This document shows, in pieces, positions 1 through 64,000 of a stretch of 64,000 bases of DNA. How positions within the stretch are numbered: position 1 is the first letter of the stretch; the number at the start of each line of letters is the position of its first letter. The stretch covers positions 62,001-126,000 of IMG/VR virus record IMGVR_UViG_3300031251_000001, one strand, 5' to 3'. The notes under the pieces were generated by a model. The model saw nothing but the letters and a program-made list of their open reading frames with translations. It was not told where the DNA came from and searched no databases. The position numbers and the translations under genes are program-made.

Positions 1-6
1 CCATTG

Positions 7-1659
7 CTATCTCGATACGGGGATGCTGTTGGTGGCGGTGATGGAGATGTCGTCAATCGACGAGAAGAACTGCACGGTACGGTAGCTGATGCCCTGCAGC
101 GGCAAGTAGGGAATGTCGATCAACGTCGCCGAGTCAAACAGGAGGGTGTTGTCCTGGTTATCGACTAACCGTCCTCGTGCTGAGGCTCGTGCCACTTTAC
201 CGTTCGTGCCGATCACCGAATAGACCGCGTTGATGATGTCGCTGACGTAGAGCTTCCCGATGAAGTTAGTCCGGTTGATTACACGGGCCACAGCGTCCTG
301 GATGGCTCCGTTGTCAAAGAGCGGATCGGTGTCCTGACGGGTGAGCGAGAGATCGACGCTGACCCAGCAGGGGAAGGGAGCCCGCACCAGGCAGTCCGCC
401 CCAGGATGGTCCACCAGCTTGTTGGAAGCATAGCCATCCTGAATAGCGGCGATCCGGCTGATGGCGGAGAGCACGACGTTGTAGGACGCTGTGGCTCCAA
501 TCGCCAAGGCTGTGACATCGGTCGCAGTATCAATGAAGTCGATTGTCGCGGTCTGGTAACGGCTATAGCGGCCATCCACCGGGTTACTGACGTCGGGATC
601 ATCGACGCCAATGTTGACGCCCCGTGAGAGGCTCTGCACTGCGAAGGAGCCGCCCAGGGTCGAGCCGACCGGCAGAATGGAGGCGACCTCGTAGAAGCCG
701 GGCATATCGTCTTTGGTGATGAGGATACGCCAGACACTTTTAGGGGTGCCGTCGCTGGTGGTCAGCTTCTCGGAGAGAACAGCGGTTTTGGTGATCTGTG
801 TTTTGAGGGCTACCTCATCCGTTCGCACATACCAATCGACTCGCCCACCAACTCCCACAGGGATCAGGAAACGACGATCACGTCGCATCTCGGCGTCGCC
901 GGCGCCAATGATGGAATCACAGACGAAATCGGATAGGGTGGTGTCGCCACGCAGCAGGGCACGCATGGCAGGGCGGGAAGCGAAGGAGGGACGGGCTACT
1001 CCAGCTTCCAGCTTGTCAATGAGATCTTCGTTGGTCTCGGAATCAATGCCATTGCGGAAATCGCTGGCGGCGTAAGACGAGGTGAAGCCGGTGGGGACCA
1101 CATTCGGCGTGACGATGGCTCCGGCACGAAGCATGCCGACGCTGCCCGTCTGCGAGCAAACAATGGTGATCGTGAACTCGTAGCTGTCGTTGTCAATTTT
1201 GGTGATCAGCCGATCAGTCGGGGTGGCGATATCACCGGGGTCATTGCGTGCCGAGAAGACGGTGGTCGTAGTGAACTGCAGCGGTCCTGAGAAGAAGATG
1301 CTGCCGACGGGTACGACCAAGGGAGTATCGTTATCGCGGATGATCTTGATCTCACCTTCGGCCGCGACAGCGGGGAGACGGTCGATGCCGAAATTGGCCA
1401 CGATGTCGGTGACCATATCGGGGTCGGCCGCAGCGGGGTCATTCTTGATCAGGGTCAAGCTGCGGTTAGCCAGGACTTCGTTGTAGAGCGTGGTGGTCTG
1501 GGCTGTCAGCAGGGCGTGGATACGCGAGAGCACGTCATACACCGCGCCACGGGAGCTGTCGATCTGCGGATCAAACTCCACGATCTGCCGTACCGTGGAG
1601 TCAGCGAGGTTGGTCACCAGATCAGGTGCCAGCGTCTCAAGAGTGGGAGCTGTGATCAT
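7..1659 (-). CDS. Baseplate wedge protein (baseplate J / gp6-like)
   Basis: 550 aa with J-like motifs (NFGIDR...AEG, VPVGS.F, GSVG, G.D.ETNEDL). Follows the gp25-like gene. Confidence 0.8.
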   Translation of the reverse strand: MITAPTLETLAPDLVTNLADSTVRQIVEFDPQIDSSRGAVYDVLSRIHALLTAQTTTLYNEVLANRSLTLIKNDPAAADPDMVTDIVANFGIDRLPAVAAEGEIKIIRDNDTPLVVPVGSIFFSGPLQFTTTTVFSARNDPGDIATPTDRLITKIDNDSYEFTITIVCSQTGSVGMLRAGAIVTPNVVPTGFTSSYAASDFRNGIDSETNEDLIDKLEAGVARPSFASRPAMRALLRGDTTLSDFVCDSIIGAGDAEMRRDRRFLIPVGVGGRVDWYVRTDEVALKTQITKTAVLSEKLTTSDGTPKSVWRILITKDDMPGFYEVASILPVGSTLGGSFAVQSLSRGVNIGVDDPDVSNPVDGRYSRYQTATIDFIDTATDVTALAIGATASYNVVLSAISRIAAIQDGYASNKLVDHPGADCLVRAPFPCWVSVDLSLTRQDTDPLFDNGAIQDAVARVINRTNFIGKLYVSDIINAVYSVIGTNGKVARASARGRLVDNQDNTLLFDSATLIDIPYLPLQGISYRTVQFFSSIDDISITATNSIPVSR

Positions 1660-2120
1660 GAGGTCCTCGGCAGGGTCGGCAACGTCACTTGGATATCCGG
1701 GCTGTCCCCGGCCAGAGTGGTCAATTTCAGGGAAAGCGTCACGCGACCATCGCCGATGTCGGCACTCAGCAACTCCACGTTGTCGATCTGATCCGTGAGG
1801 GTGTCAGTATCAAGCACCTGGAGAGCGAATTGGCGTCGCAGGTCTATCATAGCAGACGCGAAAGACTGGCTTACGTCAGCGGCGGTGCGGAGACGGCCCT
1901 GCTTGACGTCGGTCATGAAGCGACAGCCGGTGTTGGGCCAGAAGAGCACCGAACCCATCTCGGTGAAGAGCAGGATGATGAAGCGCTGAATCGTCTTCTG
2001 AATACCGGAGATGACGGAGCCCGAGCCGCTGCCTCGAAGATCCACGGTCATCTGGTAAGGGATGCCGGGACGGGCGATGACGTTCTCGATACCGTTGATG
2101 ACCGTCATGTCGTAGGTCAC
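1656..2120 (-). CDS. Baseplate wedge / sheath initiator (gp25-like)
   Basis: 154 aa, SGIQK..QRF...L.TE.GS...P..GC pattern. Directly upstream of baseplate J. Confidence 0.7.
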   Translation of the reverse strand: MTYDMTVINGIENVIARPGIPYQMTVDLRGSGSGSVISGIQKTIQRFIILLFTEMGSVLFWPNTGCRFMTDVKQGRLRTAADVSQSFASAMIDLRRQFALQVLDTDTLTDQIDNVELLSADIGDGRVTLSLKLTTLAGDSPDIQVTLPTLPRTS

Positions 2121-2530
2121 TGCTGGTTTTCTCCTCGACCCTGCTTGAGGACCTGTTGCAGGTAATCAAGCTGGGATTGCAGCGGTCCTTGGGGGTCAGC
2201 CTGGGCGATGTCCCGGCCACGGGCCAGGGCAACACACCTATTCCAAGGATAACAGTGGCGGTGCAGAAACGCACGACGCAGTGAATCCAGCAGATCGACT
2301 TGGAGTGGCCCAGCGGTCATGTCTCCCGAGGTCCCAGGAGCGGAAGGATCGGAGACAGCTTTGGCAGTAGCGACGTTCAGATTGCTGGTATTGAGTGCCT
2401 TGGTGTAGGCGGCGGGATCGAAAACGTCTCCCTGGATGGCCGGCAGCACCCAGTCGTCTGCTTGCAGCTGCGCGCGAAGCGTCTCCATCGCTGTTTTTAG
2501 GTCAGAACTGTAGTCAACATAATCCGCCAT
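2117..2530 (-). CDS. Hypothetical protein
   Basis: 137 aa ORF overlapping both neighbours by 1-4 nt (translational coupling). Confidence 0.7.
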   Translation of the reverse strand: MADYVDYSSDLKTAMETLRAQLQADDWVLPAIQGDVFDPAAYTKALNTSNLNVATAKAVSDPSAPGTSGDMTAGPLQVDLLDSLRRAFLHRHCYPWNRCVALARGRDIAQADPQGPLQSQLDYLQQVLKQGRGENQQ

Positions 2531-3240
2531 TATTTACTCAGGTATTGGACGCGATCGAGCATCTGCTGAATGGAACGACGACGCTGACTGATGTAACCGT
2601 CGCTGACCTTCAGCTTACGGGCCAGCTCCGAGGTGGGAAGCACGCTCTTGCCGTTGATCCCCAGCGTGTGGTCGAGGATGTGGCGGTCCATCTTGCCCAG
2701 GTCGTCTGCTACCAGGTCGATGGTGAGTGAGTGGATTGGTTTGCCGGCTGCCTCGCTGTAGATGCCGTCGTCCCCGAAGGATCCTTCTGACAGGCCGTGG
2801 TGGAAGTTCTGCATCTTGCGGACTTGCGATAAGTTGATGCCCAGGTGGTCGGCGATCTGCGAGTCGTTGGGCTCGTAGCCGTGCTCCTCCTGGAGACTGC
2901 GGGTGGCACCCATGATGGCACCGTGCAGTTGAGCGGCTCGTTCCGGGACGCGGATCAGATCGGTTTGTTTCTTGTTCTGCCGCTTGAGGCCTTGCAAGGT
3001 GTTGATGACGTGTGTGCCCAGGGCTGCCTGCTTGGGGTCGTAGTTGTCGAGGCTGCGCAGAGCCATCAGACGGGCCTGGCCCTGGAGGAGGGGGTTGTTC
3101 TGCCCAGGGACGTGGATATTGATTGCTTTGTCGATGGAGGGCTGCAAAGCGGTGAGCATCGCCTTGTTGGTGGTCGGTGACTTACCGGCCTTCCAGGCGG
3201 TATAGGGCTCGGTCAGCTCCTTTTCGAGTTTACTGGCCAT
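2530..3240 (-). CDS. RNA polymerase sigma factor (sigma70 family, group 3-like)
   Basis: Region-2-like 'LRSLDNYDPKQAALGTHV' and 'LIRVPER'; region-3 'HGYEPNDSQIADHLGI'; region-4 HTH 'SELARKLKVSDGYISQ'. Confidence 0.8.
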   Translation of the reverse strand: MASKLEKELTEPYTAWKAGKSPTTNKAMLTALQPSIDKAINIHVPGQNNPLLQGQARLMALRSLDNYDPKQAALGTHVINTLQGLKRQNKKQTDLIRVPERAAQLHGAIMGATRSLQEEHGYEPNDSQIADHLGINLSQVRKMQNFHHGLSEGSFGDDGIYSEAAGKPIHSLTIDLVADDLGKMDRHILDHTLGINGKSVLPTSELARKLKVSDGYISQRRRSIQQMLDRVQYLSK

Positions 3241-4934
3241 TAGGTGTAACTCCTGAACTCAGACAGCAGCGGAGCTCCGTGTAATCCGGCACCGAAGACG
3301 GAGGCACTGGTGAAGAGCGGGTGCTTGCTGATCCCAAAGCGAGCATCAGCATAATCCGACTCGCTGCGCATGTTGGTGAGCATGATCGAGGTACCTGCTG
3401 CCGGCCCTTCAGCACTGAGGTAGTGGCTGACGCGAGCTACCATACCATACTCGTTGGTAGCCAGGGTGTCAGTACCATTCAGCTTGCGACCCATCACTTG
3501 CACGATGGATCCGGGAGCGATATCGAAACGGTGCTTGAGGGCGTAACTGCCGCCGCTGTCAGCCAGGTTGTTCGAGATATAGGCGAACTGAGCGTATTGC
3601 TTGTAGGCGTCACGGATGTCGCCGATGCCCGGTGCGGGGCTGCTATTAGCTTGGTTCTTCCCCGTGTCACTCGGCCCGACTTCGTTGTTGCGGAAGTTGT
3701 CGAGGTTGCTTTTGCCGCTCAGGACGTTGGCGTAGTTGCTGAGCCACATCGGTGCCGGGATGAACTGGTAGACCCCTTCACCAGGAAGGATGGAGCCGGC
3801 AATAAAGCAGCCGCCGACCAGCTGCGGGTTGGCGATCGTCGCTTCTTTCCCGACTCCCGTGGGAGATTCCAACATGGAATAAACGGCCACACCCCGCAGG
3901 GGGTAGGTAAATCGCTTGGTAGAGTCACCGCTCTCGTAGTCGCTGGTCGGGATGCTTCGCCACACCTTCTGGTTGTAGAGCGGGTTGAGGGCTACCACGA
4001 TGGCCCGGTTGACCATGGGCACGATGGCCAGGCCGAACATCGGGAGGATCTCCCCGACCAGCTTGTCCCAGATGGTAAAGTTTGCAAGGCTCCGGATGGA
4101 GGCACTGGCGATGGTGTCGCGGATGGCGATCTGGGCGGCGGTTAGGGCAGGGTCGATTTGGATGGGACAGCCGTAATCATAGGCTAGATCGGTGGTCTCC
4201 CCTGGTCCTTCAATGCGACGGAGGGCCTCCAGGGCCACGTCGTTCTTGAGGGGGTTATCCAGGGAGAATTGAAGGCACTGGGCTGTAATGTTTACACTGA
4301 CCGTTGAAGTATTTGCAATTTTGGAAAAGAGCTTCTTAATCGCTCCCCACAGGTCCACCGTGATGTCGGAGGCCATGAAGTTGGAAAGGGGGATATGACC
4401 CACTAGGCCGTACTGATCCTGGCTGGTGGTACCGCCGGTAGCGACCGCCAGGGCTTTGGCAGAAAACTGCCAAGGGTTGCCGGCGTGGGAGATGGAGGAG
4501 ATCGCCGAGCTGAAGGTCAGCTGCAGGAGCCAGTGACGCAGGAAGACAATGACGGAGACCTTGCCGTCTTCCGACGTGTGGTGGCCATAGCCCTCAAAGT
4601 AGCCGTCGAACACTTTGAGTCGCCCGTTGGGCCAGGTCTTGCCCGTAGCGTCCCAACCTCCGGATGCGGTCTCGTAGACACGGGCCTTATAGAGCCTGCG
4701 CAACTTCGAGGCGCTGGCGTGGATTGTCGCCAGGTTTCCTGCAGCGTCGCCATTGAGGGCCATCCCGACCGCCACAGTCACTTCCGCTGTGGGGATCTCG
4801 TTGAGTCCGAAAGAAGAAGTATACTGCGCGAAGTTGTAGACGTACGTGGTCCCGTTGACGTCGATCTCCAGCTCACCGGCTTTATCGTCGGTGAACGAGA
4901 GCACTACCAGTTTGGCTTGAGGATCAAGCGGCAT
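3240..4934 (-). CDS. Putative baseplate hub protein
   Basis: ~564 aa from ATG 4934, which overlaps the upstream stop. Contains 'KVFDGYF' and a C-terminal 'G...RVSH' pattern like hub proteins; sits between tape measure and wedge genes. Confidence 0.55.
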   Translation of the reverse strand: MPLDPQAKLVVLSFTDDKAGELEIDVNGTTYVYNFAQYTSSFGLNEIPTAEVTVAVGMALNGDAAGNLATIHASASKLRRLYKARVYETASGGWDATGKTWPNGRLKVFDGYFEGYGHHTSEDGKVSVIVFLRHWLLQLTFSSAISSISHAGNPWQFSAKALAVATGGTTSQDQYGLVGHIPLSNFMASDITVDLWGAIKKLFSKIANTSTVSVNITAQCLQFSLDNPLKNDVALEALRRIEGPGETTDLAYDYGCPIQIDPALTAAQIAIRDTIASASIRSLANFTIWDKLVGEILPMFGLAIVPMVNRAIVVALNPLYNQKVWRSIPTSDYESGDSTKRFTYPLRGVAVYSMLESPTGVGKEATIANPQLVGGCFIAGSILPGEGVYQFIPAPMWLSNYANVLSGKSNLDNFRNNEVGPSDTGKNQANSSPAPGIGDIRDAYKQYAQFAYISNNLADSGGSYALKHRFDIAPGSIVQVMGRKLNGTDTLATNEYGMVARVSHYLSAEGPAAGTSIMLTNMRSESDYADARFGISKHPLFTSASVFGAGLHGAPLLSEFRSYT

Positions 4935-5698
4935 CAGGACCTCGATCGGGCGTAGTTGACCAGAGCCATGACGATGCCACACAACCGAGCCTGCGTGTCT
5001 CGACTGCGGTACCAGAGGTTAGTCGAGGTGATGGACTGCATGTCAGTGCCGGCGTTCACCAAAGCACTGATGGTCCCGAAATCGACCTTATCCATGATCT
5101 CCAGTTCGATTTGACCCAAGCTCCAACCCGGTTCACGGGGAACGAGGATGTCAGCGGATTGACCGTTGCTGGGTACGGCATTGAAGACGACGTTCAGGCC
5201 GGTGTTACCCAGGGCAATCGGGTTGCTGACGCCGTTGCTAAAAGTGTAGGGAATGTTGGCGATAGTGACTGAGCGACGGAGGATGGTAGCAGTGCCGAGG
5301 TTATTGATCCGAACGGTATAGAGATCATTGCAGACCCCCTCAGCGTCGTTGGGGGTCACGATGCCGGAGAGCAGGATTCCCAGCGTGGAGTTGCTGATGA
5401 CCTCCTTGCTCCAGTTGACCTGGGTGCCGGGCCAGATCCACGGGTCGTAGGTTGTGCGGCGATCGACCGCTGTAACGGCCTCGGCCCACTTGCTGGCATG
5501 CAGGAGGCGGAGGAACTGGAAACAGCGATAGTTGACCATGAGCCGGTCGGGGTTGGTGCCGAACAGTACATTACGGATGGTCAATTCAAATCGATCCAAG
5601 GTACGTGGTGTATAGTCCGGCGGTACGAAGACTTCACCAGGATCGAAGTCTTGGGTCGGTGTCAGGTTGGCGAGCAGGCAGCGAAAATCGTTGACCAT
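4934..5698 (-). CDS. Hypothetical tail/baseplate protein
   Basis: 254 aa coupled ORF in the tail module. Confidence 0.6.
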   Translation of the reverse strand: MVNDFRCLLANLTPTQDFDPGEVFVPPDYTPRTLDRFELTIRNVLFGTNPDRLMVNYRCFQFLRLLHASKWAEAVTAVDRRTTYDPWIWPGTQVNWSKEVISNSTLGILLSGIVTPNDAEGVCNDLYTVRINNLGTATILRRSVTIANIPYTFSNGVSNPIALGNTGLNVVFNAVPSNGQSADILVPREPGWSLGQIELEIMDKVDFGTISALVNAGTDMQSITSTNLWYRSRDTQARLCGIVMALVNYARSRS

Positions 5699-6165
5699 TA
5701 TCTCTTCTCCGGGATGGAAATGAGTTCGGCGGTCCAGTTCACCACGCCCGACTCGGCGTCGGCGATGTCGAACGGGAAACCGACAAGCAGCGCGTCAAAG
5801 CCGTGCTGCCCGATCATGATGCGGATGAGGCGTTGATAGTTGGAGGCACGAAAATCCGAGTACCACTGGAGAGCCAGTTCGATACCGTGCTGGGTGTTGT
5901 TGTCGCAGCCGCGAGCCGCCGACAGGCCCGAGATCGTCAGCGGGCTGGACCGGTCTCCGAAGATATTGGCATAGACGGTGTTACCCACCGTGTGCATGAG
6001 CTGGAAGTTGACCTTGGGCTGTCCGTTGAGTCGGGTGACGATGGAGCGATGTTCTTGGAACGTGATGGGGTTGTCCATCTTGAGCGGAATGAGGCTGCCG
6101 TCAACGAAGGAATCGTTGAACTGCACAATGCGTCCCGGTCCGCTAGGGAAGAAAGCCGTCGCCAT
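5698..6165 (-). CDS. Putative tail tube initiator / baseplate protein
   Basis: 155 aa, immediately after the tape measure gene, with a tube-like beta pattern (VYANIFGDR...LTISG). Confidence 0.5.
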   Translation of the reverse strand: MATAFFPSGPGRIVQFNDSFVDGSLIPLKMDNPITFQEHRSIVTRLNGQPKVNFQLMHTVGNTVYANIFGDRSSPLTISGLSAARGCDNNTQHGIELALQWYSDFRASNYQRLIRIMIGQHGFDALLVGFPFDIADAESGVVNWTAELISIPEKR

Positions 6166-6174
6166 GCCTGCCTC

Positions 6175-9100
6175 TTAGACGTTGCTCAATTGACCACTGG
6201 TCTTAGTATCCATCGTAATCGAACCGCCCTCCAGGCGGACGGAGCCGGTCAGTTTCAGTGTGCTAGGCCACTTGTCCTTGCCCTGACCCTGGCTCGTCTT
6301 GGCTTGCTCCCGCTGCTCTTCTGTGGTACGGGCTGACTCGAAATCGGTGAGCATCTGTCCGGTGTCGAGTTCGCCGCCACGGAGTCTGCCTTTGAACCGA
6401 TCAGCACGGCGCTTGAAGGCGGTAAAGTCTTCGTCTTTGGTAAGGCCGTAGGTCTTGCGGAACTCCTTAGTGTGGTAATCCGAACCTGATACTTTGTTGT
6501 ACTCGGAGAGGAGCATCGGAATGGGAGCACTGGACAGTTGACGGGCCTTGACCTTATCAGCGTCGGTGCCGCTTTCCATCAGGGCCTGCCCAGCTGCAGC
6601 CACTGCTGCCAGGCTGCGGGCATCCTGGAGACGACCCGACAGGGTATGGCCACCGCCACGGCCGGCAGCATCGGCGATCTCCTGACGCCGTGTCTCGTTG
6701 GCGTCTGATCCGAATAGCTTGAGATAGGAGTCGACCTGCCCGCGGATGTTACCTTGGCCGAGGGACTCTTCCTCGAACTTCTCGCCCAGGCGGTCACGAA
6801 TCTTCTTGAGTCCGGCAACGTCACTTTCGGTGACGCCCATTCCCACACCTTTAAGGTAACGGTCGCGAATCGATGACATGTCGTCGTCAGACTTCATGTT
6901 CTTGATCAACGTGTCACGGGTGACACCCTTTTCCTTAGCTGCGGCATCGAGCGACTTGCCGGCGTTAAGGAAGTCCTCAGCTTCGTTGATGCTGCCGCCC
7001 AGGGCACGATACTTAGGTAGCAGCTTGGCCAAGGAGTCAGCGTCTTTGTCGTTCCCGAAGAGAGAAGCGATCTCGGCCTGATCGGCCTTGGCCTGGGCAG
7101 CTGTTCCTTCGGTAACAGACATCCCGCGCATGCCCTGCTTGGCGTAATTACCGAGTTCAGCGTTAATCGCAGCCAGACGACGAGAGGCGTCCCGCTCAGT
7201 TCTCGCGTTACCCGACTTGCTGAGGTCGAGAGTGCTGACGCCGGCCTGGGCACGAGCTGCATCACCGTCAAAGTAAGAATCAGTGAGGTTCTGCTTCTCT
7301 GCCAGGAGAGCGTTGATCTTCTGGGCTGCCTCCAGGGTAGCTACTGAGCCTTGACCCTGTTTGCCCATCGCGATGATCCGGCTGGCGTTACCGCTCAGCA
7401 TCTGATTGAGATCGCTGTCTTCGTCCTGGACGGCATAGTAGTCTGCAGAACCTTTGAAGTAGTTGAAGCCAGTGTCGCGTGCCTTCTGCCGTTCGCCCAT
7501 GGCACCGGCGTAGCCTTCTTTCGTGATGCCGCCGTGCTTATTGATCTCCGCCATGGTGGGATCGTAGAAGGCATCCAGTCGCTTCTGGATGGCCTTGTTG
7601 ACATCACCATAGTAACCCATGCTCATGGATCGCTTGGAACCGATCTCCGCCTCGGTCAGGCCCAGTCGATCAGCTCGGCGACTAGCGTTGAGTACCGCTT
7701 CGATCTGGACGTGCGACATGCTGGGATTGGCAGCGGCGTACTGTTCAATCTCCTGCCGGCTGGCACGCGGGTTGACCCGCTCGCGGTCCCGGTTAGCCAG
7801 AACACGACCAAACTTGGAAAGGGTGCCTTCGTCCATGTCGAGCTTGCCGGCGTTCAGCTGCTGCTGAGCTTCGGTGATCTGCTGCGCGCTGGGCGATCGT
7901 CCTTGTATCTCTTCGCGGATGTACTTAGCTTTGATGACCGCATCACTGGCGGTGGGGTTGGCTGCTTTGATTTTCTTGGAGTACCAGTCAGGGACGCTGC
8001 CGGCGTCGGCAGCGGCCAGGTTCTTGGTCTTGATGTAGAGCATGGCGTCTTCGGTGGTGGCTTTCCCTTTGATACGCTCAATTGCAGCTGAGCCTTGAGC
8101 AGCCGTGACCTGAGTGCTAAAGTTACCCCCGATTCCAGCCAGATCGGAGCGAGTAGTATCAGAAGCAAGACGCATGCGATTAACATCATTGATGTCCTTA
8201 CTGGTGAAGCCGTTTTCGTTGTAGAGACCTTCTTTGGTGGCGAGTGCAACAAATTGATCGGCTGTAGCCTTCATGCCAAGTTCATGGGCTTCCAGTTCCT
8301 TCGTTAGCCGTTCCCGCTCAGCAGGATCGGTGACCTTGTCGATCGCTGCCTGCTTCTCAGCGAAACCGCGACGGGCCTTCTCGATGTCAGTGACCAGGCC
8401 GGTGAGCTTGCTGCTCACTTCCTTGGTCGGCACACCGAGCACACCGGCGACGACTTGGCTGATGCCGGCAGTATCAGTCAGTTTGACGTCCTGCAGGGAG
8501 CTGACCACGCGCATGAGCAGACCGCCACCCTTGTTGAGGGAGCGTAGCGATTCGCGAGCACGGCTGTCGAAGGAAGCCTGTTGGTTAAGACGGGCTTCGG
8601 CCTTGAATCGGTTGGGGCTGGTGAACGACATGGCGTTAGCGAAGTTCTGGAACTGACCGAATTGGCTGTTGCGGGTCATCTCATCCAGATGACCTGGTAG
8701 CGTCAGGGACAGCTCACGTTCAATCTTGGCCTTCTCCGTGGCGGGCAGCTTGTTGTACTCGGAATCGGCACTCAGGTGACGTTTGACGATCGCCTGGACC
8801 TTCTGGGGATCCTGCATCTCGGAGGGCTGCAGACGGCCCAAGTCACTGATGATGCCCTGGCTGGCTTTGTCAGCAATGGAGCTGGCGGCACCGTCGCTAA
8901 CCCGCTGACCCAGGCTCATACGGACAATGGCACCGGTCTGGGCTGCCGCCATGGTTCGCAGTTCATCGCCCTGGGCCGGCATGACCGATTTACCCAAGTC
9001 GTACTTGTTGATGGTCGCCTGGAGGGCGTAGTCTTGTCGCATCACCTGCTGAGCGGCAGACTGGGTCAGGCCCGCTCGTTGCATGAGGTTGGTGGTCGAC

Positions 9101-10575
9101 ATATTGTCGAAGCTCAAGTTCCTCGACTTGCCGGTGGCAGGGTCGATGAAGGAGCCTTGGCCGGCCTTGGCGGCGGTCACAATGGCTTTGAGTGTGGGAT
9201 CCTTGGCACCGGCTGGATCAGTCTCGTAGGCACGCACAATGGCAGCCAGGTTCTTGGCTGACTGGCTGGCGGAGGCGGTCAGGTAGGAGTTGGCACCCGC
9301 CTGGGTGAACTCGTTGACGTTCATGGCTCCGAAGTAGTTCTGTTGTCCCAGGCCCATGTTGCGATAGGCACCGTTGGCGAGCATACCCTGTTGAGCTGCT
9401 CCCATCGCGAAGGAGGGATCCAGGCCCAGGCGGGCAGCAACGTCGGCTCCGTGCCGCTGGAGGGCCAGGACGTTCTCAATCGGCATGCCGACCCGTTTGC
9501 TGATGGCATAGGTCTGGCCGATCATCTGTGACACCCGAGAGGCTCCCATGCGGTTCATGGAGCCCATGCTCATTTCCTCGAGCGCGGAGAAGATCTTCTG
9601 CATCGGGGCGTTGTGCTCGCCGTTGTCGCCCATGATGTCTTTGATCGCGTCGATGGCTTTGCTGTAACCTTCGAGGGTCTGTTTGACCTTAACGCTATCG
9701 AAGGCCCGCAGCTTGTTGGCCACCTGGTCATCACCCAGGAGCTTGTCGACATCTTTGACGCTGAGGCTGCTGACACCACCCGACATGGATACATTCTGCC
9801 TCTTGGCTGCACTGGCCAGCATGCTGGGGTCGAGGGACATCATGGTGTTCATGGGATTGCCGCCCATCGTGGTCATACCGCGGCTCTGCAGTTGTCCGTA
9901 CATGTCGCCCAGCTGGCCGGCAGTCATGGAGCCAAAGCGGGACGGCTGCCTCATCGCCGTCTGGTAGATGTCGCGAGTCATGGCGTTGACGCTTTGAGTC
10001 GAGAGGCCGAACTGACCGCTTACAGGGTCAATTTGGTACCGTCCTGTGTCAAAAAGGCGTCGAGAGAGGACGGCTGCTGACCCCGCCATCCCGCCCATCG
10101 ACTCCAGGAAGGCAGCTCCCTGCTGGGTTTCGGCCAGGAACGGTGACATGGAAGTCAGGCCGCGGGTAACACTGCGGGAGAATTGTCGTTGACCAGCGTC
10201 GAAGGGCTCACCGCCGGCACGGAACAAACCACGCATGGTTCGCATCTGGTTTTCCTGGTCCAGGGCGGCGGACATGGATGTCGCTTGCCGGCTGGCGAAC
10301 AGGAGCTGGCGGTTCCTCATCTGGTCATAGAGGTTCTGGTCGTGACCGTAGCCAGTCATGGCGATCTGTTGCCCACGCATCAGCTGATGAGCGATAAACG
10401 GCATGGTCATGCGACCGATAAGGTTCCCGGTGAAGGGAAGGTTCTCGGTGCCGAAGCGGGGCATGTAGGGCTGGGGAGACGCAACCGGGGCGTAACCTGG
10501 TCCGTAGTTGTTGCCGAAGTTGGACTGGGGGAACGCTGTTTGCCCCAGCATTCCGTAGTAAAGTTGCGGATCCAT
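6175..10575 (-). CDS. Tape measure protein
   Basis: ~1466 aa, helical and Ala/Gln/Met/Gly-rich, following two chaperone-like genes. Start moved to ATG 10575 because AGGAG lies 6 nt upstream. Confidence 0.75.
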   Translation of the reverse strand: MDPQLYYGMLGQTAFPQSNFGNNYGPGYAPVASPQPYMPRFGTENLPFTGNLIGRMTMPFIAHQLMRGQQIAMTGYGHDQNLYDQMRNRQLLFASRQATSMSAALDQENQMRTMRGLFRAGGEPFDAGQRQFSRSVTRGLTSMSPFLAETQQGAAFLESMGGMAGSAAVLSRRLFDTGRYQIDPVSGQFGLSTQSVNAMTRDIYQTAMRQPSRFGSMTAGQLGDMYGQLQSRGMTTMGGNPMNTMMSLDPSMLASAAKRQNVSMSGGVSSLSVKDVDKLLGDDQVANKLRAFDSVKVKQTLEGYSKAIDAIKDIMGDNGEHNAPMQKIFSALEEMSMGSMNRMGASRVSQMIGQTYAISKRVGMPIENVLALQRHGADVAARLGLDPSFAMGAAQQGMLANGAYRNMGLGQQNYFGAMNVNEFTQAGANSYLTASASQSAKNLAAIVRAYETDPAGAKDPTLKAIVTAAKAGQGSFIDPATGKSRNLSFDNMSTTNLMQRAGLTQSAAQQVMRQDYALQATINKYDLGKSVMPAQGDELRTMAAAQTGAIVRMSLGQRVSDGAASSIADKASQGIISDLGRLQPSEMQDPQKVQAIVKRHLSADSEYNKLPATEKAKIERELSLTLPGHLDEMTRNSQFGQFQNFANAMSFTSPNRFKAEARLNQQASFDSRARESLRSLNKGGGLLMRVVSSLQDVKLTDTAGISQVVAGVLGVPTKEVSSKLTGLVTDIEKARRGFAEKQAAIDKVTDPAERERLTKELEAHELGMKATADQFVALATKEGLYNENGFTSKDINDVNRMRLASDTTRSDLAGIGGNFSTQVTAAQGSAAIERIKGKATTEDAMLYIKTKNLAAADAGSVPDWYSKKIKAANPTASDAVIKAKYIREEIQGRSPSAQQITEAQQQLNAGKLDMDEGTLSKFGRVLANRDRERVNPRASRQEIEQYAAANPSMSHVQIEAVLNASRRADRLGLTEAEIGSKRSMSMGYYGDVNKAIQKRLDAFYDPTMAEINKHGGITKEGYAGAMGERQKARDTGFNYFKGSADYYAVQDEDSDLNQMLSGNASRIIAMGKQGQGSVATLEAAQKINALLAEKQNLTDSYFDGDAARAQAGVSTLDLSKSGNARTERDASRRLAAINAELGNYAKQGMRGMSVTEGTAAQAKADQAEIASLFGNDKDADSLAKLLPKYRALGGSINEAEDFLNAGKSLDAAAKEKGVTRDTLIKNMKSDDDMSSIRDRYLKGVGMGVTESDVAGLKKIRDRLGEKFEEESLGQGNIRGQVDSYLKLFGSDANETRRQEIADAAGRGGGHTLSGRLQDARSLAAVAAAGQALMESGTDADKVKARQLSSAPIPMLLSEYNKVSGSDYHTKEFRKTYGLTKDEDFTAFKRRADRFKGRLRGGELDTGQMLTDFESARTTEEQREQAKTSQGQGKDKWPSTLKLTGSVRLEGGSITMDTKTSGQLSNV

Positions 10576-10595
10576 CCATGGCTCCTGGGCATGAC

Positions 10596-10613
10596 CCAAA
10601 ATACGTATTTTGG
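10596..10613. repeat. Dispersed perfect palindrome CCAAAATACGTATTTTGG, copy 1
   Basis: 18-bp perfect inverted repeat between the chaperone stop codon and the tape measure RBS. Confidence 0.95.
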
Positions 10614-10614
10614 A

Positions 10615-11148
10615 TTAGCGGATGCCCCACTCCTTTTTGCGCAGCTCGATCAGCTTCAACCGTGCTTCTTCAAATTGTACCATCTCATCTTGCTTCCCTT
10701 CAGGGGGAGCCAGGTCGGCGTATACTTTGTTGATCGCCGCATTGAACTTCTTGCGGTAGCTGGGGTCGTTCAGATCGCCGATGGTTTCCTTCACCATTTG
10801 ATCAACGCTACGACGGCTGGCAGTCATCTGCCTCTTTTCCTCTTCCTCATCTACCCAGGGCTGGAGCTGCTGACGCAGATCCTTGTCGAGATCGATGAGG
10901 GTTTCAAAAGTTTTGCGGAACATCGAGCCGTTGTCGTTTGCGGCGATGGTGTGGCCGCACTGCAGAAGAGCGCTGTTGTAGATGATTTGCGTCTGCAGCG
11001 ACGTGACTTTGTCGCTGCGGTAGATCTCCTCGCGAGCCATGTTCAGCAGTCGCCACAAGCGAGGATCATCGCGTCGGTATTTCCTGATATCGATTTTGTA
11101 TTGCAGAATCGCACGTAGCGTCAGGCTCGCTACTGGATCCCCTTCCAA
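10615..11148 (-). CDS. Putative tail assembly chaperone, distal part (possibly reached by -1 frameshift)
   Basis: 177 aa directly before the tape measure gene. Overlaps the upstream ORF in the -1 frame and has no RBS at its TTG. Confidence 0.55.
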   Translation of the reverse strand: MEGDPVASLTLRAILQYKIDIRKYRRDDPRLWRLLNMAREEIYRSDKVTSLQTQIIYNSALLQCGHTIAANDNGSMFRKTFETLIDLDKDLRQQLQPWVDEEEEKRQMTASRRSVDQMVKETIGDLNDPSYRKKFNAAINKVYADLAPPEGKQDEMVQFEEARLKLIELRKKEWGIR

Positions 11149-12089
11149 AAAGACGCATGGGGAGCATTCGTCTCCATGTAACCCATGAGCCGGTTGAACT
11201 CACGGAGCGTCTGAAGGAGCATCCGCTGCATGCCTTCATTCTTGATGTACTTATCGAGCATGAACTTGGTGACGTCATCCAGGGTAGCCGGTTTGACGTT
11301 ATTCTCTCCTTCGGGGCCGCCGTCGAGTTTACTGCCGACGTGCCAGCTGCCGGCTTCCGGATTGGTGTCTTTGTTAAGGCCCATCGGGAACTCAACGCTC
11401 CCACCCTCGTACGGGTTGCCGCTGAGCTTGCGGAGCTGCAAGTAGAGGCGGCAACGCAGGTAAGACTCACCGTACTCCTGTTCGCTGAGGGCAATCTTGC
11501 CGTCTCGCATCAGCTGCATGACGTGGTGGGAGATGGCATCCAGCTCGCGGACGGTGAGGACGCGGAACTGAACCTTGATGTGCCCGTTGAGGATGGAATA
11601 CTCTTTGACGAAATCCAACCCGTTCAGGTGCACCAGGTACTGGAGTTTGTCTTCGGGCGTACAGTCGGGGACGTCGCTCTTGCCCTTCTGCTGGTCGTAG
11701 CCGCAGTAGGGACAGAGGTGAGCGTCGGGGTCTTCGGCCCCGGTATCGCCCGGCTTAGTATCCTCCACCGCCGACTTGGCTGGACCTTCGCTGGGCTTCA
11801 TGGTGCCCACGGCGTCCTCGTCACTCAAGGGAACCTCATCGACCGGGGAGGCGACTTGCTGCTGGGCCGCAGCTGCAGCTGTTTGCATGGCCGCTCCGAT
11901 ACCGGGGTGTCGGGCACTCATGCGTTCCAGGCGGTCCTTATCGACCTCGGTGGCACGAGGGTCCAGAGCCTCGCCCGTCGCCAGGCTGCGCGGCATGGTC
12001 GGCTTGGGAGGAGGCGGCGGCATGGGCCGATCCTCTTTGGTCGCAGTAGCCAGACGGAGTGCTTCGGGCGGGAGGTTCTTGGCTGCCAT
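11130..12089 (-). CDS. Putative tail assembly chaperone
   Basis: 319 aa with a disordered N-terminus, CPYC and 'VQFRVLTVRE'. Synteny before the tape measure gene. Confidence 0.55.
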   Translation of the reverse strand: MAAKNLPPEALRLATATKEDRPMPPPPPKPTMPRSLATGEALDPRATEVDKDRLERMSARHPGIGAAMQTAAAAAQQQVASPVDEVPLSDEDAVGTMKPSEGPAKSAVEDTKPGDTGAEDPDAHLCPYCGYDQQKGKSDVPDCTPEDKLQYLVHLNGLDFVKEYSILNGHIKVQFRVLTVRELDAISHHVMQLMRDGKIALSEQEYGESYLRCRLYLQLRKLSGNPYEGGSVEFPMGLNKDTNPEAGSWHVGSKLDGGPEGENNVKPATLDDVTKFMLDKYIKNEGMQRMLLQTLREFNRLMGYMETNAPHASFWKGIQ

Positions 12090-12091
12090 GA

Positions 12092-14773
12092 TTACCCTAT
12101 CATTACCTTAAAGTTGCCCAGCATGGTTACCATTCGCTGGGTGCCTGGTGTGGCGTTTCCGGTCGCATCTGTTCTATCAGCTACGCGACCATTCTGGAAG
12201 TCGATCACGTCGCTGGCGTCGGTCTGCTGGAGGATCTGGTTCTCCGCCCAGGCCTTGCGACCGGGATAGGGAAACAGGTTCTTGCCCTGATAGGTGATGG
12301 ACTCCTGCCGCCAGGTGCCACCACCGGATGCCAGACCCAGGCGGAGCCAACGCTGCCATCTGGGCTCATCGAGAATCAGGGCGGCACTCCCGTACTGCCG
12401 GGAATCATCATCGTCGCGGAAGGAGAAGCCGGCGTCGCTGATGAGGTCCGTGTTGCCGGGGCGGTTGTCGTCGTAGAGATTATTGGTGAAATAGGTGTCG
12501 TAGAATGGCTCAGCAACGCTCAGGGCGTCTTTGAGCGTTTGCTCGTTCTTGTCGCGGGCATCGTTGAGCCTCTTGCCGAAGTCATCCGGCACCTTGGACA
12601 CGGCTCCCGACTTGTCGGCCATCTGCCCAGCGCAGCTGATGGAAGCACCGGAGTAGATAGGGCCGGAGACAAAGAGCTGAGCGGAGGCACCCACGTCGGC
12701 ACCGATGATCCCGACGTTACCACGGATCACGCACTGATTGCCAATGATGCTGGCGTCGCGGCCGAAGGAGTGTAACGTCGTGAACTTGCCCTGGTCGATG
12801 TTGCCGACCCACATGTTGATGCCGGACTCGGTGAAGTAGTTGGTCTGCTGGGCGTGCAGAATGATGGAGCTTTTTCGTTTGTTGGCATCGAGGACGATGT
12901 CACCTGATTTCTGGGTGCCCACTCCGGTCCGCATGTAGACATTATCGGACCAGGTCACGATCGAGGTCTTGGACTTCAGGATCACTCCTGAAGATATGAC
13001 ATCTTCTCCTACCTTGTCGTGATAGAGGAAGCCGCCTTCCTCGTCGGTAGCTTCGATGATCGCCGATTTGCTCAGCGTCTGAAGGTTGCCCTTCTGGGCT
13101 GCCACTCGCACGTCCCCGTTGGAGGAACTCATGTCCGTGGAGCCGTGCGAAACGGTAACCAGCTCACCTGTCAGGATCAGCGTACGACCGCCAGAGAGGA
13201 TCTCAATGCCGTCCGGGGCGTGCATGAAGATCTTGCCGTTGCGAGCACCAAAGTGGCAACCACTGCCGTCGCCGAGGTCGATCGAGCCATCGGGCCGGAG
13301 CATCAGGAATGAGGTACGGCGATAATAATCGACGTTACCGTAGCGATGGTCAATGCGGCACTGCACGGGGGTAGCCGGGGTCATGGCCCGGCGAGCAGAG
13401 ATCGGGGAGTAATCTACGTTTTCCTGTGACCGCGTAAAAATGGAGTCTCGGTCGTTCTGCAGCTCGAAATCGAGCTTATGGTAGTAAAAGGGGTGGATGG
13501 CCTTCCAGCCCGTCAGGTAGGCCAGTTCGTCGTCTACGGCGGTTCCGGTGGCATCCAGGGCCGCCTTGACCACGTGGGCCGGTCCACCGCCAGTAAGGCC
13601 ACTTCCCTTGTAGTTGGGCGTTTGGCCCTTGGAGCGGTCACCAGTGGGGTCAGCGGGGTCCTTGCGGCGTTGAGGGTAGGCGTTCACCAGCTGCTTGACC
13701 AGACTGATCGACTGGGCCGCTTGGATTGCCAGGCTGCCTTCCAGGCCCTTGCTGATGGTCAGGAGGCCCACAGGATTGTGATCTGGCCCATTGACGGTGG
13801 ATGAAGCGGCAGGGGCGGAGATGGCCTCGTAGCCGCCCTGGCCCAGGTAACCGCCATATTCAACGACCCGCCCATAGGGCCTGATGGCCTTATCGGCTGC
13901 TTTACGGTCCACGGAGCCCTGGAGGGCACTGTACCAGACCTTGTTGTCGGTGGTCGTCTCCGTGGCATCCACGCCGTTCTGGAGGTAGCCAACACCCTCC
14001 CAGTCGTAGATCAGGGACAACCGCTCACTGAAGGGCTCTACGCCGCTGTCCGTGCCCTGGAAGAGCAACTCAGCAGGACTGAAGACCTCCAGGAGCTTGC
14101 CGGCCAAGCGGGTAGCCTCATCGACCCAGTTAAGGGTCAGGCCGCAGATCTCCGACATCCGGAGCTGGATGAGGTAGGGGTTATGCAGAAAGGTGGATCC
14201 GGTGATGAAGGTTCCGCCGGTGTCCAGGAGGAGTGAGTCAATCGGGCTGCCACCTGAGAAGTCGAGCATGCCGCCATTGCGATCGAGCTTGGCACCCTGG
14301 TTGTGGGCAGCGTTGCGGAAGAAGCCGGTGCCGGCACCCTGGAGGAGCCAACCAGGTCGGTAGACCCAGGCGTCGTAGAGACTACTGGGAGCAACGCAGA
14401 GGATGGTCCCCACCGTAGCACCGGGATGGTGCATCACCAGCACACGCTGACCGGGGAGGATCATCTCGAAATCAATGCGACCGAGGGGGCTGTTGTTGGT
14501 CTTACCACGGAAACAACCCAGCGAGCCGTACGAGTTCTCCAGCTCGACTTTGTACCAGCCCATGAAGGGTGCTGCCTGGTTGACCTTGCCGAACGAAAAG
14601 ATGGGCGGAGCATTCTTGGCCCCGAAACGACTGAAGAACGAAAAGGAGTCTCCCGTGGGCTGCAAGGGGGAGAGCCCTGGATTCATACTGAGCTGCTGGC
14701 GGATGATCTTGGGGATACGACTGTCAGGAGCACCCACAGTGCCGTAGTTCGTTCCGCCGATTCGATGTTCCAT
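12092..14773 (-). CDS. Baseplate central spike / VgrG-gp5-like protein
   Basis: ~893 aa from ATG 14773 (GAGG RBS). OB-fold-like N-terminus (ILPGQRVLV) and beta-helix-like repeats (LRPDGSIDLGDGSG). Confidence 0.6.
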   Translation of the reverse strand: MEHRIGGTNYGTVGAPDSRIPKIIRQQLSMNPGLSPLQPTGDSFSFFSRFGAKNAPPIFSFGKVNQAAPFMGWYKVELENSYGSLGCFRGKTNNSPLGRIDFEMILPGQRVLVMHHPGATVGTILCVAPSSLYDAWVYRPGWLLQGAGTGFFRNAAHNQGAKLDRNGGMLDFSGGSPIDSLLLDTGGTFITGSTFLHNPYLIQLRMSEICGLTLNWVDEATRLAGKLLEVFSPAELLFQGTDSGVEPFSERLSLIYDWEGVGYLQNGVDATETTTDNKVWYSALQGSVDRKAADKAIRPYGRVVEYGGYLGQGGYEAISAPAASSTVNGPDHNPVGLLTISKGLEGSLAIQAAQSISLVKQLVNAYPQRRKDPADPTGDRSKGQTPNYKGSGLTGGGPAHVVKAALDATGTAVDDELAYLTGWKAIHPFYYHKLDFELQNDRDSIFTRSQENVDYSPISARRAMTPATPVQCRIDHRYGNVDYYRRTSFLMLRPDGSIDLGDGSGCHFGARNGKIFMHAPDGIEILSGGRTLILTGELVTVSHGSTDMSSSNGDVRVAAQKGNLQTLSKSAIIEATDEEGGFLYHDKVGEDVISSGVILKSKTSIVTWSDNVYMRTGVGTQKSGDIVLDANKRKSSIILHAQQTNYFTESGINMWVGNIDQGKFTTLHSFGRDASIIGNQCVIRGNVGIIGADVGASAQLFVSGPIYSGASISCAGQMADKSGAVSKVPDDFGKRLNDARDKNEQTLKDALSVAEPFYDTYFTNNLYDDNRPGNTDLISDAGFSFRDDDDSRQYGSAALILDEPRWQRWLRLGLASGGGTWRQESITYQGKNLFPYPGRKAWAENQILQQTDASDVIDFQNGRVADRTDATGNATPGTQRMVTMLGNFKVMIG

Positions 14774-14806
14774 AGCTACCTCGTCAGAGCAGTCTAACAA
14801 CAAGCA

Positions 14807-14830
14807 ACCCGCTGGGGAATCCCAGCGGGT
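14807..14830 (-). terminator. Stem-loop after tail tube gene
   Basis: 10-bp perfect stem ACCCGCTGGG/CCCAGCGGGT with a weak U-tract on the minus strand. Confidence 0.6.
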
Positions 14831-14855
14831 CGAGGAGTAAGCGAGGGAACCAGGA

Positions 14856-15392
14856 TTAAGCGCTCTGCAGGTTCATGCCGGTGAACATCAGACCCATCTG
14901 GTCGGAGAACATCGTGATCTCCCCAGCCTGGACTGAGATCTGCACCGAGGTGAGCAGGGCGTACTTGCACAGGTAGTTGGTGAGGTTAGCAGCCTGAGCA
15001 GCGGCCGCCGCTGTCTGCGACACCGTGGCGCCGGCAGGACCGCAACCACGCTGGAAGCGAAGGTTGAGATCGTTGTTGTCCTGCGAGTTGGCCACATTGC
15101 AGACGTCGCCGTACTTGTCGTAGAACGCCTTGATCGCCACGGGTGGTCCAAGGATACGGCTCAGGTTGGCCATACCGCTGGTACGACCAGTCAGGTAGTA
15201 GACGTTGGAGGTGGCGGTGCCGTCCTGCTGGAAGGCCCCGATTTCGTATTGTCGCTGGGCCGCATAATTGTGTTGGAAGCTGACCGTCTGCACGAGAGCG
15301 ACGTCCAGCGTTCCAAAGGCAATCGCGGCCGAATTGGAGTCAAACGCGCCACCGAAGTTGGTGGCTCCGCGTGTATAGATATCTGCGCCCAT
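14856..15392 (-). CDS. Tail tube protein
   Basis: 178 aa directly after the sheath gene; 'QRQYEIG...YYLTGRTSG...LSRILGP'. Confidence 0.7.
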   Translation of the reverse strand: MGADIYTRGATNFGGAFDSNSAAIAFGTLDVALVQTVSFQHNYAAQRQYEIGAFQQDGTATSNVYYLTGRTSGMANLSRILGPPVAIKAFYDKYGDVCNVANSQDNNDLNLRFQRGCGPAGATVSQTAAAAAQAANLTNYLCKYALLTSVQISVQAGEITMFSDQMGLMFTGMNLQSA

Positions 15393-15444
15393 GAAACCTC
15401 CGTGTTACTGATCGTAGTTAGCTGTCATCCTGACCGCTGGAGAA

Positions 15445-18279
15445 TTAGAACGAGATGTACAGATCGACGCCGTTGTTAGGAGCGACGCCTGTGCAGCTGG
15501 CGTACACATTGATGCGATCCTGGTTGATCGGATCGCGTGAGACGAGAACGTCACCGTTGATGCTCTGCAGCTGCGGTCCCAGATCAGGGTTGATGATGGT
15601 ATCCGTCTTGCTGCGGAGAATCGCGTTGGTGAGATCGCGAATCTTGCCCACCAGGCGGTCGGTGGTATTGGTACGACCCTTGAAGGGTTCATAAGCGTCG
15701 GCGAAGGCATAGAGGACGTCGTACTTGTTACGCACCATCATCTCTTCGCGAACACTGATGTTGTTGGTGTCACCGGTGGTCACAGCATGGCGGGTGTAGA
15801 TACGACCCGTCGCTGGATCCTGGGTGATGATGCAACCGCCGGCTGCGGCGATCGTATCCTGGTTGTCGTCGCTGAAGCGGCGAGTGATTCGCTGGACACT
15901 GGAGAAGCCCAGGAGTTCGACGTTGGTGAGGCCCTGGTTAGGCAGAACACCGTACGCCAATCCCACCCAGGCACAGCAAGCGAAGTAACCAGGCACGCTC
16001 TCGGCACCCGACTCGAAGGAGTCGGGGACGATGCGGCTGATCGTTTCGCTGGAGTCAGCACCGCACTGAGCGGCGAACTCGGCGGCTTCCAGGCCGGCGT
16101 CAGTGTTTCGCCACACCTCGCCCTTGCTGGCGACGCTGATGGCAACCGAAGTACCGGTCACCAGACGCAGCTCCTCCTCCGACACGACTTCGGCGATGAC
16201 GTATTCAGCGTAAGTGACGCCACCGAAGCCATTGGTACCGTAACCGAAGCGGAAGATATCACCAGCGTGAACGCCATTGGTGATGAACCCGGCGTTGGAG
16301 GTGGTGCAAATGACACGGGTGTATTGAGTACCCGTGGTATCGGGATCGTCCGAGGTCGTGAACAGGGCCACTGCCTCGTCCAGGGTAGTAGGCAGTGTAT
16401 GGCCTACCACGCTCGAGCCGGCGGAGACGACCGGGATCGCCGGAGTGGCGAAGGTCGGCAAGAAGACGCGACGGAACTTCTTGTTGATGGCAGAACCCAT
16501 CGCCGCCACGTGTGCGATCGCCAGGTCATGCACGTCGGGGTCGTTGCTGCAGACCGCGATGGCTCCCACGTCGTTTCGCTGAGCCAAGTCACCAAAGCCT
16601 GAAGCCCAGGAATTGATGTCATCGGGGTTAGCGATACAGCGGAACAGGATTGTGGAGGTGTTGTTGCCACCGTTCTGCAGGGCGTAACGGACACCACGAT
16701 AACCGGGGTTATCATTGCTGTCGTCGCCACCCAGCAACGTCGGTAGCTGGCTCACGTCCGTGAAGGACAAGACGGAGTCAGAGATGTCACCACGCCAGTA
16801 TTGAGCTTCGACGTACAGCACGCCGTAACCCTTGCTCGCTTCCGAGACCAGGGGGATACGGAGCAGGGCACCACCGTTGGTCCAGCTTGGATCGGTGAGG
16901 GTGATACCGGACTTGACGGTCAGCTGCGTCTGGGTCGTCGAGAAGCTGACATTCGGGGGCGACCAGGTCTGGTTGCGAGGCAACTGGATTGAGGGCACCC
17001 GGATGAACAGAGTCAAGTCGACTTCAGTGTCATCGTCGATCGTGGAGTCGAAGTTGTTGGTGAGCTCCAGGTACTTCATGGCCCCGGTCGTCGCGGCGGT
17101 GGCGGCAATGGTGTACTTGTCGCCCTTCCGCAAGCCGGTGTGGCTGAAGGCTCCGGTGACTCCCAGGGAGCCGATGAGGACAGGGGTAGCGGCAGCCGTC
17201 ACACTGGTTGGCCCGCTCTGATCGATACCATTGCTGGTGGAGACGGTGATCTGAGGAGGAGTGCCGTCCGTGAACTCACCGCCACGGGTCACTTCGATGA
17301 TGTAGACGGTATCCTGCCCGCCGCTGTAGGTGCCGGCAGCCGTGACCGCGGAAGCGGTGTGAGCACCGACCACAGCGTAGGACCAGACCTGACCGACCAC
17401 AATGTTGCTGGGGCTGATGCCGGCGGATGTGGCGGTCGAGATACAACTAGAACCAGTGGTGTAGGTGAAGGTCACTGTCAAGCCACGGGTACCGACTGCC
17501 TTGGCGACGCCGGTGGCGGCAGGCGAGAAGCTGGCGACGTCATCCAGGCCCGAAGCACTGGTAACACGGAAGACGGCTGTGGTCAGATCGCCACCGATGG
17601 AGCCTTCGAGCACCGTGAAGGTGTAGGTATCGGTGATGAAGCCATCGTGCTGGCCGTTATAGCCAGCTGCGCTGCCGGTGGCGAAAATACAATTCACGCC
17701 GCCGCCTGTTTGCGTCGGAGTAGCGGAAGCAGAAGTGGTACCGGCGTTCCCGGCCACTGCGGCAGCCGAACCGACCACAGCATCGACTGTCACACCCTTG
17801 ACGCTGCGGACGGTGCTCCACAGGGTGATCGGGGCGGAAGCGTTGTTAATCGCTCGCACTTTGACCACGTCACCGGCCTGGACGTCGCGGTCCTTGAAGG
17901 CACCGCTGCGGGCGATGCCGCCGTTGGCAGCGAAGTTCAGATCGGAAGAGAAGATAAGGTTGGGGCCGTCACCAGACTTGGTGATGGAGGAACCACCGGT
18001 GGAAGAATCGGTGAAATACTGGAGCAAGGCGTCTTTGACGAACACCTTGGTAAAGGTCTCGCTGACTCGCGAGGTTCCGGGTTTGCCTGGCCAGCTGAAT
18101 GTCTGGTCGAGAAGACCATCGTAGTAATCCAGACGCCCCTGGGCCTGCTCGGCGGGAACGCCGAAACGAATCAGCTGGGCCACTGGCGCCATGACCACAC
18201 CGCGGCGTGGGCTGACGTTGACAGTGGGCTGAATCGTCGAGGTCTGGAAAATGCGGTTTTGAGGCCGGATATACGTCAC
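15445..18279 (-). CDS. Tail sheath protein
   Basis: 944 aa. N-terminal 'YIRP', C-terminal sheath core (HVAAM...FRR; PNQGLTN; TRHAVTT; P.N.VDLY) and inserted beta-rich domains. GGAGG RBS. Confidence 0.8.
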   Translation of the reverse strand: MTYIRPQNRIFQTSTIQPTVNVSPRRGVVMAPVAQLIRFGVPAEQAQGRLDYYDGLLDQTFSWPGKPGTSRVSETFTKVFVKDALLQYFTDSSTGGSSITKSGDGPNLIFSSDLNFAANGGIARSGAFKDRDVQAGDVVKVRAINNASAPITLWSTVRSVKGVTVDAVVGSAAAVAGNAGTTSASATPTQTGGGVNCIFATGSAAGYNGQHDGFITDTYTFTVLEGSIGGDLTTAVFRVTSASGLDDVASFSPAATGVAKAVGTRGLTVTFTYTTGSSCISTATSAGISPSNIVVGQVWSYAVVGAHTASAVTAAGTYSGGQDTVYIIEVTRGGEFTDGTPPQITVSTSNGIDQSGPTSVTAAATPVLIGSLGVTGAFSHTGLRKGDKYTIAATAATTGAMKYLELTNNFDSTIDDDTEVDLTLFIRVPSIQLPRNQTWSPPNVSFSTTQTQLTVKSGITLTDPSWTNGGALLRIPLVSEASKGYGVLYVEAQYWRGDISDSVLSFTDVSQLPTLLGGDDSNDNPGYRGVRYALQNGGNNTSTILFRCIANPDDINSWASGFGDLAQRNDVGAIAVCSNDPDVHDLAIAHVAAMGSAINKKFRRVFLPTFATPAIPVVSAGSSVVGHTLPTTLDEAVALFTTSDDPDTTGTQYTRVICTTSNAGFITNGVHAGDIFRFGYGTNGFGGVTYAEYVIAEVVSEEELRLVTGTSVAISVASKGEVWRNTDAGLEAAEFAAQCGADSSETISRIVPDSFESGAESVPGYFACCAWVGLAYGVLPNQGLTNVELLGFSSVQRITRRFSDDNQDTIAAAGGCIITQDPATGRIYTRHAVTTGDTNNISVREEMMVRNKYDVLYAFADAYEPFKGRTNTTDRLVGKIRDLTNAILRSKTDTIINPDLGPQLQSINGDVLVSRDPINQDRINVYASCTGVAPNNGVDLYISF

Positions 18280-18303
18280 GTCACTTCCTCCGTGTCGGGT
18301 GGC

Positions 18304-19014
18304 TTATTGCAAGACGGTATTGGCAGTCAGGATCACATCTTTAAGTATGGGTGATTCCTGATTTAATTTCCACATGTAGTCGAAGGCCCAGGAGATGTTG
18401 ATGGGGCAAGCGAAGGCTTCGCGAGCCTCTTCGATCTCGGACGGCCCCTCCATCCCAACGACCTTGTAGTCCCATAATCTGAGCTTCGTGCCGATGATGG
18501 GAGCGGTCTCCGCCAGGGCCATGGCCGCTTCTACACCCAGCCAGAGAGCGCCTTCTCCGTTGGAGTGAATAGCGAAGACAGTGTGTGTCCCCAGGATGCG
18601 AAAGGTGTAGCAGGCTTGGTTGTCTTCATAGCCGAGGCGGTTGGCGATGCTGGTGACCTGGAACTTCATTCCGTGCGACTTGACCACCAGAGCAGGGCGA
18701 ACTCCGACGTCTCTCATCTTGATGCGATAGATCGATTCAATGGTGATGTCGGAGGGTGTGGAAGAGGTGGTGGGTCGCCAGACCTTATTGCGCAGGGTCG
18801 TCTCCCCGAGTGTCTGGGGTTGGGAGAACTGGGTCCGCAAGATCTGGATGATGGAGCCCTTGATGGCGATCGGGTGCATAGCCCGGCTGCAGACGGTATC
18901 CAGCAGGTCGCTGGGAACGAGCTGGACGATCTCCGGTGGCGTATCCGATGAAGAGTCATCGGGTGGACACCACTGGTTCTGTGCGTCATCACTGACTGGC
19001 TGACTGTTCGGCAT
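18304..19014 (-). CDS. Putative tail terminator / neck protein
   Basis: 236 aa just upstream of the sheath gene, with an 'RPALVV' motif. Confidence 0.5.
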   Translation of the reverse strand: MPNSQPVSDDAQNQWCPPDDSSSDTPPEIVQLVPSDLLDTVCSRAMHPIAIKGSIIQILRTQFSQPQTLGETTLRNKVWRPTTSSTPSDITIESIYRIKMRDVGVRPALVVKSHGMKFQVTSIANRLGYEDNQACYTFRILGTHTVFAIHSNGEGALWLGVEAAMALAETAPIIGTKLRLWDYKVVGMEGPSEIEEAREAFACPINISWAFDYMWKLNQESPILKDVILTANTVLQ

Positions 19015-19205
19015 TAGCGTCCTTGCTTATTCCGGTCGTCGTAACCACGATGGCTGGTATCGGCTGGTGGCTTCTGGAGACGTTCGATAACAGCTTGCGG
19101 GTGCTCGAACGTGTAGTGGTTCAAGGAGATTTTCCCGATGAGGGGATTGCTCTCCTTGGACTTTTTCTTTTTCTCTTCGTTTTCATCCCGCGAGAAGGGC
19201 GGCAT
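19014..19205 (-). CDS. Small hypothetical protein
   Basis: 63 aa ORF filling the gap; its stop overlaps the next start. Confidence 0.45.
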   Translation of the reverse strand: MPPFSRDENEEKKKKSKESNPLIGKISLNHYTFEHPQAVIERLQKPPADTSHRGYDDRNKQGR

Positions 19206-20061
19206 AGGCGGCCTGCTGTGGTATTTGGACTTTGTAAATGACGTCGTTTACCGGAGCGAGCTTCAGCTCTACGGACCCCAGGATGGGGGTGCCGCGAATC
19301 TCCTTGGTGTTCTGGATCGGGCCAATGTAGTAGCGGTCATCGGTCCGCAGGTTGACCCAGACGTCGTAAGGGTCGACCATGGGAATGAGCAACATCTCCC
19401 CTTTGATCTTAACCAAGGACCAGGGTCCTTTGGTCTCGCCGTCGAGCTGCAGATCCGTCTCTGAGGGGGTAGGACGAATCCAGACGCAGTCGACAGGGTA
19501 GAAGTAGCCGCAGGTAAAACCTGTGCCAACACAGACTTCGCACTGCGGATCTTTGATGTCGCCTGTCTCTTCACTGGTGCAGCGAGGACAAGGGGTGCCG
19601 GTGATCCGCCGCTTGAGCAGGAGCCCAAGCTGGCAGCGTAGGTCACGGCGGAACTTGAGCGTCTCGGTGAAGTAGGTGTGCTGCAGGATTCGCCACGATT
19701 CCGGATCCAGCGTCCCTTCGATCGATGTGGGCTGTGAGTAGTAGACACCCAGGTCGGTGGTGAGGCGGATGCGGTAGTGGGTATAGACGATGTCGCCGCT
19801 GATGTGGTCATCGGGGTCCGTCATGCTGAAGGCGTCAACGACGTCGGAGCCCACGGGCGTCCAGTCGGTGGCGCTGGCATTGCCGGTGTAGCCGATCTGT
19901 ACCTGGAAGGTGTACGGCCCTGGATCGGTGAAATCTGTTCGCAGATCCCAGTAGATCGACGTGCCGCCCCGGTTGATGAACGACACAATGACCCGCTCAA
20001 AGACGGAATCGCAATTCCGGGGGTCACAGGCGACGTCAGTGGTGTTGCAGGTATTGGTCAA
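19183..20061 (-). CDS. Putative head closure / neck protein with Zn-binding motif
   Basis: 292 aa with 'GTPCPRC...CEVCVGTGF..GY'. Located in the neck position. Confidence 0.55.
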   Translation of the reverse strand: MTNTCNTTDVACDPRNCDSVFERVIVSFINRGGTSIYWDLRTDFTDPGPYTFQVQIGYTGNASATDWTPVGSDVVDAFSMTDPDDHISGDIVYTHYRIRLTTDLGVYYSQPTSIEGTLDPESWRILQHTYFTETLKFRRDLRCQLGLLLKRRITGTPCPRCTSEETGDIKDPQCEVCVGTGFTCGYFYPVDCVWIRPTPSETDLQLDGETKGPWSLVKIKGEMLLIPMVDPYDVWVNLRTDDRYYIGPIQNTKEIRGTPILGSVELKLAPVNDVIYKVQIPQQAAYAALLAG

Positions 20062-20064
20062 GGT

Positions 20065-20928
20065 TTAGAGGTACCCGCTGAGCATGCTGTAATCAGAGTT
20101 CACTTCACCCCAGCACTGGTTGAAGCTGTTGGCTGCCTTCTGACCAGCCACGAACTTCTCGTACGCTGCCAGGTCAGTACGTGCCCAGCGATCGTAGGTG
20201 GCATCACGGTTGAAGGGATCGTCCGGGGAGTTCATCTTGTTACGGGCGTAGCCGGCTGCGGCCCCGAGCTGCAGGAGGGCCACGGTGGCACGCAGCCATT
20301 GTTCGCGGTACGGGAAGCTCCTGGTGTGATAGACGTATTGCGGCATCTGCGGTCGCATCTCGTTCCATATCGTCACCGGGCGGGTGTAGGCCATCATGAT
20401 CTCGTCGGCCCCGAACTCGGCCCGCTGCAAGAGCACGTTATCGACTCGCCCGTTGTCGCGGATGGCGTAACGGATTTCGGAGATCGTCGGTGGTCCACGC
20501 CTGGTAGCAAGTTCGTTGGCAAGCATGACCCAGTTGGATCGTTCAATGCTGAGGACGCTGCGGGCGATGCGATTAGGCCGAGTGGTCCCCGTAGGCACGA
20601 TTCCCCATTCAATGCCCCAGATACCGGGGCTGTCGAGGAGGTCGTCCGGCAAGTCGACTGACATAAGTGTGGGCGACGTCCTAGTGGCTGTGACTTTGTA
20701 AATGGGATCGCTGCAGCGGTCGGATGTCTGATCACGGTTGCCGTGGGATAGAGGTTCACGGATGACGGCGTAGATGGTATCGCTGTCCAGCGTGGTAATG
20801 GGGGCGCCGCTGGGGTCGCGAAACGAGAACTGCAAGGTAGCGGAAACACCGCCGTCAATGACGTACGCCCTGGCGCGTTCCAGGGTCTTGCAGCCGTCGA
20901 TAATCGGAATGGTTTCAGGGTAGAGCAT
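20065..20928 (-). CDS. Putative head-tail adaptor / neck protein
   Basis: Start moved to ATG 20928 (GGAG RBS, downstream of a terminator). Contains 'IRYAIRD...N.LL...EF...EI'. Confidence 0.5.
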   Translation of the reverse strand: MLYPETIPIIDGCKTLERARAYVIDGGVSATLQFSFRDPSGAPITTLDSDTIYAVIREPLSHGNRDQTSDRCSDPIYKVTATRTSPTLMSVDLPDDLLDSPGIWGIEWGIVPTGTTRPNRIARSVLSIERSNWVMLANELATRRGPPTISEIRYAIRDNGRVDNVLLQRAEFGADEIMMAYTRPVTIWNEMRPQMPQYVYHTRSFPYREQWLRATVALLQLGAAAGYARNKMNSPDDPFNRDATYDRWARTDLAAYEKFVAGQKAANSFNQCWGEVNSDYSMLSGYL

Positions 20929-20977
20929 GGACTCCCATCCTTGGTCGTCGTGTTTCTCCAGTATACCCTGAGTGACG

Positions 20978-21009
20978 GCTAAAGAAAAAGATCGGGGCCG
21001 AAGCCCCGA
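20978..21009 (-). terminator. Intrinsic terminator with TTTTCTTTAGC tail
   Basis: TCGGGGC-TTCG-GCCCCGA followed by TCTTTTTCTTTAGC. Confidence 0.85.
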
Positions 21010-21019
21010 CCTCGTGAGT

Positions 21020-21577
21020 CTATTTCTTGCATAAGGCGGTGAAGGCATCCTTCTCGTTGTAAGGCTTGCTCTTGTCGGCGATCGCCTTTGTCTCGGCGGT
21101 CGCCAGACCGTCCAGAATGCCCATGATCTCCTCGGTGGTGGAGACCTGGTTGAGGTTGGTGCTGGCGGTGATCAGGTCGGCAATGCGTCGATATGACACG
21201 GCCACCTTAACGGCGTAGTCGTGCTGCTCTTTGCCGGCATATCTCCATTCTTCAATCGCTGCATCGGCCAGGGCCGCTGCATTGATGTACTGCTGGGCTA
21301 CCTTGCCCGACCGCCAGCCCTTCCACCAGATGCTGGAGACCGTCTCCATGTTCCAGAGACGGATCTTGGTAGCGTAACTGGTCAGCTCTCGGCTGGCTTC
21401 CTCTTTGTCGGTGGCGGCGTTGCCCACCCAGATCTTCTGCCCAAACAGACCAAAGCACCAGGTCTTGTCCTCAATCTGAAGATTGCGGAAAGACTCGTGA
21501 CGCTGAGGACCGTAGTCCTGGGCGGAAGCGAGGCCAGTGGAAACCAACACGGCCAGGATTGCGACGAACTTCTTCAT
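21020..21577 (-). CDS. Secreted hypothetical protein (moron-like)
   Basis: Start MKKFVAILAVLVSTGLASA-QD is a classical Sec signal peptide. GGGAG RBS. Confidence 0.75.
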   Translation of the reverse strand: MKKFVAILAVLVSTGLASAQDYGPQRHESFRNLQIEDKTWCFGLFGQKIWVGNAATDKEEASRELTSYATKIRLWNMETVSSIWWKGWRSGKVAQQYINAAALADAAIEEWRYAGKEQHDYAVKVAVSYRRIADLITASTNLNQVSTTEEIMGILDGLATAETKAIADKSKPYNEKDAFTALCKK

Positions 21578-21668
21578 AACTCGGACTCCCTTGAAAGGGT
21601 GAAACGGAACAACCCAACCGACCATCGGCTGGGCTTAGGTGCGTGTTTAACGTCACGCCGGACGAGCC

Positions 21669-22031
21669 TCAGACGACGATACGCGCGTTATCGATCATGC
21701 GACCGGTGAGTGTCGGTTCGTCGTGCTGAGCTTGACGATCGGCCATGGCAGCCCGCAGGTCTGCCGCTGACCATTGTTTGATCCTCTGCTGTGGCTCCCG
21801 GACGGGAGCAAATTGACTGATCCCGCTCGGCTGGTGGGGAGCGTCGATCCAACGGACCACCGGGGAGCCGCCAGGCCCGAAGGCCTCAACGATCCAGGCG
21901 ATCCCCTTGGTCAAGTGACCAGCCAGATTCGCTATGCCTTGAGCCAGCATAACGACTAGGCCGGCCAGAGAGCCGAGGGAGCCCTCAAAGCACTTCATGA
22001 AGATGAATCCAGTCAGTAACCAGAAAGCCAT
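21669..22031 (-). CDS. Membrane hypothetical protein (moron-like)
   Basis: Hydrophobic N-terminal half; lies downstream of the candidate promoter. Confidence 0.55.
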   Translation of the reverse strand: MAFWLLTGFIFMKCFEGSLGSLAGLVVMLAQGIANLAGHLTKGIAWIVEAFGPGGSPVVRWIDAPHQPSGISQFAPVREPQQRIKQWSAADLRAAMADRQAQHDEPTLTGRMIDNARIVV

Positions 22032-22086
22032 GTTAAGCCCCAAAGTAAGAGATGATGTATACCGGTGAGGTATACGATCTTCATGT

Positions 22087-22115
22087 GTTATGACGCAAAT
22101 AGGGCTGTAATTTAG
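22087..22115 (-). promoter_or_regulatory. Candidate promoter CTAAA-N13-TGCGTCATAAC, copy 1
   Basis: The identical bipartite motif with identical spacing recurs at 51672-51700. Confidence 0.55.
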
Positions 22116-22132
22116 TGGTTTTCAGAGCCTTC

Positions 22133-22148
22133 CAAAATACGTATTTTG
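22133..22148. repeat. Dispersed palindrome CAAAATACGTATTTTG, copy 2
   Basis: 16-bp perfect palindrome between a terminator and the candidate promoter. Confidence 0.95.
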
Positions 22149-22153
22149 CAACG

Positions 22154-22181
22154 AAAAAACGGCGAGGAAAACCTCGCCGTT
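22154..22181 (-). terminator. Intrinsic terminator ending the capsid operon
   Basis: AACGGCGAGG-TTTT-CCTCGCCGTT followed by TTTT. Confidence 0.85.
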
Positions 22182-22202
22182 GTCATAGTTAGATCAGCTC
22201 GA

Positions 22203-22817
22203 TTAGGAGGTCGAGTGAGTGCCGATGCCGCTGGCGGTGCCTTGACCTTCGGCTGTGACAGCACGGACTCGGAAGTCGTAGCTGGTGGCAGTCGTGAGGC
22301 CGGTCACCGTGTGGGTCGTACCAGTACCTGCGGAAGGTACCTGGGTCCAGCTGTTGGCGCTGTGGACAGACCATTCCACAATGTAGCTGAGGATCGGTCG
22401 AGTACCGGGGTCGGTAGGAGCCGTCCAGTTGACGACCTGGGTCGTCGCTGCGGTAGTACCGAAGGTCGGCGTACCAGGAGGGCCAGCAACCACTTCTGTG
22501 GAAGGTACTTTGGTTCCGACAGTTCCGCTCGCCGAGGTGATGTCGTAGAGACCACCATTGACGGTATCCAGAACTTGCGGTGCTGGGGGGATAATAGCAA
22601 TGGTGCCAGCGACAACCAATGCTTCGATTTCAGCGCTCATCCGCTTGGGAGAACGACGATTGCCTGCAGAGATGAGATCTCCGATCGACCCGATGTTATC
22701 GAGCATCACGGAGCCATTTGCGGGAATCGTGCCACCCCACGGAGGCAAGAAGGCGATGTATTGATCCTGAGCTGTCAGGTTCTTTACAACCGTCTTCAAG
22801 CTGTTGGCAGTTGACAT
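22203..22817 (-). CDS. Putative capsid-associated protein with C-terminal fibronectin type III domain
   Basis: FN3 signature 'PGTP...VNWTAP...YIVEW...TVTGL...SYDFRVRAV...G'. Confidence 0.75.
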   Translation of the reverse strand: MSTANSLKTVVKNLTAQDQYIAFLPPWGGTIPANGSVMLDNIGSIGDLISAGNRRSPKRMSAEIEALVVAGTIAIIPPAPQVLDTVNGGLYDITSASGTVGTKVPSTEVVAGPPGTPTFGTTAATTQVVNWTAPTDPGTRPILSYIVEWSVHSANSWTQVPSAGTGTTHTVTGLTTATSYDFRVRAVTAEGQGTASGIGTHSTS

Positions 22818-22879
22818 GATCACCTCGTTAATCCGGCCGCGATCGACCGGTGGGATAGTTGGTTATTGAGTACCTGGGG

Positions 22880-23233
22880 TTATTCCTGATCGGCTTCCGC
22901 CTCGAAAGCCACTGCTGCGGCCTCCGAGAGGACAGCATCGCTTGCCAGCTTACTGACCAGTTCGCCGAGGTCGTTTTCCTCGGTGGACTGGGTGGTGAAG
23001 CGGCTGACGATGTCGTTGGCCTGCTTGGCCACGCCGGCGAATCGATCCTGAGTAGCGATCAATCCGTGTTCCTGCGCGGTCACCAGGTCATCAGCCAGTT
23101 TGATCAGGCTGTAGCGTTCCGCATCATTTTCCGGAACCAAGTCGAAAGCGTGCTTCAGCTTATCGAACATCACGTTGTCGCGGAGTTCGGTGAGCTGACC
23201 ACGGGACCTCTCGATCACTTGGATATTGTTCAT
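22880..23233 (-). CDS. Hypothetical head-module protein
   Basis: 117 aa after the major capsid gene, with three K-x-A motifs. Confidence 0.65.
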   Translation of the reverse strand: MNNIQVIERSRGQLTELRDNVMFDKLKHAFDLVPENDAERYSLIKLADDLVTAQEHGLIATQDRFAGVAKQANDIVSRFTTQSTEENDLGELVSKLASDAVLSEAAAVAFEAEADQE

Positions 23234-23302
23234 GTTTGAATCCTTGTGTCTGTAAGTGAGGAAGAGACACCGCTAGCTTACACTAGCGGCACTCCCGTGG
23301 GA

Positions 23303-24256
23303 TTAGTATTGGATGCGGACCAAGCCGTTGGTGTTGGCGATGACAGCACCGAAGCGCTGGTACACCGACATCCTCACGACTTCTTTATGACGCTCAATAA
23401 AGAGCATCGGCTCCGACATGTAGATATGTTTGCCCAGGCAATCTGGCTTCGCAAAATAGTAAGCCTCGCCGGTCTGCACCAGGGCCTTCTTGATGGTGAT
23501 TCGCCAGGTCAAGTCGAACAGGTTGTCCTGAACCTTGAACTCCTGGGAATAGAGACCACGCTTGGCGATCAGTTCAGCGGTGTCACCACCCCATTCCTGA
23601 CGATTCCACTTGGCCACATCGAAGAAGGTGATGTGATTGACCAGGCCCACCTTGGCGGGGAAGCTGGAGGGGGTGTCGGCCAGAGTCTTGAGAGACTCGA
23701 CCAGGGACTCACGGGAGAACCCGCCGCCCACGTCCTTGTACTGGACGGAGCCGGAAGTAGCGACCGTGCTTCCCATCGTGCCGACAGCGAACTGGCAGGC
23801 CGATGTAAAGACGGTATCTTTTTCCGCTGAAAGATCTTTCGTCATGTTATCGACGACGATCTGGCGGATGTCCATGTCGTAGGTGACGAGATCGCCAACG
23901 TCGACTTGGACTTCGGGGGTTTCCACGTGCTGAACGGTGAGGCGGTAGCGATCACCACGCAGGTAGAAGTCATCGGTGCTGGAAGCGAAGGCCATGCTGA
24001 TGGCAGCAGGGCTATCGGGTTCCATGTCGAGCACGTACCCAGGGCGTGGGTCGTCGATCGACTTGTCATACCGACCCTCGGCCTTCTCGCCGGGGATAAT
24101 GTCATCAAGATACCCGGTTTCACGGAGCATCTTGCGGATGAACGATCGGATGCCGTCTTCGGCCTTCTTGGTCCGCATCGGGTCGCCACTGAGGTAGTTA
24201 TCACGCCATTGGGCGTTTGCCTGCCTCATGTCTTCCCGAGTGTATGTCTGCGTCAT
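23303..24256 (-). CDS. Major capsid protein (HK97-fold, inferred)
   Basis: 317 aa at the end of the protease-scaffold-decoration run; 'IRKMLRE.G....I.P' and C-terminal 'FG.VIAN..G'. Confidence 0.75.
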   Translation of the reverse strand: MTQTYTREDMRQANAQWRDNYLSGDPMRTKKAEDGIRSFIRKMLRETGYLDDIIPGEKAEGRYDKSIDDPRPGYVLDMEPDSPAAISMAFASSTDDFYLRGDRYRLTVQHVETPEVQVDVGDLVTYDMDIRQIVVDNMTKDLSAEKDTVFTSACQFAVGTMGSTVATSGSVQYKDVGGGFSRESLVESLKTLADTPSSFPAKVGLVNHITFFDVAKWNRQEWGGDTAELIAKRGLYSQEFKVQDNLFDLTWRITIKKALVQTGEAYYFAKPDCLGKHIYMSEPMLFIERHKEVVRMSVYQRFGAVIANTNGLVRIQY

Positions 24257-24318
24257 GCGTAATTCCTTTTACAGCATTGTGAGTTGAGGGGAAGTCAGTT
24301 CATTCCTGGTACACAGGA

Positions 24319-24873
24319 TTAGGACACAGGCCAGGACAGCCAAGTCCAGAATGCACAGGCTTCCGCCTTGCGCTGAGGATTGAGTTGAATACCACGGCTG
24401 ACGATGCCCACGATGGTGTTGGTGGGGTGAACACCGACCACCAGCTTGCCCACCGTGCCACCTGAAGTGGGGCTGGTGAGCGGAGCATTACGGACATAGT
24501 CACCGAGGTTATCGGTGTCGATTTCCGTGCTGAGCAGCTCGTAACCACCGGTGGCTACCAGGGTGTTGAACACACCAGTAGGGCCGGCAGGGACGAAGGC
24601 TCCCTTGTCAACAGAGGGATCGCCGCCGTAGTTATTCACATCAGCGTCGTACTCATTGTTGCGGAGGAACAGTGGCATCACCTTGGTGTTGCCGACACCA
24701 GGCAGCAGAGTGCCGGTGGATGTTTGGTGACAGACCATGCCTTCATAGGCGATGAGGTCGTCAGGCCAGCTCGCGTCTTGCTTGGCGCGATAATCGAGGC
24801 ACTTCTCGTTGATCTTCCAGTTTTTCAGGGCATCAAGAGTGTGCTCACCGATTCGGCGGGGCTTCGTAATCAT
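24319..24873 (-). CDS. Putative head decoration / cement protein
   Basis: 184 aa, beta-rich, directly upstream of the major capsid gene. Confidence 0.5.
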   Translation of the reverse strand: MITKPRRIGEHTLDALKNWKINEKCLDYRAKQDASWPDDLIAYEGMVCHQTSTGTLLPGVGNTKVMPLFLRNNEYDADVNNYGGDPSVDKGAFVPAGPTGVFNTLVATGGYELLSTEIDTDNLGDYVRNAPLTSPTSGGTVGKLVVGVHPTNTIVGIVSRGIQLNPQRKAEACAFWTWLSWPVS

Positions 24874-24933
24874 CGTGATCAGACCTCCATGTCGGATGCA
24901 GTTAAAGAGCCGGCCAGAGCCGGGTTAGGATTG

Positions 24934-25314
24934 TTATTGCTGACTTTCCACGAACTCATCGTTCGCTTCATCGCGACCGATGCGAATCCGGTCGCCTGCC
25001 GTCTTGGGCATGGCGCGACCAGGTCCACCGACCGTCACCTCGTCCTGTTCCTTGGAAATCATTTCAGCTACCTTGCGGAGCTTGATGAGAGCCTCGGCGT
25101 GAGAGGACAAGTTGGCAGCAGCGGTCTTACGCTGCTCATGCTTGACGAGCCCGACTTTGATAAGGGCGTCAACGGTTGGAAGGACTTCATCTTGAGCGGC
25201 CTTGTGAGCCAGCTCATGAAGAGCAATTTCCTCTGCGGACTTGGCGACCGTCGCATGCGAGATCATCGCATAGGACGCCACCTTCCGGAGGAAGTTTTGA
25301 AGTTTGGTGCTCAT
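24934..25314 (-). CDS. Hypothetical head/scaffold-associated protein
   Basis: 126 aa, helical, with six K-x-A motifs. Confidence 0.65.
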   Translation of the reverse strand: MSTKLQNFLRKVASYAMISHATVAKSAEEIALHELAHKAAQDEVLPTVDALIKVGLVKHEQRKTAAANLSSHAEALIKLRKVAEMISKEQDEVTVGGPGRAMPKTAGDRIRIGRDEANDEFVESQQ

Positions 25315-25352
25315 AGTTACCTCAGTATCGGAATTGTTAAGAGGAAGCGATC

Positions 25353-25376
25353 ACCCCGGAACTCATGTTCCGGGGT
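25353..25376. other. Intergenic stem-loop
   Basis: ACCCCGGAAC-TCAT-GTTCCGGGGT with no U-tract. Confidence 0.55.
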
Positions 25377-25389
25377 AACCGGGAGTTGA

Positions 25390-26673
25390 CTAGCGTGATC
25401 GGCGAATGATCTCTTCCGCGAGAGCCGCTGCGGCCTTCGGGGTGAGCTTGGTGACCTTGGCTGGCACCTTATCGGCTGCCATCTTGGGGGCACCTGCTGC
25501 GGGTGGAGGAGGAGCACCACCGCTGGCGTCAGCACCACCGGCTGCACCGGCATCGGGAGGAGGAGGTCCGCCGGCACCTGCGTCAGCACCGCCGCCTTGG
25601 GCGTGGGCCTGATCAAGCAACTGCTGGATTTCCTCATCGGACATGCCCTGCTGCTTGAGCAGCTGGACGATCTCTTCGTCGCTCATCTCGCCGCCTTCGC
25701 CACCTGGTGCACCGCCGCCTGGAGGGCCACCGGCTGCAGCATCAGGAGGAGGGGGACCGCCGCCACCCATGTCAGCACCACCGCCGCCACCGCCATCGGG
25801 TGGGGGAGGAGGAGCATCAGCAGCCCGCTTGGCGGGAGTGACGACCTTGGTTGCGGCAGCCGTCTTGGCTCGGGCATTCTTGGTCAACTGAGCCTTGGCT
25901 TCGGCGATCTTGTTGTCGGAAGCGATCTTGGATAAGTGCTGGCCTACCAGTTCAGCACGATCAGCACCAGCGCGAACGAACACCTCCAGAGTCTGGCGGC
26001 GATCTTCGGCGGATGCCTTCTTGCTGATGGTGCCGGCTACGGGAGCCTTGCCCTGGCCAACCTTAGCGTCACCGGCAGTCTTGGCACTCTTGCCAGCTGC
26101 GGGAGCCACTTCGATTTCACCGAGCATGTCGTTGATATCAAGCATCAGCTCACCAGCGGCCTTGTTGAAGGCAGGGTAGAGATCCTTGATGTCCATGGAG
26201 GCATACTTCTTGCCGTCCAGCTCCTCGTTGTCGACTCGCAGGGGAGTCGTGGAGCCTGGGTCCTCTTTCTTGTTGCTGAGGACGCCGGACAACTCGTTCT
26301 TGGGGTCTTCACCCGTCAGAGCGATGCTGTCGTTGGCAGCGGTGTGGTCCATGCCATTGTCCCCGGCAACCTTACCGGTGAGACGATTGATAATTTTGTC
26401 CATAGCGGTTTTATCCAGGGGTTCGACGCCAAGATCCTTGACGTCCTTGTCGTTTTCTTTTGCGTGACTTCCTTCCTCATTGGGCTGAGTCTGGTCGTCG
26501 ACGGTCTTGGAGGGACTTTCAGTTTTACCGTCCATGTTGGTTTCGGACGGCTGTGGTTCTGATTCAGCTTCCGCTTTCTTCTTCTTGACGGGAGCCACGG
26601 CAACGGCGGAAGCGGTCTTCCGGGTTGCAATGAGTTCGTCCAGCTGAGAAAGCAGCGAAGGTCGCTTGGACAT
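25390..26673 (-). CDS. Putative scaffolding / internal head protein
   Basis: Low-complexity, charged, with a Gly/Pro-rich tail and more than 10 K-x-A motifs. Follows the protease. Confidence 0.6.
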   Translation of the reverse strand: MSKRPSLLSQLDELIATRKTASAVAVAPVKKKKAEAESEPQPSETNMDGKTESPSKTVDDQTQPNEEGSHAKENDKDVKDLGVEPLDKTAMDKIINRLTGKVAGDNGMDHTAANDSIALTGEDPKNELSGVLSNKKEDPGSTTPLRVDNEELDGKKYASMDIKDLYPAFNKAAGELMLDINDMLGEIEVAPAAGKSAKTAGDAKVGQGKAPVAGTISKKASAEDRRQTLEVFVRAGADRAELVGQHLSKIASDNKIAEAKAQLTKNARAKTAAATKVVTPAKRAADAPPPPPDGGGGGGADMGGGGPPPPDAAAGGPPGGGAPGGEGGEMSDEEIVQLLKQQGMSDEEIQQLLDQAHAQGGGADAGAGGPPPPDAGAAGGADASGGAPPPPAAGAPKMAADKVPAKVTKLTPKAAAALAEEIIRRSR

Positions 26674-26717
26674 GTGGGAAGTTCCTTTTTGGTTATTGCA
26701 CCTGCGAGAGCCCGTAC

Positions 26718-28124
26718 TCATATATCTTGCGCTATTGTGCCCCGCAGCGTCAACGAGATGTCAACAGCGGAAGGGAGGTAGCGAGATAGTGCAGCGAGGC
26801 GGTAATCCACGTAATCGCTGGCGAGCTTCCTGCCTTCCGCGGTGACAGAAACGGAAGACAGGGTGGGACGACGTGGAGAAACAGACGAGCGGATGGCACG
26901 TGTGGTGTACCCGAACTCAATCCCTAACTCCCCGGCAACCTTGGACACGGTCGACGCCATATTGACGTTTTTGCTGTCAGCCTTGGCCCAGCGATCGGAA
27001 CGTGGATCATAGCTGTCGCACGTGTCGCGGGCTTCTTTGTACATATCGAACAAGCAGGATCGGGCAGCGCCGAGGTGATCGACTCGTCCGGACAAGGCGG
27101 CGAAATCGTTCAGGTTGGCGAAGATGCCACGGTCGGCCAGGGCAGCCAACTGATCAGGAAGATCACGAGCCGTGACGATCTTGCTGAGCTGAGGCAGGTC
27201 ACAATGCCATTGATAGGCGACGTGAGCCGGCATCTCTTCTTCGCTGAAGTCACACAGGAGACTGGCGATCTTGAACCGCATCTTGGATTCGGGACCCGCA
27301 TCGTTGGTCATCACCCAGGAGGGACCACGGATACCCATAAGCAGGGCCAGCTGAGCTGAGCCGATGATGCCGCCATCCGCCCGCTTCTTGGCGAAGTCGG
27401 AGATGGTGGCATAGGAGGTACGTCCAGCAGGGCGGTGGACCGTGGAGATATCCACGAAATAAGAATCAGGATTGAACACGCCCATCTGGACCATGTCATT
27501 CCCGACCTTCACAACCTGGCCAAGGTGCTCGGCACACCCGCCGCCGGGGCAGGTCGCTGCGGTACAGTAGTCCGCAGCTGTCTTGGCCTTGTTCTTGCAG
27601 ACGCCGCAGACGTCATGAGCCACGCGGGCACCCATTGAGATCGGCAGATCGTCACCAGCTTCGAGCCTGTTGATTTCGTAGCTGGCGACTTTACCCTTGT
27701 TCCGATCGGCAGCGGTCTTATTGCTGCTGAGACCGGCGAGCAGCTCGATGCGACCCATGTCGGGGTTGTGCATCGACGCCACGACTCGACCAAAGCTATT
27801 GGTAGGATCTTCGTCGTCGTGATTGCGGTACCAGCGGGCATACTTGACGAAGGTGTGGTGGCGGTCCTCGCATTCCTTGCGGGTCCAGCCATCACCCTTG
27901 CGGTTGAAGCCGGTGGTCTCGTGATCGGCGACCGCCAGGCCGTGCACCAGCAGCTCATCAGGGAAGAGCTTGGTGTTGGCGACCTTTCGCATCAGGTCAT
28001 CACTGGCGCGTTTACGGAACTCGTTCTTATCGTTGCCACGCAGGCCACGACGAGAAACTTTCACGGGGTAGAGCACTTGCTCGCCGTGAAAGTCGAAGTC
28101 CAGCGGGTCGACGATTTTGAACAT
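26718..28124 (-). CDS. Prohead (capsid maturation) protease
   Basis: 'N..GDGW', 'YRNH', 'ISMG' (catalytic Ser candidate), then CxxC and 'FVDIS.V..PA'. Upstream of scaffold and major capsid genes. Confidence 0.7.
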   Translation of the reverse strand: MFKIVDPLDFDFHGEQVLYPVKVSRRGLRGNDKNEFRKRASDDLMRKVANTKLFPDELLVHGLAVADHETTGFNRKGDGWTRKECEDRHHTFVKYARWYRNHDDEDPTNSFGRVVASMHNPDMGRIELLAGLSSNKTAADRNKGKVASYEINRLEAGDDLPISMGARVAHDVCGVCKNKAKTAADYCTAATCPGGGCAEHLGQVVKVGNDMVQMGVFNPDSYFVDISTVHRPAGRTSYATISDFAKKRADGGIIGSAQLALLMGIRGPSWVMTNDAGPESKMRFKIASLLCDFSEEEMPAHVAYQWHCDLPQLSKIVTARDLPDQLAALADRGIFANLNDFAALSGRVDHLGAARSCLFDMYKEARDTCDSYDPRSDRWAKADSKNVNMASTVSKVAGELGIEFGYTTRAIRSSVSPRRPTLSSVSVTAEGRKLASDYVDYRLAALSRYLPSAVDISLTLRGTIAQDI

Positions 28125-29288
28125 TTACTTCCCTACGATTTTCTTGATGTTTTCGAGTCGTGCTTGCTGTTCGGGTGAGGTATTCGGGGCGGTCAGTGAC
28201 CGGTAGATGTCGTAGCCGGCACCCATAGCCATGGGTCCCAGGGCTCGACCCATCTGTCCGCCCGGCCTGATCCCGCGAGTGAGGAAACCGCGGTAGAGCT
28301 GGGGAGCAGCGGTCACCTTGGGGGCCTTGACTCCGGCAACGCCAGCTGCGGCACCAGCACTACCAGCGGCATGAAGAGCATTGCGGCCCTTATCGGCAAA
28401 TTGCTCAGCAGCGTTGATGGAGACGGACTTGCCGGCCGTGCCCATCAATGCTGGTTTGCCGGCTTCCATGGTGTGATTACCTCTCCACTGTTTGAGCGCT
28501 TCTTTACCAGTGTCGAAGATATTGCGTGTCTTCCTGAGTTCGCGTTCCTGGAGATTACGGGCCAGGCTGTTTTGTCCTTTCTCGCCCATGTTGAGCACGT
28601 TTTTAGCGTTGTCGGAAATAGTAGCGTCGCCATGACTCTGCATGGCGTTAGCGCCTTCGACGAGGTTCCTGGGGTCGCCGAGAACTGTGGATTTTACCTT
28701 GGGGCTGAGACCGGCGTTAAGGATACCGACACCGGCACCGATGGTGGTACCAGGTGCGGCTTCAGCCAAGTCCTTGCCTTTGTCGTAACCAAAGCGAACG
28801 CCGCCCTTGATGCCTCGCTGTGCCCAGGAGGGACCAGGATCATTCTTGTAATCCTGGAAGTCCTTGGTGTGCAGCGCGTCGGTCATTTTCGACGGATCAA
28901 TGGCTCCGCCTGGATAAGAGAAGTCTCCCTTGGGGGTGACAGGCGGGGCCGCCTTGTTGAGGCTCTGATAGGCCATGCGACCACCGTAGCCCATCGCTCC
29001 ACCGACGGCAGCACCGCCAGCAGCGCGACGCAGACGATCCTTGATGCCGTTTCCGGTCAAGAGACCCGCAGCACCGCCGGCAACCGCACCGCTGACGGTG
29101 GGGTTGCTGAGGATCTGGCTACCGATGCCTTTGACTGCAGCGGGTGTTTGGACGATGGGATCACGCATGGTGTTCCCGATGCCCTTGAGCTTTTCCATGA
29201 TGGTGGACATCACGCTTGGGTCCGTCGCCTGCTTGTTGTGATAGGCGTTCCCCAGAATCTCCGCGATGTCAGCAGCGACCTTATTCAT
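28125..29288 (-). CDS. Putative internal virion protein with glycine-zipper segments
   Basis: 387 aa with GxxxG hydrophobic runs and N-terminal KVA/KQA. Confidence 0.55.
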   Translation of the reverse strand: MNKVAADIAEILGNAYHNKQATDPSVMSTIMEKLKGIGNTMRDPIVQTPAAVKGIGSQILSNPTVSGAVAGGAAGLLTGNGIKDRLRRAAGGAAVGGAMGYGGRMAYQSLNKAAPPVTPKGDFSYPGGAIDPSKMTDALHTKDFQDYKNDPGPSWAQRGIKGGVRFGYDKGKDLAEAAPGTTIGAGVGILNAGLSPKVKSTVLGDPRNLVEGANAMQSHGDATISDNAKNVLNMGEKGQNSLARNLQERELRKTRNIFDTGKEALKQWRGNHTMEAGKPALMGTAGKSVSINAAEQFADKGRNALHAAGSAGAAAGVAGVKAPKVTAAPQLYRGFLTRGIRPGGQMGRALGPMAMGAGYDIYRSLTAPNTSPEQQARLENIKKIVGK

Positions 29289-30492
29289 TGGGCTTCCTTG
29301 CTTCGCGTGGGGGAGAGATGGTGCGCTCGAGGTTACTCATCTCCTGCAGCTCAAAGGGCTGAGGAGCCGATTGCAGGGCACGACGCAGGAGCGGTTTGAG
29401 GGCTCCTGGCATGCGGGCAATGTGCGGGGCGACGGCGGCGATGTCGTTGGTCTTCTGCACAATCTTGTGCAGCGGTACATCACGGATAGGGTCATCCGGA
29501 TCGTTGATCACGTGACTGAGCACCGCCTTGGAGCGGATGCTGTTCAGATCCTGGGTGTGGTTAGGATCGTTGAGGTCGTCGTAGAGCGACTGGACCTGGC
29601 TGCCGTCCGAAGGCTTGCCCATGATGGACTGCCCCAGGGCGGTACCGATACCGATGTTGCCGATGTCACCCAGGCCGGCTTGTTTCTCGAAATCCAAAAT
29701 ACGTATTTTGGCTTGCTCCACCTGGTCGATCGCGGTCTTGACCCGATCCACGTCGGCAATGAGTTCCTTCACATAGGTGAAGGGAGCCGAGTTCAGGTTG
29801 ATCCGTCCGGTGACGACGTGATGATCACTGGCCCGCTTGTCGGTGTGCTCCAGGCCGATGTCGGTAAACAGGCCATCCATATCGAAGTCGGCGTGGACGT
29901 GCTTGCAGACCGCTTCCACGTCGGCCAGGGAGAGTCGAGAGTGTTGTGGCATCTTGAAGTAGTTGGCCAGCTTCCGCATGTTGAGCAGGGCCGTCTCGCG
30001 GGATGATTCGATATCGACGTTGAGCCGTTCGACTGTTTCGCGGTCGGCAGCCAGCTTCTTCATGATGCCGAAGAACGGACGCTCGGCCGGTTTCTCGACG
30101 TCGGAGGCCGCTTTTTGAAAGAAAACGGCCGGTACTTCGGGCAACGGGTCGACATGGAGCTGCAGCGGGGCAAAAGCGTCGCTAGCCACCTTCACCCGCG
30201 CTGCAGGTGTACTCTTGGGCTTTTCGCCGTAGACGTGGTCGATCGCTTTGTCGATGTCGGCCAGGGGCATGCTGGCCAGTTTGTCGGCGGCGGTCTTGCC
30301 TCGCTGGAATTGATCGACCTGGGCACCGGAGTTATAGATGCTGCCGGCCACGCGGATGAAGCCGGGCTGGAGGTCGAGCTCCTGGGCCGTCTTGACCAAG
30401 GCGTCCGTAGGGTGGCAATCAGCGTCGACGTGGTAACCGATGCGGTCCACGGCTCGTACCAACTTTTGTTCGTCGGCGCTAGTTAGCTTCAC
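29281..30492 (-). CDS. Putative internal virion protein
   Basis: 403 aa with about 10 K-x-A motifs. Confidence 0.6.
   Translation of the reverse strand: MKLTSADEQKLVRAVDRIGYHVDADCHPTDALVKTAQELDLQPGFIRVAGSIYNSGAQVDQFQRGKTAADKLASMPLADIDKAIDHVYGEKPKSTPAARVKVASDAFAPLQLHVDPLPEVPAVFFQKAASDVEKPAERPFFGIMKKLAADRETVERLNVDIESSRETALLNMRKLANYFKMPQHSRLSLADVEAVCKHVHADFDMDGLFTDIGLEHTDKRASDHHVVTGRINLNSAPFTYVKELIADVDRVKTAIDQVEQAKIRILDFEKQAGLGDIGNIGIGTALGQSIMGKPSDGSQVQSLYDDLNDPNHTQDLNSIRSKAVLSHVINDPDDPIRDVPLHKIVQKTNDIAAVAPHIARMPGALKPLLRRALQSAPQPFELQEMSNLERTISPPREARKPNE
29694..29711. repeat. Dispersed palindrome CCAAAATACGTATTTTGG, copy 3 (intragenic)
   Basis: 18-bp palindrome encoding AKIRILD with AT-rich codons. 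Confidence 0.95.
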
Positions 30493-31600
30493 TTTCGACT
30501 CCTTCTATTCCGTCAGGGAACATGCTGGCTCGCACAGCCCCTTCCATACGGTCCCGCAACTGATCAGGACGAAGTGCCGGTTTGGGTTCACGGGCAGGCA
30601 TGCCTTCGACGGCGTGTAGTTCGTGTCCAAGCGCTACCGTAGCCAATTCACCCGACCGCAATTCATCACTGTCTCCATCGTAACGGTACGTGGATTCTGC
30701 CGCTATACCTAGCGGGTCCAGCGAAGGTGAAAACCACTGTTGGGCAGTATGTTCGACCACTTCGTGCATCGCGGTGATGATGCGGGAGTCACCGCTGCCA
30801 CCGCTGCCCTGAGCGTCGGCGTTTCGCTGCACTTCGAGGATGCGAGCGAAGACGTTGAACATTTCCGTGATGTTGTCGGCGTGGAGGATGACTTCCTCGG
30901 CCGCGATCGCCGCACGCCTGGTGATCGTGTTGATGGCGTGCTCAATGATGAATCTCTTGGCCTTCTCTTTGCCCACGGGAATATCTTCGATCGCCTTACT
31001 GCCGCCATTGAGCAGGTAGTCAGCGACAGCAGGGCCGCCACGGTAGGAGAGCAGGCGGATACCGGCGTTGATGAAGGGACGGGCCACACCGACATAGTGG
31101 CTGTGCTGACCATCCACGATGATCTCATGGGATCGCTGGTAGGACGGGATGATGATCTGATTCATGACCCAGTCGTGCTGCTTGAGGCGGTCGCGGACAG
31201 AGAACCAGCAGCGTTCGTACCATTCGACGGCTCGGGGCGAGGCTCCGCACTCCTCACCGATCTCCTCGAACGACTGGCCGGCCAGGAGGCGGGCCTGGAG
31301 GGCTACGGTGACCGTGCTGTTGAGAATGGACTCGTGCCATAAGGCGTGAGCGATCCAGAGGTCCGGATCGCTCTGGTAGAGACGTTCGCGGACGTTGCCG
31401 CGATCACGACCCTTGATCTTCCATTTACGAGTGAACTCAGTCAGGCCTCGCGTCCACGTATCGTCGGCTACGGAGGCTCGTGGCCTGCCTGACTTCTTCT
31501 CCTTCTTGAGGATCATGTTGACGCGACGCGACCGCCAATCCGGTTTGGCTAACGGATTGAGGAGCTGGATATCACTGTAGGTGCGTAGCTTCTTGGTCAT
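30479..31600 (-). CDS. Hypothetical protein
   Basis: 373 aa coupled ORF with a possible HTH (SFEEIGEECGASPRAVEWY). Confidence 0.7.
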   Translation of the reverse strand: MTKKLRTYSDIQLLNPLAKPDWRSRRVNMILKKEKKSGRPRASVADDTWTRGLTEFTRKWKIKGRDRGNVRERLYQSDPDLWIAHALWHESILNSTVTVALQARLLAGQSFEEIGEECGASPRAVEWYERCWFSVRDRLKQHDWVMNQIIIPSYQRSHEIIVDGQHSHYVGVARPFINAGIRLLSYRGGPAVADYLLNGGSKAIEDIPVGKEKAKRFIIEHAINTITRRAAIAAEEVILHADNITEMFNVFARILEVQRNADAQGSGGSGDSRIITAMHEVVEHTAQQWFSPSLDPLGIAAESTYRYDGDSDELRSGELATVALGHELHAVEGMPAREPKPALRPDQLRDRMEGAVRASMFPDGIEGVESEAN

Positions 31601-31602
31601 AG

Positions 31603-32025
31603 TTAGCTGGAGATGGCCACGGCAATGTCGGTCTTGAGATTGATCACATCCGCTCCGACAGGAGACGCCGAATTGAACGTCATACGAGCGTAGATGGTGT
31701 TGCTGAGCTGGGACGACATGTTGTTCCCCAGCGAGTAGATGTTGTCGTTGAGGCCGTACTGCGAATAGTGAACGCCATCGCTGATGTCGGCACTCATGAT
31801 GAAGTAGGCATCATCAGCCAGGGGGAAGACCACAGGGTCAACCGTGTTAGCTCCCTCCAGGAAATCGATCGAGATCGGAATAGCTACGTCCGTCTCCATG
31901 GCAATGCGCAGGATCGAGCCGGCACGGGGTACGGAGATAGGCACGTACACCGTGATTGGCGTATTATTCCCGCTGTGCCCTGGGAAGTTCAGGGTGCGGG
32001 TTCGGGTGTTGACTGATTGATACAC
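31603..32025 (-). CDS. Hypothetical beta-rich protein
   Basis: 140 aa ORF filling the gap. Confidence 0.6.
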   Translation of the reverse strand: MYQSVNTRTRTLNFPGHSGNNTPITVYVPISVPRAGSILRIAMETDVAIPISIDFLEGANTVDPVVFPLADDAYFIMSADISDGVHYSQYGLNDNIYSLGNNMSSQLSNTIYARMTFNSASPVGADVINLKTDIAVAISS

Positions 32026-32035
32026 GGCTTACCCT

Positions 32036-34483
32036 TTAGTTGGAAGTTGACTCAGTCAGCTCCGGGGAAGAGGCAGCGGACAGGTTGAACCCGTTGCTGC
32101 CGCCTACCGACTTCTCCTTGAGATAGAGAGTCGTGTCGCCCAGCGAGGTGAAGGTGTTGCGAACACCGTCTTCGAGCTGCGGCATATCGGAGCTGCCGTA
32201 CCGCTCGGAGAGGGCTTCGTAATTGTTGTAGATGTGGAACAGGGTGCGACCGAGGCCGTCGATGGCACTCATGTACCGGCCCAGGAAGCGATCGACCATC
32301 GTCTCGGTGTCGGTGGTGTTAGCCAGGGCCACGAGCACGCCGATGTCGAACAGATCCTTCTGACCCGATGCCGAGGCCTGCTGTGCCAAGTTCAACATCT
32401 TGCTGTCAGGAGAGAACCACTGGTCCTCGCTGTAGTATTGGCCTGGGTCAGGGTGCACCATGTCCTGGACGGGGACGGCTTCACGCTGACGGTAGGTAGC
32501 ATCGATCGTACGTGGGCCGACCTGCTCGGTGCCGGTCCAGGGATCGGGGATCTGTGGTGAGTAGTTGCTGTTGGCCCCGTCCGCCTGCTTGATCAGGCAA
32601 TTGACGTTCTGGGTCTCGCGAGCCTTGGCGGTCAGGTCGCGGGCTTCCTTCTCCCGCAGGCCGCCACGCAACATGAGGTCAATCACGACTTCACGGTCGC
32701 GGACGAAGCTGGCCGACTTGCTGTTGAGCTTGACCTCGAACTTCTCGCCGTCGTGGAAGAGAGAGCACTTGGCGTACTTCTTCTGGATCGAAGAGAGTAC
32801 GTGTTCGATGTTGCCGATGTCGGGAACCTTGCCATCCTTCCAGCGGTCATCCTCGGATCGCTGTTCCAGCTTCACCAAGGTAGCGCTTTCGGGGATGGAG
32901 ACCCAGCCACGACCGCTCATGATCTTACGGCCAGGCTGACCCAGGCTGAAGTCGATGTTGCAGTCGGACATCATGATCGGTTGCGGGCTGAAGGTCTTGG
33001 TGTCGTCGACACCCAGGCGGGCGGTCTGGTATTCACGCCAGTCAGCGGTGAACCGCTTATCGTTGGTCTTGGCGGTCACGATGAACGGCAAGGTGGAGTT
33101 CAGGTTGTCGTCGACCGCGATATAAATGCCGTTGATTGATACGTCAGTGGTACCGTTGCTCTTGAGCCATTTGCGGAGTCCAGCACGAGCACTGATATCG
33201 TCTTCCAGGATCGTGTCAATGTGGCTGTCCGGACGGGCGAGGACTTCGTTGGTCGGGAATCGGCCATACTGTTCCTTCTCCTTGGGGTTGATGACCAGCG
33301 TGCCGCTGGTGTTACGACCGGGGGAGGCCTTCACCGAGGTGAGGATTACCATGTCCTGGAACTCACCGTCGCGCATGGCCGTCTCGTAAACGCCGGCACT
33401 GTTGGGAGAGAGGACCTCGTTATTGATGTCTTCGGCGACCTTGTTCACTTCGGCGTCGACGCGGTTGTCGATCGCCACGAACCCATCGCGAGCAAACTTC
33501 CGCTTGCTCGACTCGTCCATATCGTAGACCGACTCCATCGTCCGCAGCACATTGACCTTGGCGCTGGGGTGAGCAGGTGTCTCATCGGAGAAGAGTGAGC
33601 CCAGACCAGCTGACTTCTTGTTGAACTTGAAGCGGGCCGGCCACTGGAGAATGGCAGCGTAGGGATTGAGCTGCGGGAAGAGCGACGGTTTGAGGTTATC
33701 CGACAGGATGTCGCCGGCGGTCTTCTTGTGGGCGACGGCCAGCTCGGTGATCATGTCCGGCCCGTACCAGGTATCCAGACCACGCTTGATGAGCGGGTAG
33801 GTATTGGCCAGGTGATTCAGCTTGATCAGGAAAGTTGGGTCGGCCGCAGCTTCCTTGCGTAGGTCAAACGGGCCGCTCCAATCAGCGGTCTTACGATGTG
33901 ACCGTTCAGGAGCCAGTTCGGCAGCGGCAAACAGAGGCAGGATGGGCTCTGTCCAGGCAGCGAACTTGTGGCCGAAGAACTGCGGCGTGAAGAGACGGCG
34001 GAAGCTGGGCTTGCGACCACCCAGATCCTGGTAGCTTCCCTGTGAGGGTTCGCCGATTTCGGTGGGCTGGCGGTTGATGAGGAAGGTGACCCAGTTCTCT
34101 TTACAGGGCAGGAAGTTGTCACGGTTCTTGACCCACAGGAGCTCGTGGCCCTTGAGATCTCCCTGGAGGAAGAAGACAGGGACGAAGAGCCAGAGGTCAT
34201 CGACCTTGAAGCCGAAGACGCCGACCGCCTTGGAGCGAGCAGGATCGTCGACCCGCTTGATGGTCTGGAAGCCGATGGCGTAGTCGATGAGCTGTGGTGC
34301 TCGACTCTTGATGTACTGGTGGGCCAGTGACGAGAACGACCGCTCGAAGTCATCCGTACCGGGGTTATCGTCGGCACGCTTGGGGCGAGCGATGATCTCT
34401 CGCAGATCGTCAGCACGGGCATTGGATACCCAGTATTGTCCGACGTCCGACTGCTTCGCCTGGAAGATCGATCGCATGCTCAT
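32036..34483 (-). CDS. Large putative virion protein
   Basis: 815 aa with an AGGAG RBS and about 9 K-x-A motifs. Confidence 0.7.
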   Translation of the reverse strand: MSMRSIFQAKQSDVGQYWVSNARADDLREIIARPKRADDNPGTDDFERSFSSLAHQYIKSRAPQLIDYAIGFQTIKRVDDPARSKAVGVFGFKVDDLWLFVPVFFLQGDLKGHELLWVKNRDNFLPCKENWVTFLINRQPTEIGEPSQGSYQDLGGRKPSFRRLFTPQFFGHKFAAWTEPILPLFAAAELAPERSHRKTADWSGPFDLRKEAAADPTFLIKLNHLANTYPLIKRGLDTWYGPDMITELAVAHKKTAGDILSDNLKPSLFPQLNPYAAILQWPARFKFNKKSAGLGSLFSDETPAHPSAKVNVLRTMESVYDMDESSKRKFARDGFVAIDNRVDAEVNKVAEDINNEVLSPNSAGVYETAMRDGEFQDMVILTSVKASPGRNTSGTLVINPKEKEQYGRFPTNEVLARPDSHIDTILEDDISARAGLRKWLKSNGTTDVSINGIYIAVDDNLNSTLPFIVTAKTNDKRFTADWREYQTARLGVDDTKTFSPQPIMMSDCNIDFSLGQPGRKIMSGRGWVSIPESATLVKLEQRSEDDRWKDGKVPDIGNIEHVLSSIQKKYAKCSLFHDGEKFEVKLNSKSASFVRDREVVIDLMLRGGLREKEARDLTAKARETQNVNCLIKQADGANSNYSPQIPDPWTGTEQVGPRTIDATYRQREAVPVQDMVHPDPGQYYSEDQWFSPDSKMLNLAQQASASGQKDLFDIGVLVALANTTDTETMVDRFLGRYMSAIDGLGRTLFHIYNNYEALSERYGSSDMPQLEDGVRNTFTSLGDTTLYLKEKSVGGSNGFNLSAASSPELTESTSN

Positions 34484-34492
34484 AGCTCCTGA

Positions 34493-34978
34493 CTATTTGA
34501 CTAGCCCAGCTGCTTGAAACAGCCTGTTGTATTGTTGGTCTTCCTGGTCCACCGCGGGGCCAGTCTGTTCACCCGTGCCGTAGTAGGAGGGGATGTTCTT
34601 CCCGTTCCAGGCTTGGGGGTTCTGATTTTTACCCAGGTAGCCGGCAGTACCCGCTGCACCGATGATGCCGGCGCCAGCCGCCCATGGCTTCCAGCTCTGG
34701 CCGCCTGTTGCGGGGGCAGGCGCTGGCGGTACTAAGCTACCGACCGTTGCTCCAGCGGGAGCTGGTTTGGCCATGGGCGGGGCGTGAGCAGCGAGAGGAG
34801 GAGCATGTGCCGCCATCGGCGGGGCGAGCTTGGCTACGGGAGCGTGAGCTCCCAGACCCAACGCGGGCTTCACCATCGGCAACTTAATGCGTGGCGGACC
34901 TGCGAGCTTCCTCAATCGACTTTGAATCAGACTGTCCATGAACATCCTTGTTCGGTGGTTAAGTCCACTATACACCAA
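34493..34978 (-). CDS. Ala/Pro-rich protein with one hydrophobic glycine-rich segment
   Basis: 161 aa with KLA, AAHAPP repeats and WAAGAGIIGAAGTAGYLG. Confidence 0.6.
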   Translation of the reverse strand: MVYSGLNHRTRMFMDSLIQSRLRKLAGPPRIKLPMVKPALGLGAHAPVAKLAPPMAAHAPPLAAHAPPMAKPAPAGATVGSLVPPAPAPATGGQSWKPWAAGAGIIGAAGTAGYLGKNQNPQAWNGKNIPSYYGTGEQTGPAVDQEDQQYNRLFQAAGLVK

Positions 34979-34993
34979 TGGCCGACGTTACGT

Positions 34994-37900
34994 CTAACTC
35001 TTGACGGCCTTCTTTTCGTCTTCGATCTTGGTGTTCAACTCTTGCTGTCGAGCCAACAGTTTCGGGTCGTTCGGGGTCGCGGCCAACTGTTTGTCCAGTT
35101 GAGCCCGTTCTGAGTGATAGCTCTTCATCTTAGCCAGGGCATGGAATTGACCCCATTCGAGGTTTTCCGGAGCCTGGTTGAGACGTTGTACGTACTCCTG
35201 GCTGTTAGGAGATTTCTCCACATCGGCGTCCCGCAGCAGGGCCTTGCTGAGGGTGGAAGCACTGAAGGAGGAAGGATTCGTCAGCTCCTGCTCGGTACTC
35301 TTGACGACCTTGTTGATGTCGATGAGCTGACCCTGCAGCTTGGCGTACTCGGCCTGGGGCAGTGGGTTCTGACCGGAGTCGGACATCTGCAGCTGGGAGC
35401 GGATGTCAGCTCGCTGCTGCAGCTTGTCCCCGACTTCCTTCTCCACGTCGGCGAAATCGTTAGGCCGGGCCTTGGTCGCCAGGTTGGTGCGGAACTCCGA
35501 CAACTCCATGTCAGCCTTGCCGCGATTGTTCCGCATCACCTGTTTCTGGGCTTCAGCGACGTCGGGGTTGTTCAGAGCCTCATCGGTCTTACGCTCAAAG
35601 TATTGCTTGGAGAAGTTAGTGCTGTCTTGCACGCCTTTGACGTACTGATCATGTTGACCGCTGATCTGGGCAGCAGCACGGGCTGAGGTGACCGGAGTCA
35701 TGGCGGCGCCAAGCATACCCTTGGCTCGTGTTAATCCGGAGTCAGGCGTACCCAGAGCAGGGCTGCTCTGTTCGAGCTGCTGGGCACGGTTATTGATGTC
35801 TTCTTGGCTGACGGTACCCAGCAGGTTCTTGCCAGCGTCCACGAGAGCAGGAGCAGCAATCATGCCGGCACCGAGCGGAGCTACACCGGAGATAGCACCC
35901 TCCAGGGTGTTCTCAACGACGTCTTTGGTCTCAAGCGGATTGCCGGCAGCCAAGTCGTAGATCATGCCTGCCGTCGAGCCGCCGACGCCGCCCATTGCTC
36001 CACCCCGGATCATGCTCTTGGGACCGAGGGTCTTACCCAGGGAACGACCTACCGCGACCTGGGTGCCGTTCTGGGCAATCTGGTTACCGATCCAATTGGT
36101 GGTAGAGTTGCCTTCCGGAGCCTGGGCAAAATCAGCCGGCGGTTGCTCCGCTGCCGACTCGTGCTCAGGGTACTGCTCAATTTGCTGTTGTGGTTGCTGA
36201 CGTGGAGGTCCCCATTGGTGCTGGACGCCATATTGTTCCAGACCGGGTTGCTGATATTGAGGTCGCATTTGCGGAGGCAGTTGCGGAGCAGGGAACGGAG
36301 ACTGGCCTTGCTGCGGTTGCTGGGCCTGGTGAGCCGCCATACCCGCCATCGGCGTGTATTGGTTGCTACTGTTGAAGCCGGGCTTCGGCATGTTGTTCTT
36401 GGGAGCACCAGCGCTGTAGGGATTGTGCTGTCCCTGCCCTGGCGGCTTTTCCCAGGGGACTTCGGGTGGCTTCACCGGATCCAGCGGGCTGATCTGGCTT
36501 CGGCTTGGATCGGGCTCGAAGTCGGCGGTCTTGTCGAACGCTTTATCGAAGGAGTCTTTGTAGCCCGGCGTGCAGTTCTTACACTCACTCGACGGGATGT
36601 CATAGACTGGCACCGCACCCATCGATCGAGGGCCGTGGCAGGGTTTACGACAGCCCTCGCAGTAATGGTACTGAGGGCGTGGCCCCTTGTACCAATGCTC
36701 TTTGCCGCCGTGTGTCACGAGATAGTGAGTATCTGTGTCACGAGAAGTATCAGGATCGTGTGTGTCACTGGCTACCTTGGGCAACGGTTTGCCTTCAGGT
36801 GGGAGCTCGACCGGCTTGCTCTTGTGTTGGAAGTAGCCTTCGCGGCCGAAGTCAGCAGCATGGGCCAGGCTCGGCACAAAACTGGTACCGGTTCGGTCGC
36901 TGACCGCACCCCGGTGAACCGAAGCCAGGAGACCCTTGCTCAGGTTCGAGCCGTACATGCGGGTGATCGGGTCGGGATCGTGCAGCAGGTTATCACTGGC
37001 TCGCACCATCTCGAAGTTGAACGGTGGTGGCTGGTCGTGGACGTGGACCTCATCGAGTTTGAGATCGTCCATCTCTTTGGCCATCTTGGGCGTCACCTTC
37101 ACACCGATCGTGTGGTGCAGGATCGGCGATTCCAGGTACTTCCCGATGGCCTTCTTGGGGTGGAGACGTTGCCCGCCCTCACGGGGTTCGTACGCCGCCT
37201 CGATCATGTGGTAAGGGACGACATCGTCCGGGATGTAGTCACCGACAAAGTCGTTGAGCCTGACGTGATTGATGAGGCCACGGCTGATGAGTTCCAGGTT
37301 ACGGCGATCGGCTCGCATGTTCTGGCTCTTGGCCAGATCCATCATCGTGTTGGTCCAGTAGCGACGGCCCTCACCGATGCCTTTGTGCATCGTGATCTTT
37401 TCGGGGTTGGGGATGCCGTTGGAGAGCGTATCGCCGGCCTCGACGGAATCACCAACCTTGACCGTGGCTGCTTGCTCCGGAGCTACGTAGTGGCGATTGG
37501 AGCCGACCCAGACGTAGCTACCGCCGGCAGGTGCCTTCTGGATACGTTGCACCGTGCCGTCAGCGACAGCGTGAGCAGCTCCGCCCTGGAAGGTGCTCGG
37601 GATCTGTGCCATCTGCTCGAACGACTTAAAGCCGGAGACAGCGACTTGACCGGCCACGCCGCCGGTGTGCTTAGAGTTGAGACCCATCTGGGTGACGGGC
37701 TCACTGACACCCTGGGAGGTGGTCATCCCTGGCATGTCGCCACGCTGCACCAGGTGCCCGTTTTCATCGAGACCTACGTCGTAGGCGTAGACGCCACCGT
37801 CAGGGCTGCTGCGGGCGATGGGGGAGCGGACAACCAGCTTCTTATGCCCGCCACGGTCGAGAGAGTCCAGGATCTTCTGCGTGATGACCGTATTGGCTTT

Positions 37901-38695
37901 GAACGGGCCGGTATCGCGGGCGAGGAGTGCCCCCACGCTTCCTTTATCGGATACGTCAACGGGAAGGCCCCGAAGGTACTGCTTGCGATCTTTAACGTGT
38001 TCGTCATCATCGGACACGTCGGTATCGACGACCACATTCCGGTGGGAGACTTGGTTAAGTAGTTTGTTGTAGTATCCAGCATTGGCCACCCCCAGCTTGA
38101 CGTCCACGACTCCCTTGCGGGCACCGAAGAGGCTGGCGTGATATTCAGGGTAAGACAACCCTTGTGAGTAGCTACGGTACACCGGCAGGAGCAGCGGGTT
38201 GTCCTGGTTATCGTTGTACTGCAGATCGCCGCCGACCAGGCTGTTGTAGTTGGCTTTGTTGCCGCGAGCTCCGGAGTGGATCTGCATCGCCAGAGGGTTC
38301 TTGGCGGCAATACCTTCATCGTAGACCTCGCTGTTCTGCTGTTGCTGAGCAGCCGAGGTGAGTTCGATAATCTTCTTCTTGCGTGTTTCGGGGGATAGGC
38401 CGGCGTGAAGTACCCGTTGGATCTGGGTATCGAGCTTGGCTTGGATACGCTGGGCCGTGGGGCTCTTGCGCATGTGCTCCAAGTCGAAGGAGTAACCTCC
38501 GGTGGACTGGGCGTGGAAGCGACCGATGTCCGAGAGTTTCTTGCTGACGTCGACGTACTGGTCGGGGTGCCGCTGAGCGACCTCCCGTAGTAACGTCTCA
38601 AGGCCCTTCTTGTCGAGCACCCGCGTGTAATCGCGGAGATCGGCAGGAAGGGCCATGTTAGCCTTGAGCTGGCCAGCGGTTGTTCTGATTGGCAT
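34994..38695 (-). CDS. Phage RNA polymerase beta'-like subunit, C-terminal part, with long non-RNAP extension
   Basis: 'SGARGN', 'GARKGVVD', bridge helix 'AGYYNKLL' and trigger loop 'SEPVTQMGLNSKHTGG'. The last ~590 aa are unrelated to RNAP. Confidence 0.85.
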   Translation of the reverse strand: MPIRTTAGQLKANMALPADLRDYTRVLDKKGLETLLREVAQRHPDQYVDVSKKLSDIGRFHAQSTGGYSFDLEHMRKSPTAQRIQAKLDTQIQRVLHAGLSPETRKKKIIELTSAAQQQQNSEVYDEGIAAKNPLAMQIHSGARGNKANYNSLVGGDLQYNDNQDNPLLLPVYRSYSQGLSYPEYHASLFGARKGVVDVKLGVANAGYYNKLLNQVSHRNVVVDTDVSDDDEHVKDRKQYLRGLPVDVSDKGSVGALLARDTGPFKANTVITQKILDSLDRGGHKKLVVRSPIARSSPDGGVYAYDVGLDENGHLVQRGDMPGMTTSQGVSEPVTQMGLNSKHTGGVAGQVAVSGFKSFEQMAQIPSTFQGGAAHAVADGTVQRIQKAPAGGSYVWVGSNRHYVAPEQAATVKVGDSVEAGDTLSNGIPNPEKITMHKGIGEGRRYWTNTMMDLAKSQNMRADRRNLELISRGLINHVRLNDFVGDYIPDDVVPYHMIEAAYEPREGGQRLHPKKAIGKYLESPILHHTIGVKVTPKMAKEMDDLKLDEVHVHDQPPPFNFEMVRASDNLLHDPDPITRMYGSNLSKGLLASVHRGAVSDRTGTSFVPSLAHAADFGREGYFQHKSKPVELPPEGKPLPKVASDTHDPDTSRDTDTHYLVTHGGKEHWYKGPRPQYHYCEGCRKPCHGPRSMGAVPVYDIPSSECKNCTPGYKDSFDKAFDKTADFEPDPSRSQISPLDPVKPPEVPWEKPPGQGQHNPYSAGAPKNNMPKPGFNSSNQYTPMAGMAAHQAQQPQQGQSPFPAPQLPPQMRPQYQQPGLEQYGVQHQWGPPRQQPQQQIEQYPEHESAAEQPPADFAQAPEGNSTTNWIGNQIAQNGTQVAVGRSLGKTLGPKSMIRGGAMGGVGGSTAGMIYDLAAGNPLETKDVVENTLEGAISGVAPLGAGMIAAPALVDAGKNLLGTVSQEDINNRAQQLEQSSPALGTPDSGLTRAKGMLGAAMTPVTSARAAAQISGQHDQYVKGVQDSTNFSKQYFERKTDEALNNPDVAEAQKQVMRNNRGKADMELSEFRTNLATKARPNDFADVEKEVGDKLQQRADIRSQLQMSDSGQNPLPQAEYAKLQGQLIDINKVVKSTEQELTNPSSFSASTLSKALLRDADVEKSPNSQEYVQRLNQAPENLEWGQFHALAKMKSYHSERAQLDKQLAATPNDPKLLARQQELNTKIEDEKKAVKS

Positions 38696-38715
38696 CCTTG
38701 CCTCAGTCCCTGCTG

Positions 38716-39576
38716 CTATTGGTTATCGAGGTCCTCGTGATTGAGATCCTCGTTCTTGGGCTCTTCATGAACCTCTTTCACTTTACCATGATCGTCCGTT
38801 TCGGACTTCTCTTCGGTATGAGTGTGCTCCGCTGTGGTGTGTTCGGTCGTGCCGCCGACAGGGACCGTAGCGGTTGCATGTTTTGCAACTTCTGATTCAA
38901 TTTTTGAAACAGTTGGTGCAACGTGAGGAGCGGGGGCAGGGGCAGGTTTGGTGGCAACCGGCTTGACCGGTTCAGGACCCTTGTGCGGAGCCGCTACAGG
39001 TGCCACGACTGGCTTGGGTGTCGTGTGCACTGCTGCTGGTGGCTGCTCGTGCTCGGTGATTGTTTCCGGGCAGTTGGGAGCATTCACGGGACGAACGATA
39101 GCCCAGCCTTCGGGGATCTCGGCTTCACTGACCAGGTAATCACACAGGGTGACCAGTGCTTCTTCCTGGCCCTGGGGTACACGAATGATCGTGCGGTTCT
39201 GATCGGCTGCCGCAGCAGTCACGATGGCGTGCTGCCAGGCGTCGACAGGGAGATGGATCAGAGTGATGTGGGGTGATGCGGTACCACCCTTGGAGTTGCG
39301 TGGCACCACTCGCGGGGGCTGGGCTGCAGGGAGCTTCTTGGCGTTGGCGTAATAAGCATCAGGAGCCGAAGTGAGGTCCTGGGGGTTACGGCCGCGAATC
39401 GGGGTTCCTTGTTGTCGTTCTGCGTTCATGCGAGCACCATCGAATATGTCGACGGCCATGGCGCCTGCTGAGGTGCCCTGACCGGTGCGACGGGGTTGAG
39501 GCTTCTTGGGACTTCCGTAGTAAGCGTGTTCAGGGGATTCAATACCGCCATTGAGATCGCGGTGTGGTAGGGACAT
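38716..39576 (-). CDS. Hypothetical protein
   Basis: 286 aa with a disordered Pro/Glu/His-rich C-terminus. Confidence 0.65.
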   Translation of the reverse strand: MSLPHRDLNGGIESPEHAYYGSPKKPQPRRTGQGTSAGAMAVDIFDGARMNAERQQGTPIRGRNPQDLTSAPDAYYANAKKLPAAQPPRVVPRNSKGGTASPHITLIHLPVDAWQHAIVTAAAADQNRTIIRVPQGQEEALVTLCDYLVSEAEIPEGWAIVRPVNAPNCPETITEHEQPPAAVHTTPKPVVAPVAAPHKGPEPVKPVATKPAPAPAPHVAPTVSKIESEVAKHATATVPVGGTTEHTTAEHTHTEEKSETDDHGKVKEVHEEPKNEDLNHEDLDNQ

Positions 39577-39578
39577 GA

Positions 39579-39803
39579 CTAACCTCCCAGTCGGATGAGT
39601 TGGGCTGGCTTTTCCCCGAGCCGACTGAGTACCGCAGGGAAATCGGGTTCACCGTGTTTACTGACAACGATCTGGCGACCTACGCTGTAGCAGACCACCA
39701 GGGCGTTGCCGTCAATGTCACGGATGACCACCTGCTCGATAGGAATCACGTCGCGTTTAGCTCCGCGACCAATGCCTCCGGCAGTGACGATATCCGCAAA
39801 CAT
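39579..39803 (-). CDS. Small hypothetical protein
   Basis: 74 aa, tightly packed, GGAG RBS. Confidence 0.6.
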   Translation of the reverse strand: MFADIVTAGGIGRGAKRDVIPIEQVVIRDIDGNALVVCYSVGRQIVVSKHGEPDFPAVLSRLGEKPAQLIRLGG

Positions 39804-39804
39804 A

Positions 39805-40632
39805 CTAGCTCCGCTTCAGGCTGTTGAGTCTGGACAGGATGGATTGGTTCATAGGTCGCACCGATGGTAACGGACGCATAGCCGGCATGGCAACCCCATC
39901 TCCGGCATCGGAAGCCTGCTTACCCTGGAGAGGGTCGATCGGCTGGATGGGGTCGGTAGGCATGCCAGGGATACCCTGGGAAGGATCCTGACCGCCGCCT
40001 GCAGCTCCACCAGCACCGCCACCAGACATAGCTCCGCCTGGTTGTTGCTGCTGAGCCATCATCTCGTCCGGCGTGGCAACCATGTGGCTGGCGGGCATAG
40101 GAATGCCCTTAGCGTCGATCATGGCAGCGGCCAGCTTCTGGATAAGCACCAGACCGTTGTTGATGTCGACCTTGCTCTTGCCGCCCTCGCCCTGTTGGAC
40201 CAGGGTGGGCATGGAGTTCTGCACCTGGGTCAAGGCTGCCTGGATCACACCAGGATCAACCAACTCATTACCCGACTGCTTGCCCTGCTCGTCTTCAAGG
40301 ACAGCGCTCATCATGCGGATGCACTGGATGATAACCGAGCCTGGGTCGATCTTCACCTTGGGAGCCTGGGGCGGCATCATGCCGGGCATACCGGGTTGAC
40401 CCATGCCGGGTTGACCACCGGGGGCCATCATGCCGGGTTGCGGTTGGGGGATGTCCATAGGCTGATCAGGAGCAACGCCAGGAACGGGGGAACCGCCTCC
40501 CGATGGATCGGCAGGCGGTGCGCTGGCTCCTGGATCGTTACCACTGACTCCCGCCGGCATCATCCCGTCTGCTGTCTTGTAGAGACCGTAGTCAGCACGA
40601 CGACGGAGGCGAGCGAAAATGGAATCAGTCAT
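39805..40632 (-). CDS. Pro/Gly/Met/Gln-rich putative virion protein
   Basis: 275 aa with KTA near the N-terminus, KQA near the C-terminus, and two similar 'K(V/I)D...(I/V).(C/I)...(S/A)A' helices. Confidence 0.65.
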   Translation of the reverse strand: MTDSIFARLRRRADYGLYKTADGMMPAGVSGNDPGASAPPADPSGGGSPVPGVAPDQPMDIPQPQPGMMAPGGQPGMGQPGMPGMMPPQAPKVKIDPGSVIIQCIRMMSAVLEDEQGKQSGNELVDPGVIQAALTQVQNSMPTLVQQGEGGKSKVDINNGLVLIQKLAAAMIDAKGIPMPASHMVATPDEMMAQQQQPGGAMSGGGAGGAAGGGQDPSQGIPGMPTDPIQPIDPLQGKQASDAGDGVAMPAMRPLPSVRPMNQSILSRLNSLKRS

Positions 40633-40634
40633 GA

Positions 40635-43600
40635 CTACCCCTTGTCTTGCAAAATCTCGACCTCATCGTGAGGATCGATGGTTCTTTGTTCTAACGCTTT
40701 TAGCACATCCTGGATGTTGCGGAAAGTACGCAACGGACGTTTGCTCTTATTGGATGTTAGCTCATAGAGCCCACCCACGTACTCCTGTGACGGCATGGCC
40801 ACTGGTGTTTTACGGTCAGTCGGGCTGATCAGGTGCTTGCTGGGGAGCATGCGTTCGTAGGTCTCTTTTGCCGCCTCTTCGGTGGCGGGCACGTGGAACT
40901 GCGAGGCGTCGCCATCGAAGTCCATGTTGAAACCCTTGAGCACCAGCGTGGGCACGTGGACGGCGTTGCCGGCCACCAGCTGCGGACGGAAGCCCATATA
41001 GCCCAGTTTGTGGAGCACCGGGGCGCGATTCATTTGGACCGGCTTTTGATCCATGACGCGGAGAAGGGAGCGGTGTGCCTCGTCATCTTGTTGGTTGATC
41101 GATTCCATGGCGTTAGCCACCGTACGACCGCGGCGAACCATGTCACGAACGATCTCTTTCTTGTAGACATCGAACGCCAATCGCTTGGGGATACCGATCT
41201 GGTCCATGTTCAAGTCAGGGTTGGGCACCACTACCGAGCGACCAACCTGGTCCACGGCGGAGCCAATGAGACGCCGTTGAACCGTGCCCATTTTAGGATT
41301 GCTTCCAAAGATATGCTGCAGAACTCCCCGTACGTTGCGCTCCTTGGACTTCTTTGTAACAGGATCTCCAAGACCCGTGACTGCCTTGAGAGCGTTGTAG
41401 AGGGTGAGATGTTCTGGTCCGACGTAGTCATCGCCCATCTCCTTGTGGAAGTCCTTCACCGCTTCGTTGGCGGAGTGGAGTTCTTTATAGAGCGGGTTGG
41501 CGTCAGCCACCATAGGAACACCTGAGCCGCCCAGTGTCGAGATGCGACGGTAAGCAGGTGGGATCACTGGGGCGGACTTCAGGGTCCAATCGCGTGGGTG
41601 CATGCCCACACGTTTGGTGTCCATCATGTAGTACAGCTTCCGAATCGCTTCATCCCGCTTGGTCTTACTACCCGACTGAAATGCTTGTTTAGCCGTCGCA
41701 ATCTCATGGTCGAGGTTAATACCTTCCAACGCTTTGACGATCGCATCAGGGCCTGTCTTGCCATTCAAGTGCTCCTTCCCGGCCAGGATGTCCTCGAACT
41801 TGCCTTGCGTCAGACCGAGGACTCGTTTGACCGGGTCTTCCATGACCGGGTTGACGAGAGGAGTAACGAGAGGAATCTTCGACCACTTCATGCCGCCATG
41901 TCCACCGGTGATCTCCGGATCGAACAGGCCACCGGGAACGGGGTCCAGGGCTTCACCTGATTTGACCGTCTCGGCGTTCTTGAGGGTGCGACCCTCAGCC
42001 AGATCCTCGACTGACTTGTTAGTCATCGCCAGGAAGTGCGTACGCTTGCCGTCCGGCACGGGATCGATGCCAGCTGCCCGGAGTTGGGCCAGATATTTCT
42101 GGTAAACGGTGGTCGTGTGCGGCTCGACCGGCTTCTGTCCACGCTGATATTGCAGCCAGTAAGTGTCATTACGCTGGCCACGAACCAGGCCCGCATCGCG
42201 GAGGACTTCATAAGCACCGTGGGAAAGGATGGCGTTCACATCCAGGAGCGAGACGCGCTTGGAGTTGGAGACGTGAGCACCGTTCTTGAGGTAGTAGCTG
42301 GCACCGTCTTCGACCGTGATGTCGTAGACCTTCTCACCGGGCCTCTTGAACCGGGTGTAGATGGTGGCGACTACGAGCGTGGCCGGCCCATAAAGGCGTT
42401 GTGAACTTTTCCGAGGAAACCGCTCATGGCCCCGGTAAAGGTCTGTCCGATCGACGTCCGCATCCGCCGAACCAAGTCGGCGGTCGGCTTTGGACCTGGC
42501 TGGTCGAGCTTCTTGAATATGCTTTGCGTCCTTTCGGGCGTGAAGGCTGGTAAGACGTACGGTCGCTGCGGGGCAGCGGCTTCCTGGCCATCGATAGGGG
42601 CGGACTGCTGAGTGGGGTCCATCGCAATAAATCTCCTGACCGGGCTGCAGCAGATTAGCAGCGATCTTCGTGTCGTGGATAAAGAACTCGTGACCGGGGG
42701 TGCATTCCACCACGGAACCATCGGTGAAAGTGATGACCACCAAGTAACGGGGAGCATCGTACTCCATCCAATCGGTGATCTCGCGGTAGACCGGAATCAT
42801 GTTCTCGTTGAGCAGGACCTTCGTGGGAACGCGAACGGCTTTCCGCTTCTTGACAATCTCACCGATCGTGTCGGAACCGAACTCGGTCCACAGCTTGGTC
42901 GTCCCGACAAAGCAGCCACCGTAACCACCCTTGGCCGGCTCGTCATCCTGGTTATAGGCCCCGCTCGAGCGGGCCTGTCCCTTGGATTCCGAAGTGTGAT
43001 GCAGTTTCATCATGAAGCGGGTGCCGGTCGCCACGCCGGGGATCTTCTGTCCTGTCTCGGGATCGGTGATCTCTTCCGAGAGCTTCATGCCGTGTTTGCC
43101 CAACTCGTTGCGGACGTACTCGTCGTGATCTTGCCCAGTGAAATCCTTCACCAGGTAGGGTTGACCTGTCTTGCGGGCGATCTTCCCCAGGCCGAGCTCG
43201 TGGGCCTGGGCAGCGTTGGTGCGGGAGATCATGCCGTTGGGGCTGAGCAGTAGCTCGAAGGGGTTGCCGTCTTTGTCGTGCGGCATCTGGCTGTCAGGAA
43301 GGATCTTCGAGATCACCCCCTTATCACCGAAACGCCCTGAGAGCTTATCCGCCTCTACAGTCGGGTGGTAGGATTTGACGATGACGACGGGGCCTTTCTT
43401 GCCCTGCTGCACGTCCACGACTTCACCATCGTGGTCATGGTCCCAGGCGACCGAGGCGTCCTGCCAGGAGTCCGACTTGCGTCGCAGGAGGCGGTTGGGA
43501 TTCATGCCCTTCTGCTTGGCGGCGACGATGAGTGGCTGACCGTGGGTGACCTTCTGGCCGACCTTGATGACGCCAGTGTCGTCCATCTTGCCGAGCTGCT

Positions 43601-45659
43601 CACGAGTGAAGCGGCCAGGGAACAGATCAGAGAAGGCCTGGCGGCCCTGCTTGGTCTTGTTGTCGACCTCCAGCTCGTGCTGGTAGGCGTGCTCTGAAGT
43701 CATCTTCCTGGCAAGAGAATCCGAGATGACCACGGCGTCGTTGTGATTAAGGCCCTTCCAGGGGACGTAGGCGGAGTAAGCATTGATGCCCATCGCCATG
43801 GTCCCGTGCTGATCGGTATAGTTGCTGCCGGCGAGAAGCTGACCCTTCTGTACGGTGCTGCCTTCCTGGACAATGGGTTCCTGGTTGAGCAGGGACTTAC
43901 GGTTGAAGGGCAGGTTCTTGTAGTAGGGCTTGATGCTGGTCGTGCCGTCCGGGTGCTGCATGTGGATTTCATCTTCCGTCACCTTCGTCACACGACCAGG
44001 CTTATCGGCCGCGACGGCTCCAAAACGATGACCCAACCATTGTTCGTAGGGCTGGTTGGTCTCCTCGTCCACGTTCTGTACGTGAGGAGCCTCGCGATGC
44101 TGGAGGGATAGCGCCTGCATGTACATGCGGGCACCCATGGAGTTTCGCTGTCCCTTGTTGGAGCTCTGGAACGGGATGGTGTTGGTCAGCGGGCTGAAGT
44201 TACGCGACCCGTGCGGGGAGACATAATCCAGCTCGGACTTCTTGGCATAGTCGAGCTCACCGTTGCGGATCACCGGCACATAATCATTCTTCGATTCCAT
44301 CGACTTGTAGAAGCCGATCGTCTTGCCGGCCAGGTCCTGGGGCGATCGCCACAGCTTCTTGCCGCTCTTGGGATCGATGAACTGGCTGTAGAGCCTGCCG
44401 TCGCTGCCTTTGCGTGAAGCAACGCTGGCAGAGAGATCGACGCCGGCCCGTTCCGATTCCGGTGTCTTGACGACATCAAGGAAGCCCAGGTGCGAGTTCT
44501 GCACCGAGCGGGCCTCCAGCGGGATGGCAGCTCCGGAGATGCCACCCTCACCCATGCGGGTGACGTTATGCAGGCGGTCAGCAAACTCAGAGGTATTGAT
44601 TTCTTCCAGGGGCTGGGCGACGCCGCTGCGCAGCAGGACGTGATCCAGTTGATGGGTCAGGGCACCCGAAGGCATGTGCTGCAGGTGGCCCGCTTTGGAC
44701 ATCTTGTAGAGGAGTTTCTTCTGCCAACCCTCAGAATCCTTGGCGATACGCTCGGCAAAGAGGTCTTCTGGCCCCAGGAACTTCTGATACTCGAGCGCGT
44801 CACGATCATCGGGTTTGGCCTCGCCCCGGTTGATCTTGATCAGCTTACTGGTGGCAGCCAGGAGCACGTCCTTGTTGAGCGTGGGGCTGACGTTGCCGAT
44901 CGTGCTCTTGTTGACGAACGGATTGACCTTGTAGCCCTGATACTTCTCGACGAGCTTGGCGATACGATCGACGCCCGGTGCCGCCAGCTCTTCTTTGGAG
45001 AGTAGCTTGTGAGACAGTCGATCAAGTGCGTCACGTTCCTTGACCCCGCGGTTGGACTGGGCGATCTCTTTGCCCCAGTGGTGTTCGATCTCGTCGTCCT
45101 TGGCTCCCATGGCGGTCAGCAGCGGCAGGAGGGGTGCGGTGGATCCGGCGATGTTGAGATGGAAGGTGCCCTTGTCGGGATCGAAGCCGATGCGGTGCGT
45201 CAGGCCTTCACCAGGAAGGATATTGAGGTAAGTCTCCAGTTCGCCGTTACCTTTGCGTCGGTTGTAGACGCCCGGTTCGAGACGCTGTTGGTTACGAACG
45301 GCGTACTTGGTCCCGTTACGCACGACGGTCCCGAAGTCGCTAAAGTGTGGCACGGTGGCAACGACTTGCTTGCGGGAGTCAACCATCTTGTCGGTGGCAT
45401 TGTCGTAGAGCTCCCACGTCCCTTCGACACGCCGGCCCAGCGATCCACGCGAGAGGATGGCCTTCTTGACCTCGCTGGGCTTGCGGTATTCAGGGTCGAT
45501 ATATTTGGGGTTGGTGAGCTTGAGCGTGTGCGTGCGATTCTTCACCGGGGGCAGATTCTGCATAGCACCGAGCACGTTGCCGTACACGTTTTTACGCAAC
45601 GCCCCAGTATCGCCGAACTCACGGAGGGTCACTCCCTCCGGGACTCCATCGAGATCCAT
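40635..45659 (-). CDS. Phage multisubunit-type RNA polymerase: beta fused to beta' N-terminal catalytic part, intein-containing
   Basis: Beta motifs 'KTPESERAG', 'DKLSGRFGDKGVI', 'RFMMKLHH'. Beta' motifs 'NRAPVLHK' and catalytic 'NMDFDGD'. Confidence 0.92.
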   Translation of the reverse strand: MDLDGVPEGVTLREFGDTGALRKNVYGNVLGAMQNLPPVKNRTHTLKLTNPKYIDPEYRKPSEVKKAILSRGSLGRRVEGTWELYDNATDKMVDSRKQVVATVPHFSDFGTVVRNGTKYAVRNQQRLEPGVYNRRKGNGELETYLNILPGEGLTHRIGFDPDKGTFHLNIAGSTAPLLPLLTAMGAKDDEIEHHWGKEIAQSNRGVKERDALDRLSHKLLSKEELAAPGVDRIAKLVEKYQGYKVNPFVNKSTIGNVSPTLNKDVLLAATSKLIKINRGEAKPDDRDALEYQKFLGPEDLFAERIAKDSEGWQKKLLYKMSKAGHLQHMPSGALTHQLDHVLLRSGVAQPLEEINTSEFADRLHNVTRMGEGGISGAAIPLEARSVQNSHLGFLDVVKTPESERAGVDLSASVASRKGSDGRLYSQFIDPKSGKKLWRSPQDLAGKTIGFYKSMESKNDYVPVIRNGELDYAKKSELDYVSPHGSRNFSPLTNTIPFQSSNKGQRNSMGARMYMQALSLQHREAPHVQNVDEETNQPYEQWLGHRFGAVAADKPGRVTKVTEDEIHMQHPDGTTSIKPYYKNLPFNRKSLLNQEPIVQEGSTVQKGQLLAGSNYTDQHGTMAMGINAYSAYVPWKGLNHNDAVVISDSLARKMTSEHAYQHELEVDNKTKQGRQAFSDLFPGRFTREQLGKMDDTGVIKVGQKVTHGQPLIVAAKQKGMNPNRLLRRKSDSWQDASVAWDHDHDGEVVDVQQGKKGPVVIVKSYHPTVEADKLSGRFGDKGVISKILPDSQMPHDKDGNPFELLLSPNGMISRTNAAQAHELGLGKIARKTGQPYLVKDFTGQDHDEYVRNELGKHGMKLSEEITDPETGQKIPGVATGTRFMMKLHHTSESKGQARSSGAYNQDDEPAKGGYGGCFVGTTKLWTEFGSDTIGEIVKKRKAVRVPTKVLLNENMIPVYREITDWMEYDAPRYLVVITFTDGSVVECTPGHEFFIHDTKIAANLLQPGQEIYCDGPHSAVRPYRWPGSRCPAATVRLTSLHARKDAKHIQEARPARSKADRRLGSADADVDRTDLYRGHERFPRKSSQRLYGPATLVVATIYTRFKRPGEKVYDITVEDGASYYLKNGAHVSNSKRVSLLDVNAILSHGAYEVLRDAGLVRGQRNDTYWLQYQRGQKPVEPHTTTVYQKYLAQLRAAGIDPVPDGKRTHFLAMTNKSVEDLAEGRTLKNAETVKSGEALDPVPGGLFDPEITGGHGGMKWSKIPLVTPLVNPVMEDPVKRVLGLTQGKFEDILAGKEHLNGKTGPDAIVKALEGINLDHEIATAKQAFQSGSKTKRDEAIRKLYYMMDTKRVGMHPRDWTLKSAPVIPPAYRRISTLGGSGVPMVADANPLYKELHSANEAVKDFHKEMGDDYVGPEHLTLYNALKAVTGLGDPVTKKSKERNVRGVLQHIFGSNPKMGTVQRRLIGSAVDQVGRSVVVPNPDLNMDQIGIPKRLAFDVYKKEIVRDMVRRGRTVANAMESINQQDDEAHRSLLRVMDQKPVQMNRAPVLHKLGYMGFRPQLVAGNAVHVPTLVLKGFNMDFDGDASQFHVPATEEAAKETYERMLPSKHLISPTDRKTPVAMPSQEYVGGLYELTSNKSKRPLRTFRNIQDVLKALEQRTIDPHDEVEILQDKG
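42264..42914 (-). mobile_element. Intein (217 aa, no homing endonuclease) in the RNAP gene
   Basis: GG|CFVGTT block A, 'ECTPGHEFF' block B, 'VYDITVE' block F and 'HVSN|S' C-terminal junction. Confidence 0.9.
42371..42622 (-). CDS. Nested 83-aa ORF inside the intein (+1 frame)
   Basis: AGGAG 10 nt before the ATG, GC-ending codon bias, and boundaries matching the intein linker. Confidence 0.6.
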   Translation of the reverse strand: MDPTQQSAPIDGQEAAAPQRPYVLPAFTPERTQSIFKKLDQPGPKPTADLVRRMRTSIGQTFTGAMSGFLGKVHNAFMGRPRS

Positions 45660-45662
45660 GTA

Positions 45663-46433
45663 TTACTCCGCTGAGGCACCAGCCAGGACGGGCGGTTGGC
45701 TGAGGCTGCCAGGCAAGATGATTTCCGTGGGAGCTGAACGAGCACGATTGGCCTGTCGCATGGACAGTGCCTTCTGGAGGGCCTTGCGATTCTTATCTTT
45801 GCTGGCACTATAGGCCAGGGCGCCGGCACCGAGACCGGTACCGACAGCATAGAGGCCGTAACCCTTGAGTGCGCCATCGACAATGTCCTGTAATCCGGCG
45901 TTCTTCTTGACGGTGTCAAAGAGGATTACCAGGCAATCACCCAGGTCGCAGTCACTGGCCAGCTTGCTGACGGGAGCCAGGGTCTTGGTCAAAGCCGCAT
46001 CGAACTGAGCACGAGCGTTTTCTTCCTTGGCCTTGCGGTTGCTGGCTGCCATGCGACCGGCGGTGCTGCGGATGAGACCAGCAGTACCGACACCAGCGAT
46101 CAAACCACCGGCCAGGGCAGCCGGGGATTTCCACCAGACGTGGTCGGAGTCGAGAGCGTTGTTGGCGTGGAGGGCGTCGCGGATGATGTTGTCATCGGCT
46201 GTTTTGACGGGCAAGATGGCTTCTTCGGGGCTGGTCCGCTTGGTGACGCGGGGGTCTTGTTTCTTGAGCATTCGGTAGAGGGCGTAGCCGCCACCGGTGA
46301 GGAGACCAGCACCCACGCCGGCTTTGATCGTGTTGCCGACGTCGCCGACAGCCTGCTGCTTGGCGACGTCATTCGCAGCACCACGAAACGCCGACTCAAA
46401 GTTAGGGTAGCCTGTGCCGCTCATAGTCGCCAT
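45663..46433 (-). CDS. Putative internal virion protein with three glycine-zipper segments
   Basis: 256 aa; hydrophobic GxxxG segments separated by KTA/KLA/KNA. Confidence 0.65.
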   Translation of the reverse strand: MATMSGTGYPNFESAFRGAANDVAKQQAVGDVGNTIKAGVGAGLLTGGGYALYRMLKKQDPRVTKRTSPEEAILPVKTADDNIIRDALHANNALDSDHVWWKSPAALAGGLIAGVGTAGLIRSTAGRMAASNRKAKEENARAQFDAALTKTLAPVSKLASDCDLGDCLVILFDTVKKNAGLQDIVDGALKGYGLYAVGTGLGAGALAYSASKDKNRKALQKALSMRQANRARSAPTEIILPGSLSQPPVLAGASAE

Positions 46434-47122
46434 CCTTGGTTACTAGGCAATTCGATCTCGGTTTCCTTCACGGCGACCCACACCATGAAGATTTTTCGCT
46501 TCTCTTGATCGTACTGGATTTTTATGCAGTCACACAAGCACTCCTTAGCCAGGATGGAGTCCAGGGCCACGTGGAAGCGAGCCATGCTCTCGGCGTCAAG
46601 GATATCGAAGATCCCGCTATCAGTGTAGTAGTTCTTGACCCGCCGTACCGTCGTCTCCTCGTCTTCGACTTCTCCTTTATTCTCGCCCAGACCAGTGATT
46701 TGCGTGACCAGGTCGATGGCAGTGTGGAAGATGGTGTCGGTCGGACTGAGGGCTCGTACTGCCTCGGTGCGGTTGAAGTTGAACTGGCTCTTGGACATTT
46801 CGACGTTGTAGTTAACGCCCCAGACGGTGAAGATGTATCGCTCTTCCTCGTCGAAGAGGACGTTGTTGTGGAAGATGCTGAACCAGCCGGAATACTGACG
46901 ATCGATGAGACCGTTGTACTCTTTCATGTCGCTGGGATTGAAAGCATCAAACACACGGCTGTAGGACAAGACCTTGTGGCCCCGCCGTTCCAGCCGTTCT
47001 TCTTCTGTGAGGAGGGAGTTCTGCTTGCCGAGGAAGGGGAAAGGATCATCACCTACGCGACCAAAACTGGCCTCCGGTGTCGTGTCAGCGAACCGGAGGA
47101 TAGGACTGAGTTCAGTGGTCAT
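46421..47122 (-). CDS. Hypothetical protein with internal duplication
   Basis: Two related halves: VFD...IFTVW and IFD...IFMVW. Confidence 0.7.
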   Translation of the reverse strand: MTTELSPILRFADTTPEASFGRVGDDPFPFLGKQNSLLTEEERLERRGHKVLSYSRVFDAFNPSDMKEYNGLIDRQYSGWFSIFHNNVLFDEEERYIFTVWGVNYNVEMSKSQFNFNRTEAVRALSPTDTIFHTAIDLVTQITGLGENKGEVEDEETTVRRVKNYYTDSGIFDILDAESMARFHVALDSILAKECLCDCIKIQYDQEKRKIFMVWVAVKETEIELPSNQGWRL

Positions 47123-47493
47123 GGTGCTAGCGAGGGAGCCCTGAGTGGTTGACGCGATCTCTTTTGTAACTTGGACAGGCGACGAAGTCTATCCGTCTCC
47201 GTCTGGTAGGCACTCGTCAACTCCTGCGACTTGATGTCGTCGATGTCGGCGGCAGGGTCGGTATCGGTCATGCGGGCCAGACCGTGGCCGGCTGCGGCAC
47301 CGAGCAGGGGAGGAGCTACCAGGCCGGCCAGGATAGCGGGCTTGGCGACACCAGCCAGGGTGTCGAGAACACCACCGGCATGCTTGACCCGTTCGGTCAT
47401 GTCGCGGGCGACCTTCTTCATCTGTTCGATGGAGAGCCCCTTGAGCGTGCACTCGGTCAGGAACCCGGCGGCAAATTGTTGGTATTCGGTCAT
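47119..47493 (-). CDS. Putative internal virion protein
   Basis: Starts MTEYQQFAAGFL..C; KHA followed by a hydrophobic segment. Confidence 0.65.
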   Translation of the reverse strand: MTEYQQFAAGFLTECTLKGLSIEQMKKVARDMTERVKHAGGVLDTLAGVAKPAILAGLVAPPLLGAAAGHGLARMTDTDPAADIDDIKSQELTSAYQTETDRLRRLSKLQKRSRQPLRAPSLAP

Positions 47494-47501
47494 AGGATGT
47501 C

Positions 47502-47933
47502 CTAGAATCGGAACCACTTGGGTAGACGTCCCCGGTGTCGCTCGGGGCCTTGAGGATCTTCCGGGGCACCGTGTTCGCGGGCGGCCCGTACCAGCCTCAT
47601 TCCATCATCATACCACTGTTTCACGGTTTCTTTCTTCTTGACGCCGAGCATCTCCAACTTCATGCCCCGATAATCGCGATCGTCACCATTCTGGAAGTGG
47701 TGCTGATAGATGTCTTTGAAGAGATCGAGTGTTGCCTCGAACTGGGTCGGAGTGACACTCCCCCATTGTCCGGTTTTCTCGTCGAGGCGGTGGATGACGC
47801 CGCCTTCATGCCAGAAGGTCAGAGCACCGATCTTGACCAACTCATGGTTAACAGCGGAGACAATGTGCTTGCCGTCCGCTCCCAGAATCCCCGGTGTCTT
47901 GGCCTGTTTACTGGCCAGTAACAGTGTTGCCAT
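47502..47933 (-). CDS. Hypothetical protein
   Basis: 143 aa, GGAG RBS. Confidence 0.65.
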   Translation of the reverse strand: MATLLLASKQAKTPGILGADGKHIVSAVNHELVKIGALTFWHEGGVIHRLDEKTGQWGSVTPTQFEATLDLFKDIYQHHFQNGDDRDYRGMKLEMLGVKKKETVKQWYDDGMRLVRAAREHGAPEDPQGPERHRGRLPKWFRF

Positions 47934-47944
47934 CTCTCCCCCGG

Positions 47945-47964
47945 TCCAAAATACGTATTTTGGA
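47945..47964. repeat. Dispersed palindrome TCCAAAATACGTATTTTGGA, copy 4
   Basis: 20-bp perfect palindrome abutting the upstream stop codon. Confidence 0.95.
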
Positions 47965-48957
47965 TTAGCCGAATAACTTGGGTAGCGCCAGGTTGACGAT
48001 ACCCACCGCTGCTCCGTAATTCCCCCAACTCTTGTCGGGCATCCCGGTGGCGATGTTCAGCGCTTTGCCCACCACCTTGCCCATAACGTACCCTTGTCCC
48101 GCCGCCATCGCAAGCTGACCTAGCTGATTAGCGGTCACCCAGCCTGGCGTCGCGTTGTCATCCGGGAACTGCTGAGCGGCGTGCATAACCCCCATCGTCG
48201 CTCCGGTGATCGGTGCCGGGGCCTGCCCCTGCCAGAGGGTCTGACCCAGAGCATTGACGTTGATGTCACCAGGATTAGACTGTGCGGGTTCGGCCCCCTC
48301 ATAGCCAATGGTATCCATCGCTACTTTGGGGATGGGCACATGGGGTGTCTGGTGGAAAGGCACGACCGAGGGAACTGGTTCTATCGGTTCCTGCACACCA
48401 GGCCAACCATCTGTCATGCTGTGCCCGTTAGCGTGGTTGGTCAGAGCCCACAACGCCCCAGGGGCGGCACCGAGGAGGCCACCCATCAAGGCACCATTAC
48501 GTCGCAGCCTCTTCTTGTCCCAGCCATCTGGTGTTTTGGAGGCAACCAGGGAACCGGCACCATAGCCCAGGCCCGTACCCAGGAGCCCTGAAGCGATCAT
48601 GGCAGCCAGGGGTGAGGGGGCATTGGGGATGCCAGTCGTGGAAGGCAGGAATTGAAGAGCCTCCAGCCCCTCCCGCAAGGGCCTCGACTCGGCCACCTTG
48701 ATCCAGCTGTCCTGGCGTGCCTCTTCAGCGGTGATCGGCATTTTCTGGACAGGGAGAGCTGAGCACTTGGCGAGCTTCCGCAGATAGGCTACCGGCAGAT
48801 CGGTTTGAATATCGAAGGCGACTTTGCGAGTGAGCGGGTTGGCGTAGATCCGCACCGGACCTGGTAGCAGGAAGAGGTGGGGACGCAGGCTGGCAGCCAC
48901 CGGGCGGGCGAAGGCTGCATACTCGTCGATGCGGTCGGTGATGGTGTCCCAACTCAT
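47965..48957 (-). CDS. Putative internal virion protein with glycine zippers
   Basis: 330 aa with GLLGTGLGYGAG, GGLLGAAPG and several KVA motifs. Confidence 0.65.
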   Translation of the reverse strand: MSWDTITDRIDEYAAFARPVAASLRPHLFLLPGPVRIYANPLTRKVAFDIQTDLPVAYLRKLAKCSALPVQKMPITAEEARQDSWIKVAESRPLREGLEALQFLPSTTGIPNAPSPLAAMIASGLLGTGLGYGAGSLVASKTPDGWDKKRLRRNGALMGGLLGAAPGALWALTNHANGHSMTDGWPGVQEPIEPVPSVVPFHQTPHVPIPKVAMDTIGYEGAEPAQSNPGDINVNALGQTLWQGQAPAPITGATMGVMHAAQQFPDDNATPGWVTANQLGQLAMAAGQGYVMGKVVGKALNIATGMPDKSWGNYGAAVGIVNLALPKLFG

Positions 48958-50105
48958 TTGAGGAGCCCCTCGATACGGAGGATGTCGAGGATACGCTGCA
49001 GCTGCTTGGCTACCGGGCCTTCAGCTCGCACGGCCCGATCGTCGAGGTAGACGTCAGCGTAGATCTTGTTGGAGCCGCCTTCGGGCTGGAATGGGCTGTC
49101 ATTGATGTAATCGAACTCGACGCCGGCAGCTTTAAGGTGGCTGGTGAGCAAGAGCCGATCGCTGCGAACGGTCCAGATGCAGATCGTGCAGCCCAGCTTC
49201 TTGAGGGCGTTGACCAGGATCACCATCTGTGGTTTGACGGGGCCGATCTTGGTGTTGTCGAACGGCTCCATTGTCTCGCAGAGGGTGCCGTCGACATCGA
49301 TCGCGACGATAGGTTTACGGTCGCCGGCATACTTCTGCCATCGCCGCAGGAGAGCGGCACTGGCCCGCTTGCGAAAGGCACGATCGACAAAAGGAAAAGG
49401 ATCAACCGCCAGCTTCACCAGCTCCTCCATATCGGAGAAAGTGGGGGCGACAGCAAGCTGGGAAGCAGCCTTGCGAACAAGTTTCTTCCAGCTCGCTACA
49501 AACACCGAGTCACGGTCAGTACGAACACCCCGAGCGTAGTCTTCGTACCAATTAAGCCAGGCGGTCTTGCGGCGTGTATCCAGAAGCCCGAAGCGGGCCA
49601 GATCAGAGACAGTATAGTCGGGAGTGAAGTCAAAGGCACGCTTGGCTGCCTTGCCGCCGGGGAGGAAGTCTTCTTCGCTCACCTCGGACTGGGTGTCTCC
49701 TCTTTCCAGCCACCATTCCAACTGATAGGGAGTGACGGCTACGATGCTGCCAAAGCCGGTCCAGCCTTCTTTGTAGCAGCTGAGATATGCTTCCTTGGCC
49801 TCTTGGGCGGAACCTGGTCCCAGGATGACTTTGTGCTCGTCGAATGCACCAGACTGCTTAACCTGGTTAATGATAAAGGCAACGTCGTTTTGGTATGGAT
49901 CAGAATCGATAAACACATCGACATGATCGCCATCATCGTCCGTTGATGAATCGGGAAAGTAACCGTAGTGAAGTGGGAGATCAACTCCATGACGCACCTG
50001 GCCTTTAGCATACTCCAGGGCAATAGGGATGCCCTTCCACTTGAGCTCCCTGATCGTCGGCCTGTCCTTGGCGATCTTATCCGGCATCGTTAGTTCCAGA
50101 TTCAT
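48954..50105 (-). CDS. Inorganic pyrophosphatase-like domain fused to HAD-superfamily hydrolase
   Basis: N-terminal 'HYGYF...DGDHVDVF...FDEHKVILG'. C-terminal 'IDVDGTL...IWTVR...KIYADVYLDDRA'. Confidence 0.8.
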   Translation of the reverse strand: MNLELTMPDKIAKDRPTIRELKWKGIPIALEYAKGQVRHGVDLPLHYGYFPDSSTDDDGDHVDVFIDSDPYQNDVAFIINQVKQSGAFDEHKVILGPGSAQEAKEAYLSCYKEGWTGFGSIVAVTPYQLEWWLERGDTQSEVSEEDFLPGGKAAKRAFDFTPDYTVSDLARFGLLDTRRKTAWLNWYEDYARGVRTDRDSVFVASWKKLVRKAASQLAVAPTFSDMEELVKLAVDPFPFVDRAFRKRASAALLRRWQKYAGDRKPIVAIDVDGTLCETMEPFDNTKIGPVKPQMVILVNALKKLGCTICIWTVRSDRLLLTSHLKAAGVEFDYINDSPFQPEGGSNKIYADVYLDDRAVRAEGPVAKQLQRILDILRIEGLLK

Positions 50106-50323
50106 AAGGGTGGTTGCTGAGCCCCTCGGAAACCCCTAGTACCGAGGACCTTTGCTCCGAAAAGCATTGACAGCGCACATGAGGCGTCGCGCTGTCTCCT
50201 CCGCGGGTTAAACCTAGCGTCAATCCCCGCTGTCAGCGATCAAGCCGACATCCGTGCCCGTCCGCATCCTTGCGGTCGAGCGCCTACCAATCGCGCCTGC
50301 GATTAACCCAGCAACCGACCCTC
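50106..50323 (-). ncRNA. Candidate structured RNA (~220 nt) of unknown family
   Basis: 17-bp terminal helix enclosing at least five hairpins. G-U pairs and a UUCG loop favour the minus strand. Confidence 0.6.
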
Positions 50324-50343
50324 ACGAGTCCCATTGTAACTCG

Positions 50344-51210
50344 TTAGCTAAAGAAAAGATTGTCTTCGTGCTCGGAGATGTCCATCATCTCCCTCACGGT
50401 GGAACTTGCCTTCTTCCGCACTTCCGTGTAATTCGCCACTCGACTTTTGATCGGGTAGGGATGGAGTGAGGCCATGGGAATGGCACCGAAACCATCAACG
50501 GGGAGCCGGAGGTAGTTGGCTAGGATAGCTTGAAGCTCGTTCAGGTTCAACAGCCATCGATACTGAATTAGGCAATAATCCTCGGTAGCCTGCTGGATCG
50601 TCCGTAATGTGTGATCACGTGTTGCCAGGCTGGCGTGGACGAACTCCGAACAGAGAGCGGGGTCGATTGAGACCGGCAGCAGTGGCCGCTTGGTATGACC
50701 AATCCACTTACCATAGCGTTCCCCGGTGTAGTAGCTGACGTAGCAGTCGAAGGGGTTGCGATCCACGAAGATGATGGCCACGTCTTTGGTGCGGCACCAG
50801 CGGTGGATCGAATCGGCGAGCTGCGTGTTGCGTAGCGTCTCGAACGTCAGGCGGACGCCGATGTGCGTTTCCCCGCTGATTGGGTTGGGGAAGAGTGTTT
50901 TCTCGATGTAGTTATGCAAGACCGGATTGAGTTCGATCCAGTGGTCATCATCATCAGGGTTGGCATGAGGATGGAGGGCCATTGGCGACATGCCGCACAT
51001 GCCGTACGGACGCCTGACATCCTCGGCACCGAAGTAACCATAGTGAGCCAGCATCCTGTCTCTGGCTTCTCTGTGATTGACCGCCTGGCTGTGGCATGTG
51101 AGTCCATTCTGGGTATTGAGCAGCGACGTAATCGGCCACGAGCCGCTGCGGTGCTCGCCTAACACAACGAAGTTGACCAACACCAAACTCCATTTCGGTG
51201 CGATACCCAC
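50344..51210 (-). CDS. Sulfotransferase-family protein (start uncertain)
   Basis: 5'-PSB-like 'FVVLGEHRSGS' and 3'-PB-like 'DRNPFDCYVS'. Confidence 0.65.
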   Translation of the reverse strand: MGIAPKWSLVLVNFVVLGEHRSGSWPITSLLNTQNGLTCHSQAVNHREARDRMLAHYGYFGAEDVRRPYGMCGMSPMALHPHANPDDDDHWIELNPVLHNYIEKTLFPNPISGETHIGVRLTFETLRNTQLADSIHRWCRTKDVAIIFVDRNPFDCYVSYYTGERYGKWIGHTKRPLLPVSIDPALCSEFVHASLATRDHTLRTIQQATEDYCLIQYRWLLNLNELQAILANYLRLPVDGFGAIPMASLHPYPIKSRVANYTEVRKKASSTVREMMDISEHEDNLFFS

Positions 51211-51250
51211 AGACTATACGGGGCCTTCCCAGAGGCTGCAATACCGGATA

Positions 51251-51291
51251 GCTAAAGAAAAACACGCCGGCCCGTACGAGGGGCCGGCGTG
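51251..51291 (-). terminator. Intrinsic terminator with TTTTCTTTAGC tail
   Basis: 11-bp stem CACGCCGGCCC/GGGCCGGCGTG then TTTTTCTTTAGC. Confidence 0.85.
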
Positions 51292-51295
51292 AGAA

Positions 51296-51598
51296 TCAGG
51301 CAGGAACGAGGAGTTCATGCTCTTCCGTGATACGTTCTCTCACGCTGTGCACCAGAGCCATGTGCTCCATGTGTTCTTCGTAGAGATCGGCCAGGTCAAG
51401 CCAGTTGGGTTCATCGTGGTTACGACGAATGTCCTTGTCGGTGGGTTCCGCCATCGCCACACAGGCGTCAAGGCAGGCGTCACAGAGCTGGTTAGCTTTG
51501 CGACACGCCTTGCAGAGAGGAGCTCGGCAACTGCCGCACTTGGCGGTAGTACGCTTGGACTCGCAACAAGTGCAGCGTTTCTTGAGCGGTTCAGACAT
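51296..51598 (-). CDS. Small Cys-rich (Zn-finger-like) protein
   Basis: Four CxxC pairs; AAGGAG RBS. Confidence 0.7.
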   Translation of the reverse strand: MSEPLKKRCTCCESKRTTAKCGSCRAPLCKACRKANQLCDACLDACVAMAEPTDKDIRRNHDEPNWLDLADLYEEHMEHMALVHSVRERITEEHELLVPA

Positions 51599-51625
51599 GA
51601 CTCGGACTCCTTGAGAGGGGACATG

Positions 51626-51654
51626 AAAAAACCCGCTGAAACCAATCAGCGGGT
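51626..51654 (-). terminator. Intrinsic terminator / attenuator
   Basis: ACCCGCTGA-N6-TCAGCGGGT followed by TTTTT. Confidence 0.75.
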
Positions 51655-51671
51655 AACAATACCGTTCAATA

Positions 51672-51700
51672 GTTATGACGCATTTACGCCTCTTCTTTAG
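51672..51700 (-). promoter_or_regulatory. Candidate promoter CTAAA-N13-TGCGTCATAAC, copy 2
   Basis: Matches 22087-22115 in both boxes and in spacing. Confidence 0.5.
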
Positions 51701-52109
51701 CTTCTTCTTCAGGTTTATCCTTCTTGGGTGGATCCGGGGGACGCTCAGCCTTGGCGCTGTGTTTGGCCACTTCGGCTACCAGGAGACGCAGTTGGTTCAG
51801 TAGCTCGATGGGGGCCTTGTTACAGTCGAGACGATCGATGACGACGCGGAGCATCATGACTTCGCTGACCATCGATAGATGGATCTTGGCGATACGGGGC
51901 GTCGGTTGGTTCAGCTCGACGAAGGCATACTGGTCGTAAAGGGGACCGGTGCCGACCGCGACGGAGAGAGGAGGGAGATCGCCTTCAGGCCGTAGGTTGG
52001 CGTCGACGAAGGTCTCCCCCATGAGGCGGTAGTTGTCTTTCTTGAAGTGGCGATCGAGCTTGGGCTTGGCCTCGTATGCCTTCTGAAAGACGCTGCTCGT
52101 GTTATCCAT
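51684..52109 (-). CDS. Hypothetical protein
   Basis: 141 aa, closely packed after the membrane-protein genes. Confidence 0.65.
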   Translation of the reverse strand: MDNTSSVFQKAYEAKPKLDRHFKKDNYRLMGETFVDANLRPEGDLPPLSVAVGTGPLYDQYAFVELNQPTPRIAKIHLSMVSEVMMLRVVIDRLDCNKAPIELLNQLRLLVAEVAKHSAKAERPPDPPKKDKPEEEAKEEA

Positions 52110-52110
52110 G

Positions 52111-52458
52111 TCAACCTGCGCGTTGCCGTTGCTGCATATTGTGAATCACCGTGCAACGGGTCTGATGCCCCATGTGGTGGACTGCGGGGTACTCGCATTT
52201 CCCAGGCTCGAACGCCAGCGAATAGAAAACGCCGGCGATCACCCCATGCGTGGCGATGATAGTAACAGATCGCCCCGCGTCAAGCGAGACCGCTGAGTAG
52301 ATGCTATAAAGCATGTCGAGGGCCACCGCTCCCAACATGAGTACCATCGCTGCCCGCAACCGCGACGGGTTGTCGCGGTTTTTCCATAGATAGTAGCCAC
52401 CGATCATGAGGGCAATCAGGCAGACAAAGATGTCGCCGAAGCGAAACGTCATCATCAT
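52111..52458 (-). CDS. Small multi-pass membrane protein
   Basis: Starts at MMMTFRF overlapping the holin-like stop; three hydrophobic segments. Confidence 0.65.
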   Translation of the reverse strand: MMMTFRFGDIFVCLIALMIGGYYLWKNRDNPSRLRAAMVLMLGAVALDMLYSIYSAVSLDAGRSVTIIATHGVIAGVFYSLAFEPGKCEYPAVHHMGHQTRCTVIHNMQQRQRAG

Positions 52459-52886
52459 TTCTTGATCTCCGGGGGCTGAGCAGGCACCGAGGGAGTCAGC
52501 GTCGCAGGTGGCGGTGCTGGGACGCCTGCAGCGGGCGGAGCAGGGGTTTGAGCTGTCGGCACCTGCGGGATGAGCACAGAGGAACCAGACCAGGCGTTGG
52601 CCCAGGCCGACATCTTCTTCAATACTACCGTGAGAATCGTCCAACCGCCAAACCCTACCGAGGCGGCGCCGGCGATCCAGACATCCATCTGGGTGGAATC
52701 CATATTGGCGTAACGACAAGCAATGCCTGTGAAAACGCTAGACGCCAAAACGCCGACAAGGAACTTCCGAACCGAGAGTTTTAGAGGGTCCTCGGTGGAG
52801 AGCAGCACGTAAAGCAGCGAACCGATAAGTCCTGCCGCAGTAGCGATGCCCAGACGAAAGATGACATGATTAACATTCGCATCCAT
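52455..52886 (-). CDS. Holin-like membrane protein
   Basis: Three transmembrane segments, a 'GAASVGFGG' pattern and an AGGAGG RBS before ATG 52886. Confidence 0.5.
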   Translation of the reverse strand: MDANVNHVIFRLGIATAAGLIGSLLYVLLSTEDPLKLSVRKFLVGVLASSVFTGIACRYANMDSTQMDVWIAGAASVGFGGWTILTVVLKKMSAWANAWSGSSVLIPQVPTAQTPAPPAAGVPAPPPATLTPSVPAQPPEIKK

Positions 52887-52973
52887 GCGGTACCTCCTAT
52901 TTGGCATCGTAACAGATCGAGCGTTGTTGCGGTTATGATCAGGTAGAGACGAACAAAATCGAGGAAGGTATCA

Positions 52974-55900
52974 ATGGGCACTTTGACAGGGCACACACCG
53001 GCAACCACGTACCCCAGCCTCATGCACATCGACCCCAACGTCGATGGGACGCTTCGCCGGATGACAGACGGTCTGGGCAACCCGTTGCCTATCCTGGTGT
53101 CGTCGACCGCTGTAGAGATCGACCAGCCATTATCGCTGACTACACTCGACATTACCACTTTAACGTCCGGCGGCGTGAACAGTTCTCTCGTCCCTTCCGT
53201 CGACAATACCTACAGCCTGGGCAGCAGCTCCAAACGCTGGGCCTACCTCTACGTCGATCACCTCGACTTTGCTGATCCTATCCCCATTGATTCGGGTGGT
53301 ACCGGGTCCACCACGGCGTACGATGCTCGTGTAGCACTACTCCCCAGCATGCTCGGGTCGGGGAACCATCTCTTCCAGGTCAACACCGGCGGCACCGACA
53401 TTGCGGTGAGCGTCATCACCGTTGATCAATTAGTCGTGACGTTGAACGATCAGACCATTGCTGGTAACAAGACCTTCACCGGCAAGACCTCTTTCGCTAC
53501 GATTCTCAGCTCCTTCATTCCGGATGCTGACAACACTTACGATCTGGGTAGTACCTCTAAACGCTGGCGTTCTGCTGACGTGGTCGGTATCGATATCTCC
53601 GGTAGTATCACCGGCAATGTGAATCCGGCAACGAGCCTGGCTTTCAACGTCGGCACGCCCACTGCGCGTTGGAACACGCTTTACGCTAATGCCGTCAACA
53701 CCAATTTCCTGGGTGTCGTTGGCTTCGTGCAGACCAACTTGTCACCCTACGTATCAGGACTTAGCCTGGGCGTCACCGCCAATCGTTGGTCCAGTGCCTA
53801 CATCGATACCCTGACTCTCACCAATCCTTTGACTGCCGCCAATGGTGGTACCGGGGCAGCCACCGCAGCCGCTCATGCTGCCTTGATGGGACCAACCAGC
53901 GGATCAGCTGCAGCTCCTTCCTTCCGCGTCCCGGTCGTAGCCGATCTTTCCGACTTCGACACCGCTGTGCGTGCCTACCGCCTGGATCAGTTCGCGGCAC
54001 CCACCGCCGACGTGTCGATGAACTCGCACAAGATCACCAACTTGGCAGTGCCTTCGGCCTCCAATGACGCGGTGAACAAGGCGTACGCTGATGGTCTGGT
54101 GACTGGCCTCATCCAGAAGGCCAGCGCTACCGTGGCTGCCACCTCGGCCCTGCCGGCTTGCACGTACGCCAATGGGACAGCGGGTGTCGGTGCCACGTTG
54201 ACGGGCAACAGCAACGGTGCTCTCACCGTGGACACCTATGCTGTTCAGGCAGGTAATTTCGTCCTGGTAGCAGGTCAGGCATCTCAGCTGCAGAACGGTG
54301 TCTACCTCGTTACCCAGGCTGGCGACGGCTCTCACCCCTTCATCCTCACCCGTCATGCTTCGATGGATGAAACCAATGAGTTCTCGGGCTCCCTGGTGCC
54401 AGTCGAAGATGCCGGCTCCGCTAATGCCAATTCACTTTGGCTCTGCACCAACACCGGCTCCCCGGTCGTGGGCACCGATGCCATCACTTTCGTGCAGCTC
54501 AACAAAGGTACTGATCTTCAGTCCGGCACCGGCATCACTATCAGTGGGAACACGGTCTCGGTCACCGGTATCCTGTCGACGTTCTATGGTTTGTCGTCTA
54601 CCGCCGGCTGGCTGCACAACAACGGGTCAGGAACACTCACCTACTCGACACCGACGCAGTCCGATGTCGGTCTCTCCAACGTCGAAAACACAGCCCTCTC
54701 GACCTGGGCCGGCACCACTAACATCACCACACTGGGGACGATCGCGACCGGCACCTGGGCTGGTACGGCGGTGGGTGTCACGCACGGCGGCACGGGCGGC
54801 ACGTCGGCCAATGCCGGCCTGAATAACCTGTTACCGTCGCAAACCGGCAATAGCGGTAAGACGCTCGTCACAGATGGCACGAATACCTCCTGGGGTGTCG
54901 GCGGCGGTTCAGTAACCAGTGTGGGTTTAGCACTTCCTTCCAGTGAGTTTGTCATCAGCGGTTCACCAGTCACGGGTAGCGGCACCCTGACAGGAGCCTG
55001 GCAGGTCCAGCTGCAGAATTACGTTTTTGCCGGCCCTTCTGCCTCTTCCTTTGCAACGCCTGGATTCCGCCTGCTTGTCAGCGGCGATATTCCGCAGACA
55101 CTGGATCACACCTGGATCACGGACTTCGACACCCAAGTTCACACGTCTCGACTAGATCAACTGGCTGTGCCGACTTCTGACGTATCGATGAACAGCCACA
55201 AGATCACTAACGTGGCGACACCGACTTCATCAGGTGACGCAGTCAACAAAAGCTATGCTGACGCGCTGGCTTTGGGTTCGATTCCCAAAATCACGGCTCA
55301 ATTGGCGACGGCCGGTGCTCTCCCTGCCTGTACCTACGCTAACGGTACGTCAGGCGTGGGTGCCACATTAACCGGTAACAGCAATGGTGCGTTGACAGTC
55401 GACGGTACGGTGGTTCAGTCCGCCTGGCGGGTTCTGGTTACCAGTCAATCGTCCGCCCTGCAAAACGGCCTCTACGACGTGACGACCGTGGGCGATGGCT
55501 CTCACCCCTTCGTGCTCACCCGCAATGCGTCGATGGATCAGAACTCGGAGTTTGCCGGTTCCTTCATTCCAGTCGAGGATGAGGGCACATCGCAAGCTAA
55601 TTCAATCTGGCTCTGTGTGACAACAGCGGCTCCTACCATAGGCACTGATCCGATCGCCTTCACCCGACTCAACAAGGCAACCGATCTGGCTGCCGGCACG
55701 GGTATTGGTATCAGCGGTAACACGGTCTCTGTGGCTGGAATCACGTTGACCTTCGCCAGCCTGGGTAATAGCTCTGGTTGGCTGCATAACGATGGGTCCG
55801 GCACACTTATCTATTCAACTCCCACGCCAACCAACCTGGGTCTGGGGAACGTGGAGAATACCGCCCTGTCGACCTGGGCAGGTACCACGAATATCACCAC

Positions 55901-58844
55901 GGTCGGTACCATCGCGACCGGCACCTGGGCCGGTACAGCGGTGGGCACCACGCATGGCGGCACCGGCGCCACGTCAGCCAATGCAGGATTTAATGCCCTG
56001 GCTCCGTCGCAGACAGGCAACTCAGGCAAGTTCCTTACCACGGATGGCACCAACACTTCTTGGGGTACCGTCTCCGGTGGCGGCGGTAGCGGCACCGTCA
56101 CCAGCGTCGGCTTGGCACTCCCGGCTGAGTTCAGCGTCAGCGGCACCCCAGTCATCAGCACTGGCACGCTTACTGGCAGCTGGGCTAACGCCACAGCCAA
56201 CCAGGTCTTCTCCGGACCTACTACGGGCAGCCCTGGTACGCCTGCCTTCCGTGCCTTGGTGGTCGCTGACATTCCGACGCTCACCTCGGCCAAGATCAGC
56301 GACTTTGACACGCAGGTTCGCACTTCGACGCTGGCACAGATGGCTGCTCCTGGTGCCGACGTCTCGATGAACAACCATAAGCTCACGAGTGTTGCCGATC
56401 CTGTTTCCTCTCAGGACGCTGCCAACAAGCAATACGTCGATATGGCGATTCAGGGGCTGAAGCAAAAGCCGACCGCCACGGTGGCCACGACTGCCGCGCT
56501 GGCTGCCTGCACCTACGGCAACGGCTCGGCAGGATTGGGTGCCACGCTGACTGGGAACAGCAACGGTGCCCTGACCGTTGATACGCACGCTGTCGCAGTC
56601 GGTGAGCGGGTGCTGGTGAAGAATCAGGTCGCTGGAGAACAAAACGGCCTCTACACCCAGACACAGTTGGGTGATGGATCGCATCCATTTATTCTGACTC
56701 GTGACATCTCTATGGATGTCAGCACCGAGTATTCCGGTGCCTTTATCCCGGTGCTGGACGTCGGTTCAGTCAACAACAATACGATCTGGCTGTGTGATAA
56801 CACTTCCACGCCCACCGTGGGCACGACGGCCATCACTTTCGTCCAGATCGCTGCGGCCGGCAGCTACACTGCCAGCACAGGCATTACTATCACTGGTTCC
56901 GCTATTTCATTAACAGCCCCTGTGACTCCAGCCCTGGGCGGTACCGGCACGACGACCGTCTTCACTTCAGGCAACATGGTTTTCGCGGGAGCGTCGGGCG
57001 TCTACACGCAGGACGCCAACTTCCACTATGACTCGACCAACCACTACCTGGTAGTTGGTACGACCGGCTCGGCCCAGGGCATTCTGCACGGTACCTCTTC
57101 AGCCGCGATTCCAGTGCTATTTGGCTACACCAATACCACATCATCTGGTCAGCTTATTGATGTCTACAATGGTGGTTCGCGTCGATTCATGTTCGACGGT
57201 TACGGGCAGCTTTACCTGAATGACATTCAGAACTCGGGCTGCAACGCAACTGGATCGCTCGCTTGTATCACTTGCCCTGCCAACGCCGGCGACAAGATCT
57301 ACCTCTATTCCAACGCTGGTAGTTCCCGCTGGGGCTTCGGGATCAGCTCCTGGACATTCAACATGTTCATGGACGGTGGCAATCCCGGTACCGGCAAGTT
57401 CACCTGGAACACGTCGCCTAGCAGCGGCAACTGCTCTGGCAACGGTACCTCCATCGCCAACCTCTACACCATTGGCACGTTTGAGCTGCTGCTCAATACC
57501 GACGCAGCCAAGGGTGTTTCGGTCAAGAACAATAGTGCCAGCTCTTCCGGCAACTGTTTCGAGATGAAGGATAGCAGTAGCAACGTCCTCTTTGCTGTGG
57601 CGGCCAAAGGTAACACCAGTCTGACACAGTTGGCCCAGACGACGGGAGCTCCGCCAACGCTACTCACGCTGACAGGTGCTGCCCACACCGGCATGACCGC
57701 CTCAACTGAGTTCATCAACGCTAACTTCAACTTCGCGCAGTCCGTGCAATTCGCTACGGGTAACATCGCCCTGCAACGCTGTGTGCTCTTCCAGGCCCCG
57801 AGCTACGCCTTCGTGGGTGCCTCGACCATCACCACGTCGGCCACCGTCTACATTGCCGGTGCCCCCAACCAGGGTTCCAGCAACACCACGACTAACCCTG
57901 TTGCCTTGATGGTGGGCAATGTCCACACCGCTGACATCGGCATGATCATCCAGGGGGCGGCCAGTGCCACTGGTGATCTCCTCCGGCTCTGGGACAGCAG
58001 CAGTGCCATCCTGGCTAAGTTTGCCGCAGCGGGTGACTTCACGCTCTCGCCTGGCGTGCGTACCACGGGATCACCGACGCACTTCACGCTGACCGGTGCC
58101 GCTCACACTTCGCTGACAGCCTCCACCGAGGCGTCAGACATTAACATCAACCTGAACCGTACTGTTCAGTTTGCCACCGGTGCTCTGACCACCCAGCGGG
58201 CGGTGCGTATTCAGGCTCCGACGTACGGGTTTGTAGCAGCCTCCACGCTCACAACTGGCGTCACCTGCGACATCAGCGGTGCCCCGGTGGCCGGCACTAA
58301 CGCTACCATCACCAACCAGATTGCCTTACGTGTCGCTGCTGGCGTTGCCAGTGGTGTTCCGCTCGTCGTCCAGGGTGCCAGCAGCCAGTCGAAAGACTTG
58401 ATGCAGATCCAGGACAGCTCGGGCACGGTAATCAACAACTGCGATAAAGACGGCTACATGTTCCCGTTTGCCATGGGCTTCAACCTGGCGGTGGGAGTGG
58501 CTGCGACCACAGGCACCAATCTGACTTGTGTGCTCCAGCTTCCCTGTGACTGTAAAATCGTCGACGTCGCGGCCTACGCTAAGACAGGGCCGACTGGTGC
58601 GGATTTGATCTTCGATCTTCTCTATCACGCTACTGACGATGCCAGTGCTACGACGATCTGGACTACCACAGGTAATCGTGTCAAGATCACGGCTGGCAAC
58701 AAGACCGGACACTCCTCGGCCTTTGATGTTTCGACGTTCGCCAAGTACGGTGTGATCGTCGCTAACATCTTCCAGGTGGGTAGCACCATCGCCGGAAAAG
58801 ACATCACTCTCACCTGCTGGTTCCGCGGCAAGGAAGCACGATAA
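52974..58844 (+). CDS. Long repeat-built fibre protein (tail or head fibre)
   Basis: 1956 aa, Thr/Gly/Ser/Ala-rich, with GGTG repeats, 'HKITN...DAVNK.Y.D' fibre motifs and three modules spaced ~390 aa apart. Confidence 0.8.
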   Translation: MGTLTGHTPATTYPSLMHIDPNVDGTLRRMTDGLGNPLPILVSSTAVEIDQPLSLTTLDITTLTSGGVNSSLVPSVDNTYSLGSSSKRWAYLYVDHLDFADPIPIDSGGTGSTTAYDARVALLPSMLGSGNHLFQVNTGGTDIAVSVITVDQLVVTLNDQTIAGNKTFTGKTSFATILSSFIPDADNTYDLGSTSKRWRSADVVGIDISGSITGNVNPATSLAFNVGTPTARWNTLYANAVNTNFLGVVGFVQTNLSPYVSGLSLGVTANRWSSAYIDTLTLTNPLTAANGGTGAATAAAHAALMGPTSGSAAAPSFRVPVVADLSDFDTAVRAYRLDQFAAPTADVSMNSHKITNLAVPSASNDAVNKAYADGLVTGLIQKASATVAATSALPACTYANGTAGVGATLTGNSNGALTVDTYAVQAGNFVLVAGQASQLQNGVYLVTQAGDGSHPFILTRHASMDETNEFSGSLVPVEDAGSANANSLWLCTNTGSPVVGTDAITFVQLNKGTDLQSGTGITISGNTVSVTGILSTFYGLSSTAGWLHNNGSGTLTYSTPTQSDVGLSNVENTALSTWAGTTNITTLGTIATGTWAGTAVGVTHGGTGGTSANAGLNNLLPSQTGNSGKTLVTDGTNTSWGVGGGSVTSVGLALPSSEFVISGSPVTGSGTLTGAWQVQLQNYVFAGPSASSFATPGFRLLVSGDIPQTLDHTWITDFDTQVHTSRLDQLAVPTSDVSMNSHKITNVATPTSSGDAVNKSYADALALGSIPKITAQLATAGALPACTYANGTSGVGATLTGNSNGALTVDGTVVQSAWRVLVTSQSSALQNGLYDVTTVGDGSHPFVLTRNASMDQNSEFAGSFIPVEDEGTSQANSIWLCVTTAAPTIGTDPIAFTRLNKATDLAAGTGIGISGNTVSVAGITLTFASLGNSSGWLHNDGSGTLIYSTPTPTNLGLGNVENTALSTWAGTTNITTVGTIATGTWAGTAVGTTHGGTGATSANAGFNALAPSQTGNSGKFLTTDGTNTSWGTVSGGGGSGTVTSVGLALPAEFSVSGTPVISTGTLTGSWANATANQVFSGPTTGSPGTPAFRALVVADIPTLTSAKISDFDTQVRTSTLAQMAAPGADVSMNNHKLTSVADPVSSQDAANKQYVDMAIQGLKQKPTATVATTAALAACTYGNGSAGLGATLTGNSNGALTVDTHAVAVGERVLVKNQVAGEQNGLYTQTQLGDGSHPFILTRDISMDVSTEYSGAFIPVLDVGSVNNNTIWLCDNTSTPTVGTTAITFVQIAAAGSYTASTGITITGSAISLTAPVTPALGGTGTTTVFTSGNMVFAGASGVYTQDANFHYDSTNHYLVVGTTGSAQGILHGTSSAAIPVLFGYTNTTSSGQLIDVYNGGSRRFMFDGYGQLYLNDIQNSGCNATGSLACITCPANAGDKIYLYSNAGSSRWGFGISSWTFNMFMDGGNPGTGKFTWNTSPSSGNCSGNGTSIANLYTIGTFELLLNTDAAKGVSVKNNSASSSGNCFEMKDSSSNVLFAVAAKGNTSLTQLAQTTGAPPTLLTLTGAAHTGMTASTEFINANFNFAQSVQFATGNIALQRCVLFQAPSYAFVGASTITTSATVYIAGAPNQGSSNTTTNPVALMVGNVHTADIGMIIQGAASATGDLLRLWDSSSAILAKFAAAGDFTLSPGVRTTGSPTHFTLTGAAHTSLTASTEASDININLNRTVQFATGALTTQRAVRIQAPTYGFVAASTLTTGVTCDISGAPVAGTNATITNQIALRVAAGVASGVPLVVQGASSQSKDLMQIQDSSGTVINNCDKDGYMFPFAMGFNLAVGVAATTGTNLTCVLQLPCDCKIVDVAAYAKTGPTGADLIFDLLYHATDDASATTIWTTTGNRVKITAGNKTGHSSAFDVSTFAKYGVIVANIFQVGSTIAGKDITLTCWFRGKEAR

Positions 58845-58846
58845 TC

Positions 58847-59491
58847 ATGTCGACAGACACTTACAACTCGTCAACCACCTGGGTCTGCCCAGCTGGTGTT
58901 ACTTCAGCTGCTGTGGAGTGCTGGGGCGCTGGAGGTGGCGGAGGAAACGCCAGCGGACTGGCTGGCGGTGCGGGCGGCACGGGAGGAGCGTACGCCAAGA
59001 AAAACACATTTACCACGACTCCTGGTAATAGCTACACTGTTCACGTTGGTTCCGGATCGGCTCACACCAATGGTGGTGACTCCTGGTTCGACAGTGGGGC
59101 GGCAATCTACGCCAGCGGTGGGCCAGCAGGAGGCCTCACCACTACCGACAACTCCGTCGGAGATGTTATCCACCTCGGTGCAGCCGGTGGTGGCCCTAGC
59201 GGCACCAACGGCGGTGGTGGAGGCAGCTCTGGCGGCACCAGTGCAGCGGGAAATGCCGGAAGCGGAGTGACCGCAGGTGCAGCGGTCAGTGGCGGTGGTG
59301 CGGGCGGCAACGGCGGTGCAGCTAACACGATTGGAAGCGCGGGAAGCACCCCTGGCGGTGCTGGCGGTGGTGGAGGTAAATCTACCGGCACGGGAGCGGC
59401 AGGCGGTAACGGTCAGGTCTCGATCACTTATACCCCGCCCGCTGGAACTCCACGAGTCAACCGAAGCTGTGTCGGCATGTTTTGCAACTGA
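58847..59491 (+). CDS. Glycine-rich virion-associated protein
   Basis: 'WVCPAGVT...VECWGAGGGGG' glycine-rich domain typical of phage fibre loci. Confidence 0.75.
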   Translation: MSTDTYNSSTTWVCPAGVTSAAVECWGAGGGGGNASGLAGGAGGTGGAYAKKNTFTTTPGNSYTVHVGSGSAHTNGGDSWFDSGAAIYASGGPAGGLTTTDNSVGDVIHLGAAGGGPSGTNGGGGGSSGGTSAAGNAGSGVTAGAAVSGGGAGGNGGAANTIGSAGSTPGGAGGGGGKSTGTGAAGGNGQVSITYTPPAGTPRVNRSCVGMFCN

Positions 59492-59493
59492 CA

Positions 59494-59530
59494 GCTAAAG
59501 AAAAGAATCCCGGCCGCGATGGCCGGGATT
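59494..59530. terminator. Terminator between convergent genes, with TTTTCTTTAGC tail on the minus strand
   Basis: 10-bp stem AATCCCGGCC/GGCCGGGATT. Confidence 0.85.
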
Positions 59531-59554
59531 GAGTTGTTTTGCCTTACTGCTTCA

Positions 59555-60499
59555 TTAGACTTTAGGGTGCTTCAGGCCAACACCTTGTGGCGAGCAGCTG
59601 TTGTCGACGATCACATCATCAAACAATTCAGGGATAGTACCTTTACACACGCTGAGGATGCCGTGTGTCAGGTAGCGGATTTCCTCGTCAGCGTGCTTGG
59701 ATCCACGCATGCTGATGAAGTGCCGCAAGGCCCGAACATTGGCAGTAGCGATCATCATCGTCTCGGTGCAATTCGGCAGGCAATTGCGGGCGGTCTGGAA
59801 ACCGATCTTTCGCTTCTCGGTCTTCTCCATGTTGTCAAAGTCGGGACCTGAGAGCTCAGCCGTGATCATATCAGCCGTAGCGTTGTATTCAGCGACATTG
59901 GCGAATCGCTGTTGCAGCCAGAGATAACCAATCTCCGTCTCTTCTTTGGTAGCGTTTCTACCCCAGTTCTCAACGAGCGTTTTATTCCCGGCGTCAACCT
60001 GAAACTCAGGTGGGTCCTGCATGCTGATTGCGGTAATCCCGAAGCTCAGTGACGAGAAGATGCCCTTAGTCAATCGTGGAGGGACCACGAAGGCCAGACG
60101 TTTGGCGTCGACGTATCGTTGACTGAGTTGTGAGTATCCCCAGCCGGCACGGTGACGGACGAACTCGTGGGTCAGGCTGCGGGAGACGCCGGAGATGGCC
60201 ATGGTGATGTTGGAGTGTTCCAGCACCGAACCGTGCCCACTGGAGAGGATGTTACCAACGTAGGCAGCAATGCCACCCGGTCGTGGTTTGTCGAAGCTCA
60301 GGTAACAGGTGCGACCAGCTACTTCGCAGTTTCTGGCTCCGTGGGAGACACCAGGTACTTCGGTCTGATCTTTGATGCCGAGTTGGTCGAGCCAGCTGCG
60401 GAAGTTCTCGGAGTGGAACTCCGGACGCGAGATCATCGTCACCACGGGAGCTGAGATGATGGTGATCGATTGGTTGTGCCGATGGACTTTGATTCTCAT
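59555..60499 (-). CDS. thyX: Flavin-dependent thymidylate synthase
   Basis: ThyX motif RHR-x7-S-x-R (RHRAGWGYSQLSQRY), 'GHGSVLEH', 'ARNCLPN' and 'HADEEIR'. Confidence 0.95.
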   Translation of the reverse strand: MRIKVHRHNQSITIISAPVVTMISRPEFHSENFRSWLDQLGIKDQTEVPGVSHGARNCEVAGRTCYLSFDKPRPGGIAAYVGNILSSGHGSVLEHSNITMAISGVSRSLTHEFVRHRAGWGYSQLSQRYVDAKRLAFVVPPRLTKGIFSSLSFGITAISMQDPPEFQVDAGNKTLVENWGRNATKEETEIGYLWLQQRFANVAEYNATADMITAELSGPDFDNMEKTEKRKIGFQTARNCLPNCTETMMIATANVRALRHFISMRGSKHADEEIRYLTHGILSVCKGTIPELFDDVIVDNSCSPQGVGLKHPKV

Positions 60500-60522
60500 A
60501 GGACCTCGTTGGTTAGGGGTTT

Positions 60523-60538
60523 CAAAATACGTATTTTG
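60523..60538. repeat. Dispersed palindrome CAAAATACGTATTTTG, copy 5
   Basis: 16-bp palindrome about 24 nt upstream of thyX. Confidence 0.95.
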
Positions 60539-60690
60539 GATTAGTTAGTTGTGGCTACCGACCACCAATGGACTCGGCCCGATCGCCTAATGGACGTAAG
60601 GGGTTTGCCCGACCATCGTGCGTTGTGCCGGCGACCACCCACCAGGAGTGGCCTCACCAGCTGTAGGCCTGTCGGAGGCCCCTTGAACTG

Positions 60691-60993
60691 TCATTTAGAC
60701 GGGTAAGGTCTGCCGCCCAGATTGTTGATAGCGTTATCAGGCGTGACGAAATCAGCCTTGTTACCACCCACCATGATGGGCGGCATAGTGATACCCATGA
60801 CTCCCACCCAGATACGACCCGTTCGATTGACTTCATCAAGTTCTTCCTGGGTTAGCTTCCATGAGGAAATAACCGCAGCAAAACCTTGAATCAAACGACG
60901 TGAGATACACAACGGGTCACAGTCGTCAGCCCTGACGTCGTTAGGACGACCCAAGACTGCTTCAGACTCGTCGAACGACGCGGCGACTGCCAT
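60691..60993 (-). CDS. Hypothetical protein
   Basis: 100 aa with 'SSWKLTQEELDEVNRTGRIWV'. Confidence 0.65.
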   Translation of the reverse strand: MAVAASFDESEAVLGRPNDVRADDCDPLCISRRLIQGFAAVISSWKLTQEELDEVNRTGRIWVGVMGITMPPIMVGGNKADFVTPDNAINNLGGRPYPSK

Positions 60994-63010
60994 CTTTCCT
61001 CCAGTTCGCTTTGACCAGGGCCTTCACCATCGGAGGCGGGACGCTGTTGCCGATCTTAGCCACCTGGTTGGCTTTGGTGCCGGTCAGGATGTAATCCTCA
61101 CCGAACCCCTGAGCCGTGGCCAGCTCGCGTGGCTGCAGCATCCGTAGACCAATGTCCACGATGATGTGTGGCTCACCATCAACCATCACAGTCACCAGGC
61201 CAAAACGATCCTTAGTGGAGATCGTATGGAGCGAATCAGCACAACTCTGATCCTGCCCGCCCGTCGAGTAGTGCTTCGTCAGGAAGGCGTAAACCAGACC
61301 AGCTTTGTTAGCCTGGGCGGTCGTGACGCCGAGCGGAAGCTCGATGTCCTGACCATCCTGGTGATTCTGGAACCGCAGCAAGGAAGCCGCCGCCAGGTTG
61401 TTACGGTTGGTCTGTGTTGTAATGGGCGGCAGCGGTTCGTCAATAGGCTTCGAGGAGGGCTCACCGTGGTTGTTCTTGACGATCGTGGCAGCCAGTAGAC
61501 CCAAAGCATGAGCAGCGCCGGCAGGTCGTTTAGCCCCCGCCCCGCTGGTGATCGTGGGCATGGGTTCTTTAACCGACTGACCCGCGCTCTTGCCGCGATG
61601 CTTCATCAGACTGACGGCTGTCAGGCTGCTGTGGTCTACTGCAGTGATGGTAGGTGCCGGCTGATCCAGCTTCTGTCCGATTACGCCCGTGTAGTGCTTG
61701 TTCAGGAAGGCGGTGACCAGTCCTGATTTCTGCTTCTTCACGATCGTGTTGACCGGCTTATCGACTCCACGCACTCGCGGCTTCTGACCCTTGCGTTCAC
61801 CGTAGCCCTGATCGATGATGCCGGCGGCAGCGGCCAACTCCGTCTGGACCACCGCATGTCGCTTGCTGGCAGTCTGCGTACGTAACGGCTCATCGACTGC
61901 AGCCCCACGGAACTTGTTGGATTCCTTGTTGGTACCGTTGAAAGTCGAGATGTGTGGCGTCACGAGAGCGAAGCCGTTCTTCTTGACAATGGTACCCAGA
62001 GGTTTGTCGGTCGGCTGACCACGAAAGTGTTTGCTGCCGGCGTTGTCTACCCGGACGACGTAGGGGTCAACGACGCAGTGTTCCTGCTTAGAGACCACCG
62101 TCGTCAGTGGATCATTGATGTCGTTGGTATAGTCGCCATTTCCACCCGTTTGTCCGAGTCGTACGATGAACGGGGTTGGATTGTCGATGACGTACTTAAA
62201 GACACCCCGAGCCACTCGGTCAAGGGTCTTCTCCTTGTGCTTAATCTTGCGATCGAAGATAGATGGGCATGGAATGGACCAATCGATGCACTCGGCAGCC
62301 GTGCGGTAAGGCAGGAGACCTGGACCGTGTGTTTTGTCGGGCCAAACGATCGCTTGGCCGTCACGTCGCATGATGATAAACAGGCGACGCCGATTGGTGG
62401 GTGCACCGTAATCAGCGGCGTTGAGGATGCGATACTCGATGACATACCCGATGTTCTCCAGTCTTTTCTTCCAACGGTTAAAGGTTTGCCCCATCTTCTT
62501 TGGGTTCGGGAACCAGCCCCAGACCATCTTGGTGATTTTCTTCCCGCTCTTGGTCTTCACCTTGGCCTTGACCTTCTTCCGAGTGAGCGGCCCCCAGCCG
62601 AGGAACTCACGCACGTTCTCCATGAAGATCATGTCGGGCTTAACCTTCTCGGCCCACTCCGGGATGCACCAGGCCAGGCCACGGATCTTCTTTGAGACGG
62701 GCTTGCCGCCCTTGGCGCGGGAGAAGTGACGGCAATCGGGCGAGAACCAGGCCAGGCGTACCGGCTTGCCGTGCGTGACGGCCACCGGATCCAGCGAGCC
62801 CAGGTCCTCGCAGTAGTGCAACGTCTCCGGATGGTTGGCGGCGTGCATCCACAGCGCTGAGACATCATGGTTGATGGCGATATCAGGCGGACGCCCGATA
62901 CCGGCCTCAATCCCCGTGGACGCCCCACCGCCGCCGGCGAAGTTATCGATGACCAGGTAGTCCCGGTCTTTCAGGTGCTTCGCTGACTTGCGGGTGGGGC
63001 GACGAGACAA
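60962..63010 (-). CDS. DNA (cytosine-5)-methyltransferase, phage type with internal repeats (start approximate)
   Basis: Motif I 'DNFAGGGGAS', IV 'SPDC', VI 'ENV', VIII 'RRRLF', X 'IGNSVPP'. TTG 63010 chosen to avoid overlap with the upstream gene. Confidence 0.92.
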   Translation of the reverse strand: MSRRPTRKSAKHLKDRDYLVIDNFAGGGGASTGIEAGIGRPPDIAINHDVSALWMHAANHPETLHYCEDLGSLDPVAVTHGKPVRLAWFSPDCRHFSRAKGGKPVSKKIRGLAWCIPEWAEKVKPDMIFMENVREFLGWGPLTRKKVKAKVKTKSGKKITKMVWGWFPNPKKMGQTFNRWKKRLENIGYVIEYRILNAADYGAPTNRRRLFIIMRRDGQAIVWPDKTHGPGLLPYRTAAECIDWSIPCPSIFDRKIKHKEKTLDRVARGVFKYVIDNPTPFIVRLGQTGGNGDYTNDINDPLTTVVSKQEHCVVDPYVVRVDNAGSKHFRGQPTDKPLGTIVKKNGFALVTPHISTFNGTNKESNKFRGAAVDEPLRTQTASKRHAVVQTELAAAAGIIDQGYGERKGQKPRVRGVDKPVNTIVKKQKSGLVTAFLNKHYTGVIGQKLDQPAPTITAVDHSSLTAVSLMKHRGKSAGQSVKEPMPTITSGAGAKRPAGAAHALGLLAATIVKNNHGEPSSKPIDEPLPPITTQTNRNNLAAASLLRFQNHQDGQDIELPLGVTTAQANKAGLVYAFLTKHYSTGGQDQSCADSLHTISTKDRFGLVTVMVDGEPHIIVDIGLRMLQPRELATAQGFGEDYILTGTKANQVAKIGNSVPPPMVKALVKANWRKDGSRRVVRRV

Positions 63011-63023
63011 GGCGTAGCTGAAA

Positions 63024-63503
63024 TCAAGAGGGCTTGCGGGCGGCGAGGTAGTCCTCTTCCGTTGGGTTGTTGTGGGTGACTTGGATGCTGGTGGCGTGCG
63101 TGCCGGGGAGGATGACTTGCGCGACGTTGGCATAGAGGAACTCAGATCCTTGTTCGGGGTTGATGATCCAGTCATCGAGCTTGCCGGTGAAGCCGCACAA
63201 GCGGCACAGTTGTTGAAGAGACTTGGGGTCAATCATGTGGCCGAAGGGCTTGTCGGTCAGCCAGGCCTTGAGGAAGCGAACGTACTGGCCGGTCTTGACC
63301 TGCTGCACGATCAAGGAGATCGCCAGACCGCCAATGTTCATGCGGAACTGGGGACGCATCGGGATGGGCGGTGCTCCCTCGACGGCCTTGAGCTCGATGA
63401 ACTTCGGCAGGGAGATCTTCTCCTTGTGCTGCCGATCGGCGAACTCGATCAAACGAATCCGATCCTCTTCGAGGAGGACCGGACGATGGGTCGTGTCACT
63501 CAT
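63024..63503 (-). CDS. Hypothetical protein
   Basis: ORF from ATG 63503, 2 nt after the upstream stop. Confidence 0.65.
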   Translation of the reverse strand: MSDTTHRPVLLEEDRIRLIEFADRQHKEKISLPKFIELKAVEGAPPIPMRPQFRMNIGGLAISLIVQQVKTGQYVRFLKAWLTDKPFGHMIDPKSLQQLCRLCGFTGKLDDWIINPEQGSEFLYANVAQVILPGTHATSIQVTHNNPTEEDYLAARKPS

Positions 63504-63505
63504 GA

Positions 63506-64000
63506 TTACCAGGACTTCCTTTGGTAGACGGACAGGCCATTGTTGTTGGTAGCTTGGTGGATCAGATCCCACTCACCCCGCACCGCTGGGTCAGTGAATC
63601 CCAGGTGGATACCGGAAAGCAGGCCCGTCTCACCAGGTGTTTCACCGTTAAGGCCGAACGTGGTCGTGTCATGGAACACGATGTACTTGTTGACCTTGTT
63701 GGCGTGGGTGATGATCTCACGTTCGACAACCGGACCGTCGTGCTTGGTGTCAATGAAGAGCATGTCGCATCGTTGCAGATAAGGCAACTCTTTGGTGGTG
63801 TCAGCGATGGTACAGCCAGGTACGAAATCAGGATGGCAATGCTTCACCAAATTACCAATCACCATTGCACAGGCAGAATTGATGTCGTAACCGACGTACT
63901 TAGCCGGCAACCCCAGTTGTTTTCTGGCGTTTTGACCGGCCACCAGGGCAACAGTTGAGACGCCAGCTCTGATACCGAACTCCGCGACCCCTTCACAGCT
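63506..64000 (-). CDS. Class I SAM-dependent methyltransferase (5' truncated by window edge)
   Basis: Frame is open to the window end: 'EFGIRAGVST...GYDI...DMLFIDTKH...IVFHDT'. Confidence 0.8.
   Translation of the reverse strand, partial: SCEGVAEFGIRAGVSTVALVAGQNARKQLGLPAKYVGYDINSACAMVIGNLVKHCHPDFVPGCTIADTTKELPYLQRCDMLFIDTKHDGPVVEREIITHANKVNKYIVFHDTTTFGLNGETPGETGLLSGIHLGFTDPAVRGEWDLIHQATNNNGLSVYQRKSW

What the first reader, a model, noticed from the sequence alone, without database searches (positions are those of the whole stretch)
10596..60538. Five dispersed copies of a perfect AT-rich palindrome CAAAATACGTATTTTG
Seen: exact 16-bp core at 10597, 22133, 29695, 47947 and 60523, extended to 18-20 bp in three copies and spaced about 8-18 kb apart in a GC-rich genome. 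Three copies share the flank GGATTAG, and two of them abut a stop codon. One lies inside a CDS, where it forces AAA-ATA-CGT-ATT-TTG codons, which points to DNA-level selection. The copies flank unrelated functions (tape measure, moron, internal proteins, thyX). Known: parS is a 16-bp palindrome with an ACGT centre (TGTTTCACGTGAAACA) bound by ParB dimers. Inference: these are sites for a dimeric DNA-binding protein that organises, segregates, packages or ejects the genome, rather than ordinary operators.
Basis: partly seen in the sequence, partly recalled or inferred. Interest (0 to 1): 0.75.

Follow-up and report, generated by a model that had tools for sequence, protein, structure and literature searches.

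The report
Evenly spaced invariant palindrome in jumbo phage
A 214-kb uncultured phage carries 22 identical copies of a 16-base palindrome spaced about every 10 kb, and its relatives carry different palindromes laid out the same way, so this is a genome-wide array of docking sites for a two-part DNA-binding protein whose job and identity are still unknown.

Summary
All five exact copies are at the stated coordinates, with none expected by chance. The window is part of a 214,229-bp rhizosphere phage record that holds 22 exact copies, one copy with a single mismatch, and no more degenerate copies.

Most copies fill the short gap between a stop codon and the next ribosome-binding site. Five lie inside genes.

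Relatives show the same layout with different AT-rich dyads: CTAATACCGGTATTAG, CATATCCGGATATG, TTCATAAGCACTTATGAA and TAGAAACTGGAATCTA. The in-gene copy is kept at the same codons in two relatives, once as the identical 16-mer and once as that relative's own palindrome.

In the relative with an asymmetric core, sites occur in both orientations. The RNA hairpins are marginal. Recognition is therefore on double-stranded DNA by a dimer.

Spacing is far more even than random in both complete genomes (CV 0.50 and 0.34). Site positions are not conserved between those two genomes.

No ParB, integrase or Cro/CI-type HTH was found. The phage encodes its own RNA polymerase and a sigma factor with a separate promoter motif.

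The dimer-site reading is supported. The parS analogy is not. The function is unresolved. The closest published parallel is the unexplained 17-bp dyad repeat of Cluster O mycobacteriophages.

The parts
10597..10612 (.). Palindrome copy 1 (18-bp dyad 10596-10613). It lies between the TAA stop of minus-strand ORF 10615-11148 and the start of the 1466-aa putative tape-measure ORF (6175-10575).
   Evidence: The orthologous site in relative R1 (L224) has the identical 16-mer with diverged flanks.
22133..22148 (.). Palindrome copy 2 (16 bp). In the direction of the genes the order is terminator hairpin, then palindrome, then a 17-nt gap, then the sigma-type 'E' promoter motif.
   Evidence: The same order is kept in R1 (L217) with a 6-nt gap. 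A closer relative seen in runs X6/X7 aligns over 22138-22181.
29695..29710 (.). Palindrome copy 3, inside a gene. It is read AAA-ATA-CGT-ATT-TTG (K-I-R-I-L) in minus-strand ORF 29281-30492.
   Evidence: R1 (L046, L252) has the same 16-mer at the same codons. L045 has CATATCCGGATATG at the same codons, encoding H-I-R-I-C.
47947..47962 (.). Palindrome copy 4 (20-bp dyad 47945-47964). It lies 2 nt after the stop of ORF 47965-48957 and 13 nt before the ATG of ORF 47502-47933, upstream of the RNA-polymerase gene block.
60523..60538 (.). Palindrome copy 5 (16 bp), 23 nt upstream of the thymidylate synthase gene (59555-60499, minus strand).
22148..22182 (-). Intrinsic-terminator-like GC hairpin plus T-run directly upstream (in gene direction) of copy 2. 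Its last base overlaps the palindrome.
22088..22115 (-). 'E' promoter motif CTAAATT-N12-TGCGTCATAA, one of five in the genome. It is the likely target of the phage's ECF-like sigma factor and is a separate motif class from the palindrome.
   Evidence: The sigma gene is shown.
51673..51700 (-). Second 'E' promoter motif in the window (CTAAAGA-N12-TGCGTCATAA), followed by a short hairpin terminator.
29281..30492 (-). 403-aa gene of unknown function that carries the in-gene copy. It is conserved and syntenic in relatives.
40635..45659 (-). Phage RNA polymerase gene with beta fused to the N-terminal part of beta' (1674 aa). This is context, not part of the repeat.
34994..38695 (-). Phage RNA polymerase beta' C-terminal part (1233 aa). 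This is context.

Best explanation
The 16-mer is the invariant core of a 16-20-bp dyad-symmetric site (consensus TC-CAAAATACGTATTTTG-GA). It is read on double-stranded DNA by a sequence-specific homodimeric protein, most likely phage-encoded, which I could not identify. The phage keeps 22 identical sites, five of them in the window, at even intervals of about 10 kb. About 90% of its genes point the same way. Sites occupy whatever non-coding slot is available, typically between a stop codon and the next ribosome-binding site. Where no slot exists they are written into codons. Motif and protein change together between lineages. My inference is that each bound site serves a chromosomal domain of roughly 5 kb on either side. 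It could act as a barrier, an anchor, or a loading point for an activity that governs transcription or compaction of the one-directional gene array. I do not think it acts as a gene-specific operator, a conventional promoter or a partition centromere. What is shown: the copy number, the invariance, the symmetry, the DNA-level selection, the change of motif between lineages, the even spacing and the turnover of positions. What is inferred: that the binder is phage-encoded and dimeric, and that it acts by domains.
For: The genome holds 22 exact copies plus one single-mismatch copy, none with 2-3 mismatches, and 0 are expected by chance. The flanks are symmetric: T at -2 and C at -1 mirror G at +16 and A at +17. 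The only directional signal is the upstream stop codon. Relatives found through syntenic proteins carry their own AT-rich dyads in the same kind of slot. L044 has CTAATACCGGTATTAG. L045 has CATATCCGGATATG. G002 has TTCATAAGCACTTATGAA in six identical copies. G001 has TAGAAACTGGAATCTA at 26 sites, where about 1 is expected. A nearer relative, R1, at 50-67% amino-acid identity, keeps the exact 16-mer at orthologous positions while the flanks have diverged. The in-gene copy persists at the same codons in R1, and in L045 as that phage's own palindrome. The codon choice has probability about 3e-5. In G001 the asymmetric core lies 17:9 on the two strands although more than 90% of genes share one strand. 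The cores would fold as RNA with only -0.1 to -1.3 kcal/mol. Spacing is much more even than random. In this genome the CV is 0.50-0.56 against 0.94-1.04 expected, P about 0.0004-0.003. In G001 the CV is 0.34, and none of 20,000 random placements reached it. Site positions in G000 and G001 coincide no more than chance predicts, with a median nearest distance of 2.8 kb against 3.0 kb expected, P = 0.42, across 54 collinear orthologue anchors. Strong hairpins lie upstream of some sites and downstream of others. A separate directional sigma-type promoter motif exists in this phage. The cultured relative Arash uses a directional TGGTATAAGTAA motif 25-30 nt before start codons and has no dispersed palindrome.
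Against: No binding protein was identified. There is no ParB_N and no HTH_3. The one HTH_17 protein has only a weak counterpart in R1 and none in G001. At some sites the palindrome is the only conserved non-coding element between a strong terminator and the next SD-ATG. This holds at the UvsX-like gene at G000 15539 and at R1 contig L215, which is what a promoter would look like. The only imperfect copy precedes a low-GC, probably acquired gene, as if it supplied expression signals. The spacing test rests on two complete genomes and on my own crude gene calls. Even spacing could also arise from transcription units of similar size. There are no transcript or protein-binding data. The only 'RNA' runs found appear to be DNA and hold a relative, not this phage.
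Confidence: 0.45

Rival explanations
1. The palindrome is, or directly overlaps, a phage-specific core promoter. A dimeric specificity factor, or the phage RNA polymerase itself, binds it and transcription starts within a few bases of its downstream edge. That would restart transcription at intervals along the one-directional gene array, as identical promoters do in T7-type phages.
For: The phage encodes its own multisubunit RNA polymerase. The typical layout is stop codon, then site, then 5-10 nt, then SD, then ATG. A terminator is followed directly by a site and then SD-ATG at G000 15539 and in R1 contig L215. In G001 some apparent gene starts lie 3-5 nt after the site. The imperfect copy sits ahead of an acquired-looking gene. 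The motif differs between lineages, as promoters do with polymerase specificity.
Against: The site is dyad-symmetric with symmetric flanks. Both orientations are used in G001. Several sites are followed immediately by a terminator. In-gene copies lie 0.4-1.1 kb from the next gene start. There is no sigma-type -35/-10 geometry. No T7-like polymerase was found, though the control for that search was uninformative. Most strong terminators are not followed by a site, so other promoters must exist. Positions are not conserved relative to genes in G001.
Confidence: 0.25
2. The sites are dispersed operators or roadblocks for a global phage repressor. The repressor would silence or time transcription by stopping elongating polymerase at gene boundaries, as described for mycobacteriophage L5 stoperators and phiC31 conserved inverted repeats.
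For: There are many near-identical sites in short intergenic gaps across the genome. Dyad symmetry is typical of repressor dimers. One site sits just upstream of a sigma-type promoter in three related phages, with gaps of 17, 6 and 5 nt.
Against: No integrase and no Cro/CI-type HTH were found, so there is no sign of a temperate lifestyle. Stoperators are asymmetric and oriented with transcription, according to the account in PMC4351075, whereas these sites are symmetric. The even spacing and positional turnover are not explained. Sites lying between a terminator and a promoter cannot block elongation.
Confidence: 0.12
3. The sites are parS-like centromeres bound by a ParB-type protein for segregation of a plasmid prophage.
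For: The site is a 16-bp palindrome with an ACGT centre. From memory, dispersed centromere sites exist in the plasmid prophage N15.
Against: No ParB_N domain is present in any frame. No integrase was found, and I found no plasmid-type or temperate-lifestyle genes in the searches I ran. There are 22 evenly spread sites rather than a cluster. A very divergent ParB cannot be excluded.
Confidence: 0.03
4. The element works at the RNA level. It would be a hairpin just upstream of the ribosome-binding site that serves as a processing site or a translational operator.
For: Many copies lie immediately 5' of the SD.
Against: Hairpin stability is negligible, at -0.6 kcal/mol for the 16-mer and -0.1 to -1.3 for the relatives' cores. 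The palindrome is perfect through what would be the loop. Both orientations in G001 would give different RNAs. Some copies lie between a terminator and a promoter. In-gene copies have no start codon nearby.
Confidence: 0.04
5. The sites are targets of an enzyme rather than a regulator. Possibilities are programmed nicking or cutting, initiation of recombination or replication, or strong sites for a host topoisomerase, spaced so as to serve the whole chromosome.
For: The spacing is even. The architecture, AT-rich arms around a GC-rich 4-bp centre, suits enzymes that cut with a 4-bp stagger. The phage encodes UvsX-like, Mre11-like and SbcC-like proteins, two of them directly downstream of sites.
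Against: No phage type IIA topoisomerase was found. Cutting a palindrome on both strands would fragment the genome. A host enzyme would not explain a different motif in each phage lineage unless the hosts differ.
Confidence: 0.08

Closest known systems
17-bp dyad repeat of Cluster O mycobacteriophages (Corndog and relatives; PMC4351075, read)
   Same: Both have dozens of copies with invariant inverted half-sites spread through the whole genome. Many copies are in short intergenic gaps and a minority lie inside genes. Neither shows a meaningful orientation relative to transcription. Neither phage is evidently temperate. The Cluster O authors also predict a dimeric DNA-binding protein and a role other than control of transcription initiation, and that function is still unknown.
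   Different: The sequences are unrelated: GC-rich TGTTCGG-N3-CCGAACA with a free 3-bp centre, against an AT-rich dyad that is perfect through a CG centre. The hosts and phage types differ: a 70-kb siphovirus of Mycobacterium against ~210-kb phages that encode their own RNA polymerase. Cluster O sites are denser at one genome end, whereas these are evenly spaced at 8-10 kb. The change of motif between related lineages and the changed in-gene site have not been described for Cluster O.
phiC31 conserved inverted repeats and mycobacteriophage L5 stoperators (phiC31 recalled from memory; L5 as summarised in PMC4351075)
   Same: Both are highly conserved sites bound by a phage protein and repeated in intergenic gaps across the phage genome.
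   Different: Those phages are temperate and their sites are bound by the lysogeny repressor. No integrase or Cro/CI-type HTH was found here. Stoperators are asymmetric and oriented with transcription.
parS/ParB, including the dispersed centromere sites of plasmid prophage N15 (from memory)
   Same: A 16-bp palindrome bound by a dimer. In N15 there are several copies in different parts of the genome.
   Different: No ParB_N domain was found. There are 22 evenly spaced sites rather than a few. There is no evidence of a plasmid lifestyle.
Chromosome-organising site arrays of bacteria: matS/MatP, Noc-binding sites, SlmA-binding sites (from memory)
   Same: About 20-70 dispersed palindromic sites define the territory in which a dimeric protein acts. 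Their function depends on distribution along the chromosome rather than on neighbouring genes.
   Different: Those motifs are degenerate, mostly lie inside genes, and are confined to one chromosomal region. No homologous proteins were tested or found here. These sites are invariant and cover the whole genome.
Repeated promoters of phage-encoded RNA polymerases (T7 group; the directional TGGTATAAGTAA motif of Salmonella phage Arash)
   Same: Both are near-identical copies in short intergenic gaps, occasionally inside genes, ahead of genes in a one-directional array. The sequence differs between related phages.
   Different: Those motifs are asymmetric, occur in one orientation only, and lie about 25-30 nt or more from the start codon. 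The palindrome is symmetric, works in either orientation in G001, and can abut the SD or a terminator.

Membership tests
parS/ParB partition site | A ParB-family protein (ParB_N domain) is encoded by the same replicon | tested here: not met
   PF02195 search of all six frames of the 214-kb record found no match at E<=1. The control genomes gave hits.
parS/ParB partition site | A short palindromic site bound by a dimer | tested here: met
   A perfect 16-bp palindrome, extending to 18-20 bp in some copies. Binding itself cannot be tested with these tools.
parS/ParB partition site | One or a few sites, clustered at a centromere or origin-proximal region, on a replicon that must be segregated | tested here: not met
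   There are 22 sites spread evenly over 214 kb. No integrase was found and I found no plasmid-type genes in the searches I ran. ParA was not searched.
Dispersed repressor operators (L5 stoperators, phiC31 conserved inverted repeats) | A temperate phage with a lysogeny repressor that binds the sites | tested here: not met
   No tyrosine integrase and no HTH_3 domain were found. Serine integrases and other repressor folds were not searched.
Dispersed repressor operators (L5 stoperators, phiC31 conserved inverted repeats) | Many near-identical sites in short intergenic gaps across the genome | tested here: met
   16-17 of the 22 exact sites are intergenic, in a genome that is about 90% coding.
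Dispersed repressor operators (L5 stoperators, phiC31 conserved inverted repeats) | For stoperators: an asymmetric site in one orientation relative to transcription | tested here: not met
   The site is a perfect dyad. In G001 the asymmetric core lies 17:9 on the two strands.
Promoter of a phage-encoded RNA polymerase | A phage RNA polymerase is encoded | tested here: met
   One multisubunit set (beta fused to beta' N-terminal part, and beta' C-terminal part) and one sigma-70-family factor. No T7-like polymerase was found, but the control for that search was uninformative.
Promoter of a phage-encoded RNA polymerase | A directional motif in one orientation relative to the downstream gene | tested here: not met
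   Core and flanks are symmetric. Both orientations occur in G001, and the ratio is 5:1 in G002.
Promoter of a phage-encoded RNA polymerase | Transcripts start at a fixed distance from the motif | not testable with these tools
   No RNA run holds this phage. The two 'RNA?' runs appear to be DNA, are stored as contigs, and hold a relative.
Intrinsic terminator or structured RNA hairpin | A stable stem, for a terminator GC-rich and followed by a U-run | tested here: not met
   Folding energies are -0.6 kcal/mol for the 16-mer and -5.8 for the 20-mer. Relatives' cores give -0.1 to -1.3, and -3.2 for the 18-mer of G002. Genuine GC-rich terminators occur elsewhere in the genome.
Cluster O-type dispersed dyad repeat (a descriptive class of unknown function) | More than 20 copies with invariant inverted half-sites throughout the genome, many intergenic and some in coding regions, with no orientation bias, in a phage not evidently temperate | tested here: met
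   compared with the description in PMC4351075. This is a resemblance of pattern only. There is no sequence or protein homology.
Mobile repeat (REP, MITE or similar) | Conservation extends into flanks, with terminal repeats or target duplications | tested here: not met
   Aligning 100 bp on each side shows nothing conserved beyond about 2-4 bp.

The most novel reading that the evidence does not exclude
A clade of ~200-kb phages that encode their own RNA polymerase maintains a previously undescribed cis-element system. It is an array of invariant, lineage-specific dyad sites held at even ~8-10 kb spacing, read by a fast-evolving dimeric protein of unknown fold. The protein would partition or coat the phage chromosome domain by domain, for example as loading points for a protein that spreads or slides, or as loop or supercoil-domain anchors. 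This would be a viral counterpart of bacterial chromosome-organising site arrays. It might also explain the long-unexplained Cluster O repeats.
Probability: 0.3. Interest if true: 0.8.

Novelty: new variant of a known kind. Interest (0 to 1): 0.62.

Why it matters
Dispersed invariant dyad repeats have been noted in a few phage groups, and outside temperate phages nobody knows what they do. This case adds three facts that narrow the possibilities. The motif changes between related phages while the layout is kept. A site written into a gene has been rewritten into the new motif at the same codons. The sites are spaced far more evenly than chance allows, yet they do not stay beside the same genes. 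Together these point to a function that depends on covering the chromosome rather than on controlling particular genes. If that is right, large phages organise or police their DNA with a dedicated protein-and-site system that could be found by sequence alone. Such a system would offer a handle on how 200-kb viral chromosomes are transcribed, compacted or protected. It also gives a simple computational signature, evenly spaced lineage-specific AT-rich dyads in GC-rich phage genomes, for finding more examples, ideally in a cultured phage.

Tried and rejected
1. Literature search for the exact 16-mer found no paper. A broad search on jumbo-phage palindromes found nothing relevant.
2. DNA similarity search against GenBank phages found no match.
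3. Exact-motif scans of IMG/VR, metagenomes and bacterial genomes gave mostly single chance hits in AT-rich DNA. Only the metagenome scan yielded true relatives (R1 contigs). No bacterial genome among the rows listed has multiple copies, so there is no host clue and no support for a host regulon.
4. A protein-pattern search for close relatives of the RNA polymerase in IMG/VR found none.
5. L121, an IMG/VR contig with three CATATCCGGATATG copies, has no convincing homology to this phage, so I did not use it.
6. RNA evidence was not obtainable. The only 'RNA' runs offered hold a relative, appear to be DNA and are stored as contigs, so they give no transcript ends.
7. Candidate binders were sought without success. 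There is no ParB_N, HTH_3 or type IIA topoisomerase. The small proteins encoded just downstream of sites gave no DNA-binding domain, apart from a weak alpha-CTD-like helix-hairpin-helix hit in one and an HNH nuclease in another. The single HTH_17 protein is poorly conserved in R1 and absent from G001.
8. I tested whether palindromes plus 'E' promoters account for all transcription restarts after terminators. They do not, because most strong terminators have neither within kilobases.
9. I looked for a sigma-type -35 element at the right distance from the TATTTT half-site and found no conservation.
10. TACGTA is not avoided elsewhere in the genome (37 observed, about 36 expected), so this is not a restriction-site effect.


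Full report
OBSERVATION. The exact 16-mer CAAAATACGTATTTTG is at window 10597, 22133, 29695, 47947 and 60523. No other match appears at up to two mismatches, and none was found in 100 dinucleotide-preserving shuffles.
- The dyad extends to 18, 16, 18, 20 and 16 bp at the five sites.
- GGATTAG follows three copies.
- One copy is read AAA-ATA-CGT-ATT-TTG inside an ORF.
The genes here lie on the minus strand. GGATTAG therefore reads CTAATCC and supplies the TAA stop of the upstream gene.

WHOLE GENOME. The window is bases 62001-126000 of a 214,229-bp IMG/VR virus record, estimated complete, GC 57.6%, from a rhizosphere metagenome. The record holds 22 exact copies and one single-mismatch copy at G000 33745. 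There are none with two or three mismatches, and the single four-mismatch hit is within chance. The palindrome is by far the most over-represented word in the genome, and its halves never occur alone. About 90% of my heuristic gene calls lie on the minus strand.

ANATOMY. In the gene direction the usual layout is: stop codon (TAA or TGA), 2-6 nt, palindrome, 5-10 nt, GGAG-type ribosome-binding site, ATG. The gap from palindrome to ATG is 9-25 nt. The flanks extend the dyad: T at -2 and C at -1 mirror G at +16 and A at +17, at similar frequencies. The only asymmetry is the upstream stop codon. Nothing else within 45 nt is conserved, so this is not a mobile repeat. Five copies lie inside genes (39032, 49491, 91695 and probably 20898 and 135262). 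Downstream genes are functionally mixed:
- a UvsX-like recombinase;
- an Mre11-like phosphoesterase followed by an SbcC-like ATPase;
- thymidylate synthase;
- the putative tape measure, so labelled by size alone;
- many proteins of unknown function.

RELATIVES. No other IMG/VR contig has more than one copy of this 16-mer. Relatives were found through the 403-aa protein that carries the in-gene copy and through a metagenome scan.
- R1 is a set of contigs at 50-67% amino-acid identity. It keeps the identical 16-mer. Its sites at L224, L217 and L252/L046 are orthologous to G000 72597, 84133 and 91695. The site at L219:1614 matches G000 135262 with one central mismatch. L219:10309 probably matches G000 143455. 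The intergenic flanks have diverged.
- L044 comes from a 224-kb contig with GC 64% and is syntenic. It has CTAATACCGGTATTAG and TAATACCGGTATTA, 9.3 kb apart, each abutting an SD.
- L045 (GC 70%) has CATATCCGGATATG.
- G002 is a 46-kb fragment. It has six identical copies of TTCATAAG-CA-CTTATGAA.
- G001 is a 208-kb record estimated 93% complete. It has the imperfect dyad TAGAAACTGG[A/C][A/T]TCTA, with 17 sites at up to 3 mismatches and 26 sites by a weight matrix, where about 1 is expected.
All of these motifs have AT-rich arms around a GC-rich centre, in GC-rich genomes.

THE IN-GENE COPY. In this phage it encodes K-I-R-I-L. R1's protein is 50% identical and has the same five codons (S-K-I-R-I-L). 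L045's protein is 36% identical and has H-I-R-I-C written as CAT-ATC-CGG-ATA-TG, a different palindrome at the same codons. Given this genome's codon usage, AAA-ATA-CGT-ATT-TTG has probability about 3e-5. It also shows that the site was rewritten when the motif changed.

DNA OR RNA, SYMMETRIC OR DIRECTIONAL.
- The invariant cores would fold as RNA with only -0.1 to -1.3 kcal/mol, and the 20-mer with -5.8.
- Three of the motifs are perfect through what would be the loop.
- G001's core is asymmetric yet lies 17:9 on the two strands, while more than 90% of its genes share one strand.
- G002's asymmetric centre is oriented 5:1.
Recognition is therefore on duplex DNA and is functionally symmetric, which indicates a homodimer. 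This is inference, not shown.

SPACING AND TURNOVER. Intervals between sites are much more even than random. In this genome the CV is 0.50-0.56, against 0.94 for uniform placement and 1.04 for random intergenic gaps (P about 0.0004-0.003). In G001 the CV is 0.34 with intervals mostly 6-10.5 kb, and none of 20,000 random placements reached it. G000 and G001 share 60 reciprocal-best proteins at a mean of 34% identity and are largely collinear. Despite this, their site positions coincide no more than chance. The median nearest distance is 2.8 kb against 3.0 kb expected (P = 0.42). Positions are thus kept over short evolutionary distances (R1) and lost over long ones, while even coverage is maintained.

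TRANSCRIPTION CONTEXT.
- The phage has one RNA-polymerase set: a 1674-aa protein fusing beta with the N-terminal part of beta', and a 1233-aa beta' C-terminal part. It also has one ECF-like sigma factor.
- The nearest named relative is Salmonella phage Arash, about 30% identical in the polymerase. In Arash the polymerase subunits and a sigma factor are found in virions (PMC10585845).
- A separate directional motif occurs five times: CTAAAyT-N12-TGCGTCATAA, followed after 3-4 nt by ATGAACGG or a close variant. It looks like the sigma-dependent promoter.
- At G000 84133 (window 22133) the order is terminator, palindrome, this promoter. The same order is kept in R1, with a gap of 6 nt instead of 17.
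- Strong hairpins and terminators lie just upstream of some sites (15539, 84133; G001 92019, 138439). They lie just downstream of others (165219; G001 11293, 71680, 111875, 198521).
- Most strong terminators have no palindrome or 'E' promoter nearby, so other promoters must exist.
- Arash has a directional TGGTATAAGTAA motif in 16 copies, all in one orientation, 25-30 nt before start codons. It has no dispersed palindrome in the 162 kb I examined. That is what a promoter class looks like in this group, and the palindrome does not look like it.

SEARCH FOR A BINDER. I found no ParB_N, tyrosine integrase, T7-like polymerase (control uninformative), type IIA topoisomerase or HTH_3. One HTH_17 protein (G000 138697-139125, minus strand) has only a weak counterpart in R1 and none in G001. 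A 124-aa protein just downstream of site 34418 has a sub-threshold alpha-CTD-like helix-hairpin-helix match. No RNA data exist for this phage.

INTERPRETATION. Four things are shown:
- an invariant, dyad-symmetric element selected at the DNA level;
- a motif that changes between lineages;
- placement wherever coding constraints allow;
- even coverage of the chromosome without fidelity to particular genes.
I infer a cognate homodimeric DNA-binding protein that acts domain by domain on the one-directional chromosome (confidence 0.45). The main rival is a promoter or promoter-overlapping site (0.25). That rival is favoured by the terminator-site-SD-ATG junctions. It is disfavoured by the symmetry, the use of both orientations, the terminators that follow some sites, and the in-gene copies. 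The other rivals are less likely: a lysogeny-type repressor operator (0.12), an enzyme target (0.08), an RNA hairpin (0.04) and parS (0.03).

COMPARISON WITH KNOWN SYSTEMS. The best published parallel is the 17-bp dyad repeat of Cluster O mycobacteriophages. Corndog has 34 invariant copies, many of them intergenic and about a third inside coding regions. There is no orientation bias and the phage is not evidently temperate. The authors likewise predict a dimeric binder and a role other than control of transcription initiation, and the function remains unknown (PMC4351075). The present case is a new variant of that kind. It involves a different motif architecture and a different phage type. It adds three features not reported there: even spacing, change of motif across a clade, and an in-gene site rewritten to the new motif. 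The parallels with phiC31 inverted repeats, N15 centromere sites, matS and Noc sites, and T7 promoter spacing are recalled from memory and were not tested.

CAVEATS. Gene coordinates outside the ORF list come from my own simple caller. The spacing statistics rest on two genomes. The lower-scoring G001 sites (14-17 bits) are individually uncertain. R1 is a set of contigs assumed to come from one phage or from close relatives of each other.

Noticed in passing
window 22088-22115 and 51673-51700 (minus strand); also G000 161409-161436, 47335-47362, 6502-6529: A second conserved motif class with five copies: CTAAAyT-N12-TGCGTCATAA, followed after 3-4 nt by ATGAACGG (TGAACGG in one copy, ATGAAG in another) and then usually a hairpin. 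It looks like the promoter of the phage's ECF-like sigma factor. At least two copies are followed within about 40-400 nt by a terminator, so they may drive small RNAs or leaders.
   Followed up: partly
window 20978-21014, 51254-51291, 59496-59531 (minus strand); also G000 5162-5196: Several strong GC-rich terminator hairpins share an unusually conserved tail, TTTTCTTTAGC. This suggests a common origin or a sequence-specific termination signal.
   Followed up: no
window 40635-45659 and 34994-38695 (minus strand): The phage RNA polymerase is split unusually. One 1674-aa protein carries beta plus the catalytic N-terminal part of beta'. A second, 1233-aa protein carries the rest of beta'. Only one set is present, and it sits among structural-looking genes. 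The Arash homologues are abundant virion proteins.
   Followed up: partly
G000 32625-33677 (L030 12625-13677, minus strand): A 350-aa ORF with clearly lower GC than its surroundings and no family match. It lies behind a 350-bp AT-rich spacer and the only imperfect palindrome copy (CAAAATCCGTATTTTG), and looks like a recently acquired gene.
   Followed up: partly
G000 34024-34398 (L030 14024-14398, minus strand): A 124-aa protein directly downstream of a palindrome has a weak match to the C-terminal domain of the RNA polymerase alpha subunit, a helix-hairpin-helix fold (E = 0.003, below the Pfam cut-off). A phage alpha-CTD-like protein would be of interest for AT-rich DNA recognition.
   Followed up: no
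L121 458-471, 2458-2471, 4926-4939 (IMG/VR contig 3300046516_000274): A 6.9-kb viral contig with no clear homology to this phage has three copies of AG-CATATCCGGATATG-C. Each starts right after a stop codon. In one, the terminal ATG is the start codon of a 662-aa ORF. This may be an independent example of the same phenomenon.
   Followed up: partly
Salmonella phage Arash OQ632216.1, around 26.6, 66.4, 138.5 and 173.3 kb (L041, L043, L042): Four pairs of inverted GGTTACAACGTTTGAA-containing repeats lie 146 bp apart, each within a longer conserved block. Separately there are 16 one-directional TGGTATAAGTAA promoter-like motifs. I did not find either described in the passages of the Arash paper that I read.
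   Followed up: no
window 22138-22181 and 23303-24907: Two wastewater runs labelled RNA, but probably DNA, contain a closer relative that is about 82% identical across the 317-aa gene. Its copy of the site-2 region aligns, but the half of the palindrome nearest the promoter appears to differ at two bases.
   Followed up: partly
window 52974-58844 (plus strand): A 1956-aa ORF on the minority strand has repeated matches to head-decoration and virion-protein families. It is flanked by terminators and has no palindrome nearby.
   Followed up: no

What the first reader, a model, noticed from the sequence alone, without database searches (positions are those of the whole stretch)
21020..22181. Moron-like cassette between head and neck genes shares a regulatory grammar with the 51.3-51.7 kb cassette
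Seen: both loci have CTAAA-N13-TGCGTCATAAC (22087-22115; 51672-51700). Both have a hairpin with a U-rich tail before the gene (21612-21634; 51631-51654). The leaders are near-identical, CCCT(T/C)TCAAGG(G)AGTCCGAGT(T/C)ATG (21575-21599; 51596-51619), and both end in a terminator with the TTTTCTTTAGC tail. The cargo is unrelated: a membrane plus a secreted protein here, a Cys-rich protein there. Inference: a standardised expression cassette for swappable accessory genes, possibly under antitermination control. The envelope-targeted cargo may act in superinfection exclusion or host modification.
Basis: partly seen in the sequence, partly recalled or inferred. Interest (0 to 1): 0.6.

Follow-up and report, generated by a model that had tools for sequence, protein, structure and literature searches.

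The report
Phage sigma-28-type promoter cassettes
The two loci belong to a set of five small, self-contained transcription units in a 214-kb soil phage, each opened by the same flagellar-sigma-type promoter (probably read by the phage's own FliA-like sigma factor) and mostly closed by the same kind of terminator, and their gene content differs between related phages.

Summary
The window is part of a 214,229-bp rhizosphere jumbo phage. CTAAA-N13-TGCGTCATAAC (plus TGAA 3 nt on) occurs exactly five times genome-wide. All five are on the coding strand and lie in intergenic space (at locus B the CTAAA box overlaps the end of the upstream gene). They match 19-20 of 20 positions, and nothing scores 15-18.

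A related phage (40-80% protein identity) keeps the motif at three orthologous sites, although the spacer and flanks have diverged.

The box sequence and geometry match sigma-28 (FliA) promoters. The phage encodes a FliA/WhiG-like sigma whose -35-reading helix (SESRVSQ) is identical to that of Pseudomonas FliA.

Four of the five units end in hairpin + TTTT(T/C)CTTTAGC (p about 0.001). Cargo varies between relatives. The secreted protein at locus A is absent from the relative. The relative has an extra membrane protein at locus B, behind the same leader.

The closest analogues are T4-type PeSL cassettes and morons. Three claims remain untested: antitermination, cargo function, and "head/neck" flanks.

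The parts
22158..22181 (-). Intrinsic terminator (hairpin plus U tail) that closes the upstream fn3-domain gene (22203-22817) and insulates locus A.
   Evidence: -19.9 kcal/mol, z -6.4; an equivalent hairpin lies at the same place in the relative
22133..22148 (.). Perfect 16-bp palindrome CAAAATACGTATTTTG. It belongs to a 23-copy genome-wide family that usually ends 10-25 nt before start codons. It is probably the phage's main promoter or operator.
   Evidence: conserved 16/16 in the relative at the orthologous site, but 6 nt rather than 17 nt from the CTAAA box
22080..22115 (-). Sigma-28-type promoter of locus A: -35 CTAAA (22115-22111), 13-nt spacer, TGCGTCATAAC (22097-22087), conserved TGAA (22083-22080). 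Predicted start about 22080.
   Evidence: geometry compared with sigma-28; ortholog in the relative has 2 substitutions
22057..22075 (-). 5'-UTR stem-loop of locus A. The relative has a stem-loop at the same position with a different sequence.
   Evidence: (folds 8 and 9)
21669..22031 (-). ORF1 (P0001), 120 aa, small membrane protein. A 118-aa ortholog sits at the same position in the relative.
   Evidence: 22% identity, E 5e-8; N- and C-termini conserved; no Pfam or PHROG hit
21601..21635 (-). Internal hairpin with a weak U tail between ORF1 and ORF2. Possibly an attenuator.
   Evidence: -18.4 kcal/mol
21578..21599 (-). Leader and ribosome-binding region of ORF2, near-identical to the leader at 51599-51619.
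21020..21577 (-). ORF2 (P0002), 185 aa: signal-peptide-like N-terminus, then a predicted beta-hairpin and four-helix bundle. Absent at this locus in the relative. It belongs to a small phage-only family.
20978..21013 (-). Terminator hairpin plus TTTTTCTTTAGC tail that closes locus A.
   Evidence: the tail motif is kept before the orthologous downstream gene in two other phages
51665..51700 (-). Sigma-28-type promoter of locus B. The CTAAA box (51700-51696) lies inside the last codons of gene 51684-52109. TGCGTCATAAC is at 51682-51672 and TGAA at 51668-51665. Predicted start about 51665.
   Evidence: a diverged copy (CGAGTCATAAG) lies at the orthologous site in the relative
51625..51654 (-). 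Canonical terminator-like hairpin plus six U, lying about +12 to +41 of the predicted transcript.
   Evidence: -17 kcal/mol, z -5.4; the relative has two hairpins at the same place
51599..51619 (-). Leader and ribosome-binding region of locus B. In the relative the same leader heads a different first gene.
51296..51598 (-). P0003, 100 aa, Cys-rich (B-box/zinc-finger-like as a lead only). The relative has a 104-aa ortholog.
   Evidence: (39% identity, E 9e-14)
51251..51291 (-). Terminator hairpin plus TTTTTCTTTAGC tail that closes locus B.
   Evidence: in the relative the stem sequence differs but the 16-nt tail is identical
59494..59530 (-). Another hairpin plus TTTTCTTTAGC terminator. It closes gene 59555-60499, which is headed by the palindrome and not by the sigma-28-type box.

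Best explanation
Locus A and locus B are two of five autonomous transcription units in a 214-kb jumbo phage.

Promoter. Each unit opens with a bipartite sigma-28 (FliA)-class promoter: -35 CTAAA, a fixed 19-nt gap, then ATAA within TGCGTCATAAC. The predicted start is the second A of the conserved TGAA. I infer that the phage's own FliA/WhiG-like sigma factor (genome 26732-27358) reads these promoters, together with either host core RNA polymerase or the phage's bacterial-type beta/beta' enzyme (window 34994-45659).

Transcript. It carries a 5' stem-loop and one or two small genes, each preceded by a hairpin and a ribosome-binding leader. It ends at an intrinsic terminator whose U tract runs into a conserved ...CTTTAGC.

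Evolution. The regulatory ends stay fixed while the genes between them are gained or lost. The units therefore behave as standard expression slots for accessory genes, much like PeSL cassettes of T4-type phages. Recombination at the repeated hairpin/leader/tail sequences is the likely, but inferred, shuffling mechanism.

Shown: motif copy number, strand and position, conservation in a relative, the match to sigma-28 geometry, the nature of the sigma gene, the cargo differences, and the hairpins.

Inferred: that the motif fires, which sigma and which polymerase use it, its timing, and the recombination mechanism.
For: Copy number and placement:
- There are five copies at 19-20 of 20 positions. 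All are on the coding strand, in intergenic space (at locus B the -35 box overlaps the last codons of the upstream gene), 44-90 nt before a start codon. No intermediate matches exist.

Conservation in a relative with 40-80% protein identity:
- Unit 2: the boxes and the downstream ATGAACGG are fully conserved while the 13-nt spacer has diverged.
- Locus A: conserved with 2 substitutions.
- Locus B: conserved with 3 substitutions.
- The spacing is invariant in all 8 sites.

Match to sigma-28:
- Published P. aeruginosa elements are (-36)TCTAAAG(-30) and (-15)GCCGATAA(-8) (PMC12784957). That gives the same CTAAA core and the same 19-nt distance to ATAA.
- The phage sigma's best NCBIfam model is FliA_WhiG (4e-25), and its best solved-structure matches are FliA and WhiG.
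- Its recognition helix SESRVSQ is identical to Pa FliA, including the residues aligned to S224 and Q228, which contact -35 bases.

Transcribed leader:
- The 5'-UTR stem-loop at locus A is kept in the relative with a different sequence.

Terminator pairing:
- Of 27 intergenic terminator-like sites, 5 carry the CTTTAGC tail. Four of those close sigma-28-type units (hypergeometric p about 0.0014).

Cargo plasticity:
- P0002 is absent at locus A in the relative.
- At locus B the relative has an extra 155-aa membrane protein, P0010, behind the conserved leader.
- P0002 homologues lie in different contexts in other phage contigs, each between hairpin/T-tail signals.
Against: - There are no transcript data. 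All four sequencing runs that hold the phage are DNA.
- The -10 region differs from canonical sigma-28 at the key CGA (GTCATAA versus CCGATAA). The sigma scores below the FliA_WhiG curated cut-off (88.9 versus 189.6 bits), and its region 2 aligns poorly with FliA.
- Only five promoters is a small regulon for a dedicated sigma.
- At locus B a canonical terminator lies right after the predicted start, which is awkward for a simple promoter-to-gene unit.
- The direction of the indels (gain or loss) cannot be polarised with two genomes.
- Cassette genes show no foreign composition.
- The shared leader occurs in only two units, loosely three.
- It is unknown whether the relative encodes the sigma.
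Confidence: 0.6

Rival explanations
1. The motif is a promoter, but the host's flagellar sigma factor (FliA) or another host sigma reads it. The phage would then tie these accessory genes to the host's motility or late-flagellar state. The phage sigma would serve other promoters, for example the palindrome class.
For: - The -35 core and the spacing are those of bacterial sigma-28 promoters.
- Single 20/20 matches exist in two bacterial contigs, L054 and L070.
Against: - All eight phage sites deviate from the canonical sigma-28 -10 box (GCCGATAA): six read GTCATAA and one GGCATAA. No canonical GCCGATAA-type site exists in the phage.
- The two bacterial hits are single copies with no phage homology. 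About one hit is expected by chance in about 1e12 positions, and L070 has no gene nearby.
- The phage carries a sigma with the matching -35-reading helix.
Confidence: 0.15
2. The motif is not a promoter. It is a binding site for a phage regulator, or an RNA-level signal (a processing site, or a leaderless mini-ORF starting at the conserved ATGAACGG = Met-Asn-Gly). Transcription would come from elsewhere, for example the palindrome at locus A or read-through.
For: - The conserved ATGAACGG downstream of the box opens 4-23-codon mini-ORFs in all five copies, TTG-initiated at locus B (my reading of the sequences).
- Locus A also has the palindrome upstream.
- At locus B a terminator follows immediately.
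Against: - Two conserved boxes separated by a fixed-length, non-conserved spacer is promoter architecture, and the match to sigma-28 is specific.
- The relative's locus A and locus B copies lack the ATG.
- Four of the five units have no palindrome.
Confidence: 0.12
3. The shared sequences are only relics of a few internal duplications of one regulatory region, with no common present function. The cargo differences are ordinary deletions unrelated to the motifs.
For: - The leader is shared by only two units.
- The hairpin stems have unrelated sequences.
- Cassette genes have native composition.
Against: - The motif is maintained at three orthologous sites across 20-60% protein divergence, while neighbouring non-coding sequence is unalignable.
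- The terminator tail is conserved while stems are replaced.
- The promoter-tail association is significant.
Confidence: 0.08

Closest known systems
PeSL (promoter-early stem-loop) cassettes of T4-type phages (Arbiol et al. 2010, PMC2839356; Comeau et al. 2014, PMC4122927)
   Same: - Repeated composite promoter, stem-loop and Shine-Dalgarno modules flank small ORFan genes.
- Indels between related phages map to these modules.
- Units are transcriptionally insulated.
- Stem-loops take variable positions relative to the promoter.
   Different: - PeSL promoters are strong host sigma-70 early promoters, dozens per genome, clustered in hyperplastic regions.
- Here there are five sigma-28-type promoters scattered over 214 kb, one of them inside a conserved block of otherwise unannotated genes next to an fn3-domain protein.
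- The phage has its own RNA polymerase and sigma factor.
- There is a distinct conserved 3' tail.
- Recombination and mini-circles were not tested here.
Morons of lambdoid phages (promoter + gene + terminator inserted between two genes; described in PMC2839356 and from my own knowledge of Juhala/Hendrix work)
   Same: Each is an autonomous promoter-gene-terminator unit sitting between conserved genes. P0002 is present in one phage and absent in its relative.
   Different: - Morons do not share standard regulatory ends and often have deviant composition.
- Here the ends are standardised.
- The promoter and first gene of locus A are ancestral.
- Composition is native.
Bacterial sigma-28 (FliA/WhiG/SigD) promoters, TCTAAAG ... 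GCCGATAA (PMC12784957)
   Same: - Identical CTAAA core at -35.
- The same 19-nt distance to ATAA.
- G/C-rich bases just upstream of the -10 box.
- The cognate-type sigma encoded in cis has an identical recognition helix.
   Different: - The -10 box reads GTCATAA instead of CCGATAA.
- The initiation region (A)TGAACGG is conserved.
- The regulon consists of phage accessory genes rather than flagellar genes.
Phage-encoded sigma factor regulons (SPO1 gp28 and gp33/34, T4 gp55; my knowledge) and phage Arash, which packages beta, beta' and a sigma in virions (PMC10585845)
   Same: A phage sigma redirects transcription to phage-specific promoters. The RNA polymerase beta-beta' fusion of this phage is 30% identical over 85% of its length to Arash gp206.
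   Different: - Those sigmas drive whole temporal classes. Here only five small units carry the motif.
- This sigma has no detectable similarity to any phage record in the collection.
- A survey of 224 jumbo phages found sigma factors only in the group that lacks its own RNA polymerase, and none in the main polymerase-encoding group (PMC7824862).

Membership tests
Sigma-28 (FliA)-class promoter | -35 element TAAA / TCTAAAG | tested here: met
   CTAAA is invariant in all 5 copies and in 3 orthologous copies of the relative; consensus from PMC12784957
Sigma-28 (FliA)-class promoter | Spacing between -35 and -10: 19 nt from CTAAA to ATAA | tested here: met
   13 + 6 nt in all 8 sites, against positions -31 to -11 in the P. 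aeruginosa fliC promoter
Sigma-28 (FliA)-class promoter | -10 element GCCGATAA | tested here: not met
   The sites read GCGTCATAA (also GCGGCATAA and GAGTCATAA). Only ATAA and the flanking G/C are shared. No canonical site exists in the genome.
Sigma-28 (FliA)-class promoter | Transcription start 7-8 nt after the -10 box, dependent on the sigma factor | not testable with these tools
   No RNA run holds the phage
FliA/WhiG family sigma factor (the phage protein, genome 26732-27358) | Score above the family cut-off; regions 2, 3 and 4 | tested here: inconclusive
   TIGR02479 is the best hit (4e-25, 88.9 bits) but lies below the cut-off of 189.6. Pfam r2 and r4_2 are above their cut-offs. The generic sigma-70/ECF superfamily model is also above its cut-off.
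FliA/WhiG family sigma factor (the phage protein, genome 26732-27358) | Region 4.2 recognition helix with the -35-contacting Ser and Gln | tested here: met
   SESRVSQ is identical to Pa FliA. Residues aligned to S224 and Q228 are conserved.
Moron | Own promoter and terminator around a gene that related phages lack at that site | tested here: inconclusive
   The feature holds for P0002, though it has no promoter of its own. It does not hold for the promoter + P0001 or for P0003, which are present in the relative.
Moron | Deviant nucleotide composition (frequent, but not obligatory) | tested here: not met
   GC, GC3 and codon score are within or above the genome norm
PeSL-type regulatory cassette | Repeated conserved promoter + stem-loop + SD module at ORFan borders | tested here: met
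PeSL-type regulatory cassette | Indels between relatives bounded by the modules | tested here: met
   P0002 at locus A and P0010 at locus B
PeSL-type regulatory cassette | Host sigma-70 early promoter; recombination between modules giving mini-circles | tested here: not met
   The promoter is not sigma-70-like (one search found none). Recombination cannot be tested with these tools.
Intrinsic terminator | GC-rich hairpin directly followed by a U tract | tested here: met
   20978-21013, 51251-51291, 51625-51654 and 22158-22181. The hairpin at 21611-21635 has only a weak tail.

The most novel reading that the evidence does not exclude
A jumbo phage with its own bacterial-type RNA polymerase keeps a FliA-like sigma factor dedicated to a handful of plug-in slots for accessory genes. 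The standard sigma-28-type promoter, hairpin/leader and 'U-run + AGC' tail would act both as expression signals and as recombination linkers that let genes move between slots and between phages. Terminators placed just after promoters, as at locus B and at the palindrome-headed unit at genome 165,2xx, might act as a filter that only one of the two polymerases, or an antiterminated complex, can pass.
Probability: 0.25. Interest if true: 0.7.

Novelty: new variant of a known kind. Interest (0 to 1): 0.5.

Why it matters
- It gives a concrete, testable promoter-sigma pair for an uncultured lineage of jumbo phages that encode both a bacterial-type RNA polymerase and a sigma factor. A survey of 224 jumbo phages found sigma factors only in the group that lacks its own RNA polymerase (PMC7824862).
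- It extends the idea of standardised regulatory cassettes that shuffle accessory genes (PeSLs) beyond T4-type phages and beyond host sigma-70 promoters.
- The five promoters, the lineage-wide terminator tail and the 23-copy palindrome together provide a first transcription map for annotating such phages.
- The promoter-sigma pair could serve as orthogonal expression parts if validated.

Tried and rejected
- Relatives in IMG/VR. Exact-pattern scans for the promoter motif and for the palindrome gave only single-copy chance hits. Protein-seeded scans with three phage proteins found nothing. blastn against GenBank phages found nothing.
- Bacterial 20/20 motif hits L054 (a 265-kb soil contig with GGDEF, NtrC-like and BioD genes) and L070 (a Gemmatales MAG). 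I considered these as evidence for a host-type promoter. I set them aside as likely chance: each is a single copy, about one is expected by chance, there is no phage homology, and L070 has no gene nearby. The whole L054 record could not be searched.
- ECF-sigma reading of the motif (AAC/CGTC type). This was my first idea after the Pfam r2 + r4_2 hits. I replaced it with the FliA-type reading after the NCBIfam, PDB and consensus comparison.
- Host sigma-70 reading. The box sequences are a poor match, and the promoter scan found none in 18-26 kb.
- Cargo function.
  - P0001-P0003 and the genes of the other three units have no Pfam or PHROG hits.
  - The word-index search found only P0002 itself.
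  - Atlas look-alikes score below 0.9.
  - The P0002 model (pLDDT 77.6) has no PDB fold match at E <= 0.001.
  - P0002 and P0010 are unrelated.
- Flank identity ('head/neck'). PHROGs and PDB sequence searches gave nothing except fn3.
- Expression. No RNA runs hold the phage. Contigs from four rhizosphere DNA runs laid on 19500-24500 (5,001 letters, within the operators' limit) show the same phage with no variants.
- Rfam and tRNA scans of the window found nothing.
Full report
**Context.** The window is bases 62,001-126,000 of a 214,229-bp IMG/VR virus record that is rated complete. The phage was assembled from a rhizosphere metagenome and is present at low depth in three other rhizosphere runs. 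My own gene call gives about 283 genes, nearly all on the minus strand, at 57.6% GC. The phage encodes one bacterial-type multisubunit RNA polymerase. Its beta-beta'(N) fusion is at window 40635-45659 and beta'(C) is at 34994-38695. The fusion protein is 30% identical over 85% of its length to the beta subunit of Salmonella phage Arash and to Vibrio phages D181, D148 and D69. In Arash, beta, beta' and a sigma factor were found in virions (PMC10585845).

On the minus strand, CTAAA-N13-TGCGTCATAAC lies at 22115-22087 and 51700-51672. Hairpins lie at 21635-21611 and 51654-51631. The near-identical leaders end at the ATGs at 21577 and 51598. Both units end in hairpin + TTTTTCTTTAGC.

- The leader pair shares an 11-mer found nowhere else in the genome.
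- Its alignment score ranks at the 99.97th percentile of all gene-upstream pairs.
- Part of that score is the commonest Shine-Dalgarno word in this phage.
- A looser third copy of 'hairpin-U tract-leader' sits at genome 165,163-165,245.

**Genome-wide picture.** Three further copies exist, at genome 6511, 47344 and 161418.

- With 20 specified positions (CTAAA, TGCGTCATAAC, TGAA), five sites score 19-20, none score 15-18, and shuffled genomes top out at 14-15.
- Even the minimal pattern TAAA-N19-ATAA adds only one further site on the coding strand and two on the opposite strand, close to the shuffle expectation of about 0.9 per strand.
- All five lie on the coding strand, in intergenic space 44-90 nt upstream of a start codon.
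- At locus B the -35 box overlaps the last codons of the upstream gene.

**Conservation in relatives.** A metagenome-wide scan for the 20-position pattern returned the phage itself, two bacterial contigs, and two 3-kb contigs of a related phage. Protein searches with flanking genes then gave longer contigs of the same relative, L062 and L068, whose proteins are 37-80% identical to ours in perfect synteny.

- Unit 2: both boxes and the following ATGAACGG are 100% conserved, while the 13-nt spacer has diverged. The 74-aa protein is only 44% identical.
- Locus A: the relative has CTAAA-N13-TGCGGCATAAA, followed by a 5' stem-loop at the same position with a different sequence.
- Locus B: it has CTAAA-N13-CGAGTCATAAG, again overlapping the stop codon of the orthologous upstream gene.

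Conserved boxes at fixed spacing around a free spacer are the signature of a bipartite promoter under selection.

**Which polymerase specificity.** The genome encodes one sigma-70-family protein (genome 26732-27358, 208 aa; Pfam regions 2 and 4_2).

- Its best NCBIfam model is FliA_WhiG (4e-25, below the curated cut-off).
- Its best solved-structure relatives are FliA and WhiG.
- The published P. aeruginosa sigma-28 elements are (-36)TCTAAAG(-30) and (-15)GCCGATAA(-8) (PMC12784957).
- The phage motif has the same CTAAA core and the same 19-nt distance from CTAAA to ATAA.
- The -10 box differs: GTCATAA rather than CCGATAA.
- The sigma's region 4.2 helix reads SESRVSQ, identical to Pa FliA. This includes the positions aligned to S224 and Q228, which contact -35 bases. 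Region 2 aligns poorly.

An identical -35 reader with an identical -35 box, and a divergent region 2 with a divergent -10 box, make a coherent pair. I therefore infer that the phage sigma reads these five promoters, with starts near 22080 and 51665. This is inference, because no RNA data exist.

The two bacterial 20/20 hits are single-copy and lack phage homology, and about one such hit is expected by chance. I do not count them as evidence for a host promoter class.

**The 3' ends.** A simple scan finds 27 intergenic terminator-like sites on the coding strand, and five carry the ...CTTTAGC tail.

- Four of those five close sigma-28-type units 1-4 (hypergeometric p about 0.0014).
- The fifth closes gene 59555-60499, which is headed by the palindrome instead.
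- Unit 5 has a weaker variant tail.
- At locus B the relative has a different stem sequence but an identical 16-nt tail.
- At locus A the tail motif is retained 13-14 nt before the downstream gene's ATG in two other phages. In the one relative where the upstream sequence is available (L062), it is predicted to pair with an upstream purine run.
- Distant phages that carry P0002 homologues also end genes with hairpin + T-run + AGC.

The tail is therefore a lineage-wide signal, not a private mark of these cassettes. Its role beyond the U tract is unexplained. The 5' (G)CTAAA and 3' TTTAG(C) are inverted repeats of each other, which I note without interpretation.

**Cargo plasticity.**

- Locus A in the relative reads, in order: terminator, palindrome, promoter, a 118-aa ortholog of P0001, a hairpin, 24 nt, TTTTCTTTAGC, then the ortholog of 20065-20928. 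There is no P0002 gene.
- Locus B in the relative reads, in order: promoter, two hairpins, a leader very like ours, an extra 155-aa one-TM protein (P0010) with no homologue in our phage, a hairpin, the P0003 ortholog, then the terminator. The leader therefore stays with the slot and not with the gene.
- P0002 has only four distant homologues among 1.84 billion representatives (31-37% identity). All have a signal-like N-terminus. They lie in different neighbourhoods of other phage contigs.
- The P0002 model (pLDDT 77.6) is a beta-hairpin plus four-helix bundle with no significant PDB match.
- Cassette genes have native GC and codon use. P0002 is about 1.5 SD above the mean codon score. This argues against recent foreign origin, and gain versus loss cannot be polarised.
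- The cargo of the five units is mixed: a 388-aa soluble protein; a 74-aa protein; a membrane plus a secreted protein; a Cys-rich protein; and a 70-aa C-terminal-TM protein. A common envelope role is therefore not supported.

A perfect palindrome, CAAAATACGTATTTTG, lies at 22148-22133, between the upstream terminator and the promoter. It has 23 copies genome-wide, most ending 10-25 nt before a start codon. It is conserved at two orthologous sites in the relative, but at a different distance from the CTAAA box (17 versus 6 nt). It is therefore an independent element, probably the phage's main promoter or an operator. Locus A may thus have tandem promoters.

**Open points.**

- The terminator at 51654-51625 lies about +12 to +41 of the predicted transcript, and its position is conserved in the relative. 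Attenuation, antitermination, polymerase-selective read-through or 5'-end stabilisation are all possible and were not tested.
- 'Head and neck' could not be verified. The flanks are a conserved block of unannotated genes plus one fn3-domain protein.

**Comparison with known systems.** The units work like PeSL cassettes of T4-type phages: a repeated promoter/stem-loop/SD module at ORFan borders, with indels at the modules (PMC2839356, PMC4122927). They differ from PeSLs in three ways.

- The promoter class differs: sigma-28-type with a phage sigma, rather than host sigma-70.
- Their number and distribution differ.
- They have a conserved 3' tail.

They resemble morons only loosely.

**Verdict.** This is a new variant of a known kind, of moderate interest.

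Noticed in passing
window 10598-10611, 22134-22147, 29696-29709, 47948-47961, 60524-60537 (and 18 more sites in the genome): A perfect palindrome, (C)AAAATACGTATTTT(G), occurs 23 times in the 214-kb genome. Most copies end 10-25 nt before a start codon. It is conserved at two orthologous sites in the relative. It is likely the phage's main promoter or an operator for a dimeric regulator.
   Followed up: partly
window about 60622-60681 (-); nine more copies at genome about 5.1, 147.0, 182.3, 183.2, 186.3, 202.8, 207.9, 208.9 and 213.8 kb: A roughly 65-nt repeated intergenic element lies on the coding strand. It has three stems supported by covarying positions, a conserved CCUGGUGG loop and a CACAAC tail (alifold -30.6). 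There is no Rfam match in the window. Function unknown.
   Followed up: partly
window 50088-50343 (-): A 256-nt gap without an ORF lies between gene 50344-51183 and the InPase-like gene. It shows blocks of strong conservation against the relative (L068 6879-7099), so it may be a non-coding RNA. Another TTTTCTTTAGC copy (50357-50347) sits just upstream, at the end of the coding region and without an adjacent hairpin.
   Followed up: partly
genome 26732-27358 (-), outside the window (L026:1135-1761): A FliA/WhiG-like sigma factor gene in a phage that also encodes its own beta/beta' RNA polymerase. It has no similarity to any GenBank phage record at E 1e-5.
   Followed up: yes
window 34994-38695 and 40635-45659 (-): The RNA polymerase is encoded as a 1674-aa beta + beta'(N-terminal) fusion and a 1233-aa beta'(C-terminal) protein. 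These genes are embedded among large unannotated genes.
   Followed up: partly
window 51213-51241 (-): A sigma-70-like TTGCAG-N17-TATAGT lies just after the locus B terminator and ahead of gene 50344-51183. The relative has TTGTGT-N16-TATACT at the equivalent place. Other sigma-70-like boxes are seen elsewhere in the genome, for example genome 50509-50568.
   Followed up: no
L062 1493-4030 compared with window 26718-28124: The relative's ortholog of the 468-aa protein is 845 aa and carries Hint and LAGLIDADG hits, which suggests an intein insertion that our phage lacks.
   Followed up: no
window 59555-60499 (-), 60962-63010 (-), 48954-50087 (-): Three genes of note. The first contains an RHR...S....S.R-type motif reminiscent of ThyX; this is from memory and was not tested by HMM. 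The second is a C-5 cytosine DNA methylase (Pfam). The third is an InPase-family pyrophosphatase (Pfam).
   Followed up: no
the five promoter copies (window 22084-22080 and 51668-51665, and genome 6498, 47331, 161405): The conserved (A)TGAACGG after the box opens tiny ORFs (Met-Asn-Gly... or Met-Lys-Ile...; TTG-initiated at locus B) of 4-23 codons in our phage. The ATG is not kept in the relative's locus A and locus B copies.
   Followed up: no

What the first reader, a model, noticed from the sequence alone, without database searches (positions are those of the whole stretch)
22880..50105. Pervasive K-x-A motif marks a protease-processed, probably packaged protein set that includes the transcription machinery
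Seen: K-x-A followed mostly by S/A/G/D/E recurs densely across the head module. Examples: scaffold (KTAS, KVAG, KYAS, KIAS, KRAA, KMAA), 29281-30492 (KTAA, KVAS, KAAS, KRAS, KQAG), 32036-34483 (KRAD, KTAD, KSAG, KQAD), the protease itself (KRAS, KVAS, KRAD), the major capsid N-terminus (KKAE), 39805, 45663, 47119, 47965, the PPase/HAD protein and RNAP beta'-C (KVAS, KTAD). It often falls at domain boundaries, and by eye it is much sparser in sheath, tube and baseplate proteins. Known: large-phage prohead proteases (T4 gp21, phiKZ gp175) cut many internal head proteins at a short motif. Inference: K-x-A is the site for the 26718-28124 protease, and the ~27-kb block encodes an injected kit including RNAP.
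Basis: partly seen in the sequence, partly recalled or inferred. Interest (0 to 1): 0.78.

Follow-up and report, generated by a model that had tools for sequence, protein, structure and literature searches.

The report
Lys-x-Ala cleavage motif of a phage head protease
In this uncultured 214-kb jumbo phage and its many relatives, a short Lys-x-Ala motif is packed into the head-assembly proteins and is most likely the cutting site of the phage's T4-gp21-like capsid maturation protease, a specificity I could not find described for phage head proteases.

Summary
K-x-A occurs 112 times in the head block against 56 expected from composition shuffles (z 8.2). It is at expectation in the tail block (25 vs 28) and in the rest of the genome (225 vs 232). 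It ranks first among 1,448 gapped residue pairs. The motif in this phage is longer, K-x-A-x-D: 42 observed against 3.8 expected.

Seven head-block proteins carry most of the excess. Four small proteins add 6 K-x-A-x-D sites against 0.4 expected. The two RNA polymerase subunits are not enriched.

The 26718-28124 protein has the T4 gp21 protease fold (Z 12.2). Its orthologues keep a K-x-A in the disordered linker after the catalytic domain.

The excess recurs in the orthologous proteins of six distant relatives, including cultured Salmonella phage Arash. The capsid protein's N-terminal K30-x-A32 is kept in 116 of 142 diverged representatives.

K-x-A is also over-represented just after the conserved core of RNA polymerase beta'-C in 90 orthologues that carry a C-terminal extension. 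This suggests a single cut there.

Cleavage itself is inferred, not shown, and so is packaging of the polymerase. Verdict: a new variant of a known kind of system.

The parts
26718..28124 (-). Prohead maturation protease, 468 aa. Catalytic domain is aa 1-231 (27432-28124), followed by a disordered linker (aa 231-275) and a helical C-terminal domain. Candidate catalytic residues: H102 (27819-27821) and S163 (27636-27638).
   Evidence: AF2 model: N-domain pLDDT 80-94. T4 gp21 5jbl_A Z 12.2, rmsd 3.4 A over 149 of 165 residues; VZV protease Z 6.0. 29 BFVD hits at E<=1e-3, many named prohead protease. H102 and S163 are invariant in 14 homologues and line up by eye with T4 H85 and S140. K.A 11 vs 2.7.
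27378..27386 (-). K247-R-A249 in the protease linker: predicted self-cleavage site that would separate the catalytic domain from the C-terminal domain.
   Evidence: K247 and A249 are invariant in 14 homologues of 23-56% identity. The site lies in the pLDDT<50 segment 231-275. Translation checked.
25390..26721 (-). Scaffold-like protein, 443 aa, between the protease and the capsid gene. It has 16 K-x-A, six of them K-x-A-x-D.
   Evidence: K.A 16 vs 6.6, K.A[SAGDE] 13 vs 3.2. Sites listed. The proteins at the same position in relatives are enriched. The scaffold role is inferred from position and composition only.
24934..25314 (-). 126-aa head-module protein with 6 K-x-A.
   Evidence: 6 vs 1.6, z 3.9. 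The 138-150-aa proteins at the same position in L001, L002, L008 and L009 have 5 each. BLAST link to L008.
23303..24256 (-). Major capsid protein, 317 aa, HK97 fold.
   Evidence: Profile hit to PDB 6wkk_A 'Gp27 major capsid protein', E 1.4e-6. ESM Atlas TM 0.87-0.93 to capsid clusters. Homologous to Arash gp226, annotated major capsid protein.
24155..24169 (-). K30-K-A32-E-D34 in the capsid protein: predicted maturation site that would remove about 32 N-terminal residues.
   Evidence: K and A are invariant in 6 orthologues. Among 142 representatives, each under 50% identical to the others, K is kept in 126, A in 123 and both in 116, while neighbouring columns vary. Translation checked.
22880..23233 (-). 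117-aa protein with four K-x-A-x-D sites (K27, K45, K70, K95).
   Evidence: 4 vs 0.7 K.A. 4 vs 0.06 K.A.D. The L001 orthologue has 5 vs 0.8.
28125..29288 (-). 387-aa protein with two K-x-A-x-D at its extreme N-terminus (K3, K19). K.A overall is not enriched.
   Evidence: A short N-terminal propeptide is inferred only.
29281..30492 (-). 403-aa head protein. Its 11 K-x-A all lie in aa 34-270, leaving a site-free C-terminal 133 aa.
   Evidence: 11 vs 3.0, z 5.2. BLAST orthologues in L001, L002 and L008 have 11, 14 and 14.
32036..34483 (-). 815-aa head protein with 12 K-x-A clustered at aa 35-348 and 569-632.
   Evidence: 12 vs 3.8. Orthologues in L001, L002 and L008 have 12, 12 and 15. The atlas gives only weak leads to MuF_C and polyvalent-protein clusters, score about 0.5.
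34994..38695 (-). RNA polymerase beta'-C, 1233 aa. The conserved core ends near aa 620 and is followed by a roughly 600-aa extension of unknown function. K.A is not enriched.
   Evidence: PF04998 E 1.3e-19. 5 vs 6.8 K.A. The core end coincides with the C-termini of the 631-aa L001 and 606-aa Arash orthologues.
36764..36778 (-). K640-V-A-S-D644, about 20 residues after the beta'-C core: candidate single processing site.
   Evidence: L002 has KAAEDA at the equivalent spot. L008 has KRASLE at aa 622. In 90 orthologues with extensions of at least 100 aa, K.A in the 70 aa after the core end is 107 vs 57.9, while A.K is 45 vs 58. The sequences are not independent.
40635..45659 (-). RNA polymerase beta fused to beta'-N, 1674 aa including an intein. 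No K-x-A excess and no K-x-A-x-D. Listed as context, not as a predicted substrate.
   Evidence: PF00562, PF00623, PF04565. 8 vs 8.9. It is the only beta gene in the genome.
39805..40632 (-). 275-aa protein with KTADG (K19) and KQASD (K238).
   Evidence: K.A[SAGDE] 3 vs 0.4. One of four small proteins with 6 K.A.D vs 0.40 expected together.
45663..46433 (-). 256-aa protein with KTADD (K77) and KLASD (K157).
47119..47517 (-). 132-aa protein with KVARD (K35) and KHAGG (K45).
47965..48957 (-). 330-aa protein with KVAFD (K45) and KVAMD (K211).
48954..50105 (-). Two-domain enzyme, 383 aa: InPase pyrophosphatase (aa 19-134) and a HAD-like phosphatase (aa 257-379). It has 10 K-x-A, seven of them in the interdomain stretch aa 145-258.
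   Evidence: PF18823 E 2.2e-28. PHROG hits place this InPase domain inside minor head, virion structural and DarB-like proteins. 10 vs 2.4, z 5.3. Positions.

Best explanation
K-x-A, extended in this phage to K-x-A-x-D, is the recognition motif of the capsid maturation protease encoded at 26718-28124. By analogy with T4 gp21, phiKZ gp175 and the herpesvirus assemblins, the motif reads Lys at P3 and Ala at P1, a small residue (often Ser) at P1', and Asp at P2'. The cut would fall after the Ala.

Shown here:
- The motif excess, its restriction to a set of head-module proteins, and its recurrence in orthologues.
- The gp21-like fold of the protease.
- Conservation of single sites at the capsid protein N-terminus and in the protease linker.

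Inferred:
- Inside the prohead the protease trims about 32 residues off the capsid protein.
- It frees its own catalytic domain at K247-x-A249.
- It chops the scaffold-like protein and the N-terminal parts of the 403-aa and 815-aa proteins into small pieces.
- It separates the two enzyme domains of the PPase/HAD protein.
- It probably severs RNA polymerase beta'-C from its C-terminal extension at one junction site.

That the products stay in the head and enter the host cell is a further inference from T4, phiKZ and SPN3US biology.
For: Statistics in this phage. Positive control on T4. No paralogy among the head proteins.

Protease identity:
- Fold match to T4 gp21, Z 12.2, well above the next hits.
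- BFVD matches named prohead protease.
- Invariant H102 and S163 sit in local motifs that resemble T4 gp21 around H85 and S140.
- The gene lies directly upstream of the scaffold-like and capsid genes.

Conservation across relatives:
- The excess recurs in L001, L002, L008, L009, Arash and L014.
- With orthology set by BLAST independently of the motif, orthologues of enriched proteins are enriched. Orthologues of non-enriched proteins are not.
- Arash genes outside the head module are at expectation, 36 vs 34.2.
- Pooled sites in relatives prefer Ser at P1' (63 vs 16) and L/M/F at P5.

Single conserved sites:
- Capsid K30 and A32 are kept in 116 of 142 diverged representatives.
- Protease K247 and A249 are invariant in a disordered linker.
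- K.A is in excess just after the beta'-C core.

Precedent: SPN3US gp245 cuts after A-x-E with Ser preferred at P1'. It uses multiple sites per propeptide and removes its own C-terminal propeptide (PMC10052503).
Against: No proteolysis data exist for this phage or any relative.
- The Arash paper gives coverage values only: capsid 86.6%, protease homologue 84.9%. These are compatible with trimming but not diagnostic.
- The position of the scissile bond is by analogy only.
- Catalytic residues were matched by eye, because profile comparison with T4 gp21 and HK97 gp4 found nothing usable. Pfam and PHROGs give no protease family.
- The complex prediction of protease with the capsid N-terminal peptide gave no answer.
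- Conserved K-x-A in the capsid N-arm could in principle be structural.
- Some K-x-A in the protease domain are evidently fold elements.
- The z-scores for relatives' 'core' sets and for the beta'-C junction are inflated. The first suffers from my choice of sets, the second from the relatedness of the sequences.
Confidence: 0.75

Rival explanations
1. K-x-A is a conserved docking or capsid-targeting motif that is not cleaved. It would bind the scaffold, the portal or the inner capsid wall and so recruit proteins into the prohead.
For: The evidence that fits cleavage also fits this reading: restriction to head proteins, conservation and location in linkers. The K-x-A just after the beta'-C core could serve recruitment.
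Against: Up to 16 copies per protein spread along whole propeptide-like regions fit degradation better than docking. The P3/P1 geometry with Ser at P1' matches the sites of proteases of this fold. An invariant site in the protease's own disordered linker is the classic self-processing arrangement.
Confidence: 0.12
2. The motif is a cleavage site, but for a different enzyme: a host protease or another phage protease, not the 26718-28124 product.
For: No biochemical link ties the motif to this protein. Most phage genes here have no assigned function.
Against: No other protease family was found in the head block. The motif travels with this protease family across hosts as different as Salmonella (Arash) and the unknown hosts of the metagenomic relatives. 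The protease itself carries conserved sites.
Confidence: 0.06
3. The excess comes from composition, helical periodicity or shared ancestry of repeats, with no function.
For: The head proteins are richer in Lys and Ala than the tail proteins.
Against: Per-protein shuffles already remove composition. A.K, KA, K..A and K...A are at expectation. There are no paralogues or repeats. The excess is kept in orthologues of 21-37% identity.
Confidence: 0.01

Closest known systems
T4 gp21 prohead protease (MEROPS S77) and its L/I-x-E sites
   Same: Same fold (Z 12.2). Local His and Ser motifs resemble each other. The gene order protease, scaffold, capsid is the same. Both use a three-residue motif with determinants two residues apart, many sites in the scaffold and one in the capsid N-terminus. 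The same statistical scan recovers I.E and L.E in T4.
   Different: No detectable sequence-family membership. The motif is K-x-A rather than L/I-x-E, so the inferred P1 is Ala, not Glu. The protein is twice as long, with a helical C-terminal domain. An invariant four-Cys insertion follows the candidate Ser.
phiKZ gp175 and SPN3US gp245 proteases of giant phages (S/A/G-x-E or A-x-E sites)
   Same: Giant phages with many processed head proteins and long multi-site propeptides. The protease removes its own C-terminal part, Ser is preferred at P1', and the virion carries a multisubunit RNA polymerase (PMC10052503).
   Different: A different motif. The capsid protein here is small (317 aa). Only one polymerase gene set is present rather than a virion set plus a non-virion set. 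Beta and beta'-N are fused. The nearest cultured relatives are Arash and Vibrio phages D69, D148 and D181, not phiKZ-like phages.
Herpesvirus assemblins (S21), sites V/L/I-x-A then Ser
   Same: Related fold: VZV protease Z 6.0, HCMV protease Z 4.2. From my own knowledge, they have Ala at P1 and Ser at P1', as inferred here.
   Different: P3 is Lys here rather than an aliphatic residue. This phage also has a strong Asp preference at P2'. There is no sequence similarity.
Salmonella phage Arash (OQ632216), an unclassified 'orphan' myovirus
   Same: Shared gene order from polymerase beta' through protease to capsid. Homologous protease, capsid and polymerase at 24-32% identity. K-x-A excess in gp220, gp222, gp223 and gp225, and KEA at capsid residue 27. 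A sigma factor gene sits among the tail genes.
   Different: No Asp preference at +4. Beta'-C lacks the long extension and a helicase gene follows it. The published paper does not mention a protease or processing: one search found 0 occurrences of 'protease'.

Membership tests
gp21/assemblin-fold prohead serine proteases | Protease-domain fold | tested here: met
   VIA-align: Z 12.2 to T4 gp21 5jbl_A over model residues 1-231. The next hit is VZV protease at Z 6.0. 29 BFVD hits at E<=1e-3, many named prohead protease. Foldseek against PDB alone was not significant.
gp21/assemblin-fold prohead serine proteases | Conserved catalytic His and Ser | tested here: inconclusive
   H102 and S163 are invariant in 14 homologues. 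They sit in N-H and (I/L)-P-x-S contexts like T4 H85 and S140. The third residue is unassigned; D225 is a candidate.
gp21/assemblin-fold prohead serine proteases | Sequence-family membership (Pfam Peptidase_S77 or S78) | tested here: not met
   No Pfam hit for any of the 14 members even at E<=10. The only PHROG match is phrog_2774, function unknown. hhalign against T4 gp21 and HK97 gp4 found nothing usable.
gp21/assemblin-fold prohead serine proteases | Gene sits next to the scaffold and major capsid genes | tested here: met
   The order protease, scaffold-like, two small genes, capsid is seen here and in L001, L002, L008, L009 and Arash.
gp21/assemblin-fold prohead serine proteases | Proteolytic activity and self-processing | not testable with these tools
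   Only indirect evidence: an invariant K247-x-A249 in a disordered linker.
Protease-processed head protein sets (T4, phiKZ, SPN3US type) | Short motif over-represented in scaffold and internal head proteins but not in tail proteins | tested here: met
   T4 control.
Protease-processed head protein sets (T4, phiKZ, SPN3US type) | Motif retained in orthologues despite sequence divergence | tested here: met
Protease-processed head protein sets (T4, phiKZ, SPN3US type) | Mature N-termini mapping to the motif | not testable with these tools
   No peptide-level data. The Arash paper reports coverage values only.
Virion-packaged multisubunit RNA polymerase (phiKZ vRNAP type) | Phage-encoded beta and beta' genes | tested here: met
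   PF00562, PF00623, PF04565 and PF04998.
Virion-packaged multisubunit RNA polymerase (phiKZ vRNAP type) | A second, non-virion polymerase gene set | tested here: not met
   One beta match and one beta'-C gene in the 214-kb genome, which CheckV rates 100% complete.
Virion-packaged multisubunit RNA polymerase (phiKZ vRNAP type) | Polymerase subunits present in virions | not testable with these tools
   Only in the distant relative Arash: gp206 has the most spectra and gp216 is among the top five, in a list of 116 proteins (PMC10585845).

The most novel reading that the evidence does not exclude
In this phage clade the RNA polymerase beta' C-terminal subunit is made as a precursor. A variable extension of several hundred residues would serve to load the polymerase into the prohead. 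The prohead protease would then cut it off at a K-x-A site about 20-60 residues after the polymerase core. If so, capsid maturation and arming of the injected transcription machine would be one step, and K-x-A would mark the whole packaged proteome of a large, mostly uncultured group of phages.
Probability: 0.3. Interest if true: 0.8.

Novelty: new variant of a known kind. Interest (0 to 1): 0.62.

Why it matters
Prohead proteases with a short motif are well known. The motifs established for large phages all end in Glu (T4 L/I-x-E; phiKZ and SPN3US S/A/G-x-E). A Lys-x-Ala specificity, closer to the Ala-Ser sites of herpesvirus assemblins, would widen the known range of this protease fold.

It would also give a sequence-only way to predict which proteins are processed and packaged in a large clade. 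That clade has 1,227 capsid clusters at 50% identity and more than 200 beta'-C homologues, many from contigs above 200 kb. Most of its genes have no assigned function.

One cultured member, Salmonella phage Arash, already has virion mass-spectrometry data, so the prediction can be tested quickly.

Tried and rejected
- PHROGs and Pfam on nearly all head and tail proteins gave almost nothing. The hits were RNA polymerase domains, InPase, Baseplate_J, a sigma factor and a methylase.
- Nucleotide search of the phage collection and a viral-contig scan with the protease found nothing.
- Profile search of PDB sequences with the protease family gave no hit.
- Foldseek against PDB gave only HCMV protease at E about 1. 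VIA-align was needed to see the fold.
- hhalign of the protease family against HK97 gp4 and T4 gp21 gave nothing usable. The only match was a 5-residue stretch, S-R-R-G-L (family consensus S-S-R-G-L) against T4 S140-S-R-G-L. It lies at the wrong end of the domain, so I treat it as chance.
- Complex prediction of protease domain plus capsid N-terminal peptide returned no answer, score 0.21 below the 0.32 mark. It counts neither for nor against.
- The AF2 model of the capsid protein from 5 sequences was unusable, pLDDT 35. Capsid identity was settled instead.
- The beta'-C extension is not homologous to the Arash helicase that follows beta' there.
- Full-text search for K-X-A, KXA or Lys-X-Ala returned nothing about phages.
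- K-x-S as an alternative P1: it is modestly raised at the beta'-C junction but not enriched in the head proteins of L014. It is therefore not adopted as part of the motif.

Full report
**Setting.** The window is bases 62001-126000 of a single-contig 214,229-bp virus record. IMG/VR and CheckV rate it complete. GC content is about 59%. Almost all genes from 7 to 52719 run on the minus strand. I used the longest ORFs on the strand of the gene chain as the gene set. Start codons were not refined.

**The observation.**
- Against 2,000 shuffles of each protein's own composition, K.A is 112 vs 56.2 in the head block 22880-50105 (z 8.2). It is 25 vs 28.3 in the tail block and 6 vs 14.5 in the other window genes.
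- Of 240 proteins of at least 80 aa in the genome, eight reach p<=0.001. Seven of them lie in the head block. The 218 proteins outside it total 225 vs 232.
- An unbiased scan of 1,448 residue pairs at gaps 0-3 ranks K.A first (z 7.5), K...D second and A.D fourth. KA, K..A, K...A and A.K are at expectation. This excludes local Lys/Ala richness as the cause.
- The head proteins share no paralogous segments.
- The same scan on T4 gp20, 67, 68, 21, 22, 23 and 24 returns I.E first and L.E sixth, which is the known gp21 motif. The method therefore finds real protease motifs.

**Refined motif.** Around the 110 scorable sites, Asp occupies +4 in 41 cases against 7.6 expected. Ser, Ala or Gly are favoured at +3, and Arg at -1. 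Counts for K.A.D:

| Set | Observed | Expected |
|---|---|---|
| Head block | 42 | 3.80 (maximum of 5,000 shuffles: 13) |
| Tail block | 1 | 1.85 |
| Other window genes | 0 | 0.77 |
| Four small proteins (39805, 45663, 47119, 47965) | 6 | 0.40 |
| Two polymerase subunits | 1 | 1.03 |

The Asp was found in the same data, so these figures are descriptive.

**The protease.**
- Fourteen homologues of 23-56% identity share invariant H61, H102, S163 and four Cys (C173, C176, C187, C192). They also share K-x-A at K38/A40, K136/A138 and K247/A249.
- The AF2 model has a confident domain at residues 1-230, a disordered linker at 231-275 that holds K247-x-A249, and a helical C-terminal domain.
- Sequence libraries and Foldseek against PDB gave nothing significant.
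- VIA-align puts T4 gp21 (5jbl_A) first at Z 12.2 with 149 of 165 residues aligned. VZV protease follows at Z 6.0 and HCMV protease at Z 4.2.
- BFVD gives 29 hits at E<=1e-3, many named prohead protease.
- By eye, T4 N-H85, K126-L-A-A and I-P-G-V-S140 correspond to N-H102, K136-T-A-A and L-P-I-S163 here. H102 and S163 are therefore the likely catalytic pair. K136-x-A138 is a fold element rather than a site.

**Relatives.**
- Contigs carrying homologous proteases keep the same gene order: L001, L002, L008, L009 and the cultured Salmonella phage Arash.
- K.A is three- to four-fold over expectation in the proteins at the positions of our enriched ones, and at expectation in their neighbours. I chose those 'core' sets knowing the counts.
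- therefore sets orthology by BLAST alone. Orthologues of 32036-34483, 29281-30492, the protease, 24934-25314 and 22880-23233 are enriched. Orthologues of 30479-31600, 24319-24873, the capsid protein, beta'-C and tail gene 20065-21048 are not. The one exception is the L009 orthologue of the sheath-like 15445-18279, which shows a mild excess (6 vs 1.9, z 3.3).
- A sixth relative, L014, was reached through beta'-C. There K.A is again the top pattern and K...D the fourth.
- The first 50 kb of Arash (terminase, tail and metabolic genes) shows 36 vs 34.2.
- Pooled sites in relatives prefer Ser at +3 (63 vs 16), L/M/F at -2 and Glu at -1. Asp at +4 is not general.

**Capsid protein.** Gene 23303-24256 encodes the major capsid protein. 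K30 and A32 are invariant in six orthologues. A profile search of 1.84 billion representatives found 1,227 relatives. Among 142 near-full-length ones, each under 50% identical to the others, K is kept in 126, A in 123 and both in 116. Asp or Glu is at +4 in 81, while positions 29, 31 and 33 vary freely. This conservation equals that of the best core residues.

**RNA polymerase.**
- The genome has one beta/beta'-N fusion and one beta'-C gene. Neither is enriched.
- The beta'-C core ends near residue 620, where the L001 and Arash proteins stop. Ours continues for about 600 residues, and KVASD lies at 640.
- Of 120 orthologues, 90 have extensions of at least 100 aa.
- In the 70 residues after the core end, K.A is 107 vs 57.9, K.S is 57 vs 38.6 and A.K is 45 vs 58. 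Asp or Glu is again favoured at +4.
- These sequences are related to one another, so the z-score overstates the case. The direction still supports one processing site at the junction.
- Arash virion mass spectrometry lists the polymerase subunits among the most abundant proteins. It also lists 116 proteins in total, including a ligase and a primase, so carry-over cannot be excluded (PMC10585845).

**Interpretation.** The best reading is a gp21-type prohead protease whose specificity is K-x-A, with Asp at P2' in this lineage. It would act on the capsid N-terminus, on itself, on the scaffold-like protein, on several internal head proteins, on a two-domain phosphatase and probably on beta'-C. Placing the cut after Ala rests on analogy with gp21, gp175 and gp245 (PMC10052503) and, from my own knowledge, with herpesvirus Ala-Ser sites. 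No cleavage has been observed. I found no description of this motif in the searchable literature, which is weak negative evidence.

Noticed in passing
window 42264-42914 (-), aa 916-1132 of the 40635-45659 protein: A 217-aa mini-intein interrupts the RNA polymerase beta part. It starts C-F-V-G-T-T, contains T-P-G-H-E-F-F and ends H-V-S-N followed by Ser. It is absent from Arash gp206. Pfam Intein_splicing matches only weakly (E 0.0067). Many beta'-C orthologues elsewhere also carry intein domains.
   Followed up: partly
window 2530-3240 (-): A sigma-70-like protein (Sigma70_r3 E 6e-7, region 4 weak) is encoded among the baseplate and tail genes. Arash has its sigma factor gp10 in the same kind of place, and it was detected in virions.
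   Followed up: partly
outside the window: genome 40230-41408 (+), L010:6231-7409: An eighth K-x-A-rich protein: 392 aa, 15 sites vs 3.0 expected, z 7.9. It has no Pfam, PHROG or phage tblastn match. It lies about 2 kb from the large terminase gene (genome 36378-38351, GpA_ATPase). It may be another protease substrate encoded away from the head block.
   Followed up: partly
window 27549-27608 (-), protease aa 173-192: Four invariant cysteines (C173, C176, C187, C192) form a zinc-ribbon-like insertion right after the candidate catalytic Ser. T4 gp21 has nothing comparable at the corresponding place.
   Followed up: no
window 28041-28055 (-), protease aa 24-28: The conserved S-R-R-G-L (family consensus S-S-R-G-L) matches the pentapeptide around the T4 gp21 catalytic Ser140. 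It sits near the N-terminus, out of register with the structural alignment. Probably chance (hhalign E 0.09), but unexplained.
   Followed up: partly
beta'-C orthologues P0018-P0072, 40-60 aa after the core end: Many extensions begin with a conserved G-F-F-S-G-L-F-K-x-S-x-(E/D) element. Our protein lacks it. One orthologue (P0119, 1774 aa) carries SNF2 helicase and NUDIX domains in its extension, whereas Arash has a separate helicase gene after beta'.
   Followed up: no
window 52974-58844 (+): A 1956-aa ORF on the opposite strand has no Pfam match and very low Lys content (1.8%). Its function is unknown.
   Followed up: no
window 60962-63232 (-): A 756-aa protein with a C-5 cytosine DNA methylase domain (PF00145, E 4.8e-28).
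   Followed up: no
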